This document shows positions 1 through 51,754 of a stretch of DNA of 51,754 nucleotides, piece after piece. The number at the start of each line of letters is the position of its first letter. Positions within the stretch are counted from its first letter, which is position 1. Origin of the DNA: Escherichia virus TH30; the sequence record MT446404.1. The stretch is one strand, 5' to 3'. The notes under the pieces were generated by a model. That model was not told the DNA's origin, searched no databases, and was given only the letters and a program-made list of their open reading frames with translations. Position numbers and translations under genes: made by a program.

Positions 1-427
1 TACGCGACTGGTTGCGTTAATCAAGTGGTTACATGTAGATATTTGTAATCGCGTGTATGCAATGGCGTTAGTTACATAAAATGGCTATCCGGAACAGCTA
101 TAGCTAGATGTAAATAGCGTGTATATCGTGTATATCATTTTTCTCGGAGGGTGCATTAGTGTATGCGTGATTAGATACTGTATAAATAACCATATTAGAA
201 ATTTATAAGAGGAACACTCTATAGAAGTAGTTACACGATATACACAGTAATATATATAATAATAATAATAAGAGTAAAAGGTTGATATATATAGATATTT
301 TAATGTAACTATCGCGTAACTAGGCGTAACAGCGCGTATATCATTTTCCGCGGATGAGATTGTATACATCGAGTTACATCGGTTACATGTATATCGTTGC
401 ATTTACTGCATTATGAGGATAAAATAA
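1..427. repeat. Left copy of exact 427-bp direct terminal repeat; AT-rich, dense in GTTAC/GTAAC and short direct repeats
   Basis: Window start matches 51328 onward; six-frame ORF 85..402 is identical in translation to ORF 51412..51729 (offset 51327). Confidence 0.9.
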
Positions 428-454
428 ACGCTCACTAACACTGGAGGATTCAAT

Positions 455-763
455 ATGTCTGGATTGCAAGCGTGGGATGCAAACGGGAACATCGTCGCAG
501 ACCTGGGAGATTACACGATTAAATTCATAGGACGATATTCGATGAGCATCGCCGACAACGCCTCGACCGCCTCAATATCCGTTGGCGGGATTGATGGCAA
601 TAACTCATTCGCCAATGTCATGAAAACAAATGGAACCACTGACGGGTCGATACGAACTGACATCGTGGCGAAGACTAAAAGCGGAGGTGTGGATCTGCTA
701 TACCTGCCAACTGGTAACTCCGGTGGCGTCACCGCAGATATTGAAGTTTACAAATTCATGTAA
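455..763 (+). CDS. hypothetical protein (102 aa)
   Basis: ORF with GGAG-type RBS just upstream; no recognisable motif. Confidence 0.4.
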   Translation: MSGLQAWDANGNIVADLGDYTIKFIGRYSMSIADNASTASISVGGIDGNNSFANVMKTNGTTDGSIRTDIVAKTKSGGVDLLYLPTGNSGGVTADIEVYKFM

Positions 764-772
764 GGGGGAATC

Positions 773-1423
773 ATGTCGGGATTTGAAGTCTTCAATAACG
801 CTGGCGTATCTGTGATTAACTCAGATCACAAACATTCGCTATTTGACTCAATATACAACCCAAGCGTTCCTTACGTCGGGGATTACGATCTTGGCACAAA
901 GTTCGGGAACCTTAGCGAGTTGGGATACATCAATACCATTGACAGGAGAAAGGACGGCTTTTTGTACTGGATACAGTTTACGCAGAATGACGCCTGGGCT
1001 TTCCCTGGATCTGATCTGTTCAAGGCTGGTAATTTCAGAGTAATAAGGACCAGCAGGACTAAGGAGATCACGTCTGGATACTGCGACGTGTTTGACTCTA
1101 ACGGTCAGTTGATTTGGAGTGCTGCGAGCGCTGGTACAATGCCACGCATCATGGGATTTCTTGATGTAGATCCTTCATTCGATCTCAACAATAACATAGC
1201 GTCAGTAACTCCAGGCTTTAATCCTTTCTTCTTGTGGGGCGCTTGCGCTGGCTCAATGAGTACGGATGGCGTAGTCGCTGGCTATTCCGGCAACCTCATG
1301 CGCTGGACCGGATCGCAACTACAAACGACGTGGATTAACCAGAACCAGAGAACATTCCAGGAGATTTATAACGGAAGGGGAAACATGAAAATCCCTTACG
1401 CAAAATTCCAGGGTTACAACTAA
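773..1423 (+). CDS. hypothetical protein (216 aa), possibly tail/adsorption-associated by position
   Basis: ORF 10 nt after the previous stop, convergent with the J-like fibre gene. Confidence 0.4.
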   Translation: MSGFEVFNNAGVSVINSDHKHSLFDSIYNPSVPYVGDYDLGTKFGNLSELGYINTIDRRKDGFLYWIQFTQNDAWAFPGSDLFKAGNFRVIRTSRTKEITSGYCDVFDSNGQLIWSAASAGTMPRIMGFLDVDPSFDLNNNIASVTPGFNPFFLWGACAGSMSTDGVVAGYSGNLMRWTGSQLQTTWINQNQRTFQEIYNGRGNMKIPYAKFQGYN

Positions 1424-1497
1424 CAGCACGAATAGCTAAAACAAATCCCAAGGAAGGGTATAGAATCACCTCATCCTAAACAAATGAGCAAACACCA

Positions 1498-1836
1498 ATG
1501 AAAAAATTAATCATCGTAGCGGCCCTCTTAGCGTCATTCAGTGCGAACGCTTTTAATGCAAATATCGGCTACTCAATTCCGGCAGCGCGCATCTCCCTGA
1601 CTGGTGAGGTGAGTTTCACTATTGACTGTGCCACGAAAGAAATTGAGATTCACGACTCAACTAACGAAATGTTCACTCGCCACATCAAAGCGAACAAAAG
1701 CGTGATGTGCTACAAGGACGATAATGTGTATAACGTAACATTCAAATATGAGCGCGGTAGCAAGGTAATCACTAACCTGCTCGCCACTCAGCCGAATAGA
1801 TTCCTTCCAAAACCTAACACCGTAGAAATGATGTAA
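1498..1836 (+). CDS. secreted protein with N-terminal signal peptide (112 aa)
   Basis: N-terminus MKKLIIVAALLASFSANA is a classic Sec signal with AXA cleavage site; no lipobox Cys. Confidence 0.5.
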   Translation: MKKLIIVAALLASFSANAFNANIGYSIPAARISLTGEVSFTIDCATKEIEIHDSTNEMFTRHIKANKSVMCYKDDNVYNVTFKYERGSKVITNLLATQPNRFLPKPNTVEMM

Positions 1837-1866
1837 AAAAAGGGGCCAATCGGCCCCTTAATTATT
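1834..1866. terminator. bidirectional rho-independent terminator between convergent genes
   Basis: A-run, GGGGCC-aatc-GGCCCC hairpin, T-rich tail. Confidence 0.7.
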
Positions 1867-4800
1867 ACCACAATCCCATCCTTACTCGTAACCTCCCGCT
1901 TGCGTCATAAACCTGAATGATGTTGTTGCTAATCACCATTCGACCAGTGCCAGCATTTCCGTTCAGTTCAAAGTTGCCATTCTTATCAATCGCCCACCCC
2001 TGACTTCCTTGAACGTAGTTGTTAGATTGTATCCTGTTACCAATCTTCGCGTTCGTGATTGAACCGTCCTGGATGAATGCGCTTTGCATAAACACTTGAT
2101 TATTTTCCACTACAAAAGGCAGTGACCACTGACCGGAACCACTACTAATCCCGTTACTGATCGCGAACCTTCCAGCGTCAAAAATCATCTGGCTGCGAAC
2201 ATTTCCACCGGAACCAACTAGCTCCATGCTCATTCCTGCCCCATACTCCATGCCGTTGTACTTAAGGCCAAGTTTAACGCCATACTGAACGCCAACCGAA
2301 CCTGCTGATGCGTATGACTCAAGTTTTTGCGTTAGCGCCGCCTCGTTATTACCAATCCTTGAGCTTAACGCTGTGTCAGCGGATGTTCTCGCATCAGTCT
2401 CCGTTGCTAGTGCTGTTTTAACTTCAGTGATAGAAGCCACAACCTCGTTATCGATCTGCGCCTTTAACTCAGTCATTGCCTCAACCCTTGCCTGCGTTTC
2501 ATCAGTGATAAGATTTACTGCCTGTGTGAATTGAGCCTTCCTATTTCCGCTCTCCTTCCTCATAATCTTAACATCAGCATCATTGGCAAGGGCATTCTCA
2601 AGTATTGATTCAGCCTGGTTCTGTATGCTAGACGCTGACTTATTCGCGTTTTCAAGTAAGTACTTGTAACCCTCAGATTGTTCTATATCAACCTTTATTT
2701 CACCAATAATTGCAGATACATCATCAGACGTCATACCTCTCACAAAGTCAGTCCACGGAGACTGATTACCTATTCTGTCTATCAATCTCGCCCTGTACCA
2801 AATTACCATTCCGGCTGGTAGCGTTGAGTGCCAGTATTCGTGCTGAGGATAAGGAATAAGTGTTAACAGTGATGCGTTGTCTGGATTGTATGTGCCGTCA
2901 CCGTTATCTTTAACTTGCTGCAATTCTATGTATGCCGTGTCGCCTGAATCGGCAGGGAATCCCCACTTAACCCTAATCCCAAAAACCTCGTCCGTACTGG
3001 CTGTCATGTTAATCGGCTTACTTGGTAGCCCGACCTTGCCAGTTAACCCAGCACTCACAACTCCAGACCATGGAGACGCATTATCGCCGCCTGAGATGCT
3101 CCTTACACGTACGTGATAATTGCCTGCATAAATCCCTTCAACCTCAACTTCCGAGTTTGCTGTGCGCGGTACGTTCATCCAGTTGCCGTTATCCTTGCGC
3201 CACTGCACATCGTACTTGCTCGCGTACTGAACCTTATCCCATCCGATGACCATCGTTTCAACGCTAAGCCCTTGGACAATTCTTGAATACGAGCTAACGC
3301 TGATATTCTTCGGAGGCTGCATATTGTCAGGGTCAACAATACTGGTTGGCCTGTCATCAATATTTACGCCGTAGTCGATTTCGTCGTACTTATTCGGATC
3401 GTATTCAACTGCCGTGATGCTGTATGTAAACTCATCATCTCCGTCGCCCTTCGTAATTGCCGTTACAACGTATTGCTGCAAAGCTATGTCAGTGCGGTCG
3501 ATTGCGAATACTGTGTTTGGTTGAACATCAAAGCCAAATCCAACGTTAAGCTCAATAGTTTTCCCGTCCGCAGACACCTTTGAAATTGTCCGGCGTACCG
3601 GATTTCCGTCAGCCTTGTTCACGATAATGAAATCACCAGCGCGCGCATCGACCTTAAAGTGTGTGAACACTTGCAGGCCAGACACTTCCATCACACGACC
3701 TGATAACGAAAGCGTCAGGTTACTTGACCAGAAGTTATCAGCGATTGCTACCACGTCGCCAATCATAGGAATCATACCCTCAAGTCCAGTTGCAAAACTC
3801 ACCGTCGTGCTGCGAAGGTTTGTCTTGAGAACCCAGCGGCCCCGTCGGTTCGCTTCACTGCGTCGAGTACATCCGATCGCTGTGATGCTTGTAGGGTTAT
3901 GCCCGAAGCGTAACGAAGCGTTAAGGTCGAACACCCCCTCGATGTCCTGGCTGTACATATTCTGCTCGTCGTCGAACGTGACGTTGCAGGTTGTGTACAT
4001 GCTTTTTTCACTTGCGAACGTATAGGCAAATGAGCCATCAACGACGTTATCGTTAGTGAAAATATACGACGCCTCTCTCGGTCGGTCGATGACAATTGAA
4101 AGGCTCTCGCCGTTCCAGAAGCTCATTCCACGGAATATTGAGCAAATGTCTCGCACAAGATTGTACGCTTCAACCTGAGATTGAATCACCACATCGCAAA
4201 GATAGCGCGGCTCTGTTCCGCCGTGACCGTCTGGTACTTTCTGATCGCAGTATTGACCAGCATCATAGAGTGACCACTTATCAACCGCGATCCCCAACTC
4301 ACGCTGGTCGAGTCCGTAGCGCTGATTGGTGATCAAATCATAAAGCACCCACGCTGGATTATTTGACCATGCTTTTTTAAAGCTCCCATCCCATGTGCCG
4401 CTATACTCTCGAAGCTCGGGATTGTAGTTACTCGGCACGTTAATGATTTTCCATTTCTTTTTCGTGCTAATGCTTGGGATCTGCGGGAATAGCTCGCTGT
4501 TAAACTCGACGTAAACAAGACCGGTCAGAGGGTAACGGAATTTAGCGTCAACCACTTCCGCGTAAGACTGAATGTTTATCGTGTCAACGACGCGCGCATC
4601 AGTTGAATCTGAAGTTACACGGCGGACTCGAAGCAATACCTGCTCATTAAACGCAGGAAGATCGATTCTCTTTGTCTTGTCATATCCGCTAATAGTCTTC
4701 CCGTCTATTGTGTCCAGCAACACCTCCTGATAGCTCCCGCCATCAACCGCCATGTCAACGGCCCACTTGACAACTACACCTACCATATCGCCGTTTTCTT

Positions 4801-5197
4801 TCGTGGTAACGCCTCGAGGCATCAGGATTTTTACGCGGACTGCCGATAGCTGCTTGTTAGTTACCGAGATCACGTAAGGCGTCGTTGTTTTCAATTCACG
4901 ACCTACAGTGAACTCAGCAGCCGTGTCGTTGAAGCCTTTGATGTAATCCTGCGTCTGCGTACCAGGTCGGAACTCAGCCGTTACGCCTTCATAGTTAACC
5001 TCACCGGAAGGTGCAATTACAGGAACATCATTAAGATACAAGTCCTTTAATGAGAAATTAGCATCAACCTCGCCATCACTAACAGCGAGCAAAACCTTAA
5101 TCTTGTTGATTGAGATCAGGTTATCTTCCATCTCCTGTGGGGTATGCGGCTTGCTGCTTCCACCCTTTCGGCCCGTCACTACACTATTTTTAATCAT
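1865..5197 (-). CDS. central tail fibre / host-specificity protein (lambda J-like, 1110 aa)
   Basis: Size and position downstream of I/K/L/M homologues; fibronectin-III-like internal segment. Confidence 0.75.
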   Translation of the reverse strand: MIKNSVVTGRKGGSSKPHTPQEMEDNLISINKIKVLLAVSDGEVDANFSLKDLYLNDVPVIAPSGEVNYEGVTAEFRPGTQTQDYIKGFNDTAAEFTVGRELKTTTPYVISVTNKQLSAVRVKILMPRGVTTKENGDMVGVVVKWAVDMAVDGGSYQEVLLDTIDGKTISGYDKTKRIDLPAFNEQVLLRVRRVTSDSTDARVVDTINIQSYAEVVDAKFRYPLTGLVYVEFNSELFPQIPSISTKKKWKIINVPSNYNPELREYSGTWDGSFKKAWSNNPAWVLYDLITNQRYGLDQRELGIAVDKWSLYDAGQYCDQKVPDGHGGTEPRYLCDVVIQSQVEAYNLVRDICSIFRGMSFWNGESLSIVIDRPREASYIFTNDNVVDGSFAYTFASEKSMYTTCNVTFDDEQNMYSQDIEGVFDLNASLRFGHNPTSITAIGCTRRSEANRRGRWVLKTNLRSTTVSFATGLEGMIPMIGDVVAIADNFWSSNLTLSLSGRVMEVSGLQVFTHFKVDARAGDFIIVNKADGNPVRRTISKVSADGKTIELNVGFGFDVQPNTVFAIDRTDIALQQYVVTAITKGDGDDEFTYSITAVEYDPNKYDEIDYGVNIDDRPTSIVDPDNMQPPKNISVSSYSRIVQGLSVETMVIGWDKVQYASKYDVQWRKDNGNWMNVPRTANSEVEVEGIYAGNYHVRVRSISGGDNASPWSGVVSAGLTGKVGLPSKPINMTASTDEVFGIRVKWGFPADSGDTAYIELQQVKDNGDGTYNPDNASLLTLIPYPQHEYWHSTLPAGMVIWYRARLIDRIGNQSPWTDFVRGMTSDDVSAIIGEIKVDIEQSEGYKYLLENANKSASSIQNQAESILENALANDADVKIMRKESGNRKAQFTQAVNLITDETQARVEAMTELKAQIDNEVVASITEVKTALATETDARTSADTALSSRIGNNEAALTQKLESYASAGSVGVQYGVKLGLKYNGMEYGAGMSMELVGSGGNVRSQMIFDAGRFAISNGISSGSGQWSLPFVVENNQVFMQSAFIQDGSITNAKIGNRIQSNNYVQGSQGWAIDKNGNFELNGNAGTGRMVISNNIIQVYDASGRLRVRMGLW

Positions 5198-5242
5198 GAT
5201 GTTTAGCCTTTCGTGCGATTTATCGAGGTTTCATTATACAGG

Positions 5243-5270
5243 CACAAAAAAACCCGCGCAAGGCGGGTTT
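5243..5270 (-). terminator. rho-independent terminator (minus strand) between I-like and J-like genes
   Basis: CCCGC-gcaag-GCGGG hairpin followed by U-run on the minus-strand transcript. Confidence 0.55.
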
Positions 5271-5273
5271 AAC

Positions 5274-5867
5274 TTAGGCCATATCTTCCGCAACGCTGTA
5301 GGCTGAGAACGTTGCTCCGCCTACCGTTCGATACCCATACGGCACAGGGATCGGGTTTCCTGCTGCGGTCGTGTTTACTGCGCCGCCGAAGGCGTATGAT
5401 GGTTTGTTCTTACTGCTTTGAACCTCCATCTTTGATCCGCCCTGCTGCGGTGAAATCATCTGCATTACGCCACCGAGAACCATTGCGCCGCCCATCATGA
5501 ACGCTGACGTTGCGAACGTACCCATAAGAGCCAGTGATGCGCCGCCAGTGTAGAATGCCGCCACCATCATCACCGCGCCGACAACAATCTGGAACATCCC
5601 TCCATTTTTTGAGCCTGTTGGAATAGGTATGATCCGAACTTCTTTCGCGCAACTGAATGCCGATTCATCATGTGGCCCAACGTTCTTACCATCAACGAAC
5701 ACAGCGAAGTGCATACGAGAGCCGATCTCGCTTTGCATGAACTCCTTGAATCCCGCAACCTGAGATGATAGCGCTCGGATAGCCTCGGGGTATGAGTCAA
5801 CATCATATTTGTGGAAAACGCCGAACCTGCGGCCCAGCGATCCTGACAGCTTGATTGTTTTTAACAT
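5274..5867 (-). CDS. tail assembly protein (lambda I-like, 197 aa)
   Basis: Gly/Ala-rich hydrophobic C-terminal half; synteny K-I-J. Confidence 0.55.
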   Translation of the reverse strand: MLKTIKLSGSLGRRFGVFHKYDVDSYPEAIRALSSQVAGFKEFMQSEIGSRMHFAVFVDGKNVGPHDESAFSCAKEVRIIPIPTGSKNGGMFQIVVGAVMMVAAFYTGGASLALMGTFATSAFMMGGAMVLGGVMQMISPQQGGSKMEVQSSKNKPSYAFGGAVNTTAAGNPIPVPYGYRTVGGATFSAYSVAEDMA

Positions 5868-6586
5868 TTATCTAACTCCTTATGCCTGCATATCATTACC
5901 GTGTGATCCTGGAACCATCCTGAGTAAATATCCGTCTTTGATAGCTTACCAAATGCGTGATGTAGGAGTTGATTATTGCCAAGGTAAATCCCTGCATGGT
6001 TCCATACATCAGATTGTAATTTCATGATAATCATGTCACCAGGCTCAGGATCCTTTCCGGTTTCAACAAAACCCTCTTTAATGTAGTTGTCCTGGTATAG
6101 ATTCTCACCATACTCAGGTTTCCACCACTCGTAAGGTTTTCTGAAGTCATTCAGGATTACGCCTTGCTCCTTGTGCCATGCCATAACCAGCCCCCAGCAA
6201 TCGAAAGAGCCAAGCGACCAGGGCCGACCAATCAGCGGCATGGCTTCTGGATGAACGATTCTCATGTCACCTTCCGGCAGGCTTACAATCACCCATGGCA
6301 CTTCCATCTCATTCAATACGCACAGGTCATGCGCGCTTGGTAAAGTGGTTGCCCCGTCGCCCGTATGGCTGTGCACGATGGCGATCGTGGTTAGGTCGGC
6401 GTCATCCTCAATGCAAGCGTACTGTACCGAATGAAGCTGAAAACCTTTTTCCGGTTCTGAGTGAACGTTGTCAACGGGCCAGTATTTCTGAACCCGCCCC
6501 TTTTGAGTCACCACGCCGCAACATTCATTGGGGTATACTGATTTCGCATGTTCGAAGATTGCCATCTTAATTTTGCCGTTAATCAT
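5861..6586 (-). CDS. tail assembly protein K-like with JAB/MPN and NlpC/P60-like parts
   Basis: HSHTGDG...SAHD resembles the JAMM HxH...D metal site; Cys-containing N-terminal part; synteny. Confidence 0.65.
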   Translation of the reverse strand: MINGKIKMAIFEHAKSVYPNECCGVVTQKGRVQKYWPVDNVHSEPEKGFQLHSVQYACIEDDADLTTIAIVHSHTGDGATTLPSAHDLCVLNEMEVPWVIVSLPEGDMRIVHPEAMPLIGRPWSLGSFDCWGLVMAWHKEQGVILNDFRKPYEWWKPEYGENLYQDNYIKEGFVETGKDPEPGDMIIMKLQSDVWNHAGIYLGNNQLLHHAFGKLSKTDIYSGWFQDHTVMICRHKELDKC

Positions 6587-7329
6587 TGGTTTTTCCTGTC
6601 AAGTGATGCGACCGCGCAGCCGCCGAAATCTAATTCATTTTTGTCGCCAAATCGTAATTTGCAGGCAGTTACCGTTCCTGCGCATACGTCCTGTGATGGA
6701 TCAGTTACTGGATTGTTGTCTTTGTCAAACATCCGACTTCCATTATAACCACACCCATTTCCGCTACGATACCATCCACGCTGCGCCCAAAAACAAACGC
6801 TCTGAGTGACTCGCGGTGGAATCATGATTCCGTCCATGTCGTATGGTGAGGTAAGGTCAAATCGCGCAACATTCTGATCCACGAAGTTAGGTCGCTCAAC
6901 GTAGTAAACGTATTTCCTGAAGTCACCAGGGGAAACGTCGCCGTTGCTGCCGAGCATTTCTCGTGATGTTATCCAGATGGTCACCTTGGCCTGCATCATG
7001 CCGTTGTAGGACCGAATAAGTGCCGATACTCGACTATCAAGGTTAGATAAGGTTAATTGTGGCTTTCCAGCCTTTCCGTTACCGTTTAGGTCAATTCCTG
7101 ATATGCCGAAAGGACGAGCGCCATATTCATTTCCCTGAAAGGTGATCGTTTTTGGCTGAAGGCTTCCGCCTGGCTGAGTTGCTGCGAGAATCTCCTCCGG
7201 CGTAAACTGGATGTTCTCGTTGTGGAATCGGTAGACCTGCGCGCCGAATTTCGTTCCGTCAACGTCAATTAGCGTCATGATCTCACCAGGGAACAGCCCC
7301 TGCAATACGTTTTCAAACTTAGGCGTCAT
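6583..7329 (-). CDS. minor tail protein (lambda L-like, 248 aa)
   Basis: Position between M-like and K-like genes; C-terminal Cys cluster. Confidence 0.6.
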   Translation of the reverse strand: MTPKFENVLQGLFPGEIMTLIDVDGTKFGAQVYRFHNENIQFTPEEILAATQPGGSLQPKTITFQGNEYGARPFGISGIDLNGNGKAGKPQLTLSNLDSRVSALIRSYNGMMQAKVTIWITSREMLGSNGDVSPGDFRKYVYYVERPNFVDQNVARFDLTSPYDMDGIMIPPRVTQSVCFWAQRGWYRSGNGCGYNGSRMFDKDNNPVTDPSQDVCAGTVTACKLRFGDKNELDFGGCAVASLDRKNQ

Positions 7330-7340
7330 GGTATTTCCTC

Positions 7341-7372
7341 CAATAAAAAAGCCCCCGTTAGGAGGCTTTATT
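7341..7372 (-). terminator. hairpin plus U-run between M-like and L-like genes
   Basis: GCCCCC-gtta-GGAGGC imperfect stem flanked by A/T runs. Confidence 0.4.
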
Positions 7373-7720
7373 CTACACTGCTGTGAATGCTTCTACAATG
7401 GTGCATTTTACTACGAGAAGTCCGCGACCGATTGGCTGAGTATTCAGCGTATCCGGCTTCAATAAGAATACGCCAATATTGTCCTCCGGCGGAGTGAAGG
7501 CAAAGGCTTTCAGTCGGTGAGATCGCAAAAATTCGCGTACTTCCTTCCAGTCTTTTCCAACGTAGCTGATTGCGTACTCTCTTCGCTCGGTGTTATAGCC
7601 AGACGATGCAACCTGACGGAACCCGTTTCCAAACTGCACCTGTCTGTCATTGTTGGTGACTGTCATTACACCGCCACCATCCTGAACCTGCACGCACCAC
7701 TTGAACACGTCTAGGGCCAT
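7373..7720 (-). CDS. minor tail protein (lambda M-like, 115 aa)
   Basis: Size and position immediately downstream of the tape measure gene. Confidence 0.55.
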   Translation of the reverse strand: MALDVFKWCVQVQDGGGVMTVTNNDRQVQFGNGFRQVASSGYNTERREYAISYVGKDWKEVREFLRSHRLKAFAFTPPEDNIGVFLLKPDTLNTQPIGRGLLVVKCTIVEAFTAV

Positions 7721-7723
7721 TTA

Positions 7724-10636
7724 TTACGCTCCTGCTTTTCCGTTGATGTAATTGTAAACTTCGCCACCCTGGGAACATGATTCCTGAATCATTTGCTTGA
7801 AAATCATTTTCACGCCCTGCTCCATGCCCTTCGGATCGCTACCGTTATTGATGCTAACAGGGATACTTCCGATTGTCACGCCGCCAGCCATGATTGCACT
7901 ACCGACGCCACCGCTTGAAGTTCCACCAACCACGCCGCCATTCGCATAACCTCGCATCATTCGATAAAGGTTATCGACGCCAATTCGCTTGGTAGCTTCC
8001 TTGGTCATGACAAACTCACCTTTATGAACCGTGCCCGCTGGCTCATACTTACCGCCATCTCCGGTATAGCCGCCAGTGGCGAACCAACCTGAGTTGGCGA
8101 AGGAGAACCCCTTGCCGCTGCCGCCGCCCATCATGCCTGACAGTGAGTTAAAGATTACCATCTGCGTGATCATCTTAATGATCTGGCTGATAATGCTCTT
8201 TGCAAAGTCAGCAAAGTTAGCCTGGCCCGTCATCAGGAACTCGGTCATCATGTCTGTCAAACCGTTAAGGGCGTTACTTGCAATATTTTCTACGTTTCCG
8301 TACATATCCATAGCACTTTCGCCGTAGTCCGCAAATGCTTTCTGCGCCCCAGCAAGCCAGTCGCCTCGTTTCTCATCCTCATTGGCGTAATACTCGTTCT
8401 GCTTGTCAATCATTTTCTTGAGAGCTTCATCATCCTGACCGCCTCCCTTAGCCATGTACTCCGCTCGGATCTTCTCAAGCTGAATCTGGCGCTCTGCCTC
8501 AATAGTACCCATTGCGCGCGTTGCGTTAAGGCTTTTACTCGCTGCGTCAATCTGCATGATGAACTTCATTGAGTCGTCATTCAGTTTGTTGATCTGCTCC
8601 TGCTTAACAATTTGATCGCCAAGCTCCGCTTTCTCCTTCGCTAACGAAAGCACCTTTTGCTGACTGGCGAGCAATGCCTTTTCCTCGTTGGTCAGTTTAC
8701 GCTTGCTTTGCGCGTCCTGTAGGATTGAGATTTGAGCCTCAGTAGCCCACAGCGCCCGACGCTGGCTTGAGATCTTGTCGTTAATAGACTTATGATCTTC
8801 CAAAACTTTAAGCTGCGCCTTGAGAACATAAAGTTCTTTATCAAGCTGCTCGGTCGCACCTTTTGTGATGGCTCCCTTCGTGCTCTTAGTTTTCTTTCTG
8901 TTCTGCTCTTCAATGGCTTTCGCTTCCTTTTCTACAGCCTCCTTTGTCTCCTTGCTGTATTGCTTCTCAAGATCGCGTCGGCCCTTAAGTGCATTGATGT
9001 AACCCATCTCGCCCTTTTCTACTCGCGCGTTAATCACGTCAAGATCTTTTGCAAGGCTATCGTAGGTGTCCTTGGAGTTCTTAACGATAGTTTGCTGCTC
9101 GTTGAGAATATCCTTACCGAAATCACTCATACCAGGAAGGCTTTGCGTTGCCTTGATTGCCGATGCAATAAAGTTAGAAATGTATTCGTCACCCTTGGCG
9201 AGAATCATTTTCACCTGAATCACCGTACCGCTAACCACATCAATGATGAGGTTTAGAGCGCCGAGTGTATGATCGCCAACCCAACCCCAGGCGTCGGATG
9301 ACCATTTCTTAATGTCAGTCCACATTTTCTCAAGCGGCGTTGCTGTGCCTGCGATCTTGCTCATGCGTTCTTCCATAGTGTCAGCAAACAGCTTGGTCGC
9401 CGCCGTCACGGCTTCTGTTTCACCCTTGGCTTTAACAATCCCGTTGATATAGGTCAGCTGGCCTTTCTCAAGGAAGTTGTATTGCTCGTTCAGTTTAGCC
9501 AGACCTTTAACCGGATTATCTGCAATCTTGTCGAAGTCTTTAATAATATCGCTTGATGCTCTGCCCGTTGCGGCTGACCATTCAGCGGTGGCGCGGGTAA
9601 TATTCCTGATTTGGTCTTGGGTATATTTCCCACTCTTAGCAAGCTCAGTAGCGATGTCGCGGACGGTTCCGATAGTCGCGTTTCCAGTATCCGCAATCTT
9701 TGTTGCGATCTGGTCAAGGTCTGCCGCGCTCGCTGCTGCAAATCCGCCAGTCTCAATCAAGGCATTTTTCATGTCAGTGATGGATCGGTAGGAGTCGTAA
9801 CCAGATTTAGCCAGGCCAGCCAGTGCAATACCCATAGCACCCATACCAACCGTTACCGGATTAAGGTACGAAAGCAAAACCTTAAACGTGTTACCAATGC
9901 CGCCGAATGAGTCCTTGATCTGTCCGCCCTGCTGGATTGCAACCAACCATACTGGCATTCCGGAAGCAAGGGAAGTAACTACGTCGGTAATCTGCATTGG
10001 AAGAATGCGCAATGCGTTCTTGTACTCGCCAGCGGAAAGACCAGCCGCATTTGTCGCTACAGTCTGCTTATTCATCGCTGCGATTAAAGGAGCGGCCTGA
10101 GCAGACACGCCAAGCTGCGCCGCCTTCAATTCCAAAAGCTCTGTTTTGGTCATTGTCGCGGCGTTAGCTTGTTCTTGCAGTGATTTAAGGAATCTGTCAG
10201 CGTCCTTTGTTGCCGCCTCTTTGGCCTTTGAGTTAGCCATAGCCGCGCGGCCTTCTTCGGTCAGTGCCATCTTGGATCGGTTAAGTGCATTGATCTGAGT
10301 TTCAATCATGCTTGACAGATTGAAGAACTCGGCGTCTGGAACTAGGCCTTTGCTCCAGAGGTTGTCCAGGTCAACGCTCGCCTTCTGCAATTGACGCATT
10401 TTTCCGATTGTAGGATCGATAGCTTTCTCTACGTCGGCAAATTCTTTCTTCTGGCGCTTAACCTCGTTGTTGAACTCTTTCATCTTCTGCTTTGCGACTT
10501 GCTCTGCATCAATGAAATTGTCAAAGCTCTTTCCGGCTGTGTTATTCGCCCTGGATAAGTCATCCAGAGATTTAACCGCCGCGTCAACCTGGGATACGTC
10601 AACCCCAAGCGATAGCCCTGCAAATTTATCTGTCAT
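7724..10636 (-). CDS. tail tape measure protein (970 aa)
   Basis: Very long Ala/Lys/Glu-rich coiled-coil protein with Gly-rich C-terminal region, downstream of G/GT. Confidence 0.85.
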
Positions 10637-10650
10637 AAAACCCCCATACG

Positions 10651-10672
10651 AAAAAAGCGCCCGTAGGCGCTA
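10651..10672. terminator. hairpin with flanking A/T runs between GT chaperone stop and tape measure start
   Basis: GCGCC-cgta-GGCGC stem. Confidence 0.45.
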
Positions 10673-11301
10673 TTATTTTTTGTGCATTTGCTTAAGCGCT
10701 TCCGCTTCCATCACACGCACATCATTTAAGGCCATTTCTTCACAATCTATTTTATAGATTCGAAATAGCATAGGCAAGACATTATAATCAAGCCCGTAAG
10801 CTCCGGCTCCGGCAGACCTCCATTGAGTTTGCATTGCGGTGAATACTTCCCATGACTGGTAAGTTTCCTCGTCAAATTGCAATATCTCCGGATCTTCGTT
10901 GTCGTAGTCCTCACGGGTTAATCCGTATGCCTCAAGTTCTGCGTCGGTGGGCGTTCGCCTGAATAGTAGCTCGACCGCCCGTTTTAGTTTTTTACTCGGT
11001 AGCCAGCCAGTGCTTGAGTGTAGGTTGAGATCAGGCCACCAACAACGGCAGGGTAACTATCAACCAGCTTGTTAATGTTTTCATCATTGAACTCATCCTC
11101 AAGCTCCCACCCGCTAGCCAGGGATTTTACAAACTGAGCACCAGTCTGATTGCTGGCTTCTTTCAGCGTGGCGTTAAGCTCAGATGACGTCAGCGCCTTG
11201 ACAGTGAATGCAAATGTAGCTTCAACTCCGTTAGGCAATACGAATTTAACCGGAAGCTGGAAGTCTGGCAGGCGTTCAGATAGGGTTACTTTAAAGCTCA
11301 T
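10673..11301 (-). CDS. tail assembly chaperone GT-like fusion made by -1 programmed frameshift
   Basis: mRNA reads GUA AAA AAC UAA at the G stop; the -1 frame is open from the slip site through ORF 10673..10882. Confidence 0.5.
10984..11301 (-). CDS. tail assembly chaperone (lambda G-like, 105 aa)
   Basis: Acidic small protein between major tail and tape measure genes; ends on slippery heptamer. Confidence 0.6.
   Translation of the reverse strand: MSFKVTLSERLPDFQLPVKFVLPNGVEATFAFTVKALTSSELNATLKEASNQTGAQFVKSLASGWELEDEFNDENINKLVDSYPAVVGGLISTYTQALAGYRVKN
10987..10993 (-). promoter_or_regulatory. slippery heptamer A_AAA_AAC for -1 ribosomal frameshift
   Basis: Plus-strand gtttttt = AAAAAAC on mRNA, directly before the G stop codon. 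Confidence 0.5.
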
Positions 11302-11345
11302 GGTGTTTTCCTCTTTGTTTGAATTGGTGATATTAAATCATAAAT

Positions 11346-11370
11346 AGAAAAAGGGGGCAATAGCCCCCTT
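11346..11370 (-). terminator. rho-independent terminator downstream of major tail protein gene
   Basis: GGGGGC-aata-GCCCCC hairpin then U-run on minus transcript. Confidence 0.65.
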
Positions 11371-11373
11371 GTA

Positions 11374-12045
11374 TTACGCAGATTCTTTCATGTGCGTGTA
11401 TTTGCCATCAAGTGAGATGGTCAGGATGGTCGTTTCATCTTCGTTCATCACCGTGTTAGGGATGTCATCGAAAGATGGCGTACCAGAGAAGGTGCGAATC
11501 GGATAGCTTGCCTTCGGTACGAACATTCGCATAGCGCGCGTCTTGCCGTCTTCGTCGTAACCAATCAGAAGCTGGGTGATTGGGTTAGAGTAGTCGAAGT
11601 CGAACGTATACGCGATGGACGTCGCAGATTTAAAGGTCGGGATCTGCTTCTCGCGGTCATCTGAAAGGCACTGCTTGGTATAGAACTGCTGCTCACCACC
11701 AGATTTTGCGATGTCGCTAACGCATGGAATTTCAATCCAGCTTTCGATCTTAACCAGTGTGGAAGCGCCGCCAGCGGGGAACTTGTTAAGGTCAGCCGTG
11801 GAAGTGTTCTTGTCACCTTCAAGCGTGATTGATGCGTCCAGGGTTACTTCTTTCACTCGCATTACGCGATTTTTAAATGCAGCCCACACGCTTTCCAGCA
11901 CCAAGACGTAATCGCCCTTCACAATGCCAGTGGTAGATGAAACAGTTGCTACCGGATTCTCCGCGTTGCTTACTGCGGTTGCTTCGATTTCGGTCGCTGA
12001 TCGGGTCTGCTCAATAAAGATTTGGGAACCGTTAGGAAGTGCCAT
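11374..12045 (-). CDS. major tail protein (223 aa)
   Basis: Position upstream of G/GT and followed by a strong terminator. Confidence 0.55.
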   Translation of the reverse strand: MALPNGSQIFIEQTRSATEIEATAVSNAENPVATVSSTTGIVKGDYVLVLESVWAAFKNRVMRVKEVTLDASITLEGDKNTSTADLNKFPAGGASTLVKIESWIEIPCVSDIAKSGGEQQFYTKQCLSDDREKQIPTFKSATSIAYTFDFDYSNPITQLLIGYDEDGKTRAMRMFVPKASYPIRTFSGTPSFDDIPNTVMNEDETTILTISLDGKYTHMKESA

Positions 12046-12058
12046 AGTTAATGCTCCT

Positions 12059-12478
12059 TTATTCGTCGTATTGTACTGTGAAGCGGATTGGAATTAACCA
12101 GCCTCGTTGTGATTTCTGCACGGGCTTTTGGCTCGCGCCTTCAAAAATAAAACCTACAGAAAGGATTTTACCATCTTCGAAGAAATTAGCAATTTCTTTT
12201 GCCAGTTTGCGCGCGTCGTCCATGCCAGTATCAGGAGAGAACACAATGCCAATCTGTACGAGGCCACGAATCCTGATACACTTCCTGCTCAAAGATTTAT
12301 ACGTCTTCTCTGCCGGAATGTAATCGAACTTCAACCACGCTGAGCCATCATCAGGCTCTTTGAATGGAACGTTCTCGCACATGATCGGGAATCGACTTCC
12401 GAACTCACCATGTAGCGCCTTACGCGCCGCGACCGCCAGGTCATAATCGTCATAAACCATTTTTATTCCTTGATTCAA
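12059..12478 (-). CDS. tail completion / terminator-like protein (139 aa)
   Basis: Synteny only. Confidence 0.35.
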   Translation of the reverse strand: MNQGIKMVYDDYDLAVAARKALHGEFGSRFPIMCENVPFKEPDDGSAWLKFDYIPAEKTYKSLSRKCIRIRGLVQIGIVFSPDTGMDDARKLAKEIANFFEDGKILSVGFIFEGASQKPVQKSQRGWLIPIRFTVQYDE

Positions 12479-12893
12479 TAATTGCTTCTGCCATGTAAGA
12501 TCTCAACCGGATAGCAACCAAGCCAAGCACGCCAGCGGGAGCTTGCTGTGAATGTCCGTACTCCAGAGCATTTGCATAGATCAGCATGTTAGAAAAATAG
12601 ATGGTAGTTACCGCCCCGCCACGACCTAACGGCAATGCGTTAGCTGTTCGTATACCTGCTGCGATGGTGGCGTTACCGGATTTGTCATACTCATTCAGCG
12701 CGTACATTGGGATGTGATTATAGGTTATCTGCCAGTTGGCTCTAAAGCGACCTGTATCAACTGGTGAGCCTTTAACTAAATCGGCGTGTACAGCCTTGAC
12801 GAACTCACGAATAACGTCATCAAGGCCAGATTTCACCTGTTTAATCCACTTCTCTATATCGCCCTGGAACTTCCTGACGATATAGTTAGCCAT
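12450..12893 (-). CDS. head-tail joining protein, hypothetical (start probably ATG at 12893, MANYIVRKF)
   Basis: ORF 12450..12992 trimmed to the internal ATG that overlaps the upstream stop. Confidence 0.3.
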   Translation of the reverse strand: MANYIVRKFQGDIEKWIKQVKSGLDDVIREFVKAVHADLVKGSPVDTGRFRANWQITYNHIPMYALNEYDKSGNATIAAGIRTANALPLGRGGAVTTIYFSNMLIYANALEYGHSQQAPAGVLGLVAIRLRSYMAEAIIESRNKNGL

Positions 12894-13266
12894 GCGCCGC
12901 CACCTTACGCAAGATCGGACGGTATGCGATAACGTGAGATTGAGTCGGGTTAACTGGTCGATTATCAACGACGCGCCAGTGCTGGCCCTCAAGGATGATA
13001 ATCATCCCATTCTCAATCGGTGTAACGTTAGAAAAGAACGCACGCTTGTCGCCCAGCTTGATAGATTCGCCATCAATCATGTGATAGCTGATCGCTCGTA
13101 CAGCGCCGAAAACTTTTCCGCGAACCTCCGGTACTTTCACCTCTTCACCGTCAACCATTTGGACGCCGCCACCAGAGATGATGATGTCGAATCCGACCTC
13201 ATCGTTTCCAGAGAAGGCATTAATCCCCTGATCGGTAAGCCTTTGGACTTCGTTATAATCAATCAT
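12886..13266 (-). CDS. head-tail joining protein, hypothetical (start probably 13266, MIDYNEV)
   Basis: ATGA overlap with upstream gene stop; synteny. Confidence 0.3.
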
Positions 13267-13676
13267 CGCACACACCCCCGCGCCCGAATACCAGAGATAA
13301 GGCCGAAGCCGCCGCCTTTCTTCTTGTTGAGAACGTCGTACATTTTGCCCCATGGGGTTTGTGTAATCTGACGCCCATCAGTGTTCTGAGTTACAGATCC
13401 GTAGCCAGTCGAAAATTCACCACTCAGGGAGAATGACGTTACTCGCCGTGAGTAGTTCTCCAGACTTTCATTCTCTCCCTTCATTGCACCATCCAGAAAC
13501 ATCAAGTGCATGGTGTACAGGGCCAGTGCTTTGTAATAGTCAGCACCGAATTTATTCTTGCACACGAATGACTCAGCCAGCATTATCCACGCTAGGAAGG
13601 TGACACTATCAACCTTTCGTAATGCTGGTGCCAACTGGCACATAAACTCGAACGCCTTAATCTGATCTTCATTCAT
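13263..13676 (-). CDS. head-tail connector / head completion protein, hypothetical (137 aa)
   Basis: Synteny only. Confidence 0.3.
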
Positions 13677-13692
13677 AGTAGCTTCCTCATGT

Positions 13693-13720
13693 TAAAAAAA
13701 AGGGACGCATCAGCGCCCCT
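13693..13720 (-). terminator. rho-independent terminator (minus strand)
   Basis: A8 run on plus strand then GGGACGC-atca-GCGCCCC hairpin. Confidence 0.5.
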
Positions 13721-13725
13721 ATAGG

Positions 13726-13998
13726 TTATTTGTATTCCTTGCCAGTTTCAAGATCTTCGATGTCTTTCACTTCTTTTTCCGGCTTAACCTTCGCGGCCTT
13801 TTTGATTTCGGCGATGTATTCACGCGTGCGCTTCGGATCGTCTTCAAATTCAATGTCTTTACGCAAGAACAGGTATTTCAACGCCTGGGATTTGATTTGT
13901 TCCTCTGTAACTTCCAGAGTGTCATCAGGTTTTATATCTTGCTTTTCGATACGAACCAGACAAGCGCCGATGTTCTTAATGACGTTTTTCTTAGCCAT
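13726..13998 (-). CDS. small Lys/Glu-rich protein (90 aa), bracketed by terminators
   Basis: ORF between two terminators next to capsid gene. Confidence 0.4.
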   Translation of the reverse strand: MAKKNVIKNIGACLVRIEKQDIKPDDTLEVTEEQIKSQALKYLFLRKDIEFEDDPKRTREYIAEIKKAAKVKPEKEVKDIEDLETGKEYK

Positions 13999-14074
13999 GT
14001 TTATTTCCTTTTGATTAGTTTAACGAGTGTATTGCCTAGGCGTTCAATGTAATCGTTTTGATGTTGCATGTCAA

Positions 14075-14105
14075 TAAAAAAAGCCCCTGACGTTAATCAG
14101 GAGCT
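14075..14105 (-). terminator. rho-independent terminator downstream of major capsid gene
   Basis: A-run then CCTGA-cgttaa-TCAGG hairpin on plus strand. Confidence 0.55.
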
Positions 14106-14110
14106 TTGTC

Positions 14111-15064
14111 TTACTTACCTACGCCAACCAGCATGATAATCGTCAGTGGACGATATACGATCAGGCCAGTGGTCTTGGAAGTGCACGGGACTTTAAAGTG
14201 CAAATCCTTCGCCTGCATCGGCAGCATATTGAAAGACTCAGGGATCTCGATGCTCATGTTCATCGGGTCTTTCTCATACGCCAGTACAGCTTTCGTGCCT
14301 GCGCCGTCGATGTCTTCCAGTTCGGAGATGGAAGAGATGGTGATGCCACCGTTCTGAGACTTGAACCAGTCCAGATAGCTCATCGTGGTTTCCGGCATAC
14401 GCTTAGCGAGCAATTTACGCTGGGACGGCGGGATGACGATGTCGGTGATCTTGTGCTGACCATTGGTCAGGGTTTCCATCTTCTCGATCAGGTCGGTCAG
14501 TTCTTCGCTTGCTTTCTCTGCGTCAGCCCATGCGCCAGTAGCGGAGGTTACGCGGGTGATGTTCGGATGGTCGAAAACAGAGATGATTTTGTGAGGCTTG
14601 GAGCCTTTGAAAACCAACTGGTTAACCAGAGTTTCGTGACCTTCGCGCGCCAGAGTAGCTTTACGATCCGACAGGCTTGAACCAAGCGCTGCACCAGTTT
14701 TGATCTCGTCGATAGAGATCAGCCACGCGTTACCGAGGCGGTGAACTCGACCAGATTCCAGGCTGTGAGTAGCGTCAACAGTCGGCAGGTCGTCGGTGTA
14801 GTCAGCGATAATCTTCGCCATGGTCACGCCGTCAAACTTGAGATATTCGAACAGGTTAGCGGTCGGGCTAATCTCAGTAGTGACAGGGAACAGAGCCAGC
14901 GCGGAGGTTTCAGGGTAAGCCGCTTCATACTGGCGCTTAAGTAACTGAGTCATCTGTTTGACAGTCCAGATGCCAAGCTGATCAGCTTTGTTGCCACTTA
15001 CGCCAAGCTGGCGCATACCGTTAGTAATCATGTTCTGTTCGAAAGCGTCGAGTTTCATAGTCAT
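14111..15064 (-). CDS. major capsid protein (317 aa)
   Basis: Size, position after scaffold gene, terminator on both sides. Confidence 0.65.
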   Translation of the reverse strand: MTMKLDAFEQNMITNGMRQLGVSGNKADQLGIWTVKQMTQLLKRQYEAAYPETSALALFPVTTEISPTANLFEYLKFDGVTMAKIIADYTDDLPTVDATHSLESGRVHRLGNAWLISIDEIKTGAALGSSLSDRKATLAREGHETLVNQLVFKGSKPHKIISVFDHPNITRVTSATGAWADAEKASEELTDLIEKMETLTNGQHKITDIVIPPSQRKLLAKRMPETTMSYLDWFKSQNGGITISSISELEDIDGAGTKAVLAYEKDPMNMSIEIPESFNMLPMQAKDLHFKVPCTSKTTGLIVYRPLTIIMLVGVGK

Positions 15065-15117
15065 AATTTGTTTTCCTTTGTTTGTTAGAAAGCCGTGATT
15101 AAGTTCACGGCTCTATA

Positions 15118-15134
15118 ATAGCACTTTTTGTTAA
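15118..15134 (+). promoter_or_regulatory. 17-bp conserved motif ATAGCACTTTTTGTTAA, inverted relative to the minus-strand genes here
   Basis: Sits 54 nt upstream of capsid start with an adjacent hairpin. Confidence 0.4.
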
Positions 15135-15181
15135 GCGTGCAACAGCTTTTTATGTTAAGCGCTTATGTCGTTCTCTGGAAA

Positions 15182-15205
15182 TAAAAAAGGAGCCTTTCGG
15201 CTCCC
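15182..15205 (-). terminator. rho-independent terminator (minus strand)
   Basis: GGAGCC-tttc-GGCTCC hairpin preceded by A-run on plus strand. Confidence 0.65.
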
Positions 15206-15221
15206 TATTATGGTTCAGCTA

Positions 15222-15734
15222 TTAAGCTGCCGGACTTGCCGGAAGCTGGAATTGAGCTTGAGTAACCTGGATTTTGATAATGTCGAAGTTCTCATCATCA
15301 GTCTTTAGCCACTCGCCGGTGGTGGTGTAAACAGTGCCAATGCCAGTTGCCGCCACAGTACCCGAAGCGGTCAAGAATACCTGCTTATTGAACTCTTTGT
15401 TCACTTCAGGCAGGTCTTTAGCACACAGTACCCATGCGCGACCGTTGGTCAGTACGTTGATTGCGGAACCTTCTTCATAAACACCCGCCGGAGAGTATGC
15501 GTGAGACATGATTGCTACGCCCACCAGGTTCGGAGTTTCTGCCGAGATGGTGTCAGTTACGACTTTGTGACCATCAACAACCTTTTCAGTAGGGTCGAGG
15601 GCGACTACCACGCCAACCTTAATTTCTTTAGCCGCCGCACAAGCTCCATCAACGTTGTAGAGAGAGGTGTCAGCCAGCAGGCCTGCATATGCTTTTGAAC
15701 GGTTAACCGTATAAGATGCTTTGATTAGTGCCAT
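15222..15734 (-). CDS. head structural / decoration protein (170 aa)
   Basis: Position between scaffold and capsid genes, followed by terminator. Confidence 0.35.
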   Translation of the reverse strand: MALIKASYTVNRSKAYAGLLADTSLYNVDGACAAAKEIKVGVVVALDPTEKVVDGHKVVTDTISAETPNLVGVAIMSHAYSPAGVYEEGSAINVLTNGRAWVLCAKDLPEVNKEFNKQVFLTASGTVAATGIGTVYTTTGEWLKTDDENFDIIKIQVTQAQFQLPASPAA

Positions 15735-15787
15735 GATATTTTTCCTTTTTCACTTAGAGATTAAGCGGCCTTTCGACCGCCATTTTA

Positions 15788-16918
15788 TTACTTACGGAAG
15801 CGCGCCTGAGGATCAGGAATCGCGTCATCATCTTTGTCGCCTTGAGCGCCGTCAGCTTTATCGCCGTGCACTTTGATGCGTTGAGCAGCCATCTTATCAG
15901 AATCGCGAGCGATTTCATAAGACTGATTGATGTATGCGTCGGATTTTTCTTTCGCGTCAATACCGAGAACTTCGTCAATTACTGCCAGTTTGATAGCCTT
16001 CTCATCCAGGCCGTCGCACTTGATACCAAGGCCGGAAGCGAAAGTGAGAACAGCTCCCAGCGCGTCAGCTTTTTCTTTTGCTTCCGCTAGAGCCGCTTCG
16101 ATCTGGGCAGGAATGCCGTCAACCTTTGCTTTCAGCGCATCGCGCTCAGCTTGCAGGCCGTCAACTTTAGCACCAGCTTGCTCTGCTGCGGTTTGCAGCT
16201 TGCCGATGTGGTCAGCTACGTCTTTGGACACTTCCACTTCTGCTGAATCAATTTTAATTTTTACGGTCATGTTACTTTCCTCATTGGTTAATTGAACATG
16301 CTCATCATATTTAATTTCTTCTGAGCCGTCAAGGTTTAATCTGGCAATACCTGCGCGCCCGTGCTTTACCTTGGCAACGTGGTTAGGGACGATGTTCGTT
16401 TGCAGCACGTCAAACTCTTCCCACTCGTCGGTCATGACGGTTCCGTTAGGGAATTGCGCCTCCATCCCTTCCGCATCATCCTTGAAAACATACTCACCAG
16501 TATTGACATTTCCCCACCCTTCGCGGTGGATGTCATTAGTCTTGTAACCAACGGACAATTCTGCGGCGTCGCCACGCTTGGCGGATTCAATGGATTCCTT
16601 GTCGTGAATTACGATCGGACACTTCAAGCCGATTCCATCACGACGACCAGCGCCGGATAGTGAGCCAACAACAATCTTTCGTGCGTTGCTTGTGCTTACT
16701 TCCTGGTGACCTTCTACGATCGGCATACCGCGAAATAGCTCCATGGCCTCAGCCTTGAACACTTCGTTGGCTGGTCGGAACTCACGCTGCATTGTTCCAT
16801 CGGCACGCATATATTCCTGAATGCCGATTCGTGCAATGATTGGCTCATCGTGCATGAATCCGTTCGAGTCAAAGCGTGCTTTCAGTTGCACGCTATCGTA
16901 TCGTTGCTTAGTGGTCAT
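15788..16918 (-). CDS. scaffolding protein (possibly with prohead protease function, 376 aa)
   Basis: Ala/Glu/Lys-rich coiled-coil segment; upstream of capsid gene. Confidence 0.45.
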   Translation of the reverse strand: MTTKQRYDSVQLKARFDSNGFMHDEPIIARIGIQEYMRADGTMQREFRPANEVFKAEAMELFRGMPIVEGHQEVSTSNARKIVVGSLSGAGRRDGIGLKCPIVIHDKESIESAKRGDAAELSVGYKTNDIHREGWGNVNTGEYVFKDDAEGMEAQFPNGTVMTDEWEEFDVLQTNIVPNHVAKVKHGRAGIARLNLDGSEEIKYDEHVQLTNEESNMTVKIKIDSAEVEVSKDVADHIGKLQTAAEQAGAKVDGLQAERDALKAKVDGIPAQIEAALAEAKEKADALGAVLTFASGLGIKCDGLDEKAIKLAVIDEVLGIDAKEKSDAYINQSYEIARDSDKMAAQRIKVHGDKADGAQGDKDDDAIPDPQARFRK

Positions 16919-17397
16919 TTTTTACTCCCGTGATTTTTATGAAATTTATATACAGACTCCGCAACCTTTCTTGCAGAGATTGCGTCATCTTTTCTATCGT
17001 ATCTACCAAGGAATTTCTCCTTTTTGTCCACCCTTATTGAAGCAATCCATTTACTGGTTCTCTTACACCAGCTAACTCCAACAACTCCGCTTTTGTTTGA
17101 CTTGCTCATGGATACGTTTTTGCAATTCTCTTGTCTAGTTACGAGCCTTAGGTTTTCTATCCTGTTATCATCCCTAATATGGTTTATATGGTCAATCTCC
17201 ATTCCTTCAGGTATTTTACCATGGTGCATCTCCCATATTACCCTATGAGCCGGAGTTAGCCTACCCATAATCCTAACGTAAATATATCCATCCTCATCCT
17301 TCCAGCCAGCCACATCGCCAACTTTAACCCTTTTCGATGTCGGATTTTTCCAGATGAGATCTTTCTCTATATGATAAAAATAATCATTGAAATTCAT
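16915..17397 (-). CDS. HNH homing endonuclease (160 aa)
   Basis: EIDHINHIRDDNRIENLRLVTRQEN His-Asn-His motif; wedged between head genes with 4-nt overlaps. Confidence 0.85.
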   Translation of the reverse strand: MNFNDYFYHIEKDLIWKNPTSKRVKVGDVAGWKDEDGYIYVRIMGRLTPAHRVIWEMHHGKIPEGMEIDHINHIRDDNRIENLRLVTRQENCKNVSMSKSNKSGVVGVSWCKRTSKWIASIRVDKKEKFLGRYDRKDDAISARKVAESVYKFHKNHGSKK

Positions 17398-18164
17398 AGT
17401 TGATTCCCACTGCTATCAAATGATGGCACGGCCCAGCATCGGCAGCCGTAAGGCTCACCAGGGAACGGATGGTCACTTGAGATCTCAATACGTTTCCCTT
17501 CCCATTTTACGTGCTGCAATCGCTCGCGTTCATCCAGCTTACCATGCCAGAAGTAGTGAGTTACTCCCGCATCATCCAGGCGCTGGCGCATCAGTACGCT
17601 GTTCCATGTGGACACGATTCCACGTGAGCGATTCACGGTCCAGCCAGTATACACCTTGTAGCGCTGCTTTAAAACTTCATCAATCTGCTGACTGGTTTTA
17701 TTGCGCACGTTTTCGACGCGTAGGTTTTGCGACCAGTCAGAGATGATGTCGTTCGATAGCTTTAGAATGCTTGCCTCAGCCGAGCCTCGCCATTGCGATG
17801 ACTTCTCGCGATACCATGACTCATTAGCATTCGCCCCAAGCGCGCCAAGCAAGATCACAGACTGATTCTTTCCGCCGCCAGCTTTCTTTGCCACGCTGAG
17901 GAATTGCCTTGAGTTGAACTTGTAGATGGTCAAGGCCAGCGCCGGAAGTGTGGCAACAATCGCCGCGATAAGTCCTGCTGCGTATTCCTCAAGCTCACTT
18001 TCTGCATCATTGATTTCTTCGTCCGAAGCGTCAAATCTCATGCCGCCAGTAAGCGATCTGGCTTTCTTTGCCATCTCGCCAGCGAAGGTTGACAATGAGC
18101 GGCTAAGCTGCCGCTCGCTTGCTTCGGGGTAACTCCATTGATTTACAATGCCGTTAACCTTCAT
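17394..18164 (-). CDS. head morphogenesis protein (SPP1 gp7-like, 256 aa)
   Basis: Position immediately downstream of portal. Confidence 0.5.
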   Translation of the reverse strand: MKVNGIVNQWSYPEASERQLSRSLSTFAGEMAKKARSLTGGMRFDASDEEINDAESELEEYAAGLIAAIVATLPALALTIYKFNSRQFLSVAKKAGGGKNQSVILLGALGANANESWYREKSSQWRGSAEASILKLSNDIISDWSQNLRVENVRNKTSQQIDEVLKQRYKVYTGWTVNRSRGIVSTWNSVLMRQRLDDAGVTHYFWHGKLDERERLQHVKWEGKRIEISSDHPFPGEPYGCRCWAVPSFDSSGNQL

Positions 18165-18166
18165 GA

Positions 18167-19429
18167 TTATTCCTCGTTGTTCACCTGCGGGTTAGTTGGT
18201 TCGATTTCTTCAAGCTCCGGCGCTGGGCCTTGAATCTTGATAAAGTCTGCGATTGCCTCAAGTGTATCACGCGCCTCGTCACGGTCAATGACCTGCTCAG
18301 CCAACAGCTTCGAAAGCGAATCAACGTTATTCTTCAACGTCTCAGATTGCTCTTTCTCGCTTGGCATTGATAACGGCTCAAAGCGGACCGACCATTCTTC
18401 TTCCTGCACAATCATCGGAATTAACCACTCCAGAAGCGGCCTGTAATACTCGTTACGCTTGCGGTCAATCATCTTGTAGAAAGTCTCAAGCGCTGTATTC
18501 TGGCTCGCTGACACGCCGCCTACGTTCTTATTCTTGAGGATAATCTCATGAATCTGCGAGTAGTTTACGATGCGGTCCATCTTCTTATCAAGGAATGTAT
18601 CGACGCCGCCAATGTCAGAGTTAAGAACGTCGTATTCTTCGTCGGTGGCATCAATGCCAATCGTACGGCCTACGCCGCTATTGTCATCAACCTGAGCTAA
18701 TCGAAGTCGTGCCGCGTAACGCCCTTCGTCATCGTCGCACAAATCCGCCAGACCTTTAGCTTTCCATACGCCTTGTTGCTTACGGCGCAATAGCTGAGTC
18801 GCCAGTTCCTCACAGTAGTTGTAGTCCAGAATGGCATCAATCAAGCCCTTACTCAGTACAGATGCTCCCCAATCGTTATTCTGCGCGCGAAGTGAGCCAG
18901 GGACACGCTCGCCTCCGTTAACATAGATTCGCGTGTAGTGGACGTCGTATTCCGGTACGCTGCCGCCAGGGTTAATGGTGTAAATCTTCGGCATACCATA
19001 GCGAGGATTTCGTGCGTTCTTCTCGCGGTCCTTGATGCGGATCTGCTCTTTCTCGTACACGCGGATTGATTCAAGCTGCGCACCTTCCTTGATTGGTGAT
19101 GTTAGCAGGCGATTATCACGGACGACGGCGACGATAGCCGATCCACCATAAAGCCGTTCCCATGAGAACGCCTCAACGATCTGCTTATTCAGCTTCATGC
19201 CATCCCACAAAGATTTGAATGCTTTCTCATCCTTCACACCGTCAAGGCCGAATCCAGGGAAAACCATTTCTTCTGGGATTACATCAACAATCTTTTTAGC
19301 CATAGGATCATCAATGTAAAACTGCGTCACATACATCTGATCATATAGCGATGCAAGCGCGCCGCCTGCCGTGCCTTCACCCTTAAACGTCTTGTTGTAA
19401 GAGTCGGTCTTTACGCTTTTTTTACTCAT
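18167..19429 (-). CDS. portal protein (420 aa)
   Basis: Size, acidic C-terminus, position downstream of large terminase. Confidence 0.7.
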   Translation of the reverse strand: MSKKSVKTDSYNKTFKGEGTAGGALASLYDQMYVTQFYIDDPMAKKIVDVIPEEMVFPGFGLDGVKDEKAFKSLWDGMKLNKQIVEAFSWERLYGGSAIVAVVRDNRLLTSPIKEGAQLESIRVYEKEQIRIKDREKNARNPRYGMPKIYTINPGGSVPEYDVHYTRIYVNGGERVPGSLRAQNNDWGASVLSKGLIDAILDYNYCEELATQLLRRKQQGVWKAKGLADLCDDDEGRYAARLRLAQVDDNSGVGRTIGIDATDEEYDVLNSDIGGVDTFLDKKMDRIVNYSQIHEIILKNKNVGGVSASQNTALETFYKMIDRKRNEYYRPLLEWLIPMIVQEEEWSVRFEPLSMPSEKEQSETLKNNVDSLSKLLAEQVIDRDEARDTLEAIADFIKIQGPAPELEEIEPTNPQVNNEE

Positions 19430-19480
19430 CTGCTTTTCTCCAAATAAAAATGGCTAGGTTGTTAGCCTAGCCATTATACA

Positions 19481-21064
19481 TTATTTGCGCATTCCCGCTA
19501 ATCGTTTCATTCGAGCTACCGGATCATCAAGCAAGTTCATTTCGAAGTTGCCAGCATCAACCACGTTATCCACGATGTCATCGTGAGGATGGCTATCGTC
19601 AAAGGTGAATCCGACCAGTTCCGCCTCCATTTCAGTAAGCATTGGGTGTGATTCAGGAAACACGATTCGACCTGCCTTCATGATTGGTGCTGCGTCCATT
19701 GCGCGCGTAACCTTGTCGGTATCTCGCTGCACTGGCGTGATGTCAATCGGAAGCTTCTTGTTGATTGACTGAATCAGGCCCGTACCGCTTGCCTTGTCTT
19801 CAATGTAAACCTTGCGTAGTGACGTCTTGTTCTCCTTCGCCCACTTGAAGCAGTTTCCGTAAAAGTTAAGAGCCATCTTTTCAAGGTCCGGCGCTTCCCA
19901 CTTGCCGCGAATGCCGTCTATGAAATATACGCGATCCTTATACTTGCCCCACAAAACAAATACGCTGTAGTCGTGTATTTCCTCTGCTTTCTGCGCTGTA
20001 TCCGCAGTGGTGAACAGGTATTCGAAGCGTTCCGGTTTTGGCATGTTGGCTTTTTCACCGTCGCCGTAATACTGGAACCAGTCCGATTTGAACGCGTTAC
20101 CACCAAGCGCGATGGGCTTCTGCTGATACTGCGATTCAAACGTGTACAGGTCAGCTTCGCGCAACGCCAGTAGGCTTTCTGCGCTTTCCTTCGCGGGCCA
20201 GAAAGAGAAGTGTTCAACGCCGTCAATCATTACCGATGGGGAGGATAGCACGTCTCTGTCAAATTCCTCTTTCAACCAGTCAGGAAGCGTGTCTCTGTAT
20301 TCCTCAGTTACCAGCGCCGGAATGATTACCTGCTCAAACTTCATGCCGCCCATTCCGCCATTCATCAGGAACCATGTCGCGTCATTAACATGCAGTCTCT
20401 GCTGCACAACAACGCATGGCGTCTTGTCGTTCATCCTTCGAGATCGAACGGTATTCTTTAATAGCGTGTGACCAGCCTTCCTTTTCACTGCTGAGTATAA
20501 ATCTTTCGGCTTCTCAGGGTCATCAAGCGTCAACATGCCAGTGAATCCATCGTCCATATACCCGCCACGCTTACCAGTTACCTGGCCACCTATGGCGCGC
20601 GATGTTAACGTCAGCCACGCCTTGTCATTACTGTTTAGCGCTGTAATGTCTCCTCCTGAAGCTTTCGCTAGCTTGCAAGGCCATAACTCCTGGAACTCAT
20701 CAGATCCCAATATCTCTCGCGTCCTGATCCCGTTATCCTTCACTAGGCTGTCAGAGAATGAAAGGTTTAGGTTTCTTATCTTGCTACTGTGGAACATTCC
20801 GTAAACTGGCATGTGTATAGAAAATATCTCAGTTTTACCGGAGCCTGGAGTGATGTTGAATATGATGTTCTGTATCTCACCCTTAATGATCTGCTCAACC
20901 TTCCAGCAAAGGTAAGTGAAGTGCCAGTTAGATCTAAACTTCTGAGCCTGTATCAGTGCGAACCATATACGCATAAAGTCACTAAACGACCTTTCGCTCA
21001 TCACCTTTATTACCGCCTTTTCCTTTGGTGTCAGATCTTCCCAAATCAATATCTTGTTAGACAT
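19481..21064 (-). CDS. terminase large subunit (527 aa)
   Basis: Walker A-like TPGSGKTE near N-terminus; C-terminal acidic nuclease-like region. Confidence 0.8.
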   Translation of the reverse strand: MSNKILIWEDLTPKEKAVIKVMSERSFSDFMRIWFALIQAQKFRSNWHFTYLCWKVEQIIKGEIQNIIFNITPGSGKTEIFSIHMPVYGMFHSSKIRNLNLSFSDSLVKDNGIRTREILGSDEFQELWPCKLAKASGGDITALNSNDKAWLTLTSRAIGGQVTGKRGGYMDDGFTGMLTLDDPEKPKDLYSAVKRKAGHTLLKNTVRSRRMNDKTPCVVVQQRLHVNDATWFLMNGGMGGMKFEQVIIPALVTEEYRDTLPDWLKEEFDRDVLSSPSVMIDGVEHFSFWPAKESAESLLALREADLYTFESQYQQKPIALGGNAFKSDWFQYYGDGEKANMPKPERFEYLFTTADTAQKAEEIHDYSVFVLWGKYKDRVYFIDGIRGKWEAPDLEKMALNFYGNCFKWAKENKTSLRKVYIEDKASGTGLIQSINKKLPIDITPVQRDTDKVTRAMDAAPIMKAGRIVFPESHPMLTEMEAELVGFTFDDSHPHDDIVDNVVDAGNFEMNLLDDPVARMKRLAGMRK

Positions 21065-21123
21065 AGCAAAAACCCCTAAACATTAATTGTCAGGGGTTAT
21101 TTTATCCACATAGTCAGATTTTA

Positions 21124-21642
21124 TCAAATCTTATCAAGTACGCTTTTCACGGCATCCTCTATGGTTTGCGTGTCATTCACAACATTGCTCACGTTAACTT
21201 CTGCTGCCTTGTCGATACCAATGTCTTTACCTACGAATCCAGCATTGATGAGGTTGGACGCGGCAAGCTGATATTTCTGTTCAATGATTACCGAGTCGAT
21301 GAACTCCATTACCTCAGAGAATCCAGGTGACGCTCGCCAGCTTTGGATCGCACCGGAGGTAACGCCGCAATAAAGCTGGAATCCGTTGAGCGTGAACACT
21401 CGCGGCTTGTGCACAAGGTTTTCAGTTACGACGCCCTGGAAGCTCGCCGTCTCAATGGCCTTGATTGCCTGGTCCTCGGCCCATGAGAAATATTTAACCG
21501 CAAGGTTGAATACAGTCTCAGGCGTCATTGGGTGACGATGGTTAAGGTTGGCAATGTCGCCATACTTTTTGTTGTATAGCTCTTTGAAGTTACCGATTCG
21601 AACCTTCTCGTTCGCGTGACTGGTGAAATTTTCGTCTTTCAT
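21124..21642 (-). CDS. terminase small subunit (172 aa)
   Basis: Position directly upstream of large terminase. Confidence 0.45.
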   Translation of the reverse strand: MKDENFTSHANEKVRIGNFKELYNKKYGDIANLNHRHPMTPETVFNLAVKYFSWAEDQAIKAIETASFQGVVTENLVHKPRVFTLNGFQLYCGVTSGAIQSWRASPGFSEVMEFIDSVIIEQKYQLAASNLINAGFVGKDIGIDKAAEVNVSNVVNDTQTIEDAVKSVLDKI

Positions 21643-21671
21643 AGTTGTTTCCCCTTGTTGAATAGGAATGA

Positions 21672-21680
21672 ATTATACCA
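21672..21680 (-). promoter_or_regulatory. extended -10 promoter TGGTATAAT upstream of small terminase gene
   Basis: Plus-strand attatacca, about 30 nt upstream of the ATG at 21642. Confidence 0.5.
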
Positions 21681-21691
21681 GATTGCAGGCA

Positions 21692-21716
21692 TAAAAAAAG
21701 CACCCCGAAGGATGCT
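21692..21716 (-). terminator. rho-independent terminator (minus strand, G-U containing stem)
   Basis: GCATCC-ttcg-GGGTGC on the minus transcript followed by U7. Confidence 0.55.
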
Positions 21717-21724
21717 TAAATGAA

Positions 21725-21946
21725 TCAGTCAACGTATTTGATGGCCCCAGGCTTCCGCCCCGATCGAATATCGTTAATCTCGTTAAACACTGAGATGAAC
21801 TTACCGGATACTCGCCACTGCTTTTTCTTCTCATCGTATCGCGCTTGTGCGAATTGTCCGCGCTTGATTAGCTTAGCTACCCAGGCGCAAGATAACGAAA
21901 TGATCAGGACGGAAGCGAACAGAAAACCATAAATAAACGTCAGCAT
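21725..21946 (-). CDS. small membrane protein (73 aa)
   Basis: N-terminal hydrophobic helix, basic C-terminus. Confidence 0.4.
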   Translation of the reverse strand: MLTFIYGFLFASVLIISLSCAWVAKLIKRGQFAQARYDEKKKQWRVSGKFISVFNEINDIRSGRKPGAIKYVD

Positions 21947-22137
21947 TGAATACCCCTTACATAATTAACTAAAAATTTATGAGTCGTTGTATCGACTCCG
22001 CTCATTTGCTTCACCTTTGAAACGGCTTCTTCGGCACTAATGGCCTCAACCTTTGCTTCAAAGTTTTGCTTACACGATGCGCATGTGCGCCCCATTAGCA
22101 AGATAGTTAGCTTGACCTCAAACATATCAAACCTCAT
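21940..22137 (-). CDS. hypothetical protein (65 aa) with CxxC pair
   Basis: ORF only. Confidence 0.3.
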   Translation of the reverse strand: MRFDMFEVKLTILLMGRTCASCKQNFEAKVEAISAEEAVSKVKQMSGVDTTTHKFLVNYVRGIQC

Positions 22138-22310
22138 TGTTAGGTCCGGTTACGGAGTCCGGAAGGCTTTCACAATGCCTCGATTGTATTGCGACTTACA
22201 CTTTGCTTTTGGCGATGCGCTATTTCAATTTGCGGCTTACGAACCGCTCGTTGCCACTTGGTGGCCTCGTCTGTTTACGAGATTAAAGATACCAGTCAGT
22301 GGGATTGCTG

Positions 22311-22505
22311 TCAATCAACTTTTTTAAAAGTTCCATACGTCGGGCAAACAGGGTAGTCGATCGCGACCTTGTTACCCTCGTCGCTGTAGACGTAAACGAA
22401 CCCCTGGGAATCAACCTTTTCCACTGTGTACTCGCATCCAGTAAAGAACTCATAACCGCGCGCACCTATACACTTGATCACGTCACCCTTTTTGATCTTA
22501 CTCAT
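22311..22505 (-). CDS. hypothetical protein (about 64 aa from ATG at 22505)
   Basis: ORF 22311..22568 trimmed to an ATG preceded by GGGGAAAG. Confidence 0.3.
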   Translation of the reverse strand: MSKIKKGDVIKCIGARGYEFFTGCEYTVEKVDSQGFVYVYSDEGNKVAIDYPVCPTYGTFKKVD

Positions 22506-22737
22506 AGATACTTTCCCCATTTTCACGCTTGCCAACCAGCCCCTTAAGATAACCAGCAATCCACACAAATTTGTCGCGAGATATGATGGTCGCTACGGCC
22601 TCATGGTGCTTGGTAATAATTGAGGCAACCAGCTTGTCATCTTTGCGCTCTTTCTTGCTCAGGTCGGAATACGCTGCGTTTAATTGCTTGGCCTTGGCCT
22701 TTACTGCGTTCATCTGCGGATCGGTTAATCCAAACAT
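22498..22737 (-). CDS. hypothetical basic protein (79 aa)
   Basis: ORF only. Confidence 0.35.
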   Translation of the reverse strand: MFGLTDPQMNAVKAKAKQLNAAYSDLSKKERKDDKLVASIITKHHEAVATIISRDKFVWIAGYLKGLVGKRENGESIYE

Positions 22738-23063
22738 TATTCGTAAACCTCATCAATGATTTCGCTGATCTTGTTCATGGTGTCAACCTTGGCGCAATCC
22801 CATTCCGGTGAGCCTGGTTCTTCCCATGGTCCGCCAGGGCCGTGACACGTCATGTTGTCGATAAGTTCCGACACTTCGCTTTCCAGCACATTGCGCATGT
22901 GCTCAATCTGCCAGCATTCAACCGAGTCTTCTGCGTCGCGGTAAGCCTTGAACTCACCGCCGAGAACTTTTTGTGCAGCTTCGGCTGATTCCTTCGTTTC
23001 GTGAACGGTCCGGCGAATCTCTTTGCCGAACTTGCCGACTCCGTATGTGTGAATGTAAATCAT
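22737..23063 (-). CDS. hypothetical acidic protein (108 aa)
   Basis: ORF only. Confidence 0.4.
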   Translation of the reverse strand: MIYIHTYGVGKFGKEIRRTVHETKESAEAAQKVLGGEFKAYRDAEDSVECWQIEHMRNVLESEVSELIDNMTCHGPGGPWEEPGSPEWDCAKVDTMNKISEIIDEVYE

Positions 23064-23272
23064 TCTTCGATCACCTTATATTCATTTTCGCTAATGCTGA
23101 TCTCATCGCCAACGATGACAAACTCGGTTTCACGGATGGTCCTGATTGAAAGGTCGCCATCAATGTAATGACCGGACGTCTCTACCACGTCACCAACTTT
23201 AAAGCCGCATTCTTCCAGAGTAAGTGCATCGTCATCGGTCACATAGTTAACGTCGATAATTTCAATTTTCAT
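23060..23272 (-). CDS. hypothetical acidic protein (70 aa)
   Basis: ORF preceded by conserved promoter cassette. Confidence 0.4.
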   Translation of the reverse strand: MKIEIIDVNYVTDDDALTLEECGFKVGDVVETSGHYIDGDLSIRTIRETEFVIVGDEISISENEYKVIEE

Positions 23273-23329
23273 TTCTGCTTCCTCGTTCGTTTCGATGGGG
23301 TAACTATACAGCTACCCCGATTATGAGTT

Positions 23330-23346
23330 TTAACAAAAAGTGCTAT
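23330..23346 (-). promoter_or_regulatory. conserved 17-bp motif (minus-strand ATAGCACTTTTTGTTAA); upstream stop TAG embedded
   Basis: Followed on the minus strand by a hairpin with TATAGT and CATCGAAACGA before the next ATG. Confidence 0.55.
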
Positions 23347-23741
23347 CGCTTGTGATTTCGTGCATTCTTTTTCATTGCCGCGAAGGCGATAAAGCAGAAC
23401 ATCCCAGGCTCGGTGAATCGAAGTTTTCCATACTGGCGGCACATGCGGCGGAACTTACGCTTATCATTAAGGACGCCAGTTACGCGCTTCTCAGTTACAA
23501 CAAGGCGGCGCGGACCTTTTACTACCACGAAAGTGACTGCTGGGCCGCTTGCGAGATTCAGGTTAAACTTACTGCCTTTCTGGATGGCGTACCAAGTAAG
23601 GCCGTTATCCACATCAATAACATCAGCCACGTTGAGGTGACGGTTTGGCCTGCGTTTAGCTTCGTACACATGACCAACCTGAAAGTGATCTTCGAACAGA
23701 GGCGCTAACCCTGGATGTATTTTAACGCAACGTAATTTCAT
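23343..23741 (-). CDS. hypothetical basic protein (132 aa)
   Basis: ORF only. Confidence 0.4.
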   Translation of the reverse strand: MKLRCVKIHPGLAPLFEDHFQVGHVYEAKRRPNRHLNVADVIDVDNGLTWYAIQKGSKFNLNLASGPAVTFVVVKGPRRLVVTEKRVTGVLNDKRKFRRMCRQYGKLRFTEPGMFCFIAFAAMKKNARNHKR

Positions 23742-23940
23742 GGTTATTCCCCTTCGTTTTCGTCGAATTGTTGATTATTGATCTGAGTGCGAACCTCTTT
23801 GACCATCTCGGAGAACTCATAGGCTGTGCACTGCATAGGCTGAGTAGCCAGGAGTTGCTTAAGAATGACGGCTTGCTTATCTGACAGGTTGATAGTAATC
23901 ATTTTGCTTTCCTCTCGTTTGGTGTGAACTAACTATAACA

Positions 23941-23957
23941 AAACCCGCCGGAGCGGG
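23941..23957 (-). terminator. hairpin CCCGC-cgga-GCGGG with U-run, adjacent to conserved motif
   Basis: Read on minus strand. Confidence 0.45.
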
Positions 23958-23958
23958 T

Positions 23959-23975
23959 TTAGCAATTCGTGCTAT
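23959..23975 (-). promoter_or_regulatory. conserved 17-bp motif (ATAGCACGAATTGCTAA), dyad TAGCA/TGCTA
   Basis: Immediately after stop of 23976..24608. Confidence 0.55.
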
Positions 23976-24608
23976 TTACCATGGTAATCCATCTTCCCAC
24001 TCGTAAACATCAACCTCTGGAACTTGTGAGCTAATACCGCAAGCCTCAGCAACCGCCAGGACGCCGCCATAAATATCACCATTGACGAGGTGAACGCTAT
24101 GCTCCTGATACTTTTTATAATCAGGGAAATGCGATTCCTTGATGCGAATGTAACCACGGCTATCGCCAGCGAAAGTCTTGCCATCCATGAACAGGCGGAC
24201 CAGGGTAACATCGTGACCATCTTCAACGAGTTGGATCACTTCATCGGGGAAGCCGCCATCAGTGCAAACAAAGCAGAAGCCCTCATCACACAGTCGGATA
24301 TGTTCGCTCATCAATTTGCCGAACTGCTGATTGCCAAAAAGCGGCTTGACCACTGTTTCGCTAATCCAGATCATGAACTCACGGCAGGTCTTGCCACCGA
24401 GAAAGCCCTGAGGCTGCTCTTTCTGATCGCGGTCGTCGTATGCTGTGATGAACTTTGAGAAAGACTTGGCACCAAGGATGGATGCTGCAATCTCAAACAT
24501 CGGACGCTTGAAGCTAGTCGGGATGCAATTGTAATCTGCTGCAAGCGCGTTGCCGATCGTGTCTTTACCAACCGAAGCTGGGCCGTTGAGGATGATAATT
24601 TTTGACAT
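23976..24608 (-). CDS. P-loop nucleotide kinase (dNMP-kinase-like, 210 aa)
   Basis: Walker A GPASVGKDT at N-terminus. Confidence 0.6.
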   Translation of the reverse strand: MSKIIILNGPASVGKDTIGNALAADYNCIPTSFKRPMFEIAASILGAKSFSKFITAYDDRDQKEQPQGFLGGKTCREFMIWISETVVKPLFGNQQFGKLMSEHIRLCDEGFCFVCTDGGFPDEVIQLVEDGHDVTLVRLFMDGKTFAGDSRGYIRIKESHFPDYKKYQEHSVHLVNGDIYGGVLAVAEACGISSQVPEVDVYEWEDGLPW

Positions 24609-24657
24609 TTTTATATTCCTGAGTAGTGGGCGCGATGTGCGCCCGTTAAGGTTAGTT

Positions 24658-25275
24658 TTATTTACCGCTTACGAGATTGCATTTTTTGCACTGGCGAACA
24701 CCATGCGGAGGTAGCGGCTCGCTAAATTCGTGCTCGCAAACTTTTTCTACGCCGTGAGACTTAAGGGCGGAGTGCACGTTATCGCCATAGTCGCACACCT
24801 GATAGGTAGTGATTCCGAGGCTTCGGAAGTGAGCGATAACATTCGGGCTATCATCCCACGCTGCGGTGATGCGGTGCAAGCCAATGTATCGTAAAAACTC
24901 TTCCTTGATGATCGTATCCTTTCGGTTATCATCAGCCTGGCGCATGACCAGAACGTTATATTTAGCGCCAGCATCATGCAGCCATTGCGTTGATTCCTCA
25001 ACAACATCATCAGATCGACCAGTGAGTACGATAATGAAAGCGCCGGAAGCGAATAGGCTATTCATTACGTCAATCGTTTCCTGGAATGGCTGATCGAACT
25101 TGCTCAATGAGTTAAATTCAAGCCATGACTCAGTGAGGTGCAAATCCTTGGTCGGTAGCTTGTGCAGGCGGTGCGATCCGTCCGACAGAGTACCATCGAA
25201 ATCAAATATGTAAACTTTCTTGTTTACCGCTTCCGTTTGAAGGTGATGCTTAATCATGGTGTAAAGCTGATTCAT
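24658..25275 (-). CDS. HAD-superfamily phosphatase (polynucleotide 3-phosphatase-like, 205 aa)
   Basis: HAD motif I IFDFDGTL; C-terminal Cys/His cluster. Confidence 0.55.
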   Translation of the reverse strand: MNQLYTMIKHHLQTEAVNKKVYIFDFDGTLSDGSHRLHKLPTKDLHLTESWLEFNSLSKFDQPFQETIDVMNSLFASGAFIIVLTGRSDDVVEESTQWLHDAGAKYNVLVMRQADDNRKDTIIKEEFLRYIGLHRITAAWDDSPNVIAHFRSLGITTYQVCDYGDNVHSALKSHGVEKVCEHEFSEPLPPHGVRQCKKCNLVSGK

Positions 25276-25306
25276 TTTAACTTCCTTTCGTGTGGTTTAT
25301 GTGGGG

Positions 25307-25315
25307 ATTATACCA
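25307..25315 (-). promoter_or_regulatory. extended -10 TGGTATAAT inside a hairpin, downstream of conserved motif
   Basis: Plus-strand attatacca; about 35 nt upstream of ATG at 25275. Confidence 0.45.
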
Positions 25316-25333
25316 GTCAGGATGAATCCCCTT

Positions 25334-25350
25334 TTAACAAAGCGTGCTAT
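25334..25350 (-). promoter_or_regulatory. conserved 17-bp motif (ATAGCACGCTTTGTTAA), upstream stop TAG embedded
   Basis: Stop of 25347..26150 is the TAG of the motif. Confidence 0.55.
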
Positions 25351-26150
25351 TTGATATAAAACTGAGCCACTACGCCGCCATCAGGATTTACTATTGCGTA
25401 TGCGTCACCGGGCATTGCCTTGGCATTCATAACCTTACCAATTCTCTTTGCTTCCCATCGGCAATCGCCTTTTAATCCAGATACGAAAGCATCCTGCGTG
25501 ATGTAAATAAGTCTCGGACTACCGACAAAACTCTCACTGATTTCATACTCATACTCGCAACCATTGATAAATTCGTTGCCGTTAACATGGTAGCAAACTG
25601 CCACCTTGCGATCGCGTGCAGATTCGCATTCACCCACCGCCCATACGTGACGATTGCCATAACCGTAACCGCCGCTGCGTGGTTCCATTTTCGCGGTTGA
25701 CATCGTGATGCCATGGCTACCGATGAAACTTTCGCCAAAAGTGAACTTTCCGTTCTTCGTCAATTCATCTTCGACGCTGTAGGTGTCATCCTTAACGGTT
25801 TTCCCTGGGCCAGTCGCAAGCTCGCTTACGAACGCATCGACCGTGTTGTGGCACGGATCGCCATTGTACTTAGGAAAATCCTTGAGCAATTGCTCGTACG
25901 CTTCGTGCACCAGATTACCTACAACTTCTTTGATAGCCTGCTCAATATGCTCAGCGAGAATCGAAGGTGCAGAAATTTGATGTTTTTGAGTCGATTCTAA
26001 CGCCTTTAAACGCGCTTGTAACGACTCAATTTCTTGCTTATGCATCGCGTAGGATACCCACGCTCCATCGTCGCAGGCTTGCATTCCGACACCGTGAATG
26101 TTGACGCTGGTTGCTACTGATACAGGGATATAACGTCTGATGCTTTTCAT
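25347..26150 (-). CDS. hypothetical protein (267 aa), largest uncharacterised early protein
   Basis: ORF only; N-terminal coiled-coil-like segment. Confidence 0.5.
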   Translation of the reverse strand: MKSIRRYIPVSVATSVNIHGVGMQACDDGAWVSYAMHKQEIESLQARLKALESTQKHQISAPSILAEHIEQAIKEVVGNLVHEAYEQLLKDFPKYNGDPCHNTVDAFVSELATGPGKTVKDDTYSVEDELTKNGKFTFGESFIGSHGITMSTAKMEPRSGGYGYGNRHVWAVGECESARDRKVAVCYHVNGNEFINGCEYEYEISESFVGSPRLIYITQDAFVSGLKGDCRWEAKRIGKVMNAKAMPGDAYAIVNPDGGVVAQFYIK

Positions 26151-26218
26151 ATTTAATTCCTCAGTTGGTTTGTGTTCACTTGACAGGAGACACTATAGCT
26201 AATGTCTCCGAGCAAGTT

Positions 26219-26235
26219 TTAACAAAAAGTGCTAT
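26219..26235 (-). promoter_or_regulatory. conserved 17-bp motif, upstream stop TAG embedded
   Basis: Adjacent hairpin GGAGACA...TGTCTCC. Confidence 0.55.
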
Positions 26236-26450
26236 TTAATGACTCCGGCGCGAATTGCCATCTCAAGCGTGATGTACTGCTTAGCCGTCAGCGTTGAGTG
26301 ATAGGTGACTACTCCAGCCTTAATTGCTTTTACCAACTGATCCTGTGTGATGCGTGAGATGTTAATAATGCCGTATCCGCCACCAGTACGCAGAACCACA
26401 TCGCCGACCGCACAAAACTCAACGCCCTTGCTGTTAGTGTAGACTTGCAT
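26232..26450 (-). CDS. hypothetical protein (72 aa)
   Basis: ORF only. Confidence 0.4.
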   Translation of the reverse strand: MQVYTNSKGVEFCAVGDVVLRTGGGYGIINISRITQDQLVKAIKAGVVTYHSTLTAKQYITLEMAIRAGVIK

Positions 26451-26640
26451 TTTTTAACCCCTTAACCTGATGCGCCGTTCCCGTGCGAATGGCTGTTACT
26501 AAGTGAGTGAATACTGACGCCTGGCTTAAAGCCTTAATCCATCGACCGTATTGTGGGTAGTATACGTATCCAGTGCCACATGCTACAGCAAACCACATGC
26601 CGTCACGCATAAAAACTATTGGCTTCAACGGAATCATGAT
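26434..26640 (-). CDS. hypothetical protein (trimmed start)
   Basis: Overlapping ORF chain; start uncertain. Confidence 0.25.
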   Translation of the reverse strand: MMIPLKPIVFMRDGMWFAVACGTGYVYYPQYGRWIKALSQASVFTHLVTAIRTGTAHQVKGLKNASLH

Positions 26641-26807
26641 TATTGTTCCTTCAAGTATAGGTAAATAACGTAAGATACAGTAAGTGGCCACAGTGCAGAA
26701 ACAAACAATAAATCGTACCATTTATTCTCGCTATTGCGCACATTGTGTGCGATGGCATAAACCGGAAGTGCGCCCAGGATGTAAAGCACGATGCATAAAA
26801 TAATCAT
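26640..26807 (-). CDS. small two-helix membrane protein (about 55 aa)
   Basis: MIILCIVLYILGALPVYAI... hydrophobic; start overlaps upstream stop. Confidence 0.3.
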   Translation of the reverse strand: MIILCIVLYILGALPVYAIAHNVRNSENKWYDLLFVSALWPLTVSYVIYLYLKEQ

Positions 26808-27232
26808 AAGTAACCCTTCCCTACAGTTTCGCCAACTTCGCGTGATGCCTTTAATTTGTTCCAGAAATCGAACGGGCCGACTGGCTCCCACGCTTTCGGT
26901 TTTCCTGGCTCATTCCACCAACCTAGAACGCAGTCGCTACCGTACGCCGTTCCCATTGGTTTACCGTCGCTGTAGTGGTCCTTGAACACGCGGTCAAGCT
27001 CATCCCCACCAACCTTGATTGATTTGATTTCAAAGCCATAACTCTTCTTCATCACCAAATCATGATCATAAAAGAACCCGTCTACAACGATAGGGTAAGA
27101 ACCAGGATCGCGCGGACTTGTATCTTTCTCATGCAGCTTGCGATAGTTTGGATCGGCATAGATGTTTGGGTTAAGTAAACGAACTCTCATTTGTAATTCC
27201 TCTGATTGGTTGTTTTGCTTCAATAAGGCCAC
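26804..27232 (-). CDS. hypothetical protein (142 aa)
   Basis: ORF only. Confidence 0.4.
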   Translation of the reverse strand: MALLKQNNQSEELQMRVRLLNPNIYADPNYRKLHEKDTSPRDPGSYPIVVDGFFYDHDLVMKKSYGFEIKSIKVGGDELDRVFKDHYSDGKPMGTAYGSDCVLGWWNEPGKPKAWEPVGPFDFWNKLKASREVGETVGKGYL

Positions 27233-27257
27233 TATATCAAATGGCCTTGCGGAAGGT

Positions 27258-27274
27258 TTAACAAAAAGTGCTAT
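27258..27274 (-). promoter_or_regulatory. conserved 17-bp motif, upstream stop TAG embedded
   Basis: Position inferred from stop of 27271..27459. Confidence 0.5.
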
Positions 27275-27459
27275 TCGAATTTTTCGTTATGGTGAATAAC
27301 CTCAGCCACGTAAATCTTTCTCAAGAACCACTCCTGCGTTCCGGTGGAAGTGATTTTGTGCATCTTCCACACCTGGTGCCAAGGCAGGTATTCCATATCC
27401 TCAGCCAGTGCCGTAAAAGCCTTGCCGCAGTGAGTGTAAATCGTGGTGTAAGTGGTCAT
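27271..27459 (-). CDS. hypothetical protein (62 aa)
   Basis: ORF; leader GTATACTTCTTTCATACCAAC shared with the leader of 41883..42116. Confidence 0.4.
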   Translation of the reverse strand: MTTYTTIYTHCGKAFTALAEDMEYLPWHQVWKMHKITSTGTQEWFLRKIYVAEVIHHNEKFE

Positions 27460-27514
27460 TTCGTATCTCCCTTGTTGGTATGAAAGAAGTATACCAGTCA
27501 GGGAGAATATCGTT

Positions 27515-27531
27515 TTAGCAATTCGTGCTAT
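27515..27531 (-). promoter_or_regulatory. conserved 17-bp motif (ATAGCACGAATTGCTAA)
   Basis: Followed by CTGACTGGTATACT extended -10-like element. Confidence 0.5.
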
Positions 27532-27626
27532 TCCACCACAACCAGGAAGATTATCACCAGAAACAAAAGCACCCAGGATAGCCCGACAAGAAGCAATTGC
27601 AGCACGTCAACTAATTTGAACTTCAT
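27528..27626 (-). CDS. 32-aa hydrophobic micro-protein (MKFKLVDVLQLLLVGLSWVLLFLVIIFLVVVE)
   Basis: Below the ORF-track size cut-off; ATGA overlap with upstream stop; stop TAG inside the motif. Confidence 0.35.
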   Translation of the reverse strand: MKFKLVDVLQLLLVGLSWVLLFLVIIFLVVVE

Positions 27627-27838
27627 AGCACCTCAACCTCATCCTCTGCAAATGGCCAGTCGCCAGGAGCCATTCCATTCCTGCTTAGCGCCGGAAGGAA
27701 GTCAGCGTCAACCATGTAAAGGGTTTCGAACTCACCTTCATACCTCCAGGCCGTCGCCACCACTGGCAGCTTGCTTGAGTCAACGCCTCGATAAGGTGAC
27801 TTGATGATGCGGATCTTAATCATTTCTTCATTGTTCAT
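27623..27838 (-). CDS. small acidic protein (about 71 aa from MNNEEM)
   Basis: ORF, trimmed start. Confidence 0.35.
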   Translation of the reverse strand: MNNEEMIKIRIIKSPYRGVDSSKLPVVATAWRYEGEFETLYMVDADFLPALSRNGMAPGDWPFAEDEVEVL

Positions 27839-28034
27839 TGCGGCGCTCCATGTAGTCAGCCATTTTGATAAGGTGCTCGCCCATTGCGCGGACGGTAGCC
27901 GGATCTTGCATCGGGAATGCTCCAGAGTCATCATCAATCACGATTTCGACAGTGACATTATCGACATTGGTCATCGTGTCAATCCAGCAATCGTCATCGT
28001 CCATATCCTGGAAGCGCTTGCGATCTGTGATCAT
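27828..28034 (-). CDS. small acidic protein (68 aa), distant relative of the tandem family
   Basis: C-terminal helix ATVRAMGEHLIKMADYMER resembles the family C-terminus. Confidence 0.35.
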   Translation of the reverse strand: MITDRKRFQDMDDDDCWIDTMTNVDNVTVEIVIDDDSGAFPMQDPATVRAMGEHLIKMADYMERRNEQ

Positions 28035-28255
28035 AAAACCCCCTTCTCAGCGCGGCGGGCCGCTTCCATCAGGTGACATGCCAGTTGGCGCGCCTGGTCA
28101 GGCGTGTAAAGCATGTAACTGCTTGGGTATGACTCATCATGAGGATTGAAGTCAAGTCGTACCTTGAAAGTCACACGATCATTATTGTGAATCTTCACAG
28201 CCTCAATCTCGGCCTGCTCGTTGTAGTCGTCTGCGATGCGTACCTTGGTACTCAT
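28031..28255 (-). CDS. small acidic protein, paralogue family member 4 (74 aa)
   Basis: C-terminus YTPDQARQLACHLMEAARRAEKGVL. Confidence 0.5.
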   Translation of the reverse strand: MSTKVRIADDYNEQAEIEAVKIHNNDRVTFKVRLDFNPHDESYPSSYMLYTPDQARQLACHLMEAARRAEKGVL

Positions 28256-28321
28256 AATTTACCCCTTGGTTGATTGTTTCACTTCAATGAGTGCACTATA
28301 GCAAATGCACTCACGTCAGTT

Positions 28322-28338
28322 TTAACAAAAAGTGCTAT
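28322..28338 (-). promoter_or_regulatory. conserved 17-bp motif, upstream stop TAG embedded
   Basis: Stop of 28335..28622 is the TAG of the motif. Confidence 0.55.
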
Positions 28339-28622
28339 CGCTCATCTTCCCTGGAGCATCCTTTGCCGCAACCATGGCGACCAACTTCCACGATGCCGAC
28401 TCCGCTTAAGCCGATGTATTCCTGACCAGTGTCCTTATCGGTGATGACGTATATCGCTCTGACGTTCTCGTATGCCAGGTCATCCCTGAACTCCTGAATC
28501 TTCACAACCTGGACGCGATCGTTTACGTTTACTGGCATCATCTGCCGAGCGTCGGAGCTAACCCTTGTATCTGAGTCACAACCAGCCAGCGCCAGGGCTG
28601 CTAATAAAATTAGTTTCTTCAT
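28335..28622 (-). CDS. lipoprotein (95 aa), candidate superinfection-exclusion protein
   Basis: Signal plus lipobox MKKLILLAALALAGC. Confidence 0.5.
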   Translation of the reverse strand: MKKLILLAALALAGCDSDTRVSSDARQMMPVNVNDRVQVVKIQEFRDDLAYENVRAIYVITDKDTGQEYIGLSGVGIVEVGRHGCGKGCSREDER

Positions 28623-28819
28623 TCGATAATCCTCAATAGTTTCTCTTTGCGATGCGGTTCGCCGGACTTATTCAGCCAGTAGCGCGCCTGGGAAAGCTGG
28701 CTGGCATGGGCCACTGTCACCCACCAGAATAATGCTACCCGCTTTTGGACTGCATACCACTTGACCGGATGACCTAAGGCGGTCGTCGTGTCAACCAATA
28801 CGATCCTGAATTTATTCAT
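28619..28819 (-). CDS. hypothetical basic protein (about 66 aa from MNKFRIV)
   Basis: ORF trimmed to the ATG overlapping the upstream stop. Confidence 0.3.
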   Translation of the reverse strand: MNKFRIVLVDTTTALGHPVKWYAVQKRVALFWWVTVAHASQLSQARYWLNKSGEPHRKEKLLRIIE

Positions 28820-29030
28820 CGACTTCTGCCTCCACTTCATCAGCCGCCTTGATGAGTGCCGCCGCCAGTTCACGCGCCTGCTCTGCTGTGTAGGTCATAC
28901 CTGTACCATCCGCCCGAGAATCCGGTAAAAGGTCCAGGTGCACGCGCTTACGCATCTTGCCAAACGGAACCTTGATTACTGAGATTTCTGTTTCCTGATT
29001 CCAGGATGAGTTAACTCGAATATCTCTCAT
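28812..29030 (-). CDS. small acidic protein, paralogue family member 3 (72 aa)
   Basis: C-terminus YTAEQARELAAALIKAADEVEAE. Confidence 0.5.
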   Translation of the reverse strand: MRDIRVNSSWNQETEISVIKVPFGKMRKRVHLDLLPDSRADGTGMTYTAEQARELAAALIKAADEVEAEVDE

Positions 29031-29224
29031 TGCTTTTCCGCCTCTTCCGCTACTTTAATGAGCGCCTCCGCCAACTTACGTGCTTGTTCCGGCGTGTAAT
29101 GAGCTATGGCAAAGCTATCCCCGTCGCTGTCTGTTTCAGTAAGACTTACCACGCCGTCATAATAGATTGAGGTTGACACCTCGGTGCTTACGCCTAAAAA
29201 ATCTTCGAAGATTACAATCTCCAT
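29027..29224 (-). CDS. small acidic protein, paralogue family member 2 (65 aa)
   Basis: C-terminus HYTPEQARKLAEALIKVAEEAEKQ. Confidence 0.5.
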   Translation of the reverse strand: MEIVIFEDFLGVSTEVSTSIYYDGVVSLTETDSDGDSFAIAHYTPEQARKLAEALIKVAEEAEKQ

Positions 29225-29226
29225 AA

Positions 29227-29439
29227 TTATTTCTTCTCCGCTTCATCTGCTGCCAGGATTAACGCTGCCGCTAATTTGCGCGCGTCATCAGGTGTATAGT
29301 GCATCATGCTTACATCGCAATCGTCAGGATCGAAGTCAATGGAGACTACAGCCTTGACTACTCCAGTCCGATTGGTTAGCACGCTAACCTCAGCGGCATC
29401 ACCAACCACATCCTCAATGCGTAAAATTTCCATAATCAT
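29227..29439 (-). CDS. small acidic protein, paralogue family member 1 (70 aa)
   Basis: C-terminus HYTPDDARKLAAALILAADEAEKK. Confidence 0.5.
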   Translation of the reverse strand: MIMEILRIEDVVGDAAEVSVLTNRTGVVKAVVSIDFDPDDCDVSMMHYTPDDARKLAAALILAADEAEKK

Positions 29440-29490
29440 TTCCTCTTTGTTGTCGATAGGGTAATCATAGCTGACTACCCGATTTATTGT

Positions 29491-29507
29491 TTAGCAATTC
29501 GTGCTAT
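29491..29507 (-). promoter_or_regulatory. conserved 17-bp motif, upstream stop TAG embedded
   Basis: Stop of 29504..30055 is the TAG of the motif. Confidence 0.55.
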
Positions 29508-30055
29508 TCACCGTTCAGGAGAGCTTTCGCTTTCCGGTAGAACTGGATGGCCTTCTCCACCTCATCGGCATCATAGCCATGGATTGTTGTCTGCGGTGGC
29601 ACGTAGTGAGAACGTCGCGCGTCGGATCGGTATTGGTTGCACCATCTGTACACGCCTCGTTCATCCATTCCCACCAGGGCCGGATGCACATAAATCTTAT
29701 CGCCAATGAGGCAAACAATTCCCGCCTCCTGTAGTGCTGGGATGATGTTATTTGTCAGGTCATGCATGATCCCTTCGCGACCGACGAATGGCTGGACCTT
29801 TCGGATTGCCTCGTATAGAGATCGAATGCCAGCAACTCCCTTCCCATTGCAGCACTGGCGGCTAATCCTGCTCACTACGACGCCGTATTTGTAGCTCAAC
29901 TTGACGCACAGCATCTCTTCGGCGCTGGGCCAGAACTTGAATGATTGACGGTATCCATTGGCATTGATTGCCACACGAAGTGGCGGCAGGTTATCTTGCC
30001 TGGCGACTTCCATCACCTTTTCATCGGTCAATTTATCTTCGTCGAAATTAAACAT
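29504..30055 (-). CDS. 183-aa protein sharing N- and C-terminal segments with the 527-aa P-loop protein at 35589..37172
   Basis: MFNFDEDKL...DNLPPLRVAINANGYRQS and GIRSLYEAIRKVQPF...CLIGDKIYVHP match both ends of the larger protein. Confidence 0.55.
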   Translation of the reverse strand: MFNFDEDKLTDEKVMEVARQDNLPPLRVAINANGYRQSFKFWPSAEEMLCVKLSYKYGVVVSRISRQCCNGKGVAGIRSLYEAIRKVQPFVGREGIMHDLTNNIIPALQEAGIVCLIGDKIYVHPALVGMDERGVYRWCNQYRSDARRSHYVPPQTTIHGYDADEVEKAIQFYRKAKALLNGE

Positions 30056-30591
30056 TAGTTAGTATCCTTAATCATTTCATGGTAACGGGCCAGGGCAATG
30101 AGAGCGCCTTCTTTCTGCTCTCCTTTCAGGTCGATGACGTTTGGTGTGATCTTGAGCAGACGAGCCTTGAACCTTTCAATAGCTGCCGCTTCTTTCTCAA
30201 CATCGGCAGTCTTTCGTTTGGTTGGCTTAAGTGCCCCAGGCTCAAGCTGGATTAACAGGTTCTTATCAGCGCCGTCGCCATCCGCCTTGCGTGCTACAGT
30301 TTCCTCTCCTGACGCCAGCCAGATAAAGCGATGCTTGACGTGCATATCAATATCCCGAAGCTCCTGCATTCTTGCTGCGGTGTTATAGATGTATGAACTT
30401 TTAAGCCCTGCGATCTCACGCCCAGGAGTCATGTACTCCCCCGTCACCTCGTCCAGTATTTCATCTGGATAATCATGACCATTGACCAGGTTGAATATCT
30501 TGCGAACCGGAACTACGCACAGCTTCTTGTCGGACTTAATTGCCTGGCGTACCATCTCGCGAATCACATCACCCAATGTTACCTTATCCAT
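30055..30591 (-). CDS. hypothetical protein (178 aa), first gene of the leftward early block
   Basis: ORF only. Confidence 0.45.
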   Translation of the reverse strand: MDKVTLGDVIREMVRQAIKSDKKLCVVPVRKIFNLVNGHDYPDEILDEVTGEYMTPGREIAGLKSSYIYNTAARMQELRDIDMHVKHRFIWLASGEETVARKADGDGADKNLLIQLEPGALKPTKRKTADVEKEAAAIERFKARLLKITPNVIDLKGEQKEGALIALARYHEMIKDTN

Positions 30592-31109
30592 ACTACCACC
30601 TCATTTGATTGTTGCGTTTAAGTGAGGTCATTATGATGAGAGTTAACGCGTAAGTCAACCGTAATCGCATGTAAAAATCAGGTCGGGAAACATTTCTGCC
30701 ATGTAGGCCTTGCCACACCTGATGTAAGTAGGCGGTATATCGTGTAACGCATCCTGAAAGGTGATTGCCTATATATGGCCTCATTACCCTGGCGGAATGG
30801 TCATCTTATATAGTAGTGGGAGATATTATCAAATTTGATGGAGGTTGCGCCTAGATAGTCGTTACACAGTATACATAGATATATATAATAATAATAATAT
30901 AGATAAATGGTTGTTATATATAGATATTTTATTGTAACTAATGCGTAAAACAGCGTATGCCGCGTATGCTCATGCCAAATCGTTACACGGCATACATTGG
31001 CTATACATGCGTTACGCACAATTACGCGTATGCGCTGGAAAACGTGTGGCGGGAAAATCCTACCAGGCGATCAGGGATCAGATCTCACCCCATCATTCCC
31101 CCCTCCAAT

Positions 31110-31215
31110 GAATCATTGCTCAATTCGCAACAATCGAAAACACCATTGCAAACGATGCAATATTGCTATATGTGCAATAGTGAAGTGAATCATTGCAATA
31201 GCTGCAACAATCCAT
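31110..31215. repeat. array of at least six ATTGC/GCAAT half-sites including palindromes GCAATATTGC and ATTGCAAT
   Basis: Read directly from sequence. Confidence 0.6.
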
Positions 31216-31226
31216 AAATCGAACGA

Positions 31227-31243
31227 ATAGCACTTTTTGCTAA
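31227..31243 (+). promoter_or_regulatory. conserved 17-bp motif ATAGCACTTTTTGCTAA upstream of first rightward gene
   Basis: Followed by ATGACCGATCAGGAGTGA, TATTAT and CATCGAAACGA (31277-31287). Confidence 0.55.
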
Positions 31244-31305
31244 TGACCGATCAGGAGTGATTCGCTATTATTACTTCATCGAAACGAGACATAGAGAGCA
31301 AGCAA

Positions 31306-31632
31306 ATGAAATACGAAAATCGCGGCCAGGACATCATCAAAATCGAAAACGGCGTTGAATATGTGATGGTAGCTTGCAAGGTTAACGGTATGGATTCATT
31401 CGTTTGGGAAGAAATCAAGCCGGAAGTTAAGAGCCTGACCTGTGTAGCCCAGCCTGACGCAGAACGCGATATTTTCACTCGCTACAGCGCTTATGAAATC
31501 GTTCGTGAAACTGCTTGCTTCTGGTGGATTAAGCCTAACGCTCAGTACCGTCACCCGCGCAAAATCAGCAAGCGCACCATGCGTGAAGCTGGTATCAAAG
31601 AAGCATACGCGGCAGAGTTCGACATCGCATAA
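31306..31632 (+). CDS. hypothetical protein (108 aa)
   Basis: ORF with RBS. Confidence 0.45.
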   Translation: MKYENRGQDIIKIENGVEYVMVACKVNGMDSFVWEEIKPEVKSLTCVAQPDAERDIFTRYSAYEIVRETACFWWIKPNAQYRHPRKISKRTMREAGIKEAYAAEFDIA

Positions 31633-31649
31633 ATAGCACGATTTGCTAA
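31633..31649 (+). promoter_or_regulatory. conserved 17-bp motif ATAGCACGATTTGCTAA
   Basis: Directly after stop TAA; followed by ATGACCAATCAGGAGTGA and CATCGAAACGA. Confidence 0.55.
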
Positions 31650-31706
31650 TGACCAATCAGGAGTGAGTTTGCTAAGATTCACCCCATCGAAACGAAGGAT
31701 ATAGAG

Positions 31707-31988
31707 ATGAAAAACGATATTCAGCAAATGGCCTACCGTATACAGGTCGAGGTTCAGGCCAAACAGAATGATGCGGTAATTCGTGCTGTTCAGCGATTTT
31801 ATGGATGCGCTGAAATAACTGAAAGCATCGCTGACAGAACTACTTGCGTCTTTGAGCATGGCGACGCGGTGCTTCGTGACAAGAAAACGGATAAGGTGAT
31901 CATCATCGTTCGTCCGCATACGACCATCGATCATGACTACGGCGTTACTTTTCAGGCTAACTATTTAACGTTCGACGGGAAGAAATGA
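31707..31988 (+). CDS. hypothetical protein (93 aa)
   Basis: ORF. Confidence 0.4.
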   Translation: MKNDIQQMAYRIQVEVQAKQNDAVIRAVQRFYGCAEITESIADRTTCVFEHGDAVLRDKKTDKVIIIVRPHTTIDHDYGVTFQANYLTFDGKK

Positions 31989-32170
31989 TTATGACCACCG
32001 CTAAAATGTATTGTTACGTTGTGATTGCTGAGCCACGCGAGCCGGAATATGACAGCGAGGTGCACTGCGTATGCCTAAGTGAGCAAATGGCAGAGCAGGT
32101 TTGCGAGAAGATGAACGCAAGCGATCGCTTCAATACCTACGACTACTACGAAACGGAGCTACAGAAATGA
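31985..32170 (+). CDS. hypothetical acidic protein (61 aa)
   Basis: ORF, ATGA overlap with upstream gene. Confidence 0.35.
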   Translation: MIMTTAKMYCYVVIAEPREPEYDSEVHCVCLSEQMAEQVCEKMNASDRFNTYDYYETELQK

Positions 32171-32376
32171 TGTTTGACATTGTGCAGTTTATCGGGAGCG
32201 GCAACGAGTATCTGATCAGTTGCGACAACTCACGGTCCGAAATCTTCCGCCTGTTGGATGGTCTGCCATCACAAACAGCCGCGATGGATGAGCACATCAT
32301 TGAATGCGCGTTGTTGTCTGGCGGTGCGCGGGTAATTGGTCAGGCGAAAATCACCATCGAAATTTCACTAATCTGA
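32167..32376 (+). CDS. hypothetical protein (start probably ATGATG at 32167)
   Basis: ORF 32101..32376 trimmed. Confidence 0.3.
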   Translation: MMFDIVQFIGSGNEYLISCDNSRSEIFRLLDGLPSQTAAMDEHIIECALLSGGARVIGQAKITIEISLI

Positions 32377-32380
32377 GGAA

Positions 32381-32809
32381 ATGCAAATGAGACACGGCAT
32401 CATTTTTAAGGCGACGGACGGCACCTCGCGATTCATCATGCCATCAGGCCGGATGTATATGTGGGCTTACGGAGCCTGGCGCTTCTACTATCAGTTCGTC
32501 GATTCAACCTATAAACTTATTCGCTCAGCAGTCGGCAAGAAAGGCAGTAAAGTATTCCTGGCCTCAAGCCGCAAGGTATTCATGGAAAAGCGTGTGGCGC
32601 TCGATCCGATTGACTACTTTGCCGTTGAGTTCATGGGGCATCGGTTCAGTAAAGGGCGATTGTTCCGCAAAGGTGAGATAGCAATGGCACAACAAAATGC
32701 GGCTGTTGATTTCGGTAAAGCGGCACACCAACGCCTGACTGGTTATCAGCCATGCTTTCCGCCAACGCCGTTTTATGCTCACTATAAACGACCACCAAAA
32801 AATCGTTAA
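32381..32809 (+). CDS. hypothetical protein (142 aa)
   Basis: ORF. Confidence 0.4.
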   Translation: MQMRHGIIFKATDGTSRFIMPSGRMYMWAYGAWRFYYQFVDSTYKLIRSAVGKKGSKVFLASSRKVFMEKRVALDPIDYFAVEFMGHRFSKGRLFRKGEIAMAQQNAAVDFGKAAHQRLTGYQPCFPPTPFYAHYKRPPKNR

Positions 32810-32826
32810 ATAGCACTTTTTGTTAA
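32810..32826 (+). promoter_or_regulatory. conserved 17-bp motif ATAGCACTTTTTGTTAA
   Basis: Directly after stop; followed by hairpin and CATCGAAACGA. Confidence 0.55.
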
Positions 32827-32827
32827 A

Positions 32828-32846
32828 AGCCCCTCGCGGGCTTTTG
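32828..32846 (+). terminator. hairpin AGCCC-ctcgc-GGGCT plus T-run
   Basis: Read from sequence. Confidence 0.5.
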
Positions 32847-32890
32847 CTATTATTACTCCATCGAAACGAAGCAATCACGGAGACACAAAA

Positions 32891-33196
32891 ATGATTAACA
32901 TGAACCTTTTCACTAAAGCTGACCACGAAAATATGCAAGCGCTGGCAGACCTTTTCGCCTCCGCCGAAATGGCTGAGATGTTCATGACTGAGAATGAGTT
33001 CCGTGATGGCATCAGTAACTCAATCGAAACTAATTTCGGTGATGCTCGTATCACTGGCGCGATGTTCGCAAACGTTGCTCGTAAATTCTTCCAGTCATTC
33101 CGCGACGCTCGCCACGCAAAAGGCGCTTTCCGCTCCTCGATGGATACTGCTGAAGAGATTAATGCATACATCGAACGCAATAGCACGAATTGCTAA
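32891..33196 (+). CDS. hypothetical acidic protein (101 aa)
   Basis: ORF; last codons NSTNC-stop lie inside the next motif. Confidence 0.4.
   Translation: MINMNLFTKADHENMQALADLFASAEMAEMFMTENEFRDGISNSIETNFGDARITGAMFANVARKFFQSFRDARHAKGAFRSSMDTAEEINAYIERNSTNC
33180..33196 (+). promoter_or_regulatory. conserved 17-bp motif ATAGCACGAATTGCTAA overlapping the 3-prime end of the upstream gene
   Basis: Followed by TATAGT and CATCGAAACGAAACGA. Confidence 0.55.
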
Positions 33197-33262
33197 ACCT
33201 CAATGCCAAGGATGGCGTATAGTTACTTCATCGAAACGAAACGAGCACACCGGAGATAAAAA

Positions 33263-33502
33263 ATGAGCATCCAGGCCACTAAAACAGAAAAGCGTCTCTT
33301 CACTAAGCCTGGTTCAAAAGGCGTTGAGATGATGTTGGTAAACGGTATCGTGTTTAATAACTGCGGCAATGTTCGCGTAGGAAACAAATATACCTGGCTG
33401 AGAACTCTCCTTACTGAAGATAGCCTCAATGCAATGATCATTAACGGTACATTAATTGAAGTCCAGGACGACTGGAAGTTTTACACAGCAAAGCAGCACT
33501 AA
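33263..33502 (+). CDS. hypothetical protein (79 aa)
   Basis: ORF with RBS GGAG. Confidence 0.4.
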   Translation: MSIQATKTEKRLFTKPGSKGVEMMLVNGIVFNNCGNVRVGNKYTWLRTLLTEDSLNAMIINGTLIEVQDDWKFYTAKQH

Positions 33503-33556
33503 TAAATTATATCGCCGCCGGACGACATCCGGCATAAATCAAATGAGGAAGTAAAA

Positions 33557-33781
33557 ATGTCAGTTAAAGCTCAGAACGTAGTAGCACACATCGAATCCAA
33601 AGGCCGCGCAATCATCAAGCTGGACCGTGCCGCAGGCGTTAGTCAAATCACCATCACGCGCCGAGAGTTCAACCGCTACGTTGTTGGCACTCATCCAGGA
33701 TCAATCATCCGCAGCCTTACCCGCGCCGAGATGGTCAACCTGTTAAACGACAACTCACTTTACATCAATTCCTGGAGCTAA
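33557..33781 (+). CDS. hypothetical protein (74 aa)
   Basis: ORF with RBS. Confidence 0.4.
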   Translation: MSVKAQNVVAHIESKGRAIIKLDRAAGVSQITITRREFNRYVVGTHPGSIIRSLTRAEMVNLLNDNSLYINSWS

Positions 33782-33783
33782 CA

Positions 33784-33999
33784 GTGCATCAAGATAATTT
33801 CTGGAGCCGCCACCGCGCGGCACTTGAAGCCGGACTCAATGAAGAGTGGGCGCTCAAGGTTGCTTACGGATGCATCGAACTCGATGACGCATTGGGCGTT
33901 ATGGATATGGATCTGGAAAGCGAAAGCAACCAGTCAGTAGACGGAATCGGGGATGATTTCGACTACCGCTTAAAATTTGATGACGGAATCCCGTTCTAA
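33784..33999 (+). CDS. hypothetical acidic protein (71 aa)
   Basis: ORF. Confidence 0.35.
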   Translation: MHQDNFWSRHRAALEAGLNEEWALKVAYGCIELDDALGVMDMDLESESNQSVDGIGDDFDYRLKFDDGIPF

Positions 34000-34008
34000 G
34001 GTGAGATC

Positions 34009-34248
34009 ATGAAAGTAAAATGCACTAACGTAATCACCAGCACCGACAAGAAAGTTTTGACACCGTTCGTAAAAGGCTCTGTATACTACGCTGAGCCGCT
34101 AATCATTAACGGCAAGGTAATCCCGAACGAATGGTTAATTAATGGCGCCGAGCGACCGCACAAGCACGATACGGGGTGGATTGCCATTGCTGCGTGGCCC
34201 AGCGGATTTACCATCATCGGCATCGCAACGTTTGACGAGGTGAAATAA
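34009..34248 (+). CDS. hypothetical protein (79 aa)
   Basis: ORF with RBS GGTGAGA. Confidence 0.4.
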   Translation: MKVKCTNVITSTDKKVLTPFVKGSVYYAEPLIINGKVIPNEWLINGAERPHKHDTGWIAIAAWPSGFTIIGIATFDEVK

Positions 34249-34406
34249 TGCTCAAGCCATCCGATTTGAATTACTACGACAACGACACGATCGCGAAACT
34301 CTCAGGTCAAGGATGGTATCCATGGAGCACCAGCGCTCAGGTTGAAGATTTGCAAAGCAGTTACGAAATCACACAGAAAGCAATTGAGAAGGCAAAGAAG
34401 AAATGA
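34248..34406 (+). CDS. possible 52-aa protein (MLKPSDLNYYDNDTIAKLSGQGWYPW...)
   Basis: Below ORF-track cut-off; fills gap with TAATG and ATGA overlaps. Confidence 0.3.
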   Translation: MLKPSDLNYYDNDTIAKLSGQGWYPWSTSAQVEDLQSSYEITQKAIEKAKKK

Positions 34407-35086
34407 AAAAGGTAATTTACTGCTTGTTCGACGGTTCCGGTATCGCTGGTCTACCATGGGCGGAAAATGGTCACACCGTCTACTGCTTCAACGCGGACTC
34501 TGGTAATCATGGAGAATATCACATCAAGATGCAGCATGAGAATATCCACTACGTCAACATGTGGATTGACAAGGATTTCATCACCAAGTGCGAATTGCTC
34601 GGCCTGCCTCCGGCGCAAATGGTTATCGGCTTCCCTGATTGCACGCTGTTCTCTCAGTCAGGATCGCAGCATGAGCGCGGGGAAGATGAACTGGCGTACG
34701 CCCTGGCAAATGCGAAGCTCGTCGAAGAAGTCGGTAATCACTTCCAGGCACCATGGATGGTTGAGAATCCGGTAGGTAAGCTGTCAAGCCTGTGGCGTAA
34801 GCCTGACTTCTACTTCAATCCGTATGAGTACGGCGGGCTAATGAAGGCTCACGATCTACCGTACCACGAAAAAATGCCTAAATACGACGGCTACACGAAG
34901 AAAACTTGCATCTGGCATGGCAACGGATTCGTTGAGCCGGTTAAGAAGCCTGGCCCGATTAACATTGGCTTCTTTTGGGGATGGAAATTCCTCGGAGGGA
35001 AGTCTGCTAAGACAAAGCAGTTGCGCTCACTGACTCCACGTGGATTTGCGCGCGCCGTATACCTGGCGAATCATTTAACCAAATAG
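34403..35086 (+). CDS. compact DNA cytosine-C5 methyltransferase-like protein (227 aa)
   Basis: LFDGSGIAG (motif I FxGxG-like), GFPDCTLFSQSG (motif IV PC-like with Cys), ENPVGKL (motif VI ENV-like). Confidence 0.5.
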   Translation: MKKVIYCLFDGSGIAGLPWAENGHTVYCFNADSGNHGEYHIKMQHENIHYVNMWIDKDFITKCELLGLPPAQMVIGFPDCTLFSQSGSQHERGEDELAYALANAKLVEEVGNHFQAPWMVENPVGKLSSLWRKPDFYFNPYEYGGLMKAHDLPYHEKMPKYDGYTKKTCIWHGNGFVEPVKKPGPINIGFFWGWKFLGGKSAKTKQLRSLTPRGFARAVYLANHLTK

Positions 35087-35099
35087 CACTAATTGCTAA
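35083..35099 (+). promoter_or_regulatory. conserved 17-bp motif ATAGCACTAATTGCTAA, upstream stop TAG embedded
   Basis: Followed by terminator-like hairpin and CATCTCATCGAAACGAAAC. Confidence 0.55.
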
Positions 35100-35100
35100 A

Positions 35101-35118
35101 GCCCTTCGGGGCTTTTCC
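35101..35118 (+). terminator. hairpin AGCCC-ttcg-GGGCT plus T-run
   Basis: Read from sequence. Confidence 0.5.
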
Positions 35119-35164
35119 TGTATATTCATCTCATCGAAACGAAACACACTAAAGGAAAATAATC

Positions 35165-35518
35165 ATGGCTACCACACTTACGAAAAACTTCGTCACCTCC
35201 GACAACCGCCTTCTGAAAGCTCGCGTGAAAGATGAAGTAGAGCAAATCAAGGTTGATGGCAAGTGGGTTAACCTTGACATCAAGGGCCGTTACATCAAGA
35301 CTAAAACCCTTTACGTGACTAAGATTAACCACAAGTCTTCCGTTAAAAAAGACTTCACGCAAGGTAAGCGCTATCAGGTTGACATGCACGCCGGACTCGG
35401 TAGTAACGCTGGTTACATCTTCGATAACGACGGCGTAGCATGGCAGTTGTACCGCTCGGATGACGTCGGATTCGAAACAGTATGCGGAACATACCGATTT
35501 GAGGCTGCGTATAAATAA
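35165..35518 (+). CDS. hypothetical protein (117 aa)
   Basis: ORF with RBS AAGGAAA. Confidence 0.45.
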   Translation: MATTLTKNFVTSDNRLLKARVKDEVEQIKVDGKWVNLDIKGRYIKTKTLYVTKINHKSSVKKDFTQGKRYQVDMHAGLGSNAGYIFDNDGVAWQLYRSDDVGFETVCGTYRFEAAYK

Positions 35519-35588
35519 GTAGCATTTTTTGGCAAGCGGTTTTACCATAGGTGCGTTAACATTAGCGCACCAACTAAGGAGTTTTTTA

Positions 35589-37172
35589 ATGTTTGATTTT
35601 AACGAAGATAAACTGTCAATCGATCAGGTAATGGCTGTAGCCGCTGCCGACAACCTGCCGCCTCTGCGCGTTGCCATTAATGCGAACGGGTACAGGCAGA
35701 GCCAGTCATTCTGGAAAGCCCCAACCGAAATTGACTCAGGCGGTGACAAATATCCGGTAATCTCACTTGGTAACGATTATGATGTCGTTGGTAAACTTTC
35801 AAGCAACGCCGCCCGTTCTGTTCAGTTCCCTGAGTCGTCCGCATACATGCATTTCCTAGGATGCATATCAGCCGCCATGCTGGGCCGATTTACGGTTGAG
35901 TATCACGGAACACAACAGCCTACCGCGCTGTACGTCGTAACCAGTCAGCCACCATCGACAGGTAAGTCAGCCATCAACTCACTTTCGCTGGCCCCGATGA
36001 TCGCAGAAACTGAGCGACTAAACGAAATCCGAAAGCGTGACCGCAAGAAGATTATGGCTAAGCTTTCCGCTCTATCCAAGGAGATGAAGCAGGAGAAATC
36101 ACCGTCCGACATGGCGGCGCTGTTTGAGGAAAAAGAAGAACTGGAGGAAAAACTGGAACGGCTTTGTGACATCGTGTTCCCCGTATCCGATACCACGCCG
36201 GAAGGTCTTGCGCGAATCAACAACCGACAGGGCAACTTCTCTGTGATCTCGGATGAAGCAACGAGCGTAAACTCACTGTTAGGCATGACCTATGGTGACG
36301 GCTCAAAGAAAACGAACAGCGAGCTTGTGCTTAAGGCATGGGATGCTGGTAACGTATCTATCGCGCGTGCGAACGCAGACAATAACATGAGCTTTATTGC
36401 GATGGGGTGCATATCTGTAATTGCACAGGATGAAACAATCAACGCGATCATGAACGCCGGCGCGCGCGGTATCGGTGTATCCGAGCGTTTCTTGCTTGTG
36501 CGAGAGAAGTCATTCCTTGGCGAGCGTGTATTCGTCGATGAGAAAGGTGAATCAACATACGAGCCGATTGATGGCGGACTCAAGGCGGACTACTTCCGTT
36601 TGGTTCATGAGATCATGAGCGAACACGAAGTAAACCTGACAGTAAGCACGTCGGCGATGAAATATCTCAACCGTGCTCGTCAGGATATGGAGCCTCACCT
36701 TGCTGACGGCGGGAAGTATTCACACACAATGCTGCGCGGCGCGCTTGGTAAGTTCGATAAGCAGGCAATCAGGATTGCTGCGGTTCTTCACACTGTGCGT
36801 AACTGGTTCAATCCAAACGGCGGCAGCCCGCAGAAGTCCAGAGAGATTGAACTTGATACAATGCAAGAAGCCGTGATCATGTTCCAGGAACTCAGTAAAA
36901 CTTATCTGTCATCTGCCAACGCTGCTGGTCACGCTGGCGACCATGCGGAGATGAACAAGCTGATTGACATACTGATCAAGCAAGGCAAGAACGGGAAAGG
37001 CGTTGTAGGTGTCCGATCCCTATATGAAGCGGCGCGTAAGGTTAAGCCATTTGAGGGCCAGGCTGGCGTAATGACTCGCATCAAAGACCACCTGATCCCT
37101 ATGCTGGATGAGAAAAACTATACGTGCCTTATTGGTGATAAAATTTACATTAATCCGCGGCTGCTGGGGTAA
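35589..37172 (+). CDS. P-loop NTPase of unknown function (527 aa from ATG at 35589), possibly replication-associated
   Basis: AGGAG RBS 8 nt before ATG 35589; Walker A-like QPPSTGKSA; termini shared with 29504..30055. Confidence 0.5.
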   Translation: MFDFNEDKLSIDQVMAVAAADNLPPLRVAINANGYRQSQSFWKAPTEIDSGGDKYPVISLGNDYDVVGKLSSNAARSVQFPESSAYMHFLGCISAAMLGRFTVEYHGTQQPTALYVVTSQPPSTGKSAINSLSLAPMIAETERLNEIRKRDRKKIMAKLSALSKEMKQEKSPSDMAALFEEKEELEEKLERLCDIVFPVSDTTPEGLARINNRQGNFSVISDEATSVNSLLGMTYGDGSKKTNSELVLKAWDAGNVSIARANADNNMSFIAMGCISVIAQDETINAIMNAGARGIGVSERFLLVREKSFLGERVFVDEKGESTYEPIDGGLKADYFRLVHEIMSEHEVNLTVSTSAMKYLNRARQDMEPHLADGGKYSHTMLRGALGKFDKQAIRIAAVLHTVRNWFNPNGGSPQKSREIELDTMQEAVIMFQELSKTYLSSANAAGHAGDHAEMNKLIDILIKQGKNGKGVVGVRSLYEAARKVKPFEGQAGVMTRIKDHLIPMLDEKNYTCLIGDKIYINPRLLG

Positions 37173-37175
37173 ATT

Positions 37176-37550
37176 ATGTTTCTTCTGGATCTGTACCGTT
37201 TTTGCGAAGGCTATGAAAAATTCAACCGTCAGCACCTGGCGGTATTCATATACAAGCACAGGGAGTGTGAGCGACTGGCTAAGGCCGCAGGCGTTACTCC
37301 TCGCTATTTCGCGTCATCAGCCTCAAAGGAGTTCATTGCAAGATGTATGGTCGAAGGATACATTAACGGGGTGAACAACTGGTACTGGTCCAATGGGGCG
37401 CAAAAGAGGCCATTTGAATTTCATTTCAAGTGCTATGGCGGTGAGAACGATCGCTATACATGGGAGATGATGAACATAGAGAAGATGAGCGATAATGAGT
37501 TATTCGGAAAGCCAGGTTGTAATCGACGCGATAATCAGATGCAGTTCTGA
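37176..37550 (+). CDS. hypothetical protein (124 aa)
   Basis: ORF. Confidence 0.4.
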   Translation: MFLLDLYRFCEGYEKFNRQHLAVFIYKHRECERLAKAAGVTPRYFASSASKEFIARCMVEGYINGVNNWYWSNGAQKRPFEFHFKCYGGENDRYTWEMMNIEKMSDNELFGKPGCNRRDNQMQF

Positions 37551-37687
37551 GAATGGGATTAGCGAGGACGGGCTTAACCAAGCCCTTCTTTCAATGCTTA
37601 ACTCATCCATGCGCGCCGGACGACGTGATGAGCATACTCTATGCAATAATGAAGGTGAATTATTGCTGCTGGTGCAAAGATTTGGAT

Positions 37688-37720
37688 AAAAAAGGGAGCC
37701 TTTCGGCTCCTTTTATTTTT
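37688..37720. terminator. bidirectional terminator between rightward early block and lysis cassette
   Basis: A-run, GGAGCC-tttc-GGCTCC, T-run. Confidence 0.65.
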
Positions 37721-38099
37721 TGCGTCGTTCCAGCCAGATTGAAAGAGCAATCATCACAATGCCGATGAACAGGAATACCAGTCCGGCAATCAGATTACCT
37801 TTCGAGTCATCGTTCCTGATCTCAATCTTATCAGCGATGATGGTGTCAGCCTTGATGCTTGAGGTGCTGACAGACTTCCCGTTTGACGTATCAACCTTTC
37901 CTACCTTTGAATCTTTTATAGTGGTGTCGTTGTCGTTTGACTTATCCACCTTTCCGGTAACGCCTACCGTTTGCTTCACGTTCTCGGCACCAGCCTGTGC
38001 GCTAATTTCTGGCTTACTGCCAATTAAACCAGTCAGCGCCGAAGTGGCTGAACAACCTGAAAGCATAATCACTGCCGCGATCACAATTCCCTTAAGCAT
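37713..38099 (-). CDS. unimolecular spanin-like protein (lipoprotein with C-terminal transmembrane helix, 128 aa)
   Basis: Lipobox LSGC at N-terminus and hydrophobic helix LIAGLVFLFIGIVMIALSIW then RRKK; last gene of lysis cassette. Confidence 0.6.
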   Translation of the reverse strand: MLKGIVIAAVIMLSGCSATSALTGLIGSKPEISAQAGAENVKQTVGVTGKVDKSNDNDTTIKDSKVGKVDTSNGKSVSTSSIKADTIIADKIEIRNDDSKGNLIAGLVFLFIGIVMIALSIWLERRKK

Positions 38100-38563
38100 A
38101 GTTCTATCTCCGCGTTGCGCCTGTTAACCAGGCCTTTGCTAACAACCTTCTTGCCATTTACCGTAATTTTATTCCACATAGAGAACGCCTCACAACCTCC
38201 GCGAATATCACCACGATTCATACGCCTGATAGTTGTTGAGTTCCTCATCGCGTTAGTGCCGATATTATAGCTAAGAGAGTATAGTGCGGCTCTGGTGCTC
38301 ACTGGAACATCAACTTTTAGGGCTTTATCAACAGCTGCCCTGTGAATAGATAGGTGCTTAATCAGAAGTGAGTCGCACTCACTCTGAGTGTACACCTTGC
38401 CGAGAATAACGTCAGGTCCAGTAATCCCCTGGCATACTGTCCACACCCCCGCAACATCCTTGTATGGCCTGTACTCAACACCTTCATGCTCATTTAGGAA
38501 TGGAACAGCTAGCGCTACAGCTCCCGCCACAGCGCCACCAATAATCTTGTTCTTTATACTCAT
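38081..38563 (-). CDS. SAR endolysin (phage lysozyme fold with N-terminal signal-anchor-release helix, 160 aa)
   Basis: N-terminal Gly/Ala-rich weakly hydrophobic helix KIIGGAVAGAVALAVPF followed by EGVEYRPYKDVAGVWTVCQGITG catalytic-type region. Confidence 0.75.
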   Translation of the reverse strand: MSIKNKIIGGAVAGAVALAVPFLNEHEGVEYRPYKDVAGVWTVCQGITGPDVILGKVYTQSECDSLLIKHLSIHRAAVDKALKVDVPVSTRAALYSLSYNIGTNAMRNSTTIRRMNRGDIRGGCEAFSMWNKITVNGKKVVSKGLVNRRNAEIELCLREL

Positions 38564-38565
38564 TA

Positions 38566-38781
38566 TTATTTACTCCTGATCCTCATTGCTTCACGGAGAT
38601 CACCATCCTCAAGGGCTTTATGTAGTGCCCTGCTATCACGCCAGCGAAGCCATGCCCCGAAGATACCAAAGCACACAGCTATTACTAAGCCGATAATGCC
38701 GATTATTGTATTGTCAGATAAGCCGCCACCCATAGCTACTCCGCTACCGGATAAGGCGGCTGCGTCATAGAAATGTTTCAT
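38566..38781 (-). CDS. holin, probably pinholin class (71 aa)
   Basis: Two hydrophobic helices and charged C-terminus; directly upstream of SAR endolysin. Confidence 0.6.
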   Translation of the reverse strand: MKHFYDAAALSGSGVAMGGGLSDNTIIGIIGLVIAVCFGIFGAWLRWRDSRALHKALEDGDLREAMRIRSK

Positions 38782-38811
38782 GTTGCGGCCTCGTTAAGTT
38801 GATTTGTTTAA

Positions 38812-38820
38812 ATAATACCA
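38812..38820 (-). promoter_or_regulatory. extended -10 promoter TGGTATTAT upstream of holin
   Basis: Plus-strand ataatacca about 30 nt upstream of holin ATG. Confidence 0.45.
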
Positions 38821-38895
38821 GATATTACTCCTTGACATAAACGAAAAAAGGCGACCTTAAAGGCCACCTCTTTGTAACTTCATGTTTTTTATAAT

Positions 38896-39069
38896 TTAGT
38901 CTTCTATAATGAATTCCACCAAAGCACCATCAATCGGCGCAAAAATCCACGTCATATCGTCACCATAAATCTTGTAGTATCCGTCACCCTGATACTCACC
39001 GCTGTATGGACTGTTGACAGTGAAAGGAAGTGTCTTAGATGTATTCTTAATGCAAAACAATTTAACCAT
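38896..39069 (-). CDS. possible 57-aa protein (MVKLFCIKNTSKTLPF...)
   Basis: Below ORF-track cut-off; AGAGGA RBS 7 nt upstream. Confidence 0.35.
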   Translation of the reverse strand: MVKLFCIKNTSKTLPFTVNSPYSGEYQGDGYYKIYGDDMTWIFAPIDGALVEFIIED

Positions 39070-39123
39070 GATTAAATCCTCTGATAGTGAGATGTAAATA
39101 TAGCGCCAATCGGCGCCACATGT

Positions 39124-39140
39124 TAGGCAAAAAGTGCTAT
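39124..39140 (-). promoter_or_regulatory. variant conserved motif (ATAGCACTTTTTGCCTA)
   Basis: Immediately after HNH gene stop. Confidence 0.4.
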
Positions 39141-39141
39141 T

Positions 39142-39618
39142 TCAAGATCCGTGACTTCGATGGAATCCATGAATCTTTTCAGCATCCTTTCTTGCTATCA
39201 AAGCGTCATCGAACGAATCTCCATAATAAAGGATCTTTGTTTTTCCATTTATTTTTATCTGCGCTATCCATTTATTTTTCATATTGTTCCAAGCAACACC
39301 AACAGTTCCGCTCGTGTTTGTTGATGGCTTACGCTTGTTCCTGTTGTTGATTAACCTTGTAACCATTCTTAGGTTTTCAATTCTATCATCACCAGGAACG
39401 TGATTTATATGATCTATCTCCATACCATCTGGTATAGTGCCGTTGTGCATCTCCCATACGATTCTATGTCTTGGCGTAATTGTGTCATATCTACGGATAT
39501 ACCAATAACCCCTATGATGCCTACTCCCAGCTTCATCACCAGGCTTCAATCTTGTGCAGTGAGGGTCCTTCCAAAATACCCGTCCATCTTTATAGTATAA
39601 GAAATCATTCCAATTCAT
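39142..39618 (-). CDS. HNH homing endonuclease (158 aa)
   Basis: EIDHINHVPGDDRIENLRMVTR motif; paralogue of 16915..17397 and 40836..41321. Confidence 0.85.
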   Translation of the reverse strand: MNWNDFLYYKDGRVFWKDPHCTRLKPGDEAGSRHHRGYWYIRRYDTITPRHRIVWEMHNGTIPDGMEIDHINHVPGDDRIENLRMVTRLINNRNKRKPSTNTSGTVGVAWNNMKNKWIAQIKINGKTKILYYGDSFDDALIARKDAEKIHGFHRSHGS

Positions 39619-39672
39619 CTAATCATCCTCTCGTTTCTATAAAACAATAATAGCGCCATATAGGCGCTATGT

Positions 39673-39689
39673 TTTAACAAAAAGTGCTA
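39673..39689 (-). promoter_or_regulatory. conserved 17-bp motif (ATAGCACTTTTTGTTAA)
   Basis: One nt after TGA stop of 39690..40832; followed by hairpin. Confidence 0.5.
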
Positions 39690-40832
39690 TCAAATATCAC
39701 TCATCTCTGGACGGTAAACGAATCGACCAACCTCACCGAACTCTTTTGAGTACACGATTACAGCTGCTTGGCGATACGATCTCCAACCACCACGGGCCGC
39801 ATATGCGTCTTTTGCTCCTAGTTGGCCGTGAACCTCATCAATCCCCAAAGTTCCTTCCGTGATCGTCTGATGGTGCCAATGGCCACTATGCGTGTAAATA
39901 TATTTGCTCGTACCAAACTCTTCGCGGAAGTCAGTAGCCATTGCCGCCAGTCGAGTATCTGCTTTCTTCATGGTGTGACCATGAGTGTACCCCAGCAATG
40001 TCTTACCCCACTTGGTACGGTGAAGAATCATAGGAGACGTATCAACCGTTACGCGCACCTCATCTTCAAAGTATGCCGCCATTGCAGCGCGGAGCCAAAT
40101 CATACCCGCCTGATCATGATTCCCTTCAATGATCTGGATTTCGACCTCTTCGTGCTTATCCAGCATTAGCGCCACCGCGCGGCGTACGGAACGGATTGCA
40201 ACGTGAACTAGCTTGGCGTATCGACTATCCTGATCCAGTACGTGACCGCTTGCAGGCGTCACTGCGTCCAGGCCATCAGAGTGAAGGAAGTCACCGCCGA
40301 TTAGCAGAACTGCTTTCTTAGCCTTCGGTGATACGCCTACGGAATAATCAAAGAAGTTTTTCAGCACTTTCTCTGAGATGTCGGTGCTGTAGTTCTCACC
40401 GCATTCATGCTTGTGGGCCATCGCGCCAATATGAAGATCGAATACAGGATAGAGCGCCAGGAGATTTTCATCATAGCTAGGCTCGCCAAGGATAGGCTGA
40501 GCCGCCGCGCGCGGGAGTTCGTCACAGAATGCTTCAATTGCAGCATCCATCATGGCGGCTAACTTTTCCTTGTCCTGATCGGTCTTAATCCAGCGGATTT
40601 TCTCGTTGCCTTCCGCGTCAATCATAGTTGATGTGGCCTTAACCATGAAGCCGTCAGGCACATATTTAGCAACTGCTTTATTGCCATGCCCGTGACCTTT
40701 ACGAGCAAGGTTACTTGAGCGCTGCTCAACTGTACGAATGTTCATCCCGTATTCTTGGGCGATTTGACGAAGTGTTTTACCAGCTTCGCGCTCAGCAATG
40801 AATTGTTCGTCACTAATCTTCTGCATAGCCAT
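39690..40832 (-). CDS. HTH-domain plus calcineurin-like metallophosphoesterase (380 aa)
   Basis: N-terminal HTH-like LRQIAQEYGMNIRTVEQR; GDFLHSD and GNHD metal-binding motifs. Confidence 0.55.
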   Translation of the reverse strand: MAMQKISDEQFIAEREAGKTLRQIAQEYGMNIRTVEQRSSNLARKGHGHGNKAVAKYVPDGFMVKATSTMIDAEGNEKIRWIKTDQDKEKLAAMMDAAIEAFCDELPRAAAQPILGEPSYDENLLALYPVFDLHIGAMAHKHECGENYSTDISEKVLKNFFDYSVGVSPKAKKAVLLIGGDFLHSDGLDAVTPASGHVLDQDSRYAKLVHVAIRSVRRAVALMLDKHEEVEIQIIEGNHDQAGMIWLRAAMAAYFEDEVRVTVDTSPMILHRTKWGKTLLGYTHGHTMKKADTRLAAMATDFREEFGTSKYIYTHSGHWHHQTITEGTLGIDEVHGQLGAKDAYAARGGWRSYRQAAVIVYSKEFGEVGRFVYRPEMSDI

Positions 40833-40835
40833 TTT

Positions 40836-41321
40836 TTATTCTCCGTGATTCTTGTGAAATTTAAATTTTCTTTGAAATTGCATTCTACACAATTTCGCTT
40901 CTTCTATCGAGTTAAAGTAACCAAGATGCATTAACTTTCCGTCAACCTTTATCCTTGCGCAATACTTTGATAGCGGCTTGTGCCACGACACGCCCGTAAC
41001 TCCGGTTGAATTATCAATTCGTATCGACTGGTTTCTTCCGTTTTCCTTTCTTGTGACAAGCCTGAGGTTAGATATGCTGTTATTGCTCCTGTCATGGTCT
41101 ATATGGTCTATCTCCATTCCATTAGGAATTTCACCGTTATGTATATACCATACAACAATATGAACCCTATAGTTTTTCTTGTTAAACATCATTTGCCAGT
41201 ATCCAGTCACTTTACTGGCGCAACCGCACTTGCTTCCAACCTTTATCTTTTTACTCTTTGATTTCTTCCATACTAAATGAAGTTCATCATCATACTCTAC
41301 AAAATCAATAAGCTCATTCAC
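40836..41321 (-). CDS. HNH homing endonuclease (161 aa)
   Basis: EIDHIDHDRSNNSISNLRLVTRKEN motif. Confidence 0.85.
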   Translation of the reverse strand: MNELIDFVEYDDELHLVWKKSKSKKIKVGSKCGCASKVTGYWQMMFNKKNYRVHIVVWYIHNGEIPNGMEIDHIDHDRSNNSISNLRLVTRKENGRNQSIRIDNSTGVTGVSWHKPLSKYCARIKVDGKLMHLGYFNSIEEAKLCRMQFQRKFKFHKNHGE

Positions 41322-41402
41322 ATTAAAATCCTTATCGTGTTAGTAAGTAGATGATAATAAAACCAATTAGCGGCGGTAATAATACAGGAATTAAGCAGCG
41401 CA

Positions 41403-41654
41403 TCAAATCTTTTTCAACCATGTTGTTAAAGTATCTGGCTCAACCGCTTCACCTGCACTCTCTGATTCGCTGGGAACCATCATACCAGTTGAAGGGCTAA
41501 AATACATCAGGCGATAGCCGCCACCGCGCGAACATGGCACATCTTCGAAGTCAGAAGGCAACCAGTCAGCGAAAGGGATGATCGCGAACGTCTCATTGTT
41601 GTTGCTGCAAGTCGGATATTTGTCAGCGTCAAAATCAAGGCCTGGTAAGTTCAT
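41403..41654 (-). CDS. hypothetical acidic protein (83 aa)
   Basis: ORF. Confidence 0.35.
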   Translation of the reverse strand: MNLPGLDFDADKYPTCSNNNETFAIIPFADWLPSDFEDVPCSRGGGYRLMYFSPSTGMMVPSESESAGEAVEPDTLTTWLKKI

Positions 41655-41896
41655 TTATATCTTCTCGCTGCGTCTTTCGTTGCTTGAATGCAGGCTTTGT
41701 AGTCAATCTTCACCGGAGTTGCCGGAACTCTGATCAGCTTACGTGGCCTTTCGTGTATATACGTCATTTTCCCGTTAAAGATGACGCATATGTCTTTAAT
41801 ATCGAAGTACTTGGCTATAAGCGCAATGTCATCACTTATTCCTGCTTCCTTGCAGTGATTCCAAACAGCCTGACGGCCTACATCAACAGTTACCAT
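41651..41896 (-). CDS. hypothetical protein (about 82 aa from MVTVDVG)
   Basis: ORF trimmed to ATG with GGGGAG RBS. Confidence 0.3.
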   Translation of the reverse strand: MVTVDVGRQAVWNHCKEAGISDDIALIAKYFDIKDICVIFNGKMTYIHERPRKLIRVPATPVKIDYKACIQATKDAARRYK

Positions 41897-42116
41897 AAAT
41901 ATCAAAGCTCCCCGACATGGCCTGATAATCTGCGATAGGCAAATGACCATAAGCGCCCTTGAGATAAGTAACAGCAATAACCTCATCCAGTCCGCCATCC
42001 TTGCCAAGCGCCAGCGCTTCACTTGCGCAATCATTAGCCAGGCGAAGCAGGTGCGGCAGTAAAATATTTTTACGGTATGCTTGCTGGTTGTAAGTGCTAA
42101 AAGGTTGCTTCTTCAT
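41883..42116 (-). CDS. hypothetical protein (77 aa)
   Basis: ORF; leader shares GTATACTTCTTTCATACCAAC with the leader of 27271..27459. Confidence 0.35.
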   Translation of the reverse strand: MKKQPFSTYNQQAYRKNILLPHLLRLANDCASEALALGKDGGLDEVIAVTYLKGAYGHLPIADYQAMSGSFDIYGNC

Positions 42117-42173
42117 GGTGATTCCTCGTCTCGTTGGTATGAAAGAAGTATACCCGCTCGGCGGCGGGTATGT

Positions 42174-42190
42174 TTAGCAATTAGTGCTAT
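42174..42190 (-). promoter_or_regulatory. conserved 17-bp motif (ATAGCACTAATTGCTAA), upstream stop TAG embedded
   Basis: Followed by hairpin TACCCGC...GCGGGTA with TATACT. Confidence 0.55.
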
Positions 42191-42426
42191 TGTGCGAAAT
42201 CTTCAGGGCACTCGCGCTTATAGTCTTCCATATCTTTTCGTATTGCTTTAACCCATGTATTGATCGGCTGATCCTGCACCTCTTCGAATGACATATCCAG
42301 ATCTGAGAACGCCCAGGCATCACCCTTAAAACCAGCTTTCGTTAACACCTCACAAACGACAGCGCGAAATAAAAGATACTTACCTTTGTCGGTTAAATTG
42401 ATTTGTACACTGCTCATTTTAAACAC
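42187..42426 (-). CDS. hypothetical acidic protein (79 aa)
   Basis: ORF. Confidence 0.4.
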   Translation of the reverse strand: MFKMSSVQINLTDKGKYLLFRAVVCEVLTKAGFKGDAWAFSDLDMSFEEVQDQPINTWVKAIRKDMEDYKRECPEDFAQ

Positions 42427-43147
42427 TCCGTTTACGTGGTTTTTTACGGCTTACGCCAGGGCAAATATCAGCGACGCTAACGTATGTCGTTTTCTGCGTC
42501 TCGCCTTCTTCAAGTTTTCGCATGACAAAAATCACGCTACCTTTATTGTTGCCATCGACAGGCTTTCCGGTCAGTCCAGAGATGAAGGCCAACCGCCCCG
42601 TCCGGCAATATTCCTGGCTATCAATCTCTGTGATGTCAGCCTCAATCCAGATGATTTCAGCCGCGTTGCGCCGGGCCTCGGCAAACCATGCCGTAGAGTT
42701 ATCACCAGGAAGCAACATATCAATCTGATTGTTGTGCTCCATTTGCTCAATCGCTTTCTTCACGAAAGGATCTGGATGTGAGTACGGCGGATTCAGCCAG
42801 ATATGCTTATTGCTACCCCACCAAATTTTGAGACAGTTCACATGTTCGCTGTAGAACTTTTCGCAAACAGCATTGTTAGCGCTGGCGGCGGCGTCAATGT
42901 CATACTTCCCGTAACGCGACTCCATCCATGAGATCACTTCTCTGTCAGTGGCCCAAAGGTCACGCACAGCGTCAGGCGTCTTGCTTCCGGCGTATCGGTT
43001 TCCAGTTACCTGATAGAAGGTGTCCGGCTTAACCGCTTGATAGTGACCGTTACCAGGAACAAGCGCATTGGTAACAAAGTTTTCACGTTCGATCTGCTCA
43101 AAGCTAACGAATGCGTCATGAGTATCTTTGTCGTTTGAGTCGATCAT
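42419..43147 (-). CDS. dam: DNA N6-adenine methyltransferase (Dam-like, 242 aa)
   Basis: Catalytic NPPY motif (WLNPPYSHP). Confidence 0.75.
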   Translation of the reverse strand: MIDSNDKDTHDAFVSFEQIERENFVTNALVPGNGHYQAVKPDTFYQVTGNRYAGSKTPDAVRDLWATDREVISWMESRYGKYDIDAAASANNAVCEKFYSEHVNCLKIWWGSNKHIWLNPPYSHPDPFVKKAIEQMEHNNQIDMLLPGDNSTAWFAEARRNAAEIIWIEADITEIDSQEYCRTGRLAFISGLTGKPVDGNNKGSVIFVMRKLEEGETQKTTYVSVADICPGVSRKKPRKRSV

Positions 43148-43148
43148 C

Positions 43149-43421
43149 TCATTTAACCTCGGTAACTTTGCAGTTATTCACAGCGACGAACCCGCCGACG
43201 CTAACTTTAACCTGACTTTCAGTCACGTTATAAACTGCCTTGCCTAAGAAAGTTTGCAGTTCATAGTGATCGCCTTCACGCTCAATAACAACGCCCTTAT
43301 CTGAAACAATCTGCGACTTGGTTACTGTGAATGATTCCTTGCCGCAATCGTAAAACTTGGTATCTTCTGCACAACCTGCCATTGCCACAACTGCCAGTAG
43401 GGCGATGATTGACTTTTTCAT
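43149..43421 (-). CDS. lipoprotein (90 aa)
   Basis: Signal plus lipobox MKKSIIALLAVVAMAGC. Confidence 0.5.
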   Translation of the reverse strand: MKKSIIALLAVVAMAGCAEDTKFYDCGKESFTVTKSQIVSDKGVVIEREGDHYELQTFLGKAVYNVTESQVKVSVGGFVAVNNCKVTEVK

Positions 43422-43487
43422 TTTGATTTCCTTGGTTGGTTACTTCGTTTCGATGAGGTGATAATACACCACCTCACCGATTCGTCT

Positions 43488-43504
43488 TTAGCAATTCGTG
43501 CTAT
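43488..43504 (-). promoter_or_regulatory. conserved 17-bp motif; upstream stop is the TAA of the motif
   Basis: Followed by hairpin with TATTAT loop and CATCGAAACGAAG. Confidence 0.55.
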
Positions 43505-43916
43505 TCAGCATATCTGCAACGGCTTTCTTATATTCCTCCTGGCCGTATGCCACCGCCGCGAACCCGCCACGCTCTCGGACACGACGAAGGAACTCTTTCT
43601 GCTCCTTGCTGACTGGTGATGCCTTGCCTTTCCCGCTTTTATTGACTCGCTTCAATTCTATGGCCCCGAAAGGATATTTACCGAACGGACCGAGAAGGAA
43701 CACAAAGTCACTAACCCCCTTCAACAATCCGCTCTGAGCATCAACCAGCGCCGAATGCATAGTTTTCTTACCCTCATTAACTGTGTGCCAGAACAGGAGG
43801 TAAGAGTGATTTACATTAGTCCAGGTCACGCAATCGACCTGGTGCTTGTTCTCTGTCCATGTATCCGATTTGTCTGGAGTGTAATATTCCAGGTAGTCGC
43901 CTTTATCTGTAATCAT
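43488..43916 (-). CDS. VRR-NUC-like nuclease (142 aa)
   Basis: SDFVFLL...GAIELKRVNKSGK...SKEQKEFL pattern resembles PD-(D/E)xK VRR-NUC core. Confidence 0.45.
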   Translation of the reverse strand: MITDKGDYLEYYTPDKSDTWTENKHQVDCVTWTNVNHSYLLFWHTVNEGKKTMHSALVDAQSGLLKGVSDFVFLLGPFGKYPFGAIELKRVNKSGKGKASPVSKEQKEFLRRVRERGGFAAVAYGQEEYKKAVADMLNSTNC

Positions 43917-46015
43917 AAGTTACCGTCCAATCCGAAATCCTTACGTGAAATGATGTCCTCACCTTTTGCATTCTTGCGGTGAGTTACCCGCACCGGATGT
44001 GCTATGTGGTGAGCGTTGTTTAAAATCATTTTAGCACTTCTGTAAGCCGCCATTAACTTTGCGATCTTACTGTCATGCACATGAGGTAACACCCCTTTCT
44101 GTTTCCATATCGTGTGACATACCTGCGCCGTTGACTGCGGGAAGAACTTTTCATACGCGATGAAATTAACTCCAACTGAATCTGTCAGATCGTAACGATA
44201 AAGAATACCAGTCTGATTGCGTGTCAGCGTTACTTCAAAACTATTCACTGTGCACCAGTCGTTTTTGGTGTAAGCCTTACCAGTCAGGTTATCGTTGGGA
44301 TCTTTCAGACTCACATCACAGCAACGGCATATTCTCGCCACTACGTCATTTTTAGCGCCACATCCCTTAACAATCACCTCGCCAGTGCGTTCATCAACCT
44401 GGTCTTCACATATGCGAGACTTCCAAAAATACTCGCACCGATTTCCGTTTTCATCTCTGTGAATGCAGCGGCGAGCGTAAAAACTGTTCTCGGTTCCGCA
44501 CAGTTCACATTTTTTCGGTTCTTTCTTACCATCAAAGCGGCGCTGATACTGAGCCTCTTCAAGAATCGGATCAAAGTAAAGCTGACCAAGCTCATCCATA
44601 GTGCCAGCGAAATCCCACACCAGGTGATCTTCTTTCACCATTCCCATTGCTTTTTGCCACGGTTTGAGCAATCGCATACCTCGACCAAGCAACTGTATTA
44701 ACAGAGTAAGCGATCCTATCTTGCGCAGGATTACCGAGAAATCCCAGAACGGAACGTTAACGCCAGTGGTTAGCGCCACTACCTGGAATATGTATTTAAT
44801 CTCGCCACGGTTCGCTGCTTCCAGTATCGCTTGTCGCTTTTTGGTGTTTGTCTTCTCCGTGATTATCTCATAGGTAGCGTCAGGTGGCAGATAGCTCGCC
44901 GCCTCTTTGCAATGGCGCTGGCCTGAGCACGTAATCAGTACACCATTTCGCTTCTTCGCCTCTTCGACTACCATTCCCATTATTCGCTTGGTCATGCTGG
45001 CGTTATCATGGATTTTCTTCTCCATCGCCTTCATTTCTTTCTGACCGAAGTCTGCCGTGCCATCCTGGCTGGACGCCTTGAACTCATCAAGATCATATCC
45101 AGCGTCTCCGACACTTCCGAAGATGGTTGGAACAACGGAACCGAACTCAATCAGGTAGCTGGTGTCGATGTTAGTAACCTGCTCACGCCAGAATCCAGGT
45201 AGCTTAGGGTTATCGACAACGATCGGGGCCGTACCTCGGAACTCAGAACCAGTCATGCCGAAGATGCGTAATTCCTTCCCGTTCTTCTCTTTGCATCGGC
45301 GCATTAATTCAGTGATGATTATCGTGTACTGGCTTCGCTTGGTGCCAAGAACAGGCTCGCCAGTCTTCCTGCTTATCAGTAATTGCTTATCCATCACCTG
45401 GACACCAACCTCTACGCCGTCAAGGTATCCATTGACATAACCTTCGCTGTTTTTCGGGTAGTCAACGAATACACGCTCATCTTTTTCAGCGAGCATCATC
45501 TCAATCGTTTCTTCATTGTCGATGGCGGCGGCAAGGTCTTCCCAATCCACCTGGTGACATTCATCAATCCCCAGCACCATAGGTGTAAAATCACCAAGCG
45601 CCTTAAACAGACCGTTCGCAACCGAGCCTTCCGATCCAACAACGATAGGAAAGTAAGCTGATTTTGTGTTCAGGCCAGCACAGTAAACTGAGTTAGGAAC
45701 GCCGAAGTTTGAGATTTCTTCACTATCCTGAGCAACAATGTCTCCCTGGCGCGCCAGTATCATCATCGAAAGGCCCATCTCTTTTACGCGAGATGCGATC
45801 ATAGCAAAGCCGATTGTTTTACCTGCCGATACCGACGCCTTGACAATGAATGGATGTCTGTAGCGAGCAATGCGCTTGCCGATCTCATCATACATTACGC
45901 ATTGATATTCATAAGGAACCATGTCACCGAGCGTGAATTTATCCTGAATCTCTTTAATCTTCTGCGGGCCAAGTTCTTCTATCTGTTTTTTAATGGATTT
46001 AATGCGCATAGCCAT
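43913..46015 (-). CDS. SF2 ATP-dependent DNA helicase with C-terminal zinc-ribbon (700 aa)
   Basis: Walker A SAGKT, motif II DECH, C-terminal CxxC...CxxC clusters. Confidence 0.75.
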   Translation of the reverse strand: MAMRIKSIKKQIEELGPQKIKEIQDKFTLGDMVPYEYQCVMYDEIGKRIARYRHPFIVKASVSAGKTIGFAMIASRVKEMGLSMMILARQGDIVAQDSEEISNFGVPNSVYCAGLNTKSAYFPIVVGSEGSVANGLFKALGDFTPMVLGIDECHQVDWEDLAAAIDNEETIEMMLAEKDERVFVDYPKNSEGYVNGYLDGVEVGVQVMDKQLLISRKTGEPVLGTKRSQYTIIITELMRRCKEKNGKELRIFGMTGSEFRGTAPIVVDNPKLPGFWREQVTNIDTSYLIEFGSVVPTIFGSVGDAGYDLDEFKASSQDGTADFGQKEMKAMEKKIHDNASMTKRIMGMVVEEAKKRNGVLITCSGQRHCKEAASYLPPDATYEIITEKTNTKKRQAILEAANRGEIKYIFQVVALTTGVNVPFWDFSVILRKIGSLTLLIQLLGRGMRLLKPWQKAMGMVKEDHLVWDFAGTMDELGQLYFDPILEEAQYQRRFDGKKEPKKCELCGTENSFYARRCIHRDENGNRCEYFWKSRICEDQVDERTGEVIVKGCGAKNDVVARICRCCDVSLKDPNDNLTGKAYTKNDWCTVNSFEVTLTRNQTGILYRYDLTDSVGVNFIAYEKFFPQSTAQVCHTIWKQKGVLPHVHDSKIAKLMAAYRSAKMILNNAHHIAHPVRVTHRKNAKGEDIISRKDFGLDGNL

Positions 46016-46078
46016 AGTATTAAATGCCTTTCATGTTCGTTCGATTGACGTTATAATAACAACCATCGAAACCAATGT

Positions 46079-46095
46079 TTAACAAAAAGTGCTAT
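46079..46095 (-). promoter_or_regulatory. conserved 17-bp motif upstream of helicase gene, in divergent region
   Basis: About 65 nt upstream of helicase ATG at 46015. Confidence 0.5.
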
Positions 46096-46107
46096 TGAGG
46101 TGATAAA

Positions 46108-46581
46108 ATGAATGCAACTGATAAGCGTGCTCTTAACGGCAATAACGGAACTATCCGCACAGAAGATAAGAAGCAGCGTAAGCGACCGTCAGGTTACTAT
46201 GTTCTCAAGGATGAAGTAAAGGCCGGATTAAGAGCGCGACTTGATATTGTGTTTGAGTTCTACGGCAGCAAGGCGAATATGGCGAAGCAATTAAAGGTTA
46301 CTCGCCAGGCCGTTGAAGAATGGTTTAAACGTGGAATGATGTCGGCCCGTGGCGCTCAACTGGCGCACAACCGATACAAGCGAACTGGCGAAGGGTTCCG
46401 CGCTACATTCTGCCGACCGGATCTGCAATTCGACGGGAACGGAAAACCTCTGACTCTGAGGTGTAAAAAACGTCACATGCTTCGCGTCGTAACCGAGGCT
46501 GAACTAGCCACCAAGCCAGAATGCCGCTCATGGCGAAAAATCAAAGCAGCAAATGAAGCAGCACGAAAAGCTAAAGAATGA
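46108..46581 (+). CDS. basic HTH-domain DNA-binding protein (157 aa), candidate regulator
   Basis: HTH-like segment MAKQLKVTRQAVEEWFKRG. Confidence 0.5.
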   Translation: MNATDKRALNGNNGTIRTEDKKQRKRPSGYYVLKDEVKAGLRARLDIVFEFYGSKANMAKQLKVTRQAVEEWFKRGMMSARGAQLAHNRYKRTGEGFRATFCRPDLQFDGNGKPLTLRCKKRHMLRVVTEAELATKPECRSWRKIKAANEAARKAKE

Positions 46582-47578
46582 AAATCAAGGTTGTGCCATA
46601 ATTGGTGCAACCTTTTTTATTGGAGTAAAAACAGTGAACGAGCCGAATTACCAGAAAGAAGAAGTCCTGCCATACATGAAAGGATTATGGCGTGAGGCAT
46701 TGCAATCAATCTGTGGGTTGCAGTCCGTCGTATTCAATAAGAAGCACCAGCCATGCCCTTACTGCGGCGGCAAGGACCGTTTCCGTTGGACTGATGAACT
46801 GGACTCTCCTGGTGACGGCGGAGCTATCTGTAACGGATGCGGGAACGACAAGGGCGTTGGCTGGATGATGAAGCTGACTGGTGAGCCTTACAGTGAAGTG
46901 ATTAATATTCTCGGTCGATTCCTTGGGAAAGTTCCGCAGGATTACAAAGCCAAGGCTTACCGCAGGGCGTCACGCGTACCGGAAAAGGGATTAGGAAAGA
47001 TGGCAGATCATGAGTCATGTGTAGCTGTAATGGATCGCACGGAGAAGCGCGAGAACACCGATTTAAGCATGTATGAATGCTTAACCGAAGATTCATATGA
47101 CGTTGGCGTAAAAGTGCGTCAGAATGGTTCTGAAGAGCTAATACACGCACTACCTTGCTACATGGTTCATCCTGACGGGATTGATGAGGATATGTGTAAC
47201 GTCATGTTTGCTTATGATAATGGAGAATACACTTTCCTTGCGCGCGATTATTCTCGCGGCTCAGTTGTTAAGCTGGGGAGTGGCGAAGCGGATGCAGCCA
47301 TATATATGACAAGCGATCTTATTGATGGCTACAGAGTGAAGATGGCTACCAGTCAGGAAGTATGGGTGACTTTCTCCCCTGAGAATCTTGAGATCGTTGC
47401 TTATCGGTATCGTGGCGAAAGGGAATTGCGTGTAGCGTGTCCGGCAGATGATTTGAGAACGCTTTACATGGCTGACGAGCGAGATTTAAAAGTGGTTGTG
47501 CCGAACGGCGGAAACTTCAAAATGGGGCTTGAGCGAAAGCTATATACACCGCAGGATCTGATAGATAAGTATTCATAA
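46553..47578 (+). CDS. DNA primase with zinc-binding domain (341 aa; true start may be GTG 46634)
   Basis: CPYCGGKDRFRW...CNGCGN zinc motif; adjacent to helicase. Confidence 0.6.
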   Translation: MKQHEKLKNENQGCAIIGATFFIGVKTVNEPNYQKEEVLPYMKGLWREALQSICGLQSVVFNKKHQPCPYCGGKDRFRWTDELDSPGDGGAICNGCGNDKGVGWMMKLTGEPYSEVINILGRFLGKVPQDYKAKAYRRASRVPEKGLGKMADHESCVAVMDRTEKRENTDLSMYECLTEDSYDVGVKVRQNGSEELIHALPCYMVHPDGIDEDMCNVMFAYDNGEYTFLARDYSRGSVVKLGSGEADAAIYMTSDLIDGYRVKMATSQEVWVTFSPENLEIVAYRYRGERELRVACPADDLRTLYMADERDLKVVVPNGGNFKMGLERKLYTPQDLIDKYS

Positions 47579-47583
47579 CAATT

Positions 47584-47606
47584 ACCCGCTACGGCGGGTT
47601 TTTTTA
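47584..47606 (+). terminator. rho-independent terminator
   Basis: ACCCGC-tacg-GCGGGT hairpin plus T7. Confidence 0.7.
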
Positions 47607-47632
47607 TGCCTGACGTAATGCTACAATGTGCT

Positions 47633-47649
47633 TTAGCAATTAGTGCTAT
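47633..47649. promoter_or_regulatory. conserved 17-bp motif in flipped orientation upstream of a plus-strand gene
   Basis: TTAGCAATTAGTGCTAT, 25 nt upstream of ATG 47674. Confidence 0.45.
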
Positions 47650-47673
47650 CAACCAAATAAAGGGTTTACAATT

Positions 47674-48993
47674 ATGGCAACTTATGATGAAGGAACCGCA
47701 TCACTAGCTGCGGACGGTACTGTAACTGGTGTTGGTACGTCATGGAGAAAGCCGCTTACACTTATTCGTGTTGGCGCGACCATGATATTCAATACATCCC
47801 CAATAAGTATCGTCACGATAGCTGAGGTTTTAAGTGATACAAGTATTAGGGCTTTCAATGAAAAAGGGTTTACTGCTCCGGCTGGAACGCAGTACTTCAT
47901 CCTGGCTCACGATGGAATTACCGTGGAGGGGCTAGCGCAAAACGTCGCTGAAACTCTTAGGTATTATCAATCTCAAAATTGGGTTCTTGCCGATGAGAAT
48001 GGAAATGTAAGGATAGAAGATGGCGGTACTGGTGCAAGCGACGCGGCTGGCGCGCGCAGTAAGTTAGGTTTAGGCTCGGTGGCAACGATGAGCAATGTAC
48101 CATTAGCAAATGGTGGTACAGGTGCTACGGATGCTGCTGGTGCACGTAATAACCTGGAGCTTGGTCAGCTTGCAACGGAAGATGTTGCTAGCATAAACAA
48201 CGGTGGGACTGGTGCAACCAGCGCAGAAGGTGCACGTAATAACCTGGAGCTTGGATCTGCTTCCACATTGAATGTCGGGGGTAACAGTGGAAACGCTATG
48301 AGGGTTGGTGATTTCGGATTAGGAAGGCCAGACGGTGCTATGGTTTTTAATACCACATCTCAAGATGTGCTTCTTGCTGGTTTGGATCAATATGGATTAA
48401 CTGTATTCAGGAACAACCAACAAATTGCAGCGCCGTGGGATATCTGGAACTATTCATCAAACCTATTCTTTAGGGCTGGCGATACTTACAGTATGTTGAG
48501 CATCCCCTTTGAACAATCAGGTAAGGTTAAGGTTTTCGGCGGGGCTGCTGGATCTGGATGGAAGACAGGTCGCACACTACTCGATAGCACAATCACAACT
48601 GTTGACTCGAACGGATTTATCAAACAAGCGTCACCGATTGTCAAGGTTTTTGGTGATGGTAAGTATGAGGTGAACGAAGAATCAGAAGGGGCTATAGTTG
48701 AACGAGTTTCTGTAGGTGTTTACAGGATTTCAGGCGTACTAGGCCTTAATTCAGATGCAGCGTGGGGGGGTGTTAACGGCGGATTTGAGATACCACTTGA
48801 TATTAACAAGCAAGCAAGGGTGTGGATTGACTACAAGGTTGAGCCTGAGGGATCTATAATCCTTAAAACGTATCACCGAACTTACGAATCATCTCCTTCA
48901 TTTGCAACAAACAAGATTGATGGTTTTAATAATGGAGATCCGATAGATATACCATCTGACGCATTCATTTCTGTTCGTGTCAATATGCCATAA
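47674..48993 (+). CDS. tail fibre-like protein with three GGTGA(S/T)..AGAR..L(G/E)LG repeats (439 aa)
   Basis: Repeats between about 48018 and 48290 including an exact 26-bp duplication. Confidence 0.55.
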   Translation: MATYDEGTASLAADGTVTGVGTSWRKPLTLIRVGATMIFNTSPISIVTIAEVLSDTSIRAFNEKGFTAPAGTQYFILAHDGITVEGLAQNVAETLRYYQSQNWVLADENGNVRIEDGGTGASDAAGARSKLGLGSVATMSNVPLANGGTGATDAAGARNNLELGQLATEDVASINNGGTGATSAEGARNNLELGSASTLNVGGNSGNAMRVGDFGLGRPDGAMVFNTTSQDVLLAGLDQYGLTVFRNNQQIAAPWDIWNYSSNLFFRAGDTYSMLSIPFEQSGKVKVFGGAAGSGWKTGRTLLDSTITTVDSNGFIKQASPIVKVFGDGKYEVNEESEGAIVERVSVGVYRISGVLGLNSDAAWGGVNGGFEIPLDINKQARVWIDYKVEPEGSIILKTYHRTYESSPSFATNKIDGFNNGDPIDIPSDAFISVRVNMP

Positions 48994-49020
48994 AAAAAGC
49001 CCCGAAAGGGGCTTTATCTT
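48992..49020. terminator. bidirectional terminator
   Basis: A7, GCCCC-gaaa-GGGGC, T-run. Confidence 0.7.
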
Positions 49021-49025
49021 TTACA

Positions 49026-49478
49026 TCAGAACGGGATGTCATCATCGAACTGCATAGACTGATTAGGTTGCTGCTTAGGCTGCTGGTGCTTTTGCTGAGG
49101 CTGCTGCCGTTGTTGTTGCTGGCCTTGGCCCTGCTGTGCTGGCTCACGCTGACTGAATTGCAACTGAGGTCGGATCATTTCGGCGGTCACATACACAGTG
49201 CCGTCATTTCCCTGGCGCGACGCTAAGTGAAGCGTGTCGGCGGAAATTGATACAACCTTACCTTCCTGGAACGCCTCATCATACCACTGCATGACGTTTT
49301 CTTTTGCAAAGAACGTAGCGCGGTAGTTACTGTAAACCGTTTCATCCTCGCCCTGCTGATTGCGAATCTTCATACGTTCTGACAGTTCGACGGCGTACAT
49401 TTTCCAGCGACCATTATTGTTACTGCCTTCTTTGGTGAATGGTGCTTTACGGATCTGACCAGTGATTACGTGTGGCAT
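49026..49478 (-). CDS. ssb: single-stranded DNA-binding protein (150 aa)
   Basis: Gln/Pro-rich linker and acidic C-terminal tail DDDIPF. Confidence 0.85.
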   Translation of the reverse strand: MPHVITGQIRKAPFTKEGSNNNGRWKMYAVELSERMKIRNQQGEDETVYSNYRATFFAKENVMQWYDEAFQEGKVVSISADTLHLASRQGNDGTVYVTAEMIRPQLQFSQREPAQQGQGQQQQRQQPQQKHQQPKQQPNQSMQFDDDIPF

Positions 49479-49516
49479 TTTATTTTCCTTGTTGGATGGG
49501 GCCGAAGCCCCGTTAA

Positions 49517-50173
49517 TTAGAATTGCTCGATGGATTCAGATTGTACAGGCTCGGACGGTGCATTTGCAACCTTGTCTTCAACCTTTTGCACATCTGCCTT
49601 TTTCGCTGGCTGGAATCCGCGAGCGCTACCGATACTCAATTCAGCCTTACGCTTCTGCAAGTGGTCTTCTGCAATCTTCCATTCCGCCGCGCTGAGTGAA
49701 CCTTTCGCGCTCTTATAGATCACCTGGAGGGCTTCCAGTTTTTCGCAGTTGGTGATCAGTTTTTTGTAGTCTGCCGCCGTGCGCTTCGCGATTTCTGCGT
49801 CGTCATCGCTCTGAGTGATTCCAAGCGCTGCGCATAATGCATAACGGCGACCGTATGAGGTTGTAGAGCCGTAAGCCTGAGCGCTAATCTTCTCGATCGG
49901 CATGTTGTACTGGAACGCAAGCCACTCGCCGGAACTATGAAGGATGAGTGTTTCAATGTGCATTACCTTCTCGGTTGACGTGTCCAGGTTTGACTGGATA
50001 ACCATAAGGTCATGCTCTTTTAGCGCTGGCTCTACGGCCTCCAGAACGTCCGTCAGGTTTGAATAATGGCTTTTCAGGTGAGTGTTGAAGCCTGATTTTT
50101 TTGCGATGGCAAACTGCTTTTTAGCTGCAATTAGAGCGGCTGAAACATTCGAAAACTTCTCTGATGTACGCAT
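49517..50173 (-). CDS. erf: Erf-family single-strand annealing protein (218 aa)
   Basis: N-terminal pattern LKSHYSNLTDVLEAVEPALKEHDL resembles Erf core. Confidence 0.55.
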   Translation of the reverse strand: MRTSEKFSNVSAALIAAKKQFAIAKKSGFNTHLKSHYSNLTDVLEAVEPALKEHDLMVIQSNLDTSTEKVMHIETLILHSSGEWLAFQYNMPIEKISAQAYGSTTSYGRRYALCAALGITQSDDDAEIAKRTAADYKKLITNCEKLEALQVIYKSAKGSLSAAEWKIAEDHLQKRKAELSIGSARGFQPAKKADVQKVEDKVANAPSEPVQSESIEQF

Positions 50174-50236
50174 TATATATACCTTTGTTTACTTCGTTTG
50201 ATTTACGGTGATTATAGCAAATCACCGCATTCTTGT

Positions 50237-50253
50237 TTAGCAAAAAGTGCTAC
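50237..50253 (-). promoter_or_regulatory. conserved 17-bp motif (variant GTAGCAC...), upstream stop TAG embedded
   Basis: Stop of exonuclease gene is the TAG of the motif. Confidence 0.5.
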
Positions 50254-51290
50254 GCTTCCAGGATGTGCTTGAACTGCTTCATGATCCAGTCAGGAGTTTC
50301 AAGCTCTACTTCCGGCTCGCCGTTATTGTATGAAGGCCAGACGTCGTTGGCTTCGCACATTGAGAAGGTGTGGATCACGCTCATGTACTGCGCGCGCCCA
50401 ATCTTAAGCTGATCGCCGCTCATCCTGTACGCCATCGGCAAGTAAGGCTCCTTCTTCTCCTGGGCCAGCAAGCGGACAACTACAGGTCGCGTTTCTTCAA
50501 AGCATTTAACGAACAAGTCACGCTGCAATGCCATCTTGAGGTAGTAGCCAAGGTTGAACGCCAGGCGCGGAAACTCAGTCGGGTTAGCGCTCATTGTCGT
50601 CTTGTAATCAGTGATGACGACAATTTCAGGATGAATTTCAGGATCGTAACCCATTCGCCGGATCGCTTCTGGATCTTTAACAATATCAACATGGTCAAGC
50701 CGCACCTTTACTTTTACTCCGCAAATTACGCCGAACAACGAATACTCACGGAATGCCGTTTCGCTGTTCATGCAAGCGTTATGCTCAGGAATCATTTCAA
50801 GAACCTGACGCATACTGACGCAAGCGTCGTAGTCTTCCGCCTTAACCAGTTCCACACCATCTGCCCACGCCTGACACTGTGCGATCATATCAATCAGCCA
50901 CATGACGTTGAGTTCTTCGCCACAATCAATCATCATTTTGATCAGTTCTGGATATTGCTTTCCGCTTGTACCAGTCAGGCCAAATGATTTTAATTTCGTT
51001 GCCAATGCTGCCTGGCTTGTGATTACGTTTTCAATCTCGCTATCTTTCGGTGCGCGGCGATACTGGCGTTCAAACAGTGCCTTACTCTCGAAATTGGTAT
51101 GCGACTGCGTACCGAATACCAGTGCCTTAGTCGTCGAGTTCATTTCAAACTTCCACGCCGCAGGGCAAGTACTGTGGATCTTGCTGAGTGACGAGCCTGA
51201 TACATAATCGGCGGTCCACTCATCTTTGCTGTGGTAAAAGTCGTTACTCATTTCTTCTGACGTGAAGTATTGAAAAAGTGGCTTGGTCAT
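50250..51290 (-). CDS. PD-(D/E)xK recombination exonuclease (YqaJ/lambda-Exo-like, 346 aa)
   Basis: Motif VVITDYKTT; adjacent to Erf and SSB. Confidence 0.55.
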   Translation of the reverse strand: MTKPLFQYFTSEEMSNDFYHSKDEWTADYVSGSSLSKIHSTCPAAWKFEMNSTTKALVFGTQSHTNFESKALFERQYRRAPKDSEIENVITSQAALATKLKSFGLTGTSGKQYPELIKMMIDCGEELNVMWLIDMIAQCQAWADGVELVKAEDYDACVSMRQVLEMIPEHNACMNSETAFREYSLFGVICGVKVKVRLDHVDIVKDPEAIRRMGYDPEIHPEIVVITDYKTTMSANPTEFPRLAFNLGYYLKMALQRDLFVKCFEETRPVVVRLLAQEKKEPYLPMAYRMSGDQLKIGRAQYMSVIHTFSMCEANDVWPSYNNGEPEVELETPDWIMKQFKHILEA

Positions 51291-51327
51291 CTCTTTAATC
51301 CTCGTTCGTTGTTGATGTGGCTAACTA

Positions 51328-51754
51328 TACGCGACTGGTTGCGTTAATCAAGTGGTTACATGTAGATATTTGTAATCGCGTGTATGCAATGGCGTTAGTT
51401 ACATAAAATGGCTATCCGGAACAGCTATAGCTAGATGTAAATAGCGTGTATATCGTGTATATCATTTTTCTCGGAGGGTGCATTAGTGTATGCGTGATTA
51501 GATACTGTATAAATAACCATATTAGAAATTTATAAGAGGAACACTCTATAGAAGTAGTTACACGATATACACAGTAATATATATAATAATAATAATAAGA
51601 GTAAAAGGTTGATATATATAGATATTTTAATGTAACTATCGCGTAACTAGGCGTAACAGCGCGTATATCATTTTCCGCGGATGAGATTGTATACATCGAG
51701 TTACATCGGTTACATGTATATCGTTGCATTTACTGCATTATGAGGATAAAATAA
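51328..51754. repeat. Right copy of exact 427-bp direct terminal repeat
   Basis: Same sequence as 1-427 running to the last base of the window. Confidence 0.9.

Follow-up and report, generated by a model that had tools for sequence, protein, structure and literature searches.

I-HmuI (1U3E) from Bacillus phage SPO1 is a nickase of 174 aa with a zinc-free H-N-N type ββα-metal site, an N-terminal β-hairpin DNA-contact region and a C-terminal DNA-binding part built of helical modules, and its gene lies inside a group I intron of the DNA polymerase gene. Another kind of HNH protein, the HK97-type packaging protein, is small, conserved, encoded within the head/packaging block next to the terminase, and needed for packaging. 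Endonucleases in which an HNN nuclease domain is followed by AP2 were described in the Xanthomonas phages Xp10, OP1 and Xop411, with multiple copies in T1, Rtp and T5 (PMC2248197). HNN/HNH-AP2 endonucleases were also the subject of Magnani et al. 2004 (cited in PMC2248197 and PMC10448857). In lactococcal Skunavirus, I-HmuI-like HNH endonucleases cluster by insertion location, their genes differ in number and location among close phages, marker exclusion was demonstrated experimentally, and a role in driving the diversification of genomes was proposed (PMC12724721). Freestanding homing endonucleases are also found in T4-like phages (Seg and Mob proteins, e.g. mobE; PMC2988022, PMC2790892), and ICP1-like phages carry "HEG islands" (PMC10448857).

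The window, that is the whole stretch of 51,754 nucleotides analysed here (MT446404.1, Escherichia virus TH30), belongs to a Nouzillyvirus (Drexlerviridae), a T1-like E. coli phage. An earlier note had proposed that it carries three HNH paralogues, and ORFs were indeed found at all three places, on the minus strand and encoding proteins of 158–161 aa:

16915..17397, minus strand: HNH1, 160 aa, ATG start, HNH_3 and AP2-fold endonuclease gene
39142..39618, minus strand: HNH2, 158 aa, ATG start, HNH_3 endonuclease gene
40836..41321, minus strand: HNH3, 161 aa, GTG start, HNH_3 endonuclease gene

All three proteins score above the gathering cut-off of Pfam HNH_3 (PF13392; 24.8 bits), with 84.4 bits for HNH1 (E = 4e-24), 69.9 bits for HNH2 (E = 1.3e-19) and 79.1 bits for HNH3 (E = 1.9e-22), and match PHROG 99 "HNH endonuclease" (E = 1e-59 to 1e-64). 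A tblastn search of the window with these proteins returned the three copies and no others. Their mutual identity is 45–50% (HNH2 50% and HNH3 45% to HNH1), with 50 invariant columns in the alignment. The core motif first given as common to all three is exact for HNH1 and departs in the others: HNH2 ends in VTRLIN in place of xEN, and HNH3 reads VVWYIH for WEMH and SNLR for ENLR.

A PDB search with a profile of the three proteins gave I-HmuI as the sole match (E = 5e-6; sequence identity about 23%), with the D-H...N...N residues aligned. By this alignment the catalytic residues correspond to D69/H70, N82 and N91 in HNH1 numbering; all three proteins retain them. D69, H70 and N82 do not vary among 96 homologs, of which at least 90% keep N91. 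The AlphaFold2 model of HNH1 (pLDDT 88.7) contains a β-β-α core, with strands 66-70 and 83-87 and helix 88-92, and a C-terminal β3-α unit. HNH1 is thus predicted, by alignment and model, to adopt the ββα-metal fold with its general-base His and metal-ligand Asp/Asn. Paired CxxC motifs were absent from the sequences of HNH1, HNH2 and HNH3, pointing to the zinc-free "HNN" variant that they share with I-HmuI, along with the N-terminal β-hairpin region and a similar size.

The C-terminal part is where the model departs from the helical modules of I-HmuI. Strands 108-111, 116-123 and 126-133 and helix 136-149 form a three-stranded sheet packed on a helix, so that an AP2-type domain is present in the model at fold level. 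Foldseek placed I-HmuI first; AP2/ERF domains came next, among them 1GCC (TM 0.67, rmsd 1.8 Å). The AP2-domain matches had probabilities of 0.6-1.0 (1.00 for TEM1 and AtERF1, 0.97-1.00 for WRI1 and 0.60-0.82 for ApiAP2), E-values of 0.016-0.12 (0.52 for a second ApiAP2 chain) and target TM scores of 0.45-0.67, with merely 0.28-0.29 for WRI1. By sequence, Pfam AP2 was hit by HNH3 alone, below threshold (18.1 bits, cut-off 33.3), and precomputed annotations place PF00847 together with PF13392 on several homologs. The domain order, the DNR, NLR and (E/I)N boxes and the lack of CxxC zinc dyads agree with the HNN-AP2 endonucleases of Xanthomonas phages, T1, Rtp and T5 (PMC2248197), which likewise occur as several dispersed copies per genome at locations differing between related phages.

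The genes of HNH1, HNH2 and HNH3 are intergenic and freestanding, in contrast to the intron-borne I-HmuI gene; their neighbouring ORFs are complete, and contiguous in genomes where the site is empty. The HNH1 locus consists of:

16926..17424, minus strand: HNH1 cassette, by alignment to the empty-site relatives TH27, PH1062, 50EP and P818
17394..18164, minus strand: head-morphogenesis (Mu F / SPP1 gp7-like) gene, upstream of HNH1; PHROG 324, E = 5e-67, with a weak Pfam Phage_Mu_F match
15788..16918, minus strand: scaffold / head-maturation protease gene, downstream of HNH1; PHROG 530, E = 4e-98, and DUF2213

As had been noticed, HNH1 is wedged between these two genes by 4-nt overlaps, ATGA at both ends. 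Homology of the four relatives to the window ends at 16925 and restarts at 17425/17431; HNH1-empty genomes have 42-48 nt there, encoding a gene end ...DFSTSKQSQLIT with its stop codon and an own Shine-Dalgarno (SD) sequence. The final ~10 codons of the head-morphogenesis gene are replaced, and the gene itself is not interrupted: the cassette brings a new 3' end (tail SFDSSGNQL, then stop), and the SD of the protease gene (CAC GGG AGT) is encoded in the final HNH1 codons.

Around HNH3 and HNH2, the features are:

40837..41325, minus strand: HNH3 cassette, a 489-bp insert, by junction alignment to PH1062, 50EP, CJ19 and ETEP102 (empty) and P818 (occupied)
39690..40832, minus strand: DNA repair exonuclease / phosphoesterase-like gene; PHROG 704 "DNA repair exonuclease", E = 1.5e-153
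39143..39649, minus strand: HNH2 cassette, comprising the ORF with its upstream leader and SD, as the insert relative to empty-site relatives
39619..39689, minus strand: promoter-type module, private copy upstream of HNH2, by sequence and motif family
39097..39139, minus strand: resident copy of the same promoter module, before the DUF7244/holin genes, by sequence and motif family

The HNH3 insert takes the place of 2 nt ("AC") between the SD (TAAGGA) and the ATG of the exonuclease gene. HNH3 takes over this SD; a new GGAG for the exonuclease gene is formed by the closing HNH3 codons (CAC GGA GAA TAA). That HNH2 and HNH3 bracket one gene was also borne out, with HNH3 upstream and HNH2 downstream of it. 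The bracketed gene has no Pfam match at E <= 0.01, and its metallophosphoesterase and HTH labels come from motifs read by eye and from annotations of relatives. Its identity among relatives is 70-88%, below that of the neighbouring 41326-42100, where 11 of the 12 separately aligned relatives reach 92-95% and ETEP102 reaches 87.5%.

HNH2 closes a transcription unit and is preceded by a private copy of a promoter module that recurs in this phage (19 copies of the motif family versus 0.24 expected). The module consists of TAGCACTTTTTGTTAAA, a GC hairpin ATAGCGCC/GGCGCTAT and TATTAT, followed by the leader and SD; its hairpin and T-run also score as terminator-like (39670..39650). Relatives are alignable up to 39140/39142 and again from 39650, and a stretch of ~42 bp in them matches the window on both sides of the insert; in these empty-site relatives the resident module is the sole copy.

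HNH1 and HNH3 are translationally spliced into operons, the SD of the downstream gene coming from their own conserved C-terminal ...NHG codons. The cassettes are, as shown here, harmless to their surroundings by design.

We compared 13 Nouzillyvirus relatives for presence and absence. HNH1 has orthologs in 4 of them, HNH3 in one (P818, 91% aa) and HNH2 in none, so that identical HNH genes at identical positions in all close relatives are not the case; empty sites are clean, and the junctions of the three cassettes are precise to a few bases. Presence does not track relatedness of the flanks, which are 93-94% identical in the empty TH27 and PH1062 versus 84-86% in the occupied ESCO41. Homologous HNH genes of the relatives occupy 13 further sites, all empty in the window, which brings the genus to 39 genes of this kind distributed over 16 sites, with 1-6 in each genome; unrelated HNH lineages have entered several of these sites.

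Across 43 such genes at the 16 sites, median identity is 76% for genes of the same site versus 42.5% for genes of different sites (maximum 55%), and the nearest neighbour is a same-site gene for 31 of 37. The lineages recur at their sites beyond the genus. The closest HNH2 homologs (ACG-M12, SCS31 and C119; 64-70% aa) are at the same site, and in C119 (Rogunavirinae) and ACG-M12 (Braunvirinae) they immediately follow the exonuclease gene on its downstream side; a gene 59% identical to HNH3 lies directly upstream of the exonuclease gene in Henu8 (Tempevirinae), and Klebsiella Webervirus has HNH1-like genes (about 79-81%) between its head-morphogenesis and protease genes. The three genes are not duplications within the window genome; they are three old site-specific lineages. 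In the Xanthomonas study (PMC2248197) insertion was described as sequence-independent or random, whereas each lineage here keeps one site across genera. The varying sites and the clustering by site resemble those of the Skunavirus genes, in another host and phage family.

Divergence was examined within the lineages. Orthologs are under purifying selection over the whole protein (dN/dS 0.06-0.23). One tract of low divergence was found between the window and BUCT-XGG-1:

16866..17693, no strand: tract centred on HNH1, 13 differences in 828 bp (1.6%), with ~6% on both sides

Only 2 of 289 800-bp windows of this genome pair, all at HNH1, show <=2% divergence (genome median 7.6%). This suggests a recent transfer of HNH1 with short co-converted flanks; as phage genomes are mosaic for many reasons, a single such tract is only suggestive. 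A similar tract centred on HNH1 was seen between CJ19 and TH21, and none was seen for HNH3. Among 12 genomes, flank variants fixed with HNH1 presence versus absence were absent beyond ~10 bp of the junctions, so that, the two pairwise tracts aside, there is no population-wide signature of co-conversion. Moreover, dS is 0.35-0.6 among HNH1 orthologs and 0.85 between the HNH3 alleles of the window and P818, beside a 94%-identical flank, and most orthologous alleles show synonymous divergence equal to or above that of their flanks. Such a pattern is explained no less well by long residence with recombination of the flanks than by frequent ongoing homing.

Taken together, HNH1, HNH2 and HNH3 are very probably freestanding I-HmuI-like HNH(N)-AP2 homing endonuclease genes, representing three lineages with one Drexlerviridae site each. 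The earlier note had called them selfish mobile insertions that vary between related phages, and the patchy presence, precise junctions, same-site lineages, local low-divergence tract, I-HmuI-like fold and catalytic residues speak for this.

We infer that they spread by homing, in which the empty allele is cut and the cassette is then inherited at super-Mendelian frequency. During co-infection with a cassette-free relative, the AP2-fold domain and the N-terminal β-hairpins would bind a sequence at or near the empty site, and the zinc-free ββα-metal site would nick or cut the bound DNA. Recombination functions of the phage may then mend the break; annotations of relatives in the homologous region include a RecE-like exonuclease, an Erf annealing protein and SSB. 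The cassette-bearing genome would serve as template, the cassette being copied with a few hundred bases of flank, and occupied alleles would be immune, their target having been split or rewritten by the insertion. Such self-mobilization, in which gene conversion carries flanking DNA along, has its counterpart in T4-like Seg/Mob and ICP1-like genes, which are also intergenic cassettes adjoining essential genes and lying where genetic exchange has its boundaries. The T4 Seg proteins are GIY-YIG enzymes, and the IPA-HNH domains of ICP1 have diverged too far for a Pfam HNH_3 match (PMC10448857), in contrast to the canonical HNH_3 of HNH1, HNH2 and HNH3.

The old alleles (dS 0.35-0.85) still under purifying selection, the lack of fixed linked flank variants and the private promoter module of HNH2, such as an independently useful gene might have, would also agree with vertically inherited accessory nucleases that are no longer mobile, kept for damaging competing phage or host DNA or for regulating neighbours through the AP2 domain, with patchiness due to old insertions followed by deletion and mosaic recombination. 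We consider this unlikely, given that a lineage keeps its site across subfamilies despite flanks that are about 67-78% identical or not alignable, that 16 sites are used in one genus, several by unrelated lineages, and that near-identity is localized around HNH1. Empty sites, furthermore, have intact alternative gene ends and SDs and no deletion scars, although individual absences could be precise losses.

Two narrower alternatives concern function. An AP2 fold is a sequence-specific DNA-binding domain and some homing endonucleases also act as repressors, as in the I-TevI case cited in PMC10448857, so the proteins might be nuclease-dead regulators derived from homing endonucleases; the intact D-H, N and N residues, (nearly) invariant across the homologs, and the selection on the whole protein make this very improbable. 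HNH1 alone, small, located inside the head-assembly operon and translationally coupled to both neighbours, was considered as a packaging or morphogenesis factor resembling the terminase-assisting HNH proteins of HK97-like phages. Nine of the 13 viable relatives lack HNH1, their head-morphogenesis and protease genes abutting; it lies between these genes and not next to the terminase genes; and with PF13392, a Pfam family other than that of the HK97-type proteins, an AP2-fold domain and I-HmuI-like sequence it resembles the two paralogues outside the head module, leaving a packaging role extremely unlikely.

In conclusion, since freestanding HNH(N)-AP2 endonucleases have already been described in T1-like and other phages, the homing endonuclease genes of the window are new members of a well-known kind of genome parasite. 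Their alleles are new, HNH2 especially, at <=70% identity to anything in the phage collection. The cassettes may be more than passengers: we tentatively raise the possibility, which we regard as rather doubtful, that the exonuclease gene, bracketed by two independent endonuclease lineages and markedly more divergent among relatives than what surrounds it, is cargo of a "HEG island" with alleles driven through Drexlerviridae populations, and that the ...NHG codons were co-opted as a built-in SD, letting cassettes enter between the SD and the ATG of any gene in an operon at no polar cost. If true, homing cassettes that are neutral to operons would follow a general rule of design, and would drive mosaic boundaries in T1-like phages to a measurable extent.

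Three ORFs encoding HNH_3 endonucleases are present on the minus strand of the window, where the earlier note had placed three freestanding HNH homing-endonuclease paralogues, read there as selfish mobile insertions:

HNH1: 16915..17397, minus strand, 160 aa
HNH2: 39142..39618, minus strand, 158 aa
HNH3: 40836..41321, minus strand, 161 aa, GTG start

HNH1 shares 50% identity with HNH2 and 45% with HNH3, each protein matches Pfam HNH_3 (PF13392) at 70-84 bits (cut-off 24.8) and PHROG 99 'HNH endonuclease' at E ~1e-60, and tblastn with the three proteins as queries found exactly three copies in the window. The core motif quoted in the earlier note is exact in HNH1 and only approximate in HNH2, which ends in ...VTRLIN, and in HNH3, which carries WYIH and SNLR. 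HNH1 indeed overlaps both of its neighbours by 4 nt (ATGA at each end), and HNH2 and HNH3 do bracket one gene, ORF 39690..40832 (minus strand), which matches PHROG 704 'DNA repair exonuclease' (E = 1.5e-153) and gave no match in a Pfam search.

The sole solved structure matched by a profile of the three proteins was I-HmuI (1U3E), the intron-encoded HNH homing endonuclease of SPO1 (E = 5e-6), with the D-H...N...N catalytic residues aligned. Across 96 aligned homologs, H51, D69, H70 and N82 (HNH1 numbering) are invariant, and N91 is conserved in at least 90%. In the AlphaFold2 model of HNH1 (mean pLDDT 88.7), beta-hairpins at the N-terminus are followed by a beta-beta-alpha core (66-70, 83-87, 88-92) and, at the C-terminus, by a three-stranded sheet with a helix (108-149). 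Foldseek against the PDB placed I-HmuI on top, followed by AP2/ERF DNA-binding domains (TEM1, WRINKLED1, AtERF1 and an ApiAP2 domain) with modest E-values of 0.016-0.12, and 0.52 for one ApiAP2 chain; AtERF1 (1GCC) superimposes with a TM of 0.67 and an rmsd of 1.8 A over 53 residues. By sequence, Pfam AP2 gave a sub-threshold match in HNH3 only among the three proteins, and several homologs carry both PF00847 and PF13392. CxxC dyads are absent from the three proteins, which are thus assigned to the zinc-free 'HNN'-AP2 endonucleases, a class already known in phages including T1, Rtp, T5 and Xanthomonas phages (PMC2248197; see also PMC10448857).

The window belongs to a Nouzillyvirus member (Drexlerviridae, T1-like coliphages), and its closest records (e.g. 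CJ19, TH21, TH27 and 50EP) cover 70-86% of it at 84-90% identity. Presence of the cassettes was compared across 13 related genomes (14 with the window), counting as orthologs genes with at least 90% aa identity. As the earlier note had expected, presence differs among relatives: HNH1 is found in 4 of the 13 (CJ19, ESCO41, TH21 and BUCT-XGG-1), its site being empty in the remaining 9, HNH3 in P818 alone, and HNH2 in 0 of the 13. Orthologs of HNH1 and HNH3 are already annotated in GenBank as HNH/AP2 proteins; the HNH2 allele is new, no entry in the phage collection exceeding 70% identity to it. The presence of HNH1 does not track relatedness, flank identity to the window being 93-94% in the empty TH27 and PH1062 and 84-86% in the occupied ESCO41. 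An exact look-up of the HNH2 protein in public assemblies returned only SRA run SRR11772968, in which a 51,357-bp contig is 100% identical to 35142..43618 (8.5 kb) of the window; the phage is therefore present in that run, which adds no distribution data.

Altogether, the 14 genomes carry 39 HNH_3 genes at 16 sites, with 1-6 per genome. The window is empty at 13 further sites where relatives have homologous genes, including a portal-terminase site (occupied in 6/13 relatives), a helicase-VRR-NUC site (5/13, by divergent lineages) and a regulator-primase site (4/13). The approximate positions of these empty sites are 6580, 19481-19493, 21056-21068, 22509-22550, 24611-24778, 34006-34013, 35017-35087, 37104-37176, 38060-38355, 43161-43444, 43505-43917, 46590-46649 and 50249-50272. 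Separately, TH27 has a different HNH_3 gene (44399..44881) exactly at site 2, the HNH2 insertion site, with ~40% aa identity to HNH2; its normally conserved NLRxVTRxxN box reads NLECKPRRDN, and it could have diverged in specificity or be a decaying copy.

Across Drexlerviridae, the genes group by insertion site. Among 43 genes, same-site pairs have a median identity of 76%, against a median of 42.5% and a maximum of at most 55% for different-site pairs, and the nearest neighbour is a same-site gene for 31 of 37 genes; several unrelated lineages are found at some sites, e.g. helicase-VRR-NUC. HNH2 has its nearest relatives (64-70% aa) in other subfamilies, in ACG-M12 and SCS31 (Guelphvirus) and in C119, AKS96 and AHP42 (Rogunavirus), and in both contexts inspected the gene is directly downstream of the same exonuclease gene. 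After P818, HNH3 relatives drop to 59%, including Henu8 (Hanrivervirus), there directly upstream of the exonuclease gene. Dozens of Klebsiella Webervirus genomes carry HNH1 homologs at ~79-81% identity; the one inspected has the gene between those for head morphogenesis and head-maturation protease, overlapping its neighbours in the same way. Thus, HNH1, HNH2 and HNH3 are three old lineages tied to their sites rather than recent duplicates within the genome.

The junctions revealed how the cassettes are fitted to their neighbours. At site 3, a 489-bp insert (40837..41325) separates the SD (TAAGGA) of the exonuclease gene from its ATG, two bases being replaced, so that the GTG start of HNH3 stands behind the old SD, while the last codons of HNH3 (CAC GGA GAA TAA) supply a new GGAG to the exonuclease gene. 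At site 1, homology to empty genomes ends at 16925 and restarts at 17425/17431, and the HNH1 cassette brings changed versions of the ~10 last codons of the head-morphogenesis gene (SFDSSGNQL-stop; in empty genomes DFSTSKQSQLIT-stop or DFTTANGKSS-stop); the scaffold/protease gene takes its SD from the last HNH1 codons (CAC GGG AGT AAA AAA TGA), which also overlap its ATG. More generally, a downstream ORF starts within -12..+25 nt of the endonuclease stop codon in 24/43 genes, and in 21 of these 24 the endonuclease coding sequence itself contains an SD-like tetramer, usually in the conserved ...NHG codons.

Site 2 is arranged differently, the insert (39143..39649) seemingly having a diverged direct repeat of ~45 bp on either side. 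A target-site duplication was rejected, as the repeat consists of two copies of a recurrent promoter-type module; HNH2 therefore lies last in a transcription unit and is preceded by a promoter copy of its own. The window contains 19 copies of the module (~70 nt), where 0.24 would be expected, and every copy is on the local coding strand:

Minus-strand copies: 23329, 23958, 26218, 27257, 27514, 28321, 29490, 39123, 39673, 42173, 43487, 46078, 47632, 50236
Plus-strand copies: 31228, 31634, 32811, 33181, 35084

Its order is TAGCAC-N3-TTGYTAAA, ~20 nt often forming a GC-rich hairpin with a T-run, a TATAGT/TATTAT box, a leader containing '...CGAAACGA...' or '...CATCGAAACGA...', an SD and an ATG. 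The hairpin at HNH2 scores terminator-like too, and hairpin plus T-run suggest a combined terminator/promoter unit that may punctuate early and middle genes. The module was also considered and rejected as the endonuclease target: 4 of 16 cassette sites abut a copy, which is no enrichment since ~19 of ~80 gene junctions carry one anyway. A sigma-70 promoter scan around sites 2 and 3 likewise gave no enrichment (6 found, 7.4 expected).

Some further observations concern the surroundings of site 3. An apparent tandem duplication of ~227 bp at the empty junction of XT34 (42481..42709) was rejected as a repair scar; it consists of ~99 N flanked by identical sequence, and because the N run joins 100%-identical contig ends in a record labelled 'partial genome', we consider it an assembly artefact. 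At 41332..41403 (minus strand), an unlisted 23-codon ORF (MRCLIPVLLPPLIGFIIIYLLTR) shares 1 nt with the stop codon of the 83-aa gene upstream of it and terminates in a stop codon that overlaps the SD used by HNH3. It is strongly hydrophobic and kept in 6/6 relatives examined at the junction (PH1062, 50EP, CJ19, ETEP102, P818 and XT34), and may for these reasons encode a small membrane peptide. The exonuclease gene itself is far more divergent than the adjacent upstream region: it has two allele classes (~84-88% and ~70% identity), whereas 41326..42100 is 92-95% identical in 11 of 12 separately aligned relatives (ETEP102, 87.5%). Recombination boundaries or target-site escape in the vicinity of the cassettes may account for this divergence.

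Outside the cassettes, three segments are without counterpart in all 13 relatives:

394-1976: three ORFs after a tail J-like gene (455..763, 773..1423 and 1498..1836, the last with a signal-peptide-like N-terminus)
32872-33541: two small early ORFs
47973-48991: C-terminal two-thirds of tail-fibre gene 47674..48993

By eye, these are tail-fibre parts, tail-associated ORFs and small early ORFs, and further nucleases were rejected; they probably encode host-range or exclusion functions.

For orthologous pairs, dN/dS is 0.06-0.23, indicating that the proteins are maintained. Evidence of movement was sought in divergence along genome pairs. Between the window and BUCT-XGG-1, the stretch from ~16866 to 17693 holds 13 differences in 828 bp (1.6%) with ~6% on each side, and the only two of 289 800-bp windows with at most 2% divergence both lie over HNH1 (genome median 7.6%), as would be expected of a recent cassette transfer that took along a few hundred flanking bases. 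CJ19 and TH21 share a similar tract, there one of 12 such windows in 324. Frequent ongoing homing is disfavoured, as most alleles are old (dS 0.35-0.6 for HNH1; 0.85 for HNH3 between the window and P818, beside a 94%-identical flank) and as no flank variants fixed with HNH1 presence, as in long co-conversion tracts, were found beyond ~10 bp of the junctions.

Classical freestanding homing is the best-supported reading. The analysis shows the fold and catalytic residues of the proteins, how the genes are distributed, their junctions, the lineages specific to each site, the constraint on the proteins and a single recent-transfer tract; cleavage, target identity, immunity and biased inheritance are inferred. 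Relic accessory genes are a less well supported explanation. Less well supported too, and rejected, were a role as packaging cofactor and one as nuclease-dead regulator. Under classical homing, the AP2-fold domain and N-terminal hairpins would recognise the empty allele, the HNN active site would nick or cut it, and phage recombination functions would mend the break with the occupied genome as template; the homologous region in relatives is annotated with exonuclease VIII, Erf and SSB. Occupied alleles would be immune, we propose, because their target is split or rewritten.

The same picture is known from lactococcal Skunavirus, whose I-HmuI-like HNH endonucleases vary in number and position, cluster by insertion site and show marker exclusion experimentally (PMC12724721), and a similar one from the T4 Seg/Mob genes (PMC2988022, PMC2790892) and the ICP1 'HEG islands' (PMC10448857). 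In contrast to the site-specificity of the Drexlerviridae lineages, a study of Xanthomonas phages concluded 'random insertion' (PMC2248197). Our literature search found no paper on such a pattern in Drexlerviridae.

Freestanding HNH-AP2 endonucleases have been on record for T1-like phages since the genomes of T1 and Rtp, and current understanding is unchanged by these cassettes. What they offer is a testable set of three lineages with empty-site alleles known from sequenced relatives, an apparently recent transfer tract of ~0.8 kb in one genome pair, and three distinct modes of wiring a cassette into host expression. Such cassettes inflate the seeming gene-content differences among near-identical phages and can skew the inheritance of markers when phages are crossed or combined in cocktails. 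Homing endonuclease cassettes make gene-conversion hot spots between co-infecting phages, and therefore set the positions of mosaic boundaries in therapeutic and environmental T1-like coliphages.

What the first reader, a model, noticed from the sequence alone, without database searches (positions are those of the whole stretch)
21672..43504. Conserved elements downstream of the motif: extended -10 boxes and a CATCGAAACGA leader
Downstream of many motif copies there is a TATAGT, TATTAT or TGGTATA(A/C)T box, often in a hairpin loop, then CATCGAAACGA about 20-30 nt before the ATG (e.g. 31277-31287, and by the minus-strand copies at 23281-23300 and 43440-43460). Two distant leaders are nearly identical (GTATACTTCTTTCATACCAAC at 27460-27495 and 42125-42160). 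Extended -10 boxes also precede the small terminase (21672-21680) and holin (38812-38820) genes.
Basis: seen in the sequence. Interest (0 to 1): 0.6.

Follow-up and report, generated by a model that had tools for sequence, protein, structure and literature searches.

The report
Repeated early-promoter cassettes of T1-like phage
The boxes and the CATCGAAACGA "leader" are the -10 element, start site and first transcribed bases of about twenty copies of one compact promoter cassette for the early genes of a T1-like coliphage, and the motif upstream of them matches, in sequence and in spacing, the binding site of the host stress regulators MarA/SoxS/Rob.

Summary
The window is a T1-like (Drexlerviridae) coliphage. 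It carries 20 copies of one cassette: a 20-bp box (ATAGCACnnnTTGYTAAAAc), 18 bp of spacer, a TAnnnT -10 hexamer (G at -14 in 15/20, full TGn in 9/20), six bases, a CA start, an A/C-rich 18-35 nt leader, SD and ATG. CATCGAAACGA sits at -1..+10. It is the family-wide consensus of that position and recurs at the same offset in ETEP102, Rtp and KP36. A hairpin on the sense strand either fills the spacer (terminator-like) or encloses the -10.

The architecture is the one described for PeSL promoter-terminator cassettes of T4-type phages. The box was published in 2024 as a 21-nt repeat of unknown function. Here it fits the marbox consensus AYnGCACnnWnnRYYAAAY at 13 of its 14 specified positions. It is in forward orientation, 18 bp from the -10, as at E. 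coli micF, which defines a class II MarA/SoxS/Rob promoter.

No AraC-type protein is encoded by the phage. The recognition helix of its only HTH regulator (Cro-like) varies while the box does not. No start-site or binding data exist, and a Keio screen with a T1-like phage did not report rob, marA or soxS.

The parts
1423..1497 (+). Cassette 1. Box ACAGCACGAATAGCTAAAAC at 1423-1442 (2 mismatches to the phage motif), -10 TAGAAT at 1461-1466, predicted +1 at 1473, ATG at 1498.
23273..23346 (-). Cassette 2. Box 23327-23346, -10 TATAGT 23303-23308, CATCGAAACGA 23287-23297 (A+1 at 23296), hairpin 23297-23318 enclosing the -10, ATG at 23272.
23903..23975 (-). Cassette 3. Box 23956-23975, terminator-like hairpin 23941-23960 inside the spacer, TGt-TATAGT 23932-23937, +1 at 23925.
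25276..25350 (-). Cassette 4. Box 25331-25350, TGGTATAAT (hexamer 25307-25312), hairpin GGGGAT...ATCCCC around the -10, +1 at 25300.
26151..26235 (-). Cassette 5. Box 26216-26235, TATAGT 26192-26197 in the loop of hairpin 26186-26209 (-14.8 kcal/mol).
27191..27274 (-). Cassette 6. Box 27255-27274, TGa-TATAGT 27231-27236 in hairpin 27225-27248. The same cassette occurs in T1, TLS and KP36.
27460..27531 (-). Cassette 7. Box 27512-27531, TGGTATACT (hexamer 27488-27493). Shares the 22-nt GGTATACTTCTTTCATACCAAC with cassette 17.
28256..28338 (-). Cassette 8. Box 28319-28338, TGc-TATAGT 28295-28300 in hairpin 28287-28314 (-15.4 kcal/mol).
29440..29507 (-). Cassette 9. Box 29488-29507, TATGAT 29464-29469 in hairpin 29459-29480, leader TATCGACAAC.
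31227..31305 (+). Cassette 10. Box 31227-31246, TATTAT 31266-31271 (spacer 19), CATCGAAACGA 31277-31287, G-U-rich hairpin 31254-31277.
31633..31706 (+). Cassette 11. Box 31633-31652, TGc-TAAGAT 31673-31678 (spacer 20), CATCGAAACGA 31685-31695, hairpin 31660-31685.
32810..32890 (+). Cassette 12. Box 32810-32829, terminator-like hairpin 32824-32846 in the spacer, TGc-TATTAT 32848-32853, CATCGAAACGA 32859-32869.
33180..33262 (+). Cassette 13. Box 33180-33199 (it also encodes the C-terminus ...NSTNC* of ORF 32891..33196), TATAGT 33218-33223, CATCGAAACGA 33229-33239.
35083..35164 (+). Cassette 14. Box 35083-35102, terminator-like hairpin 35098-35115, TATATT 35121-35126, CATCGAAACGA 35132-35142.
39070..39140 (-). 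Cassette 15. Degenerate box 39121-39140 (2 mismatches), hairpin 39098-39121, TATATT 39097-39102.
39619..39690 (-). Cassette 16. Box 39671-39690, terminator-like hairpin 39650-39670 whose 3' arm includes TAT of the -10 TATTAT 39647-39652, leader TATAGAAACGA.
42117..42190 (-). Cassette 17. Box 42171-42190, hairpin 42150-42171, TATACT 42147-42152. Its leader is identical over 22 nt to that of cassette 7.
43422..43504 (-). Cassette 18. Box 43485-43504 (it also encodes ...NSTNC* of ORF 43488..43916), TATTAT 43461-43466 in hairpin 43452-43478, CATCGAAACGA 43445-43455.
46016..46095 (-). Cassette 19 (helicase/primase-like gene 43913..46015). Box 46076-46095, TGt-TATTAT 46053-46058 (spacer 17), leader CAATCGAACGA.
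50174..50253 (-). Cassette 20. Box GTAGCAC... 50234-50253, TGc-TATAAT 50211-50216 (spacer 17) in hairpin 50204-50229, leader AAATCAAACGA.
21672..21680 (-). Extended -10 TGGTATAAT before the small terminase gene. It lies directly after terminator hairpin 21698-21717 and has no box.
38812..38820 (-). Extended -10 TGGTATTAT before the holin gene. It lies after terminator hairpin 38845-38873 and has no box.
46030..46074 (+). Box-less sigma70-type promoter of the Cro-like regulator gene (TTCATG-17-TATAAT at 46053-58) with leader CATCGAAACCA at 46064-46074. Its -10 overlaps the -10 of cassette 19 on the other strand.
15118..15137 (+). Box in reverse orientation relative to the major capsid gene. It forms the spacer and the TGc-TATTAT extended -10 of a minus-strand promoter (TTGCAC-16-TATTAT).
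47630..47649 (-). Box in reverse orientation just upstream of the plus-strand gene 47674..48993. No -10 follows it on its own strand.

Best explanation
The elements are the core-promoter and transcript-start parts of one repeated regulatory cassette. About 20 copies sit in front of the early (small accessory and replication) genes of this T1-like phage.

1. A 20-bp asymmetric box, ATAGCACnnnTTGYTAAAAc, centred near -41.
2. An 18-bp spacer with no -35 hexamer.
3. A -10 hexamer TAnnnT, often with TG or G at -15/-14.
4. A C-rich discriminator.
5. A C(-1)A(+1) start. CATCGAAACGA is the consensus of -1..+10.
6. An A/C-rich, G/U-poor leader of 18-35 nt, then SD and ATG.

Shown: the architecture, its spacing, its statistics and its conservation across genera.

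Inferred:
- Host sigma70 RNA polymerase starts at the A.
- The missing -35 contact is replaced by a monomeric activator bound to the box, as at class II MarA/SoxS/Rob promoters. The most likely reader is one of those host proteins, with Rob the one present without stress. I put this sub-claim at about 0.45-0.5. The promoter-cassette reading as a whole I put at about 0.8.
- The hairpin forms in read-through RNA from the upstream gene. It acts as terminator, attenuator or 3'-end stabiliser, using the only sequence-free parts of the promoter (spacer and discriminator) for its arms.
- The start-region consensus is kept partly by function (CA start, unstructured leader) and partly by common descent and recombination between cassettes.
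For: Identity of the genome: T1-like, up to 93% identical to Escherichia virus TH21 over the best match.

Box: 21 matches to the marbox consensus with <=1 mismatch against 1.2 expected, 0 of 100 shuffles. The same box occurs 13-20 times per genome in T1, TLS, Rtp and KP36 against about 0.1 expected, and about 8 times in Vibrio phage Vc1.

Spacing: 18 bp from box to -10 in 67 of 85 cassettes.

Profile of 86 cassettes:
- box positions 1-7, 11-13 and 15-18 are near-invariant;
- position 14 is C/T and position 10 is always A/T;
- G at -14 in 67/86;
- the T, A and final T of the hexamer are near-invariant;
- C-1 in 58/86 and A+1 in 72/86;
- +2..+12 read TCGAAACGAA at 0.2-0.9 bit.

CATCGAAACGA lies at the same 49-nt offset from the box in ETEP102, Rtp and KP36.

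No -35: the canonical -35/-10 scan gives 32 sites against 30.9 expected.

Marbox rules from the literature:
- consensus AYnGCACnnWnnRYYAAAY (PMC3709825) and gcannwwntgnnaaa (PMC12052159);
- class II means a forward box overlapping the -35, clustered near -41, with no recognisable -35 (PMC10268841);
- micF is class II, centred at -41/-41.5 (PMC8811837; PMC9638938).

Measured here: micF ACAGCACTGAATGTCAAAAC, 18 bp, TAGAAT, with the annotated start 8 nt after the hexamer. inaA and sodA candidate boxes are 18 bp from TATAGT/TATAAT, and fumC 19 bp.

No phage AraC-type protein: Pfam scan of 59 small proteins and phmmer of MarA against six-frame ORFs of the window, T1 and Vc1, best E 0.13.

The only phage HTH protein has a Cro fold. 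Its recognition helix is its least conserved part, while the box is invariant.

Hairpin:
- own-cassette against chimera stems;
- sense-strand RNA MFE -9.35 against antisense -6.79 kcal/mol (Wilcoxon 9e-11) and chimeras -4.97 (Mann-Whitney 9e-15);
- three spacer hairpins score as intrinsic terminators.

PeSL precedent with the same layout and tested promoter and terminator functions: PMC2839356 and PMC4122927.

Homology breaks against phage CJ19 fall at cassettes: 25% of HSP ends within 30 nt, against 9% at random, p about 0.0125. Three indels are bounded by cassettes.
Against: No transcription start sites or binding data for any T1-like phage were found, so +1 is inferred from geometry only.

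A Keio-collection screen with T1-like phage LL5 found LPS-core genes, tolC, ppiB and secB. The paper does not mention rob, marA or soxS (PMC7229145). No single host regulator is therefore essential. Redundancy, or basal activity from the TGn -10 boxes, would have to be invoked.

Vibrio phage Vc1 carries the same box. Whether V. cholerae has a marbox-binding protein was not established.

Box position 19 is A in 57/86 cassettes where the marbox consensus has Y.

The box contains a 5+5 palindrome (TAGCA-N5-TGCTA) centred at -42, which would also suit a dimeric phage activator.

Only 9 of 20 -10 boxes are truly extended.

Hairpins that enclose the -10 lack a U-tract, so termination by them is not evident.

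The inaA, sodA and fumC boxes were located here by consensus only (0-3 mismatches). Their class II status is from memory (Martin et al. 1999).
Confidence: 0.7

Rival explanations
1. Same promoter architecture, but the box is read by a phage-encoded activator and not by host MarA/SoxS/Rob. The reader would be the conserved Cro-like regulator (window 46108..46581; T1 gp23, Rtp52, TLS gp57) binding the palindrome TAGCA-N5-TGCTA centred at -42, or an unrecognised early protein. The regulator gene, which has its own box-less sigma70 promoter, would be immediate-early and would switch on the ~20 cassettes.
For: The palindromic core and the -42 centre suit a dimeric class II activator. The regulator is present in all 824 matching phage records. 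It has a box-less TTCATG-17-TATAAT promoter. The Keio screen reported no host transcription factor. The box is also kept in a Vibrio phage.
Against: Conservation is asymmetric. A1, C7, T11, A17 and A18 are near-invariant without symmetric partners, and position 14 is C/T while its mate G4 is invariant.

The regulator's HTH recognition helix is its most variable segment (TRQAVEEW, SNQTVQGW, NLKTVWGW, SIQVVQQW, CCVRLTNA) in phages that share an identical box.

Its fold is a single-HTH Cro, not a two-HTH AraC.

A chance match of an unrelated site to about 22 bits of marbox consensus, plus the micF spacing, is very unlikely.
Confidence: 0.27
2. The 11-mer has no sequence-specific function of its own. 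It is conserved because the cassettes are paralogous copies kept alike by duplication and recombination (as with PeSLs). Selection acts only on a pyrimidine-purine start and an unstructured, purine/C-rich leader.
For: Information content at +2..+12 is low (0.2-0.9 bit).

Leaders fall into sub-families shared between distant loci, such as the 22 nt identical between 27460-27495 and 42125-42160 and the ATTGAAGCAA family.

Homology breakpoints and three indels coincide with cassettes.
Against: The same consensus is kept across genera whose proteins are only about 50% identical (Rtp, KP36, Vc1). It also follows a promoter with no box (46064-46074). This suggests selection on the start region itself.
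Confidence: 0.35
3. The cassette is mainly an RNA element in long read-through transcripts. Conserved 5' and 3' sequences flank a variable hairpin and act as a processing, termination or antitermination site. The TATAAT-like loops are not promoters.
For: The hairpins favour the sense strand through G-U pairs. Their stems differ in sequence between cassettes. The layout loosely resembles boxA-boxB.
Against: An RNA loop has no reason to be TAnnnT with invariant T, A and T, G at -14 and a CA 7 nt later. The hexamer keeps its 18-bp distance from the box whether the hairpin encloses it or lies wholly upstream. Every copy is oriented with, and placed 18-35 nt before, a gene start. No Rfam family matches.
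Confidence: 0.06

Closest known systems
Class II MarA/SoxS/Rob (marbox/soxbox) promoters of E. coli, e.g. micF
   Same: A 20-bp asymmetric box with GCAC (A site) and YAAA (B site) eight bases apart. Forward orientation. Centre near -41. No -35 hexamer. A canonical -10 lies 18 bp after the box, and micF was measured here at exactly 18 bp. The phage box shares 15 of 20 bases with the micF box and 17 of 20 with the mar box.
   Different: Host sites are degenerate and single. The phage sites are near-consensus and occur about 20 times per 51 kb. Binding by MarA, SoxS or Rob is untested. Position 19 is mostly A, not Y. A hairpin is nested in the spacer.
PeSL (promoter-early stem-loop) composite promoter-terminator cassettes of T4-type phages (Arbiol et al. 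2010, PMC2839356; Comeau et al. 2014, PMC4122927)
   Same: [quoted passage not shown] It holds a promoter and a stem-loop with G-T pairs, placed between the -35 and -10 or overlapping the -10, then an SD. The cassettes flank small accessory genes and coincide with indel and recombination junctions.
   Different: PeSLs have consensus sigma70 -35 hexamers and an AT-rich upstream region. Here the -35 is replaced by the marbox-like box. The phage family is different (siphovirus Drexlerviridae). Terminator and mini-circle functions are not tested here.
The 21-nt direct repeat aaATAGCACnnnTTGnTAAAA reported for phage TLS, and noted for T1, Rtp and Rogue1 (PMC11447400, 2024)
   Same: It is the same upstream motif: same consensus, orientation with transcription, and about 76 nt before start codons.
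   Different: That paper found only three sigma70 promoters. It left the function open (stoperator, enhancer site or UP element) and did not describe the -10 at fixed spacing, the hairpin, the start-region consensus or the marbox match.
T4 middle promoters (MotA box plus -10, with sigma appropriation by AsiA/MotA)
   Same: A phage promoter class in which the -35 is replaced by an activator box (…TGCT…) combined with a good, often extended, -10.
   Different: The MotA box is centred at -30, 11-13 bp from the -10. Here the box ends 18 bp from the -10. No MotA or AsiA homologues were detected.

Membership tests
Class II mar/sox/rob promoter | 20-bp asymmetric box matching AYnGCACnnWnnRYYAAAY (GCAC and YAAA recognition elements) | tested here: met
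   21 sites with <=1 mismatch in the window against 1.2 expected. The 86-cassette profile matches 13 of the 14 specified positions; position 19 is A more often than Y. Consensus from PMC3709825.
Class II mar/sox/rob promoter | Forward orientation relative to transcription | tested here: met
   All 20 cassettes have the GCAC end distal and the AAA end proximal to the -10 and the gene. The rule is from PMC12052159 and PMC10268841.
Class II mar/sox/rob promoter | Box overlaps the -35 position (centre about -41), 18-19 bp from the -10 hexamer | tested here: met
   18 bp in 16 of 20 window cassettes and in 67 of 85 across five genomes. micF measured at 18 bp; inaA and sodA 18, fumC 19. The centre of -40.5 assumes the predicted +1.
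Class II mar/sox/rob promoter | No recognisable -35 hexamer, canonical -10 | tested here: met
   At 17-bp spacing the hexamer is AAAACn. The sigma70 scan shows no enrichment (32 against 30.9).
Class II mar/sox/rob promoter | Bound and activated by MarA, SoxS or Rob | not testable with these tools
   No binding or expression data. The Keio screen with T1-like LL5 reports no rob, marA or soxS hit (PMC7229145), so no single factor is essential.
PeSL-type composite promoter-terminator cassette | Repeated intergenic unit: upstream stop codon, promoter, SD, downstream ATG | tested here: met
   20 copies of about 70-85 nt. The box often overlaps the upstream stop codon or the ORF end.
PeSL-type composite promoter-terminator cassette | Stem-loop between the -35 and -10 or overlapping the -10, with G-T pairs | tested here: met
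   statistics and structures; three score as terminators. PeSL description in PMC2839356, Fig. 2 legend.
PeSL-type composite promoter-terminator cassette | Consensus sigma70 -35 plus AT-rich upstream region | tested here: not met
   No -35. The upstream element is the GC-containing box.
PeSL-type composite promoter-terminator cassette | Cassettes are points of recombination and indels between related phages | tested here: inconclusive
   Against CJ19, 6 of 24 HSP ends lie within 30 nt of a cassette (25% against 9%, p about 0.0125), and three indels are bounded by cassettes. Against T1 the result is not significant (14% against 8%, p 0.11).
Extended -10 promoter | TG at -15/-14 upstream of the -10 hexamer | tested here: inconclusive
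   TGn in 9 of 20 cassettes; G-14 in 15 of 20 (67 of 86 family-wide); T-15 in 41 of 86. Fully met at the box-less promoters at 21672-21680 and 38812-38820.
Sigma54 promoter | GG-N10-GC (TGGCAC-N5-TTGC), start about 12 nt after the GC | tested here: not met
   The box is AG-N8-GC (TAGCAC-N3-TTGC). A sigma70-type -10 follows 22 bp after TTGYTA.
Operator of the phage Cro-like regulator | Symmetric conservation of half-sites, and a recognition helix conserved along with the site | tested here: not met
   Asymmetric profile. The recognition helix is the least conserved segment in 49 homologues, although the fold is Cro.

The most novel reading that the evidence does not exclude
A whole family of virulent phages (Drexlerviridae) has no -35 promoters for its early genes. 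It wires about 20 near-consensus class II marbox promoters to the host's MarA/SoxS/Rob stress regulators. Early phage transcription would then read host signals such as bile salts, salicylate and oxidative stress.

Reversed boxes placed over the capsid and tail-fibre promoters would be repressed by the same protein until replicating phage DNA titrates it, giving an early-to-late timer. The cassettes also serve as recombination joints for swapping accessory genes.
Probability: 0.4. Interest if true: 0.85.

Novelty: new variant of a known kind. Interest (0 to 1): 0.6.

Why it matters
T1-like phages are common, notorious laboratory contaminants and candidates for phage therapy. Their promoters have nevertheless stayed undefined for twenty years. 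The 2024 re-annotation of TLS found only three sigma70 promoters and could not assign a function to the 21-nt repeat.

Recognising the repeat, the 18-bp spacer, the -10 and the CA start as one cassette gives a complete promoter map of the early regions that can be tested directly.

The marbox match makes a specific and cheap prediction: MarA, SoxS or Rob bind and activate these promoters. If that holds, phage early gene expression would be linked to the host antibiotic-resistance and stress regulon, with consequences for phage therapy combined with antibiotics or in bile-rich gut conditions. It would also supply a set of compact activator-dependent promoter-terminator parts.

If the prediction fails, the cassette is still the first PeSL-like system described outside T4-type phages.

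Tried and rejected
- **Sigma54 reading of TAGCAC-N3-TTGC.** Rejected because the spacing is two bases short and a sigma70 -10 follows.
- **TTGYTA as a -35.** Rejected because it lies 22 bp from the -10.
- **IHF, CRP/FNR-type and lambda CII (TTGC-N6-TTGC) sites.** Considered from memory; none fits the spacing.
- **Phage-encoded AraC/MarA homologue.** None found by Pfam or by phmmer of MarA against six-frame ORFs of three phages.
Disfavoured by its variable recognition helix and by the asymmetric site.
- **Known RNA families.** None.
- **Canonical sigma70 scan.** No enrichment.
- **Literature searches for start-site mapping or transcriptomes of T1-like phages.** Nothing found.
- **Literature search for a published link between marbox and phage.** None among 22 papers.
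- **T1 genome paper (PMID 14972552).** Not held.
- **Search for a Rob/MarA homologue in Vibrio cholerae.** Uninformative.
- **A formal covariation count on one fixed structure.** Not attempted because the hairpin register differs between cassettes. I used own-cassette against chimera controls instead.
- **Technical limitation.** Several fetched loci never reached the script folder, so TLS, Rtp and KP36 cassettes were carried in through an alignment.

Full report
**What the window is.** The window is the genome of a T1-like siphovirus (Drexlerviridae). Region 30500-36500 matches Escherichia virus TH21 at 93% and many other T1-like coliphages. The first 427 bases are repeated exactly at the end, so the genome unit is 51,327 bp. 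Structural genes run on the minus strand from about 1.9 to 21.6 kb. The rest consists of arrays of small genes and replication genes in five blocks of alternating direction.

**Check of the observation.**
That is 9 matches against 1.3 expected, and no shuffle of 100 reaches 9.
- Each exact copy lies downstream of a copy of the motif ATAGCACnnnTTGYTAA and 22-34 nt before an ATG.
- Twenty motif copies are followed by a TAnnnT hexamer (TATAGT, TATTAT, TATAAT, TATACT, TATATT and others) at a nearly fixed distance.
- The two near-identical leaders share 22 nt, GGTATACTTCTTTCATACCAAC.
- The extended -10 boxes TGGTATAAT (21672-21680) and TGGTATTAT (38812-38820) before the terminase and holin genes are as described. 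Both follow terminator hairpins and lack the motif.

**Anatomy of the cassette.** I treat the motif as a 20-bp box.
- The -10 hexamer starts 18 bp after the box in 16 of 20 window cassettes, and in 67 of 85 cassettes from the window, T1, TLS, Rtp and KP36.
- A profile of 86 cassettes, which adds Vibrio phage Vc1, shows near-invariant T, A and final T in the hexamer and G at -14 in 67. Full TGn occurs in 9 of 20 window copies.
- The discriminator is C-rich. C is the 6th base after the hexamer in 58 of 86 cassettes and A is the 7th in 72.
- The following positions read T-C-G-A-A-A-C-G-A-A at 0.2-0.9 bit each.

CATCGAAACGA is therefore the family consensus for -1 to +10 of a predicted transcript. 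The seven exact copies are simply those closest to consensus. The same 11-mer sits at the same 49-nt offset from the box in ETEP102, Rtp and KP36, and variants (TCAAAACGA, TTGAAACGA, ACGAAACGA) occur in T1, TLS and Vc1. It also follows the box-less promoter of the regulator gene at 46064-46074. This ties it to the -10 and start module, not to the box. Predicted leaders are 18-35 nt, A/C-rich, and end in an SD.

**The hairpin.** Nearly every cassette can fold between the box and the start. In one class the 5' arm lies in the spacer and the 3' arm in the discriminator, so the -10 sits in or next to the loop. In the other class a GC-rich hairpin fills the spacer and abuts the -10. Three of that second class score as intrinsic terminators whose U-tract is the -10 region itself.
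- Complementarity is a property of each cassette. Watson-Crick stems of >=6 bp occur in 34% of real cassettes against 3.2% of chimeras that join the spacer of one cassette to the discriminator of another, and stems of >=7 bp in 24% against 1% (permutation 0/5000).
- Stem sequences differ between cassettes while the loop CATTTGaTAtAGTG is kept, for example AAGGCC/GGCCTT, AACGTC/GGCGTT, GAGTGCA/TGCACTC and GGAGACA/TGTCTCC.
- The sense strand folds better than the antisense strand as RNA, -9.35 against -6.79 kcal/mol (Wilcoxon 9e-11), and better than chimeras at -4.97 (Mann-Whitney 9e-15).

This points to a structure in RNA. Because the predicted start lies at the 3' foot of the stem, only read-through transcripts from the upstream gene would contain it.

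**What the upstream motif is.** The 2024 re-annotation of TLS reports the consensus aaATAGCACnnnTTGnTAAAA in 21 copies, about 76 nt before start codons. It notes the repeat in T1, Rtp and Rogue1, finds only three sigma70 promoters, and leaves the function open as stoperator, enhancer site or UP element (PMC11447400).

The motif fits the marbox of the E. coli activators MarA, SoxS and Rob, AYnGCACnnWnnRYYAAAY (PMC3709825; also gcannwwntgnnaaa, PMC12052159), at 13 of its 14 specified positions. The exception is position 19, which is A more often than Y. Searching the window with the marbox consensus itself gives 21 hits with at most one mismatch against 1.2 expected.

The conservation is asymmetric, as a marbox is. 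A1, C7, T11, A17 and A18 have no symmetric partners, and position 14 is C/T while G4 is invariant.

Class II marbox promoters have a forward box overlapping the -35, centred near -41, with no recognisable -35 and a normal -10 (PMC12052159 and PMC10268841; micF in PMC8811837 and PMC9638938). The phage cassettes meet each of these rules. In E. coli K-12 I measured micF: box ACAGCACTGAATGTCAAAAC, 18 bp, TAGAAT, with the annotated start 8 nt after the hexamer. The candidate boxes of inaA and sodA lie 18 bp, and that of fumC 19 bp, before a -10-like hexamer. Their class II status is from memory of Martin et al. 1999. The mar marbox ATGCCACGTTTTGCTAAATC shares 17 of 20 bases with the phage box.

**Who reads the box.**
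- No AraC/MarA-type protein is encoded by the phage (Pfam scan of 59 small proteins; phmmer of MarA against six-frame ORFs of the window, T1 and Vc1, best E 0.13).
- Its recognition helix is the least conserved part of the protein in 49 homologues. It differs completely among phages that share an identical box.

This makes it an unlikely reader of the box, although the box does contain a 5+5 palindrome centred at -42. I therefore favour a host MarA/SoxS/Rob-type protein, at about 0.45-0.5, over a phage factor, at about 0.27.

Three things count against the host factor. A Keio screen with T1-like LL5 found only LPS, TolC, PpiB and SecB functions (PMC7229145). The same box occurs in a Vibrio phage. 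There is no binding experiment at all. No paper in the searchable library links marboxes to phage promoters.

**Comparison with known systems.** The layout runs from the upstream stop codon through a promoter, with a stem-loop carrying G-T pairs between the -35 and -10 or over the -10, to the SD and ATG. It is repeated before small accessory genes. This is the PeSL (promoter-early stem-loop) cassette of T4-type phages, in which promoter and terminator/attenuator activities were shown and recombination between cassettes shuffles genes (PMC2839356; PMC4122927).

Consistent with that, 25% of homology end-points between the window and phage CJ19 fall within 30 nt of a cassette, against 9% at random (p about 0.0125). 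Three replaced segments (27276-27513, 31288-31991, 32871-33542) are bounded by cassettes. The same test against T1 is not significant.

The difference from PeSLs is the marbox-like box in place of a -35 and AT-rich region. I file the finding as a new variant of a known kind: a PeSL-like promoter-terminator cassette with class II activator-dependent design.

**Verdict.** 'Extended' holds for only about half of the boxes, and the 11-mer is a consensus start region, not a discrete element. What remains inferred is the start site, the hairpin's role and the identity of the activator. The marbox match is the most interesting lead and can be tested directly.

Noticed in passing
window 1-427 and 51328-51754: The two ends of the window are 100% identical over 427 nt. 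The record is a 51,327-bp genome unit with overlapping ends (circular permutation or terminal redundancy of the assembly). ORF 85..402 is the same as ORF 51412..51729.
   Followed up: yes
window 15118-15137 (+); also T1 L002 15070-15086 (-) and TLS L003 15026-15042 (-): A box in reverse orientation lies inside the promoter of the major capsid gene. On the minus strand the sequence reads TTGCAC-16 bp-TGcTATTAT, and the box forms the spacer and the extended -10. A protein bound to the box would be placed to repress this late promoter. The arrangement is conserved in T1 and TLS.
   Followed up: partly
window 47630-47649 (-); also T1 L002 34902-34918 and Rtp L004 33762-33778: A second reverse-oriented box with no -10 of its own lies between TGCTACAAT and the start of the 439-aa gene 47674..48993 (tail-fibre region). 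It is conserved next to the tail-fibre genes of T1 and Rtp.
   Followed up: partly
window 30785-31226: A non-coding stretch of about 440 nt lies between the two divergent early arms. It holds AT-rich ATATAGATA repeats, CGCGTATGC x3, and palindromes of the form ATTGCA-N5-TGCAAT (31145-31161, 31192-31208, and a similar one between them). It could be a pac/origin region or operators for the Cro-like regulator.
   Followed up: partly
window 46030-46100: Face-to-face promoters share one -10 region. TATAAT (+, 46053-46058) serves the Cro-like regulator gene and TATTAT (-, same bases) serves the 700-aa helicase/primase-like gene. The regulator's leader contains the reverse complement of the box just before its SD.
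   Followed up: partly
window 33180-33196 and 43488-43504: The box doubles as coding sequence. ORFs 32891..33196 and 43488..43916 both end ...NSTNC* (AAT AGC ACG AAT TGC TAA). Several homologues of the regulator in other phages end ...STNC or ...STNS for the same reason.
   Followed up: no
window 14040-14085 (-): The one-mismatch copy CATCAAAACGA (14053-14063) is not a leader. It lies in the 17-bp spacer of a canonical TTGACA-17-TACATT promoter that follows a terminator downstream of the capsid gene.
   Followed up: partly
L011 (Vibrio phage Vc1, NC_054898.2), e.g. 30764, 34031, 36392, 47318: A Drexlerviridae phage recorded on Vibrio cholerae carries about 8 copies of the same box, with the same 18-bp spacing, TATTAT and the leader CAACGAAACGA. 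Its Cro-like regulator is only about 44-47% identical to the window's.
   Followed up: partly
window 39142-39618 and 40836-41192 (-): Two HNH endonuclease genes with AP2-like domains (Pfam HNH_3, E 9e-40) flank the 380-aa gene 39690..40832. They are likely homing endonucleases.
   Followed up: no

Follow-up and report, generated by a model that had tools for sequence, protein, structure and literature searches.

The leftward arm of the T1-like phage TH30 is a row of small genes divided by a repeated promoter-like cassette

What does the long run of small leftward genes beside the packaging genes of Escherichia virus TH30 encode, and how is it organised? The window (the whole stretch of DNA analysed, 51,754 nucleotides, MT446404.1) is a complete T1-like genome (Drexlerviridae, Nouzillyvirus-like), in which positions 21725..30591 form an 8.9-kb arm bounded on one side by the divergent control region and on the other by the packaging genes. 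The first-pass annotation had described a dense leftward block of mostly small, uncharacterised early genes without recognisable motifs, of the kind that typically holds host-takeover and anti-defence functions. The density is borne out: the arm carries 27 genes of 25–267 aa, all on the minus strand, with ~90% coding. They comprise 26 genes of 52–267 aa, 22 of them at most 132 aa long, and a 32-aa micro-gene at 27528..27626. By position the arm is the counterpart of ST77–ST55 of T1, with only five or six genes in common. As a type of region it is ordinary, though its internal architecture has some points of interest; new here are its division by cassettes, five acidic paralogs of predicted beta4-alpha fold and a partial copy of the phage helicase (g02). 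All features of the arm located below are on the minus strand.

Gene starts were picked by Shine-Dalgarno sequence and spacing, and the refined calls equal the public gene calls exactly in the ten cases looked up. With orthologues from CJ19, ETEP102 and an ESCO41-like contig, purifying selection was found in 24 of the 26 genes tested (dN/dS 0.05–0.36); the other two, g11 and g14, recur, identical or nearly so, in public protein clusters with 80 and 5 members respectively. These values, the Shine-Dalgarno sites and ATGA-type coupling among the genes, the dense coding on one strand and the recurrence of the proteins in many independent contigs argue against the idea that many of these short ORFs arose by chance or are decaying remnants scattered among a few genuine genes. 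Several do lack any homologue in PHROGs, Pfam or T1, ETEP102 has g02 in split form and the CJ19 homologue of g12 carries a frameshift, but this explanation is already largely refuted and we regard it as extremely improbable.

Over the block Pfam recognises one functional domain (HAD_PNKP, in g17) and three DUFs. PHROGs returns “unknown” for all matches except g17 and g18, and no match at all for 6 of the 26 genes scanned; searches with NCBIfam and PADLOC gave nothing further. The absence of recognisable motifs was therefore nearly right as first stated, failing only for the HAD_PNKP domain of g17 and the PHROG assignment of g18, and the enzyme assignments that the sequences suggest are limited to these two genes (a HAD 3'-phosphatase and a dNMP-kinase-like P-loop protein). 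Because only 2 of the 27 genes are enzymes of known type, the block does not resolve into housekeeping families and can still be called uncharacterised. None of its products matches a known anti-defence or takeover protein, and in the libraries covered, Pfam and PADLOC among them, none matches a defence-related or anti-defence family.

Eight copies of a ~50-nt cassette split the arm into ~10 units. Each begins with (A/G)ATAGCAC, in which the TAG usually serves the preceding gene as its stop codon, followed by TTG(C/T)TAAAA, the two making a TAGCA-N5-TGCTA palindrome. Then come exactly 22 nt, a spacing invariant in the eight copies and usually containing a 6–9-bp hairpin; a -10-like TATAGT, mostly after TGn, in or just past the hairpin loop; and a CA-rich leader with a Shine-Dalgarno site and ATG. 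The G at -14 and the ATAGCAC core are conserved. The copies lie before g03 (cassette 1, 29458..29507, with the TAG stop of g02, the palindrome, hairpin GGGTA/TACCC and -10 TATGAT), g08 (cassette 2, 28289..28338, GAGTGCA/TGCACTC around TATAGT), g11 (cassette 3, 27482..27531, extended -10 TGG-TATACT), g12 (cassette 4, 27225..27274, AAGGCCA/TGGCCTT), g16 (cassette 5, 26186..26235, GGAGACA/TGTCTCC), g17 (cassette 6, 25301..25350, GGGGATT/AATCCCC and TGG-TATAAT), g19 (cassette 7, 23926..23975, a terminator-like GC hairpin and T-run, then TGT-TATAGT) and g21 (cassette 8, 23297..23346, GGGGTA/TACCCC).

A 16-mer of the cassette occurs 10 times against 0.55 expected. The hairpin arms vary between copies yet stay complementary: in nine hairpin sequences, chosen by eye, compensatory changes affect 6 of 7 pairs, and 98.4% of hairpin cells are paired against 40–49% in slid controls, a level reached by 0 of 500 shuffles. 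The cassettes have no -35 hexamer at 17±1 bp, as TTGYTA sits 5 bp too far upstream. Since the -35 is missing, and the TGn extension too in two or three copies, some cassettes may be weak or factor-dependent. The hairpin could alternatively function at the RNA level, in read-through transcripts (attenuation or stability), and not as a DNA element.

The window contains ten further copies outside the block. The cassette is common to replication, recombination and methylase genes and absent from the 21-kb virion module, no copy preceding a virion gene; because one copy, at 39686, lies upstream of the HNH/holin region, it is not strictly an “early” marker. It is also present in T1, Bas11 and CJ19, and IMG/VR contains at least 120 stretches with it, most of them on 41–53-kb contigs. 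Cassettes are almost the only nucleotide similarity of the arm to T1 and Bas11, and in T1 they stand before unrelated genes: cassette 4 is 91% identical to the T1 cassette before ST68, a gene without protein similarity to g12.

The flanks g01–g02 and g16–g26 are conserved within the genus; among phages ~87% identical, modules of the central part (g03–g15) are present or absent. Those that differ between close relatives start and stop in cassettes, the indels ending exactly there. In ETEP102, 26236..28273 is missing and the one cassette there aligns to both cassettes of the window; the ESCO41-like contig lacks ~27276..29504, a stretch between two cassettes. This presence and absence of modules, the five-copy acidic family and the use of cassettes indirectly support an accessory, fast-turnover region.

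The arm opens with a sigma70-type promoter (TTGACT-17-CATAAT, 30630..30658; 10 of 12 matches in a consensus scan) before g01 (30055..30591, 178 aa, DUF7174, Pfam 2.1e-44; phrog_4841; dN/dS 0.07–0.29). The next gene, g02 (29504..30055, 183 aa, phrog_7327), is a paralog of the phage's own DUF3987 helicase (35523..37169), with 67% and 56% identity by BLASTP as against only 29–36% to the helicases of T1 and Bas11. It keeps only the N-terminal (residues 23–70) and C-terminal (residues 486–549) segments; the DUF3987 core of the helicase spans residues 103–452, and the ATPase core is missing from g02.

Five acidic paralogs follow: g03 (29227..29433, 68 aa, net charge -8), g04 (29027..29224, 65 aa, -10), g05 (28812..29030, 72 aa, dN/dS 0.05), g08 (28031..28255, 74 aa) and the distant g09 (27828..28034, 68 aa, -10, phrog_16871, 26% identity). 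The score of g09 against the family HMM (1.9e-22) is circular because the HMM includes g09 itself; its CJ19 orthologue, outside the HMM, scores 1.2e-11. In this family the helix is conserved and the sheet variable. A beta4-alpha (PUR/PC4-like) fold is confidently predicted for them, a fold that gives no function; they can be set beside the PUR repeat, PC4 and Whirly-type nucleic-acid-binding domains (8chw, 5fgo, 5a4n, 6ycs, and 4bg7 of T5), and COMM domains are a further comparison group.

Between and after the paralogs lie the basic g06 (28619..28819, 66 aa, pI 10.4, phrog_2010) and g07 (28335..28622, 95 aa, “unknown” in PHROGs), a predicted lipoprotein with lipobox LAG|C and Asp at +2, the classical inner-membrane retention signal of E. 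coli. The acidic g10 (27623..27838, 71 aa, also a public gene call) has no PHROG or Pfam match. Its stop is overlapped by the ATG of the micro-gene g10b (27528..27626), predicted to encode a single-pass membrane protein, 88% identical to the annotated CJ19_052 and ending in a cassette TAG. Then come g11 (27271..27459, 62 aa), missing from CJ19, ETEP102 and L007; g12 (26804..27190, 128 aa, likewise a public call), without family match in Pfam, PHROGs and NCBIfam; g13 (26640..26807, 55 aa, hydropathy 2.61), with two predicted transmembrane helices and an ATGA overlap with g12; the rare basic g14 (26434..26637, 67 aa); and g15 (26232..26450, 72 aa, phrog_34564, “unknown”). With g26, g10b and g13 make three predicted tiny membrane proteins in the block.

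The 267-aa ORF singled out in the first-pass annotation, g16 (25347..26150), is real and without assignable motif. It has 135 homologues, among the matches listed mostly on contigs of ~50 kb and also on short fragments. A coiled coil (residues 34–90) and a six-stranded beta domain (residues 180–267) are predicted, the middle being of low confidence and the model poor overall. We considered Gp54 of Bas11 (PDB 9AXB; Pfam PF25180), the trigger of the defence protein CapRelSJ46, as a relative. No sequence or profile similarity to g16 is detectable, and Gp54 is not among the Foldseek top 50, with no significant match from this poor model; unlike g16, Gp54 is a stand-alone 66-aa protein encoded in the opposite arm.

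The product of g17 (24658..25275, 205 aa) is assigned as a stand-alone T4-Pnkp-type HAD 3'-phosphatase (HAD_PNKP, 1.7e-18; PDB matches 5uj0 and 4xrp), its DFDGT motif included in the alignment with the DxDGT of the phosphatase domain of T4 Pnkp (pseT; residues 136–297, 27% identity, 1e-12). It lacks the kinase domain of T4 Pnkp, which makes the database label “polynucleotide kinase” a misnomer, and it is nearer to a nucleic-acid 3'-end phosphatase than to a nucleotidase. Its C-terminal tail is Cys/His-rich and is absent in CJ19. The neighbouring g18 (23976..24608, 210 aa) is dNMP-kinase-like, with P-loop GPASVGKDT and a match to phrog_139 (dNMP kinase, 6.8e-41); it is not recognised in Pfam, NCBIfam and PDB sequence searches, matches the T4 gp1 dNMP kinase weakly at the N-terminus (P-loop GK(D)T) and has no detectable relation to the kinase domain of T4 Pnkp. 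Its homologues are found in 1446 phage records; of the 40 rows shown, 11 have a match that also touches a gene annotated as phosphatase or “polynucleotide kinase”. No RNA ligase partner, for comparison with T4 Pnkp, appears in the T1 annotation. Both genes suggest a part in nucleotide or nucleic-acid-end metabolism and not in takeover.

The distal part comprises g19 (23744..23902, 52 aa, DUF7180), the strongly basic g20 (23343..23741, 132 aa, pI 10.7, +18, phrog_34194), the strongly acidic g21 (23060..23272, 70 aa, -14) and the acidic g22 (22737..23063, 108 aa), whose first 44 aa are a module common to several PHROGs and T1 ST4. Homologues of T1 ST59, ST58 and ST56 follow as g23 (22498..22737, 79 aa), g24 (22311..22505, 64 aa) and g25 (21940..22125, 61 aa), then g26 (21725..21946, 73 aa, DUF7299, with a predicted N-terminal transmembrane helix), which adjoins TerS across the genus. 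A strong intrinsic terminator, AAGCATCC-TTCG-GGGTGCTT plus T7 (21698..21717), closes the arm before TerS.

We consider it fairly probable that the arm is a T1-like accessory “left arm” of modular units split by cassettes and encoding mainly small binding proteins. Host sigma70 RNA polymerase would read it as a series of ~10 short transcription units, g01–g02 from the canonical promoter and the other genes from the extended -10 promoters of the cassettes, and the upstream palindrome, whose centre lies near -42, probably serves a phage regulator as operator. Promoter activity and timing are deduced from sequence, a search for transcript data on T1-like phages having yielded none. The cassettes may double as homologous-recombination linkers for module swaps. 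The products would be mainly binding proteins, not enzymes (the acidic paralogs, the helicase-termini paralog, the lipoprotein, the three tiny membrane proteins, and acidic or basic miniproteins), with g17 and g18 as one conserved nucleotide/nucleic-acid-end enzyme pair among them. They would be expressed ahead of the virion genes or separately from them, conditioning the cell in a number of unrelated ways, and the best candidates for host- or defence-directed functions would be the acidic paralogs and g16.

The “early” and “anti-defence” readings of the block are plausible, but “early” is an interpretation and was not observed. That it is chiefly a takeover and anti-defence island, most of its small proteins inhibiting immunity or shutting off the host early, would suit proteins that are small, often strongly acidic and non-enzymatic, a five-copy family with conserved helix and variable sheet, modules that come and go, and the lack of housekeeping assignments. 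But the lack of defence-related matches in Pfam and PADLOC speaks against it, the purifying selection gives no sign of an arms race, nucleotide or replication roles are suggested by g17, g18 and perhaps g02, and genus-conserved g01–g02 and g16–g26 suit core accessory functions better than strain-specific counter-defence; we hold it possible, though rather doubtful.

An extension of replication and nucleotide metabolism is unlikely in our estimate: dNTPs would come from degraded host DNA through g17 and g18, g02 would modulate the replisome and the small ORFs would be accessory subunits. The phrog_139 match of g18, its homologues in many phage records (some of the matches also touching a phosphatase or “polynucleotide kinase” gene), the published reading of the pair as nucleotide supply (PMC13164509), the derivation of g02 from the replicative helicase and the presence of helicase, Dam and recombination genes behind the same cassette are in its favour. 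It fits only 2–3 of the 27 genes, however; the variable small genes show no connection with replication, g18 escaped three of the searches, and g17 is not closest to a nucleotidase. That a substantial part serves superinfection exclusion or envelope modification through g07, g10b, g13 and g26 seems more improbable still. The lipobox and Asp of g07 and the small membrane proteins agree with it, and T1-like phages have a gene for the exclusion lipoprotein Cor at another genome location (PMC13164509), but g07 has no similarity to T1 Cor, only 4 of the 27 genes are membrane-associated and g26, next to TerS, may have another role.

The accessory arm that we favour has its closest parallels in T1 (ST77–ST55, NC_005833, 539..8311) and Bas11 (genes 56–87). 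T1 and other Drexlerviridae arms share its position between the genome end or divergent control region and TerS, its single orientation, ~23–32 small hypothetical genes, a HAD phosphatase and a P-loop gene inside, the same repeated cassette, and the terminator before TerS, annotated at the same place in T1. T1 has homologues only of g17, g18, g23, g24 and g25 and of the N-terminal module of g22; neither T1 nor Bas11 has the acidic paralog array or the helicase paralog, and T1 carries an HNH gene between its phosphatase and kinase genes.

The cassettes recall the PeSLs (promoter-early stem-loops) of T4-like phages, short repeated intergenic elements of promoter and stem-loop that are concentrated among small non-essential ORFs and at which insertions, deletions and replacements between close relatives begin and end (PMC2839356, PMC4122927). 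Those of TH30 are also promoter-like intergenic repeats with a stem-loop, likewise concentrated among small non-essential ORFs and bounding indels between close relatives, but in a 50-kb siphovirus. PeSL promoters have full sigma70 consensus -35 and -10 boxes, whereas the cassettes have an extended -10 without properly spaced -35; the PeSL stem-loop has been shown to terminate, while only some cassettes have a T-run. In contrast to PeSLs, the cassettes have their hairpin between the upstream motif and +1, the loop often holding the -10, and they add a conserved palindrome that includes the TAG stop of the upstream gene.

The whole T1 gene set is found on the window in T1 order when the T1 proteins are mapped, and the window is thus a complete, circularly permuted T1-like genome of 51.7 kb. 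Its segment 21700..30650 matched 320 of 50,697 phage records by megablast, nearly all of them T1-like coliphages and Klebsiella phages, the best being Escherichia phage CJ19 (Drexlerviridae, Nouzillyvirus; 86.7% identity over 88% of the query). All plausible genes of the block at 21725..30591 (g01 to g26 in transcription order) are on the minus strand. The block is co-oriented with the packaging genes and lies between the divergent control region/genome end and TerS (21124..21642, minus); TerS and TerL (19481..21064, minus) are directly downstream, and the first plus-strand genes start from 31306, past a divergent intergenic region of ~700 bp. Because of these two flanks the block is the counterpart of T1 ST77-ST55 (539..8311) and of Bas11 genes 56-87, and the same layout of this arm is found in T1, CJ19, ETEP102 and Bas11. 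A strong intrinsic terminator (8-bp stem, UUCG loop and T7; 21717..21698, minus) closes the arm before TerS, as does in T1 the terminator annotated at 8322..8344. At the other end a canonical promoter, TTGACT-17-CATAAT (30658..30630, minus), stands in front of g01-g02. By tblastn, homologues in T1 exist for only 5–6 of 27 block genes; relatives at the genus level have homologues of 24 of 26.

There is no tRNA anywhere in the window, tRNA and Rfam scans being empty. The arms of ETEP102 and ESCO41 carry a tRNA-Arg at the place of window 22126..22310 (the g24-g25 gap), where the window segment is shorter by about 160 nt; at 22314..22286 there is a promoter-like TTGACA-17-TATCTT with TG. Three HNH endonuclease genes are present on the minus strand (16918..17412, 39145..39618 and 40839..41339), between the protease and head-morphogenesis genes and flanking the exonuclease gene. 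These sites differ from T1, which has an HNH gene separating the phosphatase and P-loop genes; the window has none there.

Gene starts were refined by Shine-Dalgarno sequences, spacing and ATGA-type overlaps, giving the 26 genes; the calls are identical to the public ones for this contig in all ten cases looked up. The first-pass annotation had described a dense, one-strand block of mostly small, uncharacterised genes, and this is confirmed: the products have between 32 and 267 aa, with 132 aa or less in 22 of the 26 larger genes, and coding density is ~90%. The ORFs are real genes. Relative to orthologues from CJ19, ETEP102 and an ESCO41-like contig, dN/dS is 0.05–0.36 for 24 of 26. The other two, g11 and g14, lack orthologues there and belong to public clusters of 80 and 5 members. 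Functional labels are obtained for g17 and g18 only, and Pfam, PHROGs and NCBIfam do not place most of the ORFs in housekeeping families, the point on which that description depended. The description was correct, and the block is of an ordinary type: the arm of hypothetical genes of a T1-like phage. Its “early” and “anti-defence” readings are no more than plausible; literature searches on T1-like phage transcriptomics and on functional work on the arm returned nothing relevant. Two broken genes in relatives look like signs of ongoing decay or turnover in the arm: in ETEP102 the g02 homologue is split into ETEP102_03 and ETEP102_04 (7343..7903), and in CJ19 the g12 homologue is frameshifted and carries no annotation (7360..7765).

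Pfam gives one functional domain in the block, HAD_PNKP in the 205-aa g17 (1.7e-18), and three DUFs (DUF7174 in g01, DUF7180 in g19, DUF7299 in g26). No described anti-defence or host-takeover family (Ocr, ArdA, Gam, Acr, Tad, Gad, Acb and others) is above the Pfam threshold; the best anti-defence candidate, the T7 Gp4.5 TA_inhibitor for g05, has an E of 0.058, below cut-off. PADLOC, which covers defence systems only, has no match in the block, and neither it nor NCBIfam nor a PDB sequence search of the concatenated block adds anything beyond g17. PHROGs labels g17 “polynucleotide kinase” and g18, a 210-aa P-loop protein, “dNMP kinase” (6.8e-41); its remaining matches are of “unknown function”, and 6 of the 26 genes scanned have none.

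The g17 product aligns to the phosphatase domain of T4 Pnkp (residues 136–297; 180 aa aligned, 27% identity, 1e-12), with its nucleophile motif FDFDGT (DxDxT/DxDGT) on FDVDGT of T4. By this alignment and the Pfam match it shares with T4 Pnkp the HAD-type 3'-phosphatase domain, but it lacks the P-loop 5'-kinase domain that T4 carries in the same protein. A split Pnkp made of g17 and g18 is ruled out for the kinase half, as the similarity of g18 to the Pnkp kinase is not significant (E 0.22). The T1 annotation lists no RNA ligase partner. The label “polynucleotide kinase” is an annotation error, corrected here to phosphatase only. The P-loop of g18 is GPASVGKDT (GxxxxGK(D/T)), and the phrog_139 match of 6.8e-41 spans residues 1–180; g18 also weakly matches T4 gp1 over its N-terminal 44 aa (E 6e-4) and has no Pfam, NCBIfam or PDB sequence match. 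By P-loop and phrog_139 match it would belong to the dNMP kinase family, with a predicted kinase activity. Homologues of g18 occur in 1446 phage records, and in 11 of 40 matches listed the match also touches an annotated phosphatase/“polynucleotide kinase” gene. A recent analysis reads a g17/g18-type pair as nucleotide supply (PMC13164509). The C-terminus of g17 (24658..24740) is rich in Cys and His (VCEHEF...RQCKKCNL), a possible zinc-binding motif; this tail is missing in the CJ19 orthologue, where the alignment stops at residue 178.

Structurally the block is most informative between its genes: the 70–80-nt intergenic gaps of the arm are copies of one element, hereafter the cassette. On the coding strand it starts with (A/G)ATAGCAC, and in most copies the preceding gene terminates at the TAG of this motif. 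It continues with nnnTTG(C/T)TAAAA, so that both parts form a TAGCA-N5-TGCTA palindrome, then with a spacer of exactly 22 nt in 8 of 8 block copies and a -10-like hexamer (TATAGT, TATAAT, TATGAT or TATACT), mostly after TGn. A CA-rich leader (CATCGAAACGAA or ATTGAAG...) precedes the Shine-Dalgarno site and the ATG.

In most copies the stretch from the upstream motif to the presumed +1 can fold into a 6–9-bp hairpin that holds the -10 in its loop; some (e.g. 23971) have instead a GC hairpin and a T-run just upstream of the -10. Predicted stabilities are about -10 to -20 kcal/mol in most copies, and a T-run is found in some copies only. The arms differ between copies yet remain complementary (GAGTGCA/TGCACTC, AAGGCCA/TGGCCTT, GGAGACA/TGTCTCC, GGGGTA/TACCCC, GGGGATT/AATCCCC). 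In nine non-identical copies in one register, compensatory changes occur in 6 of 7 pairs. Cells are paired in 98.4% of cases, a percentage inflated by the choice of the nine copies by eye, versus 40–49% with slid partners, and none of 500 shuffles reaches the observed value.

The TTGYTA of the palindrome could be taken for a sigma70 -35 box. This reading is rejected because it stands 22 nt from the -10 in every block copy, i.e. 5 bp too far upstream. Extended -10 promoters can work without a -35, and the conserved G at -14 fits such a character, predicted here for the cassette. The centre of the palindrome is near -42, the classical site of class II activators. An HTH regulator gene (Cro/YdaS-like, homologous to T1 ST23) at 46099..46578 (plus) is divergent from a cassette at 46091 (minus), and its product is a candidate binder of the palindrome, which is present in every cassette.

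The 16-mer core occurs ten times in the window versus 0.55 expected. With a looser pattern there are eight copies in the 8.9-kb block (“CAC” positions 29503, 28334, 27527, 27270, 26231, 25346, 23971 and 23342, minus; g01-g02 have the canonical promoter in place of a cassette) and ten good copies outside it, located by the C of “CAC” at 50249, 46091, 43500, 42186 and 39686 (minus) and at 31231, 31637, 32814, 33184 and 35087 (plus). The latter ten precede Erf, the SF2 helicase, Dam, ST17/18-like genes, the HNH/holin region and the opposite, plus-strand small-gene arm. With the same pattern no credible cassette precedes any part of the 21-kb virion module (1..21000). The element is also found in T1 (seven copies in ST77-ST55), Bas11 and CJ19, and in at least 120 IMG/VR stretches, mostly on contigs of 41–53 kb. 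A literature search, whose coverage stopped short of the subscription-journal T1 and Rtp genome papers, returned no paper with the motif.

Cassettes bound the differences between relatives. Homology to ETEP102 ends at 26235 and restarts at 28274, and the single ETEP102 cassette aligns to both window cassettes; g08-g15 thus form a module between direct-repeat cassettes. The ESCO41-like contig lacks ~27276..29504 (g03-g11), a gap flanked by the 27270 and 29503 cassettes. In comparisons with T1 and Bas11, hardly any nucleotide similarity in the arm remains outside the cassettes and g17. The g12 cassette is 91% identical to that of T1 ST68, while the g12 and ST68 proteins are unrelated: an apparent BLAST match that would make g12 a homologue of ST68 is the translated shared cassette, not the genes.

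Among the products, g03, g04, g05 and g08 are mutually 38–48% identical, with g09 a 26% relative; net charges of the five are -8, -10, -4, -2 and -10, in the order g03, g04, g05, g08, g09. A family HMM finds exactly these five members in the window, 5–6 in CJ19, 4 in an IMG/VR relative, 2 in ETEP102 and 1 in each of three 44–47-kb relatives; where single, the paralog is immediately after g02. None is found in T1 nor in the examined stretch of the ESCO41-like contig, and for Bas11 there is a marginal match confined to the helix (E 0.021). Conservation is in the C-terminal helix (YTPxxARKLAAALIxAAxEAE), the sheet being variable. A profile search over 1.84 billion representatives yields 176 clusters, mostly stand-alone proteins of 55–80 aa. 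By tblastn against phage genomes g03 gave 18 records, an uninformative count because the low-complexity filter masked the conserved helix; a related-locus search gave one locus with TerS and four with a paralog alignment.

The AlphaFold2 model has four strands and one helix (pLDDT 88.9), and this predicted beta-beta-beta-beta-alpha fold would be that of PC4, PUR and Whirly domains. No match to Pfam or PDB profiles and no sequence homology to these domains was found. They have a basic or aromatic nucleic-acid-binding surface, whereas the paralogs are acidic; nucleic-acid binding in the manner of PC4 and PUR is therefore unlikely. Our preferred guess, which we still rate as unlikely, is that they are dimeric decoys or mimics binding a host or phage protein. 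Other homes for the family do not hold: DUF6907, DUF7739, T7 Gp4.5 and “DUF600” (the annotation of CJ19_054) are sub-threshold only (4/91 and 2/91 relatives), and PF25991, listed for two relatives, has no match in the Pfam scan.

“Long” paralogs of 85–88 aa in public protein sets (P0155-P0170, P0215 and others) begin with MDRVVGYDYPIDNKEEM...; we read them as probable start miscalls, MDRVVGYDYPIDNKEEM corresponding to the translated conserved cassette (CGGGTAGTCAGCTATGATTACCCTATCGACAACAAAGAGGAAATG; window 29434..29490). A g03 copy, 86–90% identical, is present in the unrelated 145-kb phage A5-4 (OP744025, “Septuagintavirus sv54”, A54_112), which implies a recent horizontal transfer of a g03-type gene between phage families.

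The g02 product is built solely of terminal segments of the phage's own DUF3987 helicase (35523..37169): residues 1–48 are 67% identical to helicase residues 23–70 and residues 66–129 are 56% identical to 486–549, the ATPase core (103–452) being missing. This composition suggests that g02 may be a regulator, or a competitor for the binding partners of these terminal segments. The helicases of T1 and Bas11, two phages that lack g02, are only 29–36% identical to the g02 product. Homologues occur in CJ19, in ETEP102, where the gene is split in two, and in four IMG/VR relatives; one of them again matches the helicase of its own genome.

The largest product, the 267-aa g16 (25347..26150), has 135 homologues, and among 120 listed most are on ~50-kb contigs as well as short fragments. 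Its model is poor overall (pLDDT 55.6), with a coiled coil at residues 34–90 and a six-stranded beta domain at 180–267 (pLDDT mostly 65–85 in 10-residue blocks). Gp54, a six-stranded barrel of 66 aa, triggers CapRelSJ46 (PMC11578894). It is a top match for g16 and comes from the same phage family; chance is unlikely. Foldseek gave nothing significant, PF25180 had no match (the Pfam scan of g16 was empty), a comparison of Gp54 with all ORFs of the window by phmmer and BLAST was negative, and hhalign returned a profile-profile probability of 0.9%. The Gp54 gene lies in the opposite arm of Bas11. We regard the modelled link as a tentative and somewhat doubtful lead.

The g07 product has a predicted lipoprotein signal, MKKLILLAALALAG/C (LAG/C lipobox), with Asp at +2. 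Asp at this position is the classical inner-membrane retention signal, and the sorting rule predicts that g07 would be kept at the inner membrane. It shares with the superinfection-exclusion lipoproteins Cor and Llp only the signal peptide, but neither homology nor, given the predicted inner-membrane retention, the location expected for an outer-membrane receptor blocker; no window ORF is similar to T1 Cor (ST30). Small membrane proteins are predicted for g10b, g13 and g26. Of these, g10b is an unlisted hydrophobic, single-pass micro-gene of 32 aa (27528..27626, minus; MKFKLVDVLQLLLVGLSWVLLFLVIIFLVVVE) that shares 88% identity with the annotated CJ19_052. It begins with an ATG overlapping the stop of g10 and ends on the TAG of the cassette. 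The g20 product is very basic (+18), and g21 and g22 are very acidic.

These elements can be joined in one reading, i.e. a dual-purpose cassette, paralog mimics, g02 as decoy or regulator and a g16 barrel akin to Gp54, although we hold it improbable that the whole is right. The cassette would be a regulator-dependent extended -10 promoter with its -10 in a conserved hairpin, and TAGCA-N5-TGCTA, centred near -42 and ahead of the hairpin, would be the operator, possibly bound by the ST23-like HTH protein (46099..46578). It would also be a recombination linker by which T1-like phages exchange ready-to-express modules. In this reading the five acidic beta4-alpha paralogs would form PUR/PC4-fold dimers that mimic single-stranded nucleic acid and disable host DNA- or RNA-binding defence or repair proteins; g02 may act as a helicase decoy or regulator, and the C-terminal barrel of g16 may be a divergent relative of the CapRel trigger Gp54.

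T1-like phages are common and notorious laboratory contaminants with a growing use as therapy candidates, and about half of their genes are without assignment. To the first description of the arm the analysis adds the modular cassette architecture, the covarying hairpin and the cassette-bounded indels, the confident predicted fold of the five-copy acidic family, the helicase-termini paralog and the tentative link of g16 to an immune trigger. As a set of cassette-delimited modules the arm lends itself to rational dissection, by module-wise deletion or swap at cassettes, and ATAGCACnnnTTGYTAAA offers a simple tag for non-virion promoters and recombination joints in any Drexlerviridae genome. Candidates for host-directed functions are narrowed to the acidic beta4-alpha family, g16, g02 and the lipoprotein. 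Two recurrent annotation errors are corrected, the “polynucleotide kinase” label and the 85–88-aa “long” paralogs.

A close known system is the promoter-early stem-loop (PeSL) of T4-like phages, a composite promoter/stem-loop motif that mediates indels among ORFans (PMC2839356, PMC4122927). Like PeSLs, the T1-like cassette is repeated, intergenic and concentrated among variable small ORFs, it has an adjacent stem-loop (predicted, covarying), and the end points of indels and replacements between close relatives fall in it. The two differ in construction: PeSLs have consensus sigma70 -35 and -10 boxes (~17 bp) and an AT-rich upstream region, whereas the T1-like cassette has no -35, its hairpin surrounds the -10 and its palindrome includes a stop codon. 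If the cassette works as proposed, modular shuffling of the PeSL type would reach from T4-like myoviruses to a siphovirus family.

Follow-up and report, generated by a model that had tools for sequence, protein, structure and literature searches.

The phosphatase–kinase locus

The window, by which we mean the whole 51,754-nucleotide stretch of DNA analysed here (Escherichia virus TH30, sequence record MT446404.1), comes from the genome of a T1-like siphovirus of the Drexlerviridae. Two genes on its minus strand are the subject of this analysis. The 5' gene on the coding strand (24658..25275, minus) was called as an open reading frame of 205 aa and, through homology to the Pnkp 3'-phosphatase domain, assigned as a HAD (DxDxT) phosphatase that carries no kinase domain. 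It is followed by a gene for a P-loop kinase of 210 aa (23976..24608, minus), with a predicted T4 gp1/T5 Dnk dNMP-kinase fold, which we place in a “DGGFxxE” subclade. The two are separate open reading frames with a spacer of 49 nt. A first-pass annotation had reported a P-loop kinase next to a HAD gene with the motif DFDGTL; both open reading frames lie exactly where it placed them, and both motifs are present. The region around the pair (23500..26200) shares 86–91% nucleotide identity with the Escherichia phages CJ19, BUCT-XGG-1, ESCO41, and ETEP102.

Several putative expression signals frame the two genes. Reading the sequence upstream of the phosphatase gene revealed an extended -10 promoter-like element, TGgTATAAT (25307..25315, minus), whose function is predicted; it lies 32 nt 5' of the HAD ATG and was not listed by a two-hexamer promoter scan. 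An AGGAAG ribosome-binding site falls between this element and the HAD start, and, by the same kind of reading, AGGA-type ribosome-binding sites precede both genes. Within the 49-nt spacer lies a GC-rich hairpin, GGGCGC..GCGCCC (24624..24648), with no T-run after it on the coding strand. A canonical intrinsic terminator, found by a scan and by sequence reading, consists of AAACCCGC-TCCG-GCGGGTTT with a T-rich tail behind it (23941..23960, minus) and lies 16 nt past the kinase stop codon; a terminator is annotated at the equivalent position in ETEP102. The promoter-like element, the ribosome-binding sites, and the terminator past the kinase make the pair look like a single bicistronic, co-transcribed unit.

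The HAD protein and its active site

The HAD protein matched the Pfam family HAD_PNKP (PF25109, E=1.7e-18, 67.5 bits where the cutoff is 27.6) and PHROG 415 (E=5.6e-65). The Pfam and PHROG matches obtained for the pair are far beyond chance; NCBIfam gave no meaningful match for either protein. A PDB sequence search with the HAD protein returned only the phosphatase domain of T4 Pnkp (5uj0, 1ltq) and Capnocytophaga gingivalis Pnkp1 (4xrp). The AlphaFold model (pLDDT 83) gave the same picture in Foldseek, where T4 Pnkp and Pnkp1 were the best matches and AphA-type acid phosphatases came next, and the top 50 matches in a viral structure library were mostly stand-alone and full-length Pnkp-type phosphatases. 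A profile of the HAD family aligned with residues 138-297 of T4 Pnkp over 140 columns (hhalign probability 97.5%); the T4 Pnkp reference sequence used was checked and is 100% identical to the T4 record.

Alignment recovered the complete set of HAD motifs. Motif I, D25-F-D27-G-T-L (DFDGTL, residues 25-30; 25186..25203, minus), is invariant across 40 homologues, and its D25 and D27, the equivalents of T4 D165 and D167, are the predicted nucleophile and general acid/base. The catalytic residues of the T4 Pnkp phosphatase are D165, D167, S211, K258, and D277/D278 (PMC3592404). Motif II, L-T85-G-R87 (25015..25026, minus), corresponds to T4 S211 and R213, and the segment from motif III to motif IV (24850..24906, minus) supplies K124, aligned with T4 K258, and D141-D142, aligned with T4 D277 and D278. 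The additional residues R36, R87, and D120 align with T4 R176, R213, and D254, which we take to be essential for the phosphatase. All of these positions (D25, D27, T85, K124, D141/D142, R36, R87, and D120) are invariant in the 40 homologues. On this evidence we regard the HAD protein as a true homologue of the T4 Pnkp 3'-phosphatase domain (residues 160-301), and, given that the catalytic set is conserved and invariant, we are nearly certain that it belongs to the Pnkp clade as an active phosphomonoesterase. Since it has no kinase domain, the product name “polynucleotide kinase” that databases attach to this gene is wrong, a misnomer.

Two further features lie outside the catalytic set. The alignment places an extra insert of about 14 residues, with invariant L40, P41, H46, L47, W51, and F54, where a HAD cap would sit, past motif I (25102..25164, minus); motifs I and II are 60 residues apart, compared with 46 in T4 Pnkp and 64 in T5 Dmp. 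In the HAD superfamily, cap inserts go with small-molecule substrates, whereas capless enzymes act on macromolecules, and the insert therefore leans weakly towards a small-molecule substrate for this protein. The C-terminus is a variable tail with a zinc-knuckle-like Cys/His arrangement, C180-x-H182 ... C196-x-x-C199 (24661..24738, minus), found in some relatives only and modelled with a pLDDT of about 60.

The kinase and its acceptor site

The kinase begins with MSKIIILNGPASVGKDT and carries a Walker A motif, or P-loop, at residues 9-17 (G9-P-A-S-V-G-K15-D16-T17; 24558..24584, minus). It matched PHROG 139, “deoxynucleoside monophosphate kinase” (E=6.8e-41), and no Pfam family; a PDB sequence search found nothing, so only the fold search, run on a model with a pLDDT of 93, was informative. 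In hhalign comparisons, the profile of the kinase family aligned with T4 gp1 over 174 columns (95% probability) and with T5 Dnk over the N-terminal 50 columns (96%). The alignment with T4 Pnkp was limited to the 25-residue P-loop, and the Pnk-type 5'-kinase domain (T4 Pnkp residues 1-150) is absent. The kinase is not Pnk-like; by fold and profile it belongs to the T4 gp1/T5 Dnk lineage of dNMP kinases. The family is large and mostly phage-borne: an exhaustive profile search, accepting E up to 0.001, recovered 2463 cluster representatives at 50% identity.

Residue correspondences were read from the hhalign alignment, because a MAFFT alignment of the kinase with gp1 and Dnk was unreliable in the middle region; the gp1 reference is 100% identical to the T4 record and its residue numbering was checked. 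The residue roles of gp1 are tabulated in Table 2 of PMC10653934, a study that also used complementation of an E. coli tmk mutant; there, R177 contacts both the phosphate and the base of the dNMP. The corresponding motif of the kinase is D117-G-G119-F-P-D-E123 (24240..24260, minus), equivalent to D175-T-R177-Q-D-H-E181 in gp1 and DVRFPNE in T5 Dnk. D117 and E123 match gp1 D175 and E181, and the G-K-D-T of the P-loop is kept, but the acceptor-binding arginine is replaced by Gly119, a glycine conserved in at least 90% of 130 family representatives. Arg11 of the gp1 P-loop is also absent from the kinase. The family has, in turn, gained invariant S83, E84, K88, F120, and R151. Glu84 lies in the acceptor region, and R151, which has no gp1 counterpart, belongs to a LID-region motif, G-D149-S150-R151 (24156..24167, minus), that is invariant or nearly so. 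K37, R68, and R132 are further basic residues with which gp1 binds the dNMP phosphate; by the profile alignment only, R60 falls at gp1 R68, the invariant R76 at R131, beside R132, and K34 three residues off K37.

Two readings of these substitutions suggest themselves. An arginine swapped to the LID distinguishes the two classes of thymidylate kinase, class I and class II, and the combination of Gly119 and R151 may represent such a swap, with NMP-kinase chemistry intact. The combination of Gly119, the missing Arg11, and Glu84 can also be read as a changed acceptor, a pattern that would fit a hydroxyl acceptor too.

Gene order and fusion across phages

We surveyed the association of the two genes from both sides. 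Starting from the HAD gene, the kinase was found downstream on the same strand in 79 of 80 loci, and the single exception was a HAD gene with no downstream kinase. The two genes overlap by 3-6 nt in 38 of the 79 loci, which suggests translational coupling. The kinase-based survey, covering 80 IMG/VR loci, found the HAD gene upstream on the same strand in 39, either within 150 nt (22 loci) or at a distance of 0.7-1.5 kb (17 loci); the remaining 41, which encode more distant kinases, had no such HAD gene within 6 kb. Where a gap separates the two genes, it is filled by small variable open reading frames of unknown function and, in two loci, by an HNH homing endonuclease.

Relatives also encode the two activities in one chain. 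Among the representatives of the kinase family, P0256 (461 aa) and P0266 (403 aa) each join an N-terminal HAD_PNKP domain to a C-terminal kinase of the same family in one polypeptide, and their domain order is the gene order at the TH30 locus. P0266 occurs on three contigs from two samples, one of them a phage contig of 60.7 kb that also encodes RdgC, NinH, Prim-Pol, and a Dam-type methyltransferase, and P0256 is encoded on a separate contig; the fusions are therefore real. Taken together, the gene order and the fusions indicate that the HAD and kinase genes are functionally linked.

Genomic context and existing annotation

The window contains no tRNA genes, and a scan of its larger and neighbouring open reading frames revealed neither a ligase nor any other nucleotidyltransferase; JulesPiccard, a fully annotated relative, has no annotated ligase. 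The HAD gene of JulesPiccard is annotated as “hypothetical”, and its presence was shown by profile search. Directly upstream of the pair lies an open reading frame of 267 aa (25347..26150), whose only match is a weak one (E 1.8e-4), in which its first 53 residues align with a PHROG that has no assigned function. We considered it as a hidden ligase and rejected it, as it has neither a Pfam match nor a KxDG motif. At its position, relatives have open reading frames of differing sizes.

Kinase loci that lack the HAD gene have neighbors that include ThyX, an NT5C-type nucleotidase, an ATP-dependent DNA ligase, and a 5'-3' exonuclease. On one 117-kb contig, an NT5C-type 5'(3')-deoxyribonucleotidase is encoded immediately 3' of a HAD-less kinase, and in about 10 of ~40 such loci an ATP-dependent DNA ligase lies within two genes of the kinase. 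Judged by these gene assignments, the surroundings of the HAD-less kinase are a DNA-precursor and replication neighborhood.

Existing annotations of the pair vary considerably among relatives. The two genes are labelled “polynucleotide kinase” and “hypothetical”, “acid phosphatase” and “phosphomevalonate kinase”, or “putative polynucleotide kinase phosphatase” and “putative deoxynucleotide kinase”. The KanT1 paper noted that, in Drexlerviridae, genes labelled “polynucleotide kinase” and “dNMP kinase” accompany each other; independently of our analysis, it guessed that the pair boosts nucleotide supply. We found no experiments on the HAD–kinase pair in the literature; a paper on the Eco2 retron was considered as a source and set aside, as PNK serves there as a reagent only. 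The pairing of the genes was thus already known, from annotations and one paper. Our analysis adds the fusions, the near-obligate synteny, a corrected annotation, and the distinct “DGGFxxE” kinase subclade.

Proposed function and alternatives

For this pair we observed homology, intact active sites, an operon layout, a conserved gene order, and fusion in relatives; from here we infer its substrates, its 3' specificity, and its physiological role. We lean towards a nucleotide-pool module, in which the phosphatase would remove 3'-phosphates and the kinase would make dNDPs. Located in the early region of this T1-like (Drexlerviridae) phage, the pair would be a co-transcribed and coupled unit whose substrates are free (deoxy)nucleotides or very short oligonucleotides. 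The HAD protein would strip 3'-phosphates from 3'-dNMPs, nucleoside 3',5'-bisphosphates, or 3'-phosphorylated oligonucleotides, the gp1/Dnk-type kinase would convert 5'-dNMPs to dNDPs, and the two would together channel products of nucleic-acid breakdown into the dNTP pool for phage DNA replication. The family of the kinase, the cap insert and T5 Dmp-like signature of the phosphatase, the neighbors of HAD-less kinases, and the KanT1 proposal all point to free-nucleotide substrates. The first pass had left the choice between a nucleotide module and RNA repair; the former is favored here, and tRNA repair by the pair finds no support in a window where neither a tRNA nor a ligase was found.

Healing of polynucleotide ends, as by Pnkp, is one alternative. 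Here, the HAD protein would heal 3'-phosphate or 2',3'-cyclic phosphate ends of broken DNA or RNA and the kinase, retooled from the gp1 type, 5'-OH ends, and a host ligase would reseal the breaks made by defense nucleases. We consider this unlikely, although several observations agree with it: the phosphatase is closest to T4 Pnkp, which physiologically heals polynucleotide ends, and to Pnkp1; the gene order is strict, with overlapping pairs and true fusions; and a phosphatase–kinase fusion is the architecture of end-healing enzymes. The description of the locus as a split polynucleotide-kinase-like pair holds to this extent, with a Pnkp-like phosphatase coupled to a kinase, but fails for the kinase, whose lineage is that of the dNMP kinases. 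Its fold and profile are of that type, and only the P-loop is common with Pnk or Clp1-type enzymes. The loss of the arginine for the acceptor phosphate (R177 to G) and of the P-loop Arg11, together with the gain of an invariant Glu84, would suit a hydroxyl acceptor, yet R60 and R76 are probable counterparts of other phosphate-binding arginines of gp1 in the profile alignment, and the invariant LID Arg151 could replace R177, as in the thymidylate kinase classes. The cap-site insert of the phosphatase is absent from the T4 enzyme, which acts on macromolecules. The sealing step is a further difficulty: a ligase lies near the kinase in about a quarter of the HAD-less loci, but none was found among the scanned open reading frames of the window or annotated in JulesPiccard. 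We know of no E. coli ligase for 3'-OH/5'-phosphate RNA ends, and E. coli RtcB requires unhealed ends. That the HAD–kinase unit or fusion constitutes an unrecognised end-healing class with a kinase recruited from the dNMP-kinase lineage and remodelled at its acceptor site (Arg177 to Gly, invariant Glu84), through which T1-like phages repair 5'-OH/3'-phosphate breaks by means of a host ligase, seems to us rather unlikely.

A second way of acting on free nucleotides would resemble T5 Dmp and Dnk. The HAD protein would then be a selective 5'-(deoxy)nucleotidase that edits the pool by removing, for example, dUMP, rNMPs, or one dNMP, and the kinase would advance the remaining dNMPs, so that the two perform opposing chemistry on different substrates. 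T5 does encode a homologous kinase, Dnk; its Dmp has all the HAD motifs, the signature DxDGTxxxxxHR, and a motif spacing closer to that of the HAD protein (64 against 60) than that of T4 Pnkp (46); and in one relative without the HAD gene, an NT5C-type deoxyribonucleotidase comes right after the kinase. The phosphatase nevertheless resembles T4 Pnkp far better, as the family profile scores 40.5 bits against T4 Pnkp and 17 bits against T5 Dmp, hhalign gives 97.5% over 140 columns for the former and 67% over 82 columns for the latter, and T5 Dmp is missing from the 50 best matches of the structure search in the viral library. A 5'-nucleotidase co-expressed or fused with a dNMP kinase also risks a futile cycle, and dmp and dnk are unlinked in T5. 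We therefore hold this reading to be distinctly unlikely. The two functions might also be unrelated and joined by synteny only, or directed at a non-nucleotide or signalling target such as a defense second messenger. The small unrelated open reading frames or HNH genes that separate the pair in many relatives, the one HAD locus of 80 with no downstream kinase, and the many phages that carry the kinase alone would be expected in that case. Fusions in at least two lineages, and a 79/80 co-occurrence in constant order and on a constant strand, speak against it, and no defense-system model in PADLOC matches either protein; we judge this reading very improbable.

The nucleotide-pool module, if the unit indeed feeds nucleotide pools, would help explain the supply of precursors in small phages that use host DNA replication proteins. 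If the role of the unit is instead to heal polynucleotide ends, evolution would have arrived independently at a second answer to the problem that Pnkp solves. The label is corrected here: hundreds of Drexlerviridae and Kagunavirus-type genomes call the phosphatase-only gene “polynucleotide kinase”, a name that invites unfounded claims of RNA repair.

Comparison with known systems

Among characterized enzymes, the HAD protein shares its DxDxT acylphosphatase fold with the C-terminal domain of T4 Pnkp (pseT) and with C. gingivalis Pnkp1. It has in common with T4 Pnkp the nucleophile, the general acid, the phosphate-binding Ser/Thr and Lys, and the Mg-binding Asp pair. Unlike T4 Pnkp, it has no Pnk-type kinase domain, its partner kinase comes from another family, about 14 extra residues occupy the cap position, and no ligase partner was found. 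The phage fusions place the phosphatase at the N-terminus and the kinase at the C-terminus, the reverse of T4 Pnkp.

The kinase and T4 gp1 have the same fold and the same GxxxxGKD(T) P-loop. Identity to gp1 and Dnk is only about 15%, however, and the kinase is shorter, at 210 aa, than gp1, at 241 aa; at least 90% of the subclade has a glycine in place of the arginine of the D-x-R-x-x-x-E motif. The kinase is also genetically coupled to a phosphatase, whereas gp1 and Dnk are not.

T5 Dmp, annotated as a deoxynucleoside-5'-monophosphatase (a classical 5'-deoxyribonucleotidase), is like the HAD protein a HAD phosphatase with the signature DxDGT....HR and a cap-site insert of similar length, but the likeness is weak and confined to the N-terminal half (hhalign 67%, 82 columns). 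The T5 record places dmp in the first-step-transfer DNA, the part of the genome that is first to enter the cell, whereas dnk follows some 21 kb later. Mammalian PNKP consists of an FHA domain, a HAD phosphatase, and a Pnk-type kinase, in that order. In its architecture it shares the phosphatase-before-kinase order of the phage fusions and differs from them in its kinase, which is Pnk-type and not gp1-type.

Local features of the HAD–kinase gene pair

Examining the HAD protein, a Pnkp-type phosphatase without a kinase domain, revealed a Cys/His tail at its C-terminus (residues 180-205; 24661..24738, minus strand), with the pattern C180-E-H182 ... C196-K-K-C199. This tail resembles a small zinc knuckle; the structure model is of low confidence in this region. 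Relatives of the HAD protein that are 163-181 aa long do not carry the tail. Of the other relatives, P0174 and P0233 have it in a CDH...CxxCGK form, and P0163 appears to contain two copies.

Within the 49 nt that separate the HAD gene from the kinase gene lies a GC-rich hairpin, GGGCGC / GCGCCC (24624..24648), which is not followed by a T-run on the coding strand. This hairpin could act in RNA stability or processing, or serve as an attenuator. In two relatives, one of them a 48,836-bp contig, an HNH gene lies between the HAD and kinase genes; it is similar to the two HNH_3 homing-endonuclease genes of the window (39142..39618 and 40836..41321, both on the minus strand), which flank an SbcD-like "DNA repair exonuclease" gene (39690..40832).

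On its upstream side, the HAD gene adjoins a 267-aa ORF (25347..26150, minus strand) that was assigned to no Pfam family and whose PHROG match is weak and confined to the first 53 residues. Differently sized ORFs occupy this position in relatives. ARAGORN detected no tRNA genes in the whole window, whereas a tRNA-Arg is present in this early gene block in the annotated relatives ETEP102 and JulesPiccard.

Variant architectures and alternative pairings

Several members of the kinase family carry additional regions (P0270, P0273, P0309 and P0320; P0292; and P0251, P0257 and P0274). In one group the N-terminus is extended by ~70 aa that include a conserved G-[IV]-[KR]-Y-[LI]-P-E motif, another group has long, low-complexity C-terminal tails, and the N-terminal domain of P0292 is Cys-rich. 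The metagenomic protein P0281 (243 aa) is a chimera in which HAD motifs I-II are joined to kinase sequence from approximately residue 45, with the P-loop missing; it probably reflects either the decay of a fusion protein or an artefact of assembly.

Only one of the 80 HAD-bearing relatives, L091 (a 46,219-bp contig), had no kinase within 6 kb downstream of the HAD gene, which makes it a natural "phosphatase-only" comparator. On a 117-kb viral contig (L058:6561-7148) from a phage without the Pnkp-type HAD, an NT5C-family 5'(3')-deoxyribonucleotidase gene directly follows the kinase gene, in what looks like an independent pairing of the kinase family with a HAD nucleotidase. Finally, in the T4-like Krischvirus RB49 (OZ035808.1; match H161), the window's HAD protein matches at two separate places, suggesting that this phage encodes a stand-alone Pnkp-type phosphatase besides pseT, the Pnkp gene of T4.

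Follow-up and report, generated by a model that had tools for sequence, protein, structure and literature searches.

T1-like phages serve as models and as candidates for therapy, and about half of their genes are without known function (PMC13164509). The only characterised protein with detectable, though very distant, similarity to the genes described here is Gp4.5 of phage T7, a Lon inhibitor and anti-toxin-antitoxin/abortive-infection factor (PMC8230891; bioRxiv 10.1101/2024.10.10.617714). Gp4.5 inhibits the Lon protease and thereby keeps a toxin-antitoxin abortive-infection system from firing. A second small phage protein, AcrIIA22, is a tiny PC4-like anti-defence factor (anti-CRISPR) from a hypervariable phage region (PMC8545432). 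The concept of accessory-region gene clusters has been set out for phage genomes (bioRxiv 10.1101/2023.04.06.535777). Here we describe a set of small genes in Escherichia virus TH30, a virulent T1-like phage (Drexlerviridae, Nouzillyvirus-like). The window is the whole stretch of DNA analysed, 51,754 nucleotides (MT446404.1).

Organization of the array

The five open reading frames of the original prediction are all present on the minus strand. Paralogue A had been given a start at 29439, and here the protein-database gene callers disagree and use 29433 (MEIL..., 68 aa). The paralogues, named A to E in the direction of transcription, and the neighbouring elements are:

29440-29500, minus strand: conserved 61-nt leader 5' of the first array gene, with a sigma-70-like site and the ribosome-binding site GAGGAA
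29227-29433, minus strand: paralogue A, 68 aa (70 aa from 29439); net charge -8; PHROG 13316, E=2.4e-14; dN/dS 0.19-0.35
29027-29224, minus strand: paralogue B, 65 aa; net charge -10; PHROG 13316, E=1.6e-24
28812-29030, minus strand: paralogue C, 72 aa; net charge -4; PHROG 13316, E=1.4e-7; dN/dS 0.04-0.32
28619-28813, minus strand: 64-aa gene unrelated to the family; PHROG 2010 (unknown function)
28335-28622, minus strand: lipoprotein gene unrelated to the family; lipobox LALAGC; synteny cluster 10
28287-28314, minus strand: hairpin/palindrome with an 11-bp stem, 32-59 nt upstream of D, no T-run after it
28031-28255, minus strand: paralogue D, 74 aa; net charge -2; PHROG 13316, E=1.7e-3 (marginal); dN/dS 0.07-0.44
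27828-28034, minus strand: paralogue E, 68 aa; net charge -10; PHROG 16871, E=4.6e-12 over residues 6-67; dN/dS 0.04-0.23

The genes had been taken for one tandem array with four adjacent members. A-B-C and D-E are indeed contiguous blocks, but the run is interrupted by the two unrelated genes between them. The 64-aa gene probably starts at the internal ATG at 28813 and is kept at the equivalent position in CJ19, TH21 and ETEP102 (synteny cluster 9). The lipoprotein gives a weak match to PHROG 1119 Cor (E=0.0018), and its matches to entry-exclusion proteins (TrbK/VirB7) are at the level of the signal peptide only. The array lies directly behind a promoter-like leader and beside a Cor-like lipoprotein.

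A Shine-Dalgarno-like sequence precedes each of the five reading frames, and stop and start codons overlap (ATGA) at the gene pairs C/B and E/D. The array genes are the third to fifth and the eighth and ninth in a leftward operon of small genes, which starts from a divergent AT-rich promoter region at ~30.8-31.3 kb, holds genes for a polynucleotide kinase and a dNMP kinase and continues into the terminase genes. Judged by operon position alone, the array genes would be expressed early. Orthologues showed dN/dS values of 0.04-0.44 across 34 pairs, and the array genes are therefore selected coding genes. Purifying selection prevails, without visible sign of accelerated evolution. For a role in an arms race, this pattern is neutral to mildly unfavourable.

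The sigma-70-like site in the leader (TAAACA-18-TATGAT, 29493-29464) is a promoter-like prediction. The leader was found again in 12 further loci (Nouzillyvirus, Braunvirinae and metagenomic contigs) with only 2-6 substitutions, although the first genes behind it diverge from each other. For some phages the leader is read as part of the protein, extending its N-terminus (MDRVVGYDYPIDNNEE...). The hairpin in front of D has a folding energy of -22.5 kcal/mol (z=-2.8). Its core, TGAGTGCA-N10-TGCACTCA, recurs unaltered just upstream of D in three other loci (L002, L011 and L013) and is also present in CJ19 (L008). An Rfam search of the array region gave no match.

Paralogy and predicted structure

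That the genes are paralogues was confirmed by BLASTP against the 708 six-frame open reading frames of the window. The values lie far above chance (A with B 1.6e-13, A with C 7e-10, A with D 4e-9, C with D 3e-8; best unrelated reading frame 0.03), and paralogues A to D are related along their full length (about 1e-13 to 4e-8). A family HMM run over the window matched precisely the five array genes, with E=2e-29 for D, which carries a helix variant of its own, LACHLMEAARRAEKGVL. The original prediction had described a shared C-terminal helix behind divergent N-termini. The helix is shared, but similarity is not limited to it: in a five-sequence search the strand region by itself links A with B, C and D (1e-3 to 2e-4). 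Conserved residues are R5, E15, V18, G24, V30, D33, D37, M44, Y46 and T47. The loops and the remaining strand region vary among paralogues, in contrast to a constant helix and a few constant strand residues. The DNA of the helix motif is 72-79% identical between paralogues. Recent gene conversion as the source of the shared helix was rejected because synonymous differences are abundant. Comparison of the copies indicates that the helix motif is kept at the protein level.

The proteins had been characterised as small and acidic, which fits A, B and E well; C and D are only mildly acidic. In 120 close homologues net charge averages -6 and is negative for 97% of them. Paralogue E had been proposed as a possible distant fifth member. 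A profile lacking E-type sequences gives it only 9 bits, and hhalign reports 74% probability over 59 columns. Together with the same predicted order of structural elements, this suggests that E is probably a distant member of the family. The DUF600/YezG-like label that the E-type gene carries in the CJ19 and 50EP records was not adopted, a Pfam scan of E at E<=1 being empty.

AlphaFold models were made independently for A (pLDDT 78; four strands, then a helix at residues 48-67) and for E (E-only input, pLDDT 82; four strands, then a helix), and the order strand-strand-strand-strand-helix is identical. Each product is predicted to form an antiparallel sheet of four strands, against which one long C-terminal helix packs. 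The models have the half-domain topology of the PC4-like/PUR/Whirly superfold (four strands and a helix). Homology to PC4/PUR proteins was rejected: the fold match seen for the A-type model was not repeated with the independent E model, and the likeness is therefore kept as one of topology only. Gp54 of phage Bas11, a small Drexlerviridae protein that triggers CapRel, was likewise set aside. Its crystal structure is a six-stranded beta-barrel with no helix (PMC11578894), a fold different from the sheet-plus-helix models. A PDB sequence search with the family profile returned nothing under E=0.1.

The family had not been recognised in the original prediction, and this holds: PHROG, Pfam, NCBIfam and PADLOC assign no function. 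PHROG 13316 (matched by A to D) and 16871 (matched by E) are families of unknown function, and NCBIfam and PADLOC gave no match for any of the five proteins. Pfam PF21848 (DUF6907) scored 16.5 bits for A and 16.6 bits for C, below its cut-off of 26 bits. Among 113 distant relatives, 30 matched it with E<=0.01, the best at 1e-7. No paper emerged from literature searches on DUF6907 or on the motif peptides.

Distribution and recombination of the family

Copy number ranges from 0 to 5 among related phages. There are five copies in TH30, five in CJ19 (one pseudogenised), four in TH21, and two each in ETEP102 and Bas03. In T1, the first 12 kb, which correspond to the array operon, hold no member. 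A copy 86% identical to A is present in the 145-kb Vequintavirinae phage A5-4. LTH01 and the 44-kb phage EC3-1 carry more members, and tblastn gave a weaker match in A7_1. Vequintavirinae and a third phage type thus also have family members, and these sequence matches indicate that members moved between unrelated phage groups. Searches of 5,426 E. coli genomes and of 72,556 plasmids gave no match; on this basis the family is specific to virulent phages. Paralogue B is absent from all other phage loci compared; B-type relatives are found in metagenomes (P0077, P0118 and P0129). An IMG/VR scan gave two loci only, and a search with distant members gave ten metagenomic proteins; of these, one comes from a contig resembling an actinophage and another has ordinary bacterial neighbours, so that this search was uninformative. 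No family sequence occurs in the 39 supplementary files of the accessory-gene study cited above.

Chimeric C/D and A/D genes correspond to deletions between tandem copies at the YTPxQAR motif, and two-repeat relatives of the family proteins exist. E directly follows D in all seven phages or contigs that have a canonical D gene. It also follows both traced D-helix chimeras (L019 and L020), where the deletions retained the downstream gene, and no E lies behind the D-like helix in L021. A D-E heterodimer, considered on the ground of this co-occurrence, was rejected. Adjacency alone explains the pairing: the chimera deletions merely keep the downstream E, so the co-occurrence is not independent evidence.

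Similarity to T7 Gp4.5

Paralogue C is the member nearest to T7 Gp4.5 and the top match of the Gp4.5 profile in the window. Against PF17574 (TA_inhibitor), C reached 13.9 bits (E=0.058) and its orthologue P0040 14.7 bits (E=0.031, residues 9-67), both below the gathering cut-off of 27 bits; A, B, D and E had no PF17574 match in the Pfam scan. When the family profile was aligned to the Gp4.5 sequence, hhalign gave a probability of 87-90% (E about 2-4e-6, 59-61 columns), the Pfam-level match being sub-threshold. Profile against profile the value was 78%, and a broader family profile weakened it to 53%. Native Gp4.5 scored 34.7 with the family profile, compared with a maximum of 14.2 for 150 full shuffles and of 18.8 for 346 unrelated reading frames of the window. 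Shuffling the strand region only gave 25.7 +/- 1.3, and none of 150 such shuffles attained the native score. The reverse search was marginal, with 25.2 for C and a background reaching up to 19.9. The Ala-rich helix motif contributes about three quarters of the alignment score, and motifs of this helix type also yield sub-threshold matches to several unrelated Pfam families of unknown function.

Proposed role and alternative explanations

The array had been proposed as a candidate set of anti-defence or host-takeover genes. This stands in part: the proteins are small and mostly acidic, and their genes lie at the operon head, occur in 0-5 copies, recombine, are mobile, are absent from the E. coli genomes and plasmids searched and have distant similarity to Gp4.5. 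The accelerated evolution that might accompany such a role is not seen. An anti-defence or host-interference role is plausible on these sequence features. The array holds five diverged copies of one small-protein gene. They occupy a variable stretch close to the promoter of the leftward, presumably early operon, and phages have gained and lost such copies, fused them and passed them to one another. Concretely, we propose, as a tentative model somewhat short of probable, that the products would bind host proteins and blunt functions that limit infection, with T7 Gp4.5 as the concrete example. The helix and core, being conserved, may serve as a scaffold and possibly also for dimerisation or docking. 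Target specificity would be set by the sheet surface, which is variable and acidic, so that separate paralogues could cover separate host targets or alleles.

The acidic composition also bears on whether the partner would be protein or nucleic acid. The predicted four strands and helix would suit PC4/PUR/Whirly-type half-domains, which tend to pair and could dimerise and bind single-stranded DNA or RNA in recombination, replication or transcription, as for the PC4 homologue of phage T5. A nucleic-acid-binding sheet surface is, however, not supported by net charges of -2 to -10 in the window proteins and by the prevalence of negative charge among the homologues, and we regard this explanation as very improbable. 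Binding of host proteins rather than nucleic acid appears the better fit. Phage proteins could also be the partners, if the gene products left the host alone and were small regulators, adaptors or chaperones serving phage replication, the timing of transcription or assembly. The operon shared with phage metabolic and terminase genes, the strong purifying selection, and the conserved leader and hairpin, which suggest regulated expression, would all agree with this. Yet T1 lacks a member in the region examined and close relatives carry 1-5 copies in varied combinations, so a core phage function is unlikely, and lone copies work in unrelated phage backgrounds. A programme of the phage's own is thus an unlikely purpose, if one to be kept in mind.

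The lipoprotein gene between C and D could point to competition among phages, in which family and lipoprotein would jointly cause superinfection exclusion or interfere with co-infecting phages or satellites. Its weak Cor/entry-exclusion likeness and its synteny with the family in several phages speak for such a role, which we nevertheless consider improbable: the family proteins lack both a signal peptide and a membrane segment, and Bas01, Bas03, A5-4 and EC3-1 have family members but no lipoprotein. A bolder variant of host-protein binding, for which we see only a slim chance, would make the proteins modular adaptors or anti-adaptors. Docking on a single conserved host hub (Lon, or another AAA+ protease or ATPase), as has been proposed for Gp4.5, would fall to the invariant helix, and interchangeable sheets would occlude or recruit different substrates. 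A single phage might in this way silence a number of toxin-antitoxin or abortive-infection systems that proteases trigger, and new sheet-helix combinations would naturally arise from recombination at the YTPxQAR junction.

Comparison with known systems

The tentative model of host-protein binding gives a well-defined, selected and mobile set of small proteins a concrete new hypothesis, that of distant Gp4.5-like inhibitors. Like the family members, Gp4.5 is a small protein of a virulent coliphage in which a helix comes after an N-terminal part rich in strands, and it is non-essential. Its helix begins with a cap motif of like kind (MTLTDEQALRLVNALTKAA compared with M.YTPEQARKLAAALIKAA). In contrast, Gp4.5 homologues are basic (+1 to +10, mean net charge +5.4) where the TH30 family is acidic, and they exceed the family proteins by about 20 residues, having an additional helix at the C-terminus; Gp4.5 is single-copy in T7. 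Given the opposite net charge and the extra helix, a common target is unlikely, and the charge difference argues against an interface identical to that of Gp4.5 with Lon. AcrIIA22 is a nickase and lacks the helix, and the acidic character of the TH30 family does not suit nucleic-acid binding. The DUF6907 proteins (with sub-threshold DUF7739 and DUF6360) are likewise small, with strands followed by a 'TPxQARxLAxxL' helix, but the DUF6907 model is longer (116 positions).

If the Gp4.5 link is true, the only known Lon-directed anti-toxin-antitoxin strategy would extend from T7-like phages to Drexlerviridae and Vequintavirinae, and the array would illustrate the diversification of such inhibitors by tandem duplication and domain shuffling. 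If it is false, the family would be an ordinary accessory gene set. In genome organization the array resembles anti-CRISPR loci and the small class I/II genes of T7, which are likewise clustered small, variable and horizontally exchanged genes with conserved flanks near early promoters. It differs from the accessory-region clusters described for phages in that several of the TH30 cluster genes are paralogues of one another.

Four paralogues and a probable fifth in a split array

All five predicted genes, A (29227-29433), B (29027-29224), C (28812-29030), D (28031-28255) and E (27828-28034), are present on the minus strand, each with a ribosome-binding site, and stop and start codons overlap in two pairs. 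When the window's 708 six-frame ORFs were all searched by BLAST, A matched B at 1.6e-13, C at 7e-10 and D at 4e-9, and C matched D at 3e-8; unrelated ORFs reached no better than 0.03. A family HMM matched exactly A-E. Paralogy is thus confirmed, but the array is not continuous as originally proposed: two genes, one of PHROG 2010 and one for a lipoprotein, stand between A-B-C and D-E.

Variation within the family is greatest in the loops and over a large part of the strands. In the helix, A51, R52, L54, A55, L58, I59, A61, A62 and E66 change little or not at all, and positions 53, 60, 63 and 67 vary. Similarity is not confined to the helix: strand-region residues R5, E15, V18, G24, V30, D33 and D37 are conserved as well. 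At the DNA level the copies share just 72-79% identity in the motif, so the common helix is attributed to selection on the protein and not to recent gene conversion. For every lineage dN/dS was 0.04-0.44 (orthologues from five phages).

E is the weak point of the paralogy case. It scores only 9 bits with a profile built without E-type sequences, but hhalign gives 74% over 59 columns, and an AlphaFold model from E-type sequences only (pLDDT 82) has four strands and a C-terminal helix, as in the A model (pLDDT 78). E is therefore probably a distant family member. A 104-aa ORF (27623-27937, minus strand) overlaps E in another frame. Its orthologues in CJ19, TH21 and the contig L019 are 72 aa long and point to ~27835 as the true start, a few codons before E ends.

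As predicted, the proteins are acidic (net charge A -8, B -10, C -4, D -2, E -10; mean -6 over 120 homologues). The predicted fold, we conclude, is a generic sheet-plus-helix sandwich of PC4-like topology (PMC7549692); this topology does not establish homology with nucleic-acid binders, and the acidic charge speaks against such a function.

Operon setting of the array

A-E lie within a long minus-strand operon that starts at an AT-rich divergent promoter region (~30.8-31.3 kb) and contains ~25 small genes, polynucleotide kinase, dNMP kinase and, last, the terminase genes (21.6-19.5 kb). Its counterpart in T1 occupies the genome's left end and lies partly within the terminal repeat. The segment 30800-31300 (GC about 0.44) separates the leftward operon from the rightward one and carries several promoter-like sites on both strands; early divergent transcription probably starts mainly here. 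The family genes are called early here from their position in this operon. The slot of the array is fixed, two conserved ~180-aa genes and then a leader preceding it.

29504-30591, minus strand: two ~180-aa operon-head genes, one Pfam DUF7174 (2e-44), the other PHROG 7327
29440-29500, minus strand: 61-nt leader upstream of the array, with sigma-70-like site and ribosome-binding site
28335-28622, minus strand: 95-aa lipoprotein (MKKLILLAALALAGC...) embedded between C and D
28287-28314, minus strand: stable hairpin (palindrome), 11-bp stem, -22.5 kcal/mol, z=-2.8, 32-59 nt upstream of D

Both head genes are kept in all family-bearing Drexlerviridae regions compared and are absent from T1; DUF7174 also occurs in L019 and L022. 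The central residues 59-128 of the PHROG 7327 protein resemble the C-terminal end of helicase family PHROG 2373 (1.4e-22). The leader differs by 2-6 substitutions in 12 other loci, a conservation far above that of the genes it precedes. Some metagenomic phages translate it, so that various family members begin with an extra N-terminal stretch (MDRVVGYDYPIDNNEE...). Three loci (L002, L011, L013) have the identical hairpin core immediately ahead of their D gene, and the core is present in CJ19 too. No T-run follows the hairpin, which may serve as an operator, as a site of processing or as an atypical terminator. The embedded lipoprotein, syntenic in CJ19, TH21 and ETEP102, bears a weak resemblance to entry-exclusion lipoproteins and to Cor, a protein of superinfection exclusion (PHROG 1119, E=0.0018).

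Copy number and recombination

Profile searches recovered 364 family proteins at 90% clustering, which fall into 113 clusters at 50% identity; almost all have 55-95 residues. The window is a mosaic of stretches 85-91% identical to the T1-like Nouzillyvirus coliphages (Drexlerviridae) TH21, CJ19, PH1062 and P817.

Family gene copies per phage or contig
Window: 5
CJ19: 5 (first has stop at codon 4)
PH1062: 5
TH21: 4
IMG/VR contig: 4
P817: 3
Veterinaerplatzvirus T145P1: 3
ETEP102: 2
Bas03: 2
Bas01: 1
T1, first 12 kb: 0

In CJ19 the annotation has just a 49-aa remnant of the first array gene (6947-7120 region), so this phage is losing a family member. A number of database entries are chimeric, combining the strands of one paralogue with the helix of another; their contigs show that they arose when sequence between tandem copies was deleted at the conserved YTPxQAR junction (for example A2-[C/D]-E in L019 and A2'-[A/D]-E in L020). 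The family is also present in Vequintavirinae: the copy in A5-4 shares 86% identity with A, LTH01 has a member, and A7_1 gave a weaker tblastn match. A further occurrence is in the unrelated 44-kb phage EC3-1. Complete E. coli genomes and plasmids gave no match. A D-type member 65% identical to D was found in MG065688.1, an unverified "Campylobacter phage A110b" record labelled as a phage of Campylobacter jejuni and classified in Drexlerviridae (Braunvirinae); the host label looks doubtful.

Similarity to T7 Gp4.5 and possible function

The family had not been recognised originally, and A-D fall into PHROG 13316 and E into 16871, both function-unknown. Pfam matches of the window proteins were sub-threshold only (DUF6907, DUF7739, DUF6360, TA_inhibitor); DUF6907 was matched by 30 of 113 distant relatives (best 1e-7). 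The TA_inhibitor match pointed to T7 Gp4.5 (PF17574). By hhalign the family profile matched it with 87-90% probability (E about 2-4e-6; 59-61 columns across strands and helix), a 23-member Gp4.5 alignment with 78%, and the broad 113-member profile gave 53%. Full shuffles of Gp4.5 scored at most 14.2 (native 34.7), shuffles confined to its strand region 25.7 +/- 1.3 (0/150 reaching the native score), and 346 unrelated window ORFs at best 18.8. In the reverse search, with the Gp4.5 profile over 351 ORFs, C ranked first and A, B and D were in the top six, at marginal scores; a C-type orthologue matched PF17574 over residues 9-67 (E=0.031). The similarity is thus reproducible and goes beyond the helix motif, yet it stays below the family threshold.

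The best-supported reading, still tentative, partly upholds the proposed anti-defence or host-takeover role: accessory small proteins would bind host proteins and impede host functions limiting infection, the conserved helix acting as a scaffold and the variable sheet surfaces being diversified through duplication and shuffling. The Gp4.5 similarity favours it; its sub-threshold level and the opposite charge of Gp4.5 weigh against it. A regulatory or chaperone role internal to the phage is unlikely, weakened by the patchy distribution. Phage-phage exclusion, exerted jointly with the embedded lipoprotein, we consider improbable, and nucleic-acid binding of the PC4 kind more so, as the proteins are acidic and the fold match was not reproducible.

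A host-directed role would have a precedent in Gp4.5, which reportedly neutralises the abortive-infection system sanaTA by inhibiting Lon (PMC8230891), and which is conditionally important on CcdAB strains and a weak counter to RADAR (bioRxiv 10.1101/2024.10.10.617714). Because Gp4.5 homologues are basic (mean +5.4, against -6 here) and carry an extra C-terminal helix, a shared target surface is unlikely. What is new and testable is the link to Gp4.5 and the mechanism of recombination; the family itself is already catalogued, as function-unknown, and is of the kind of phage accessory small-protein clusters.
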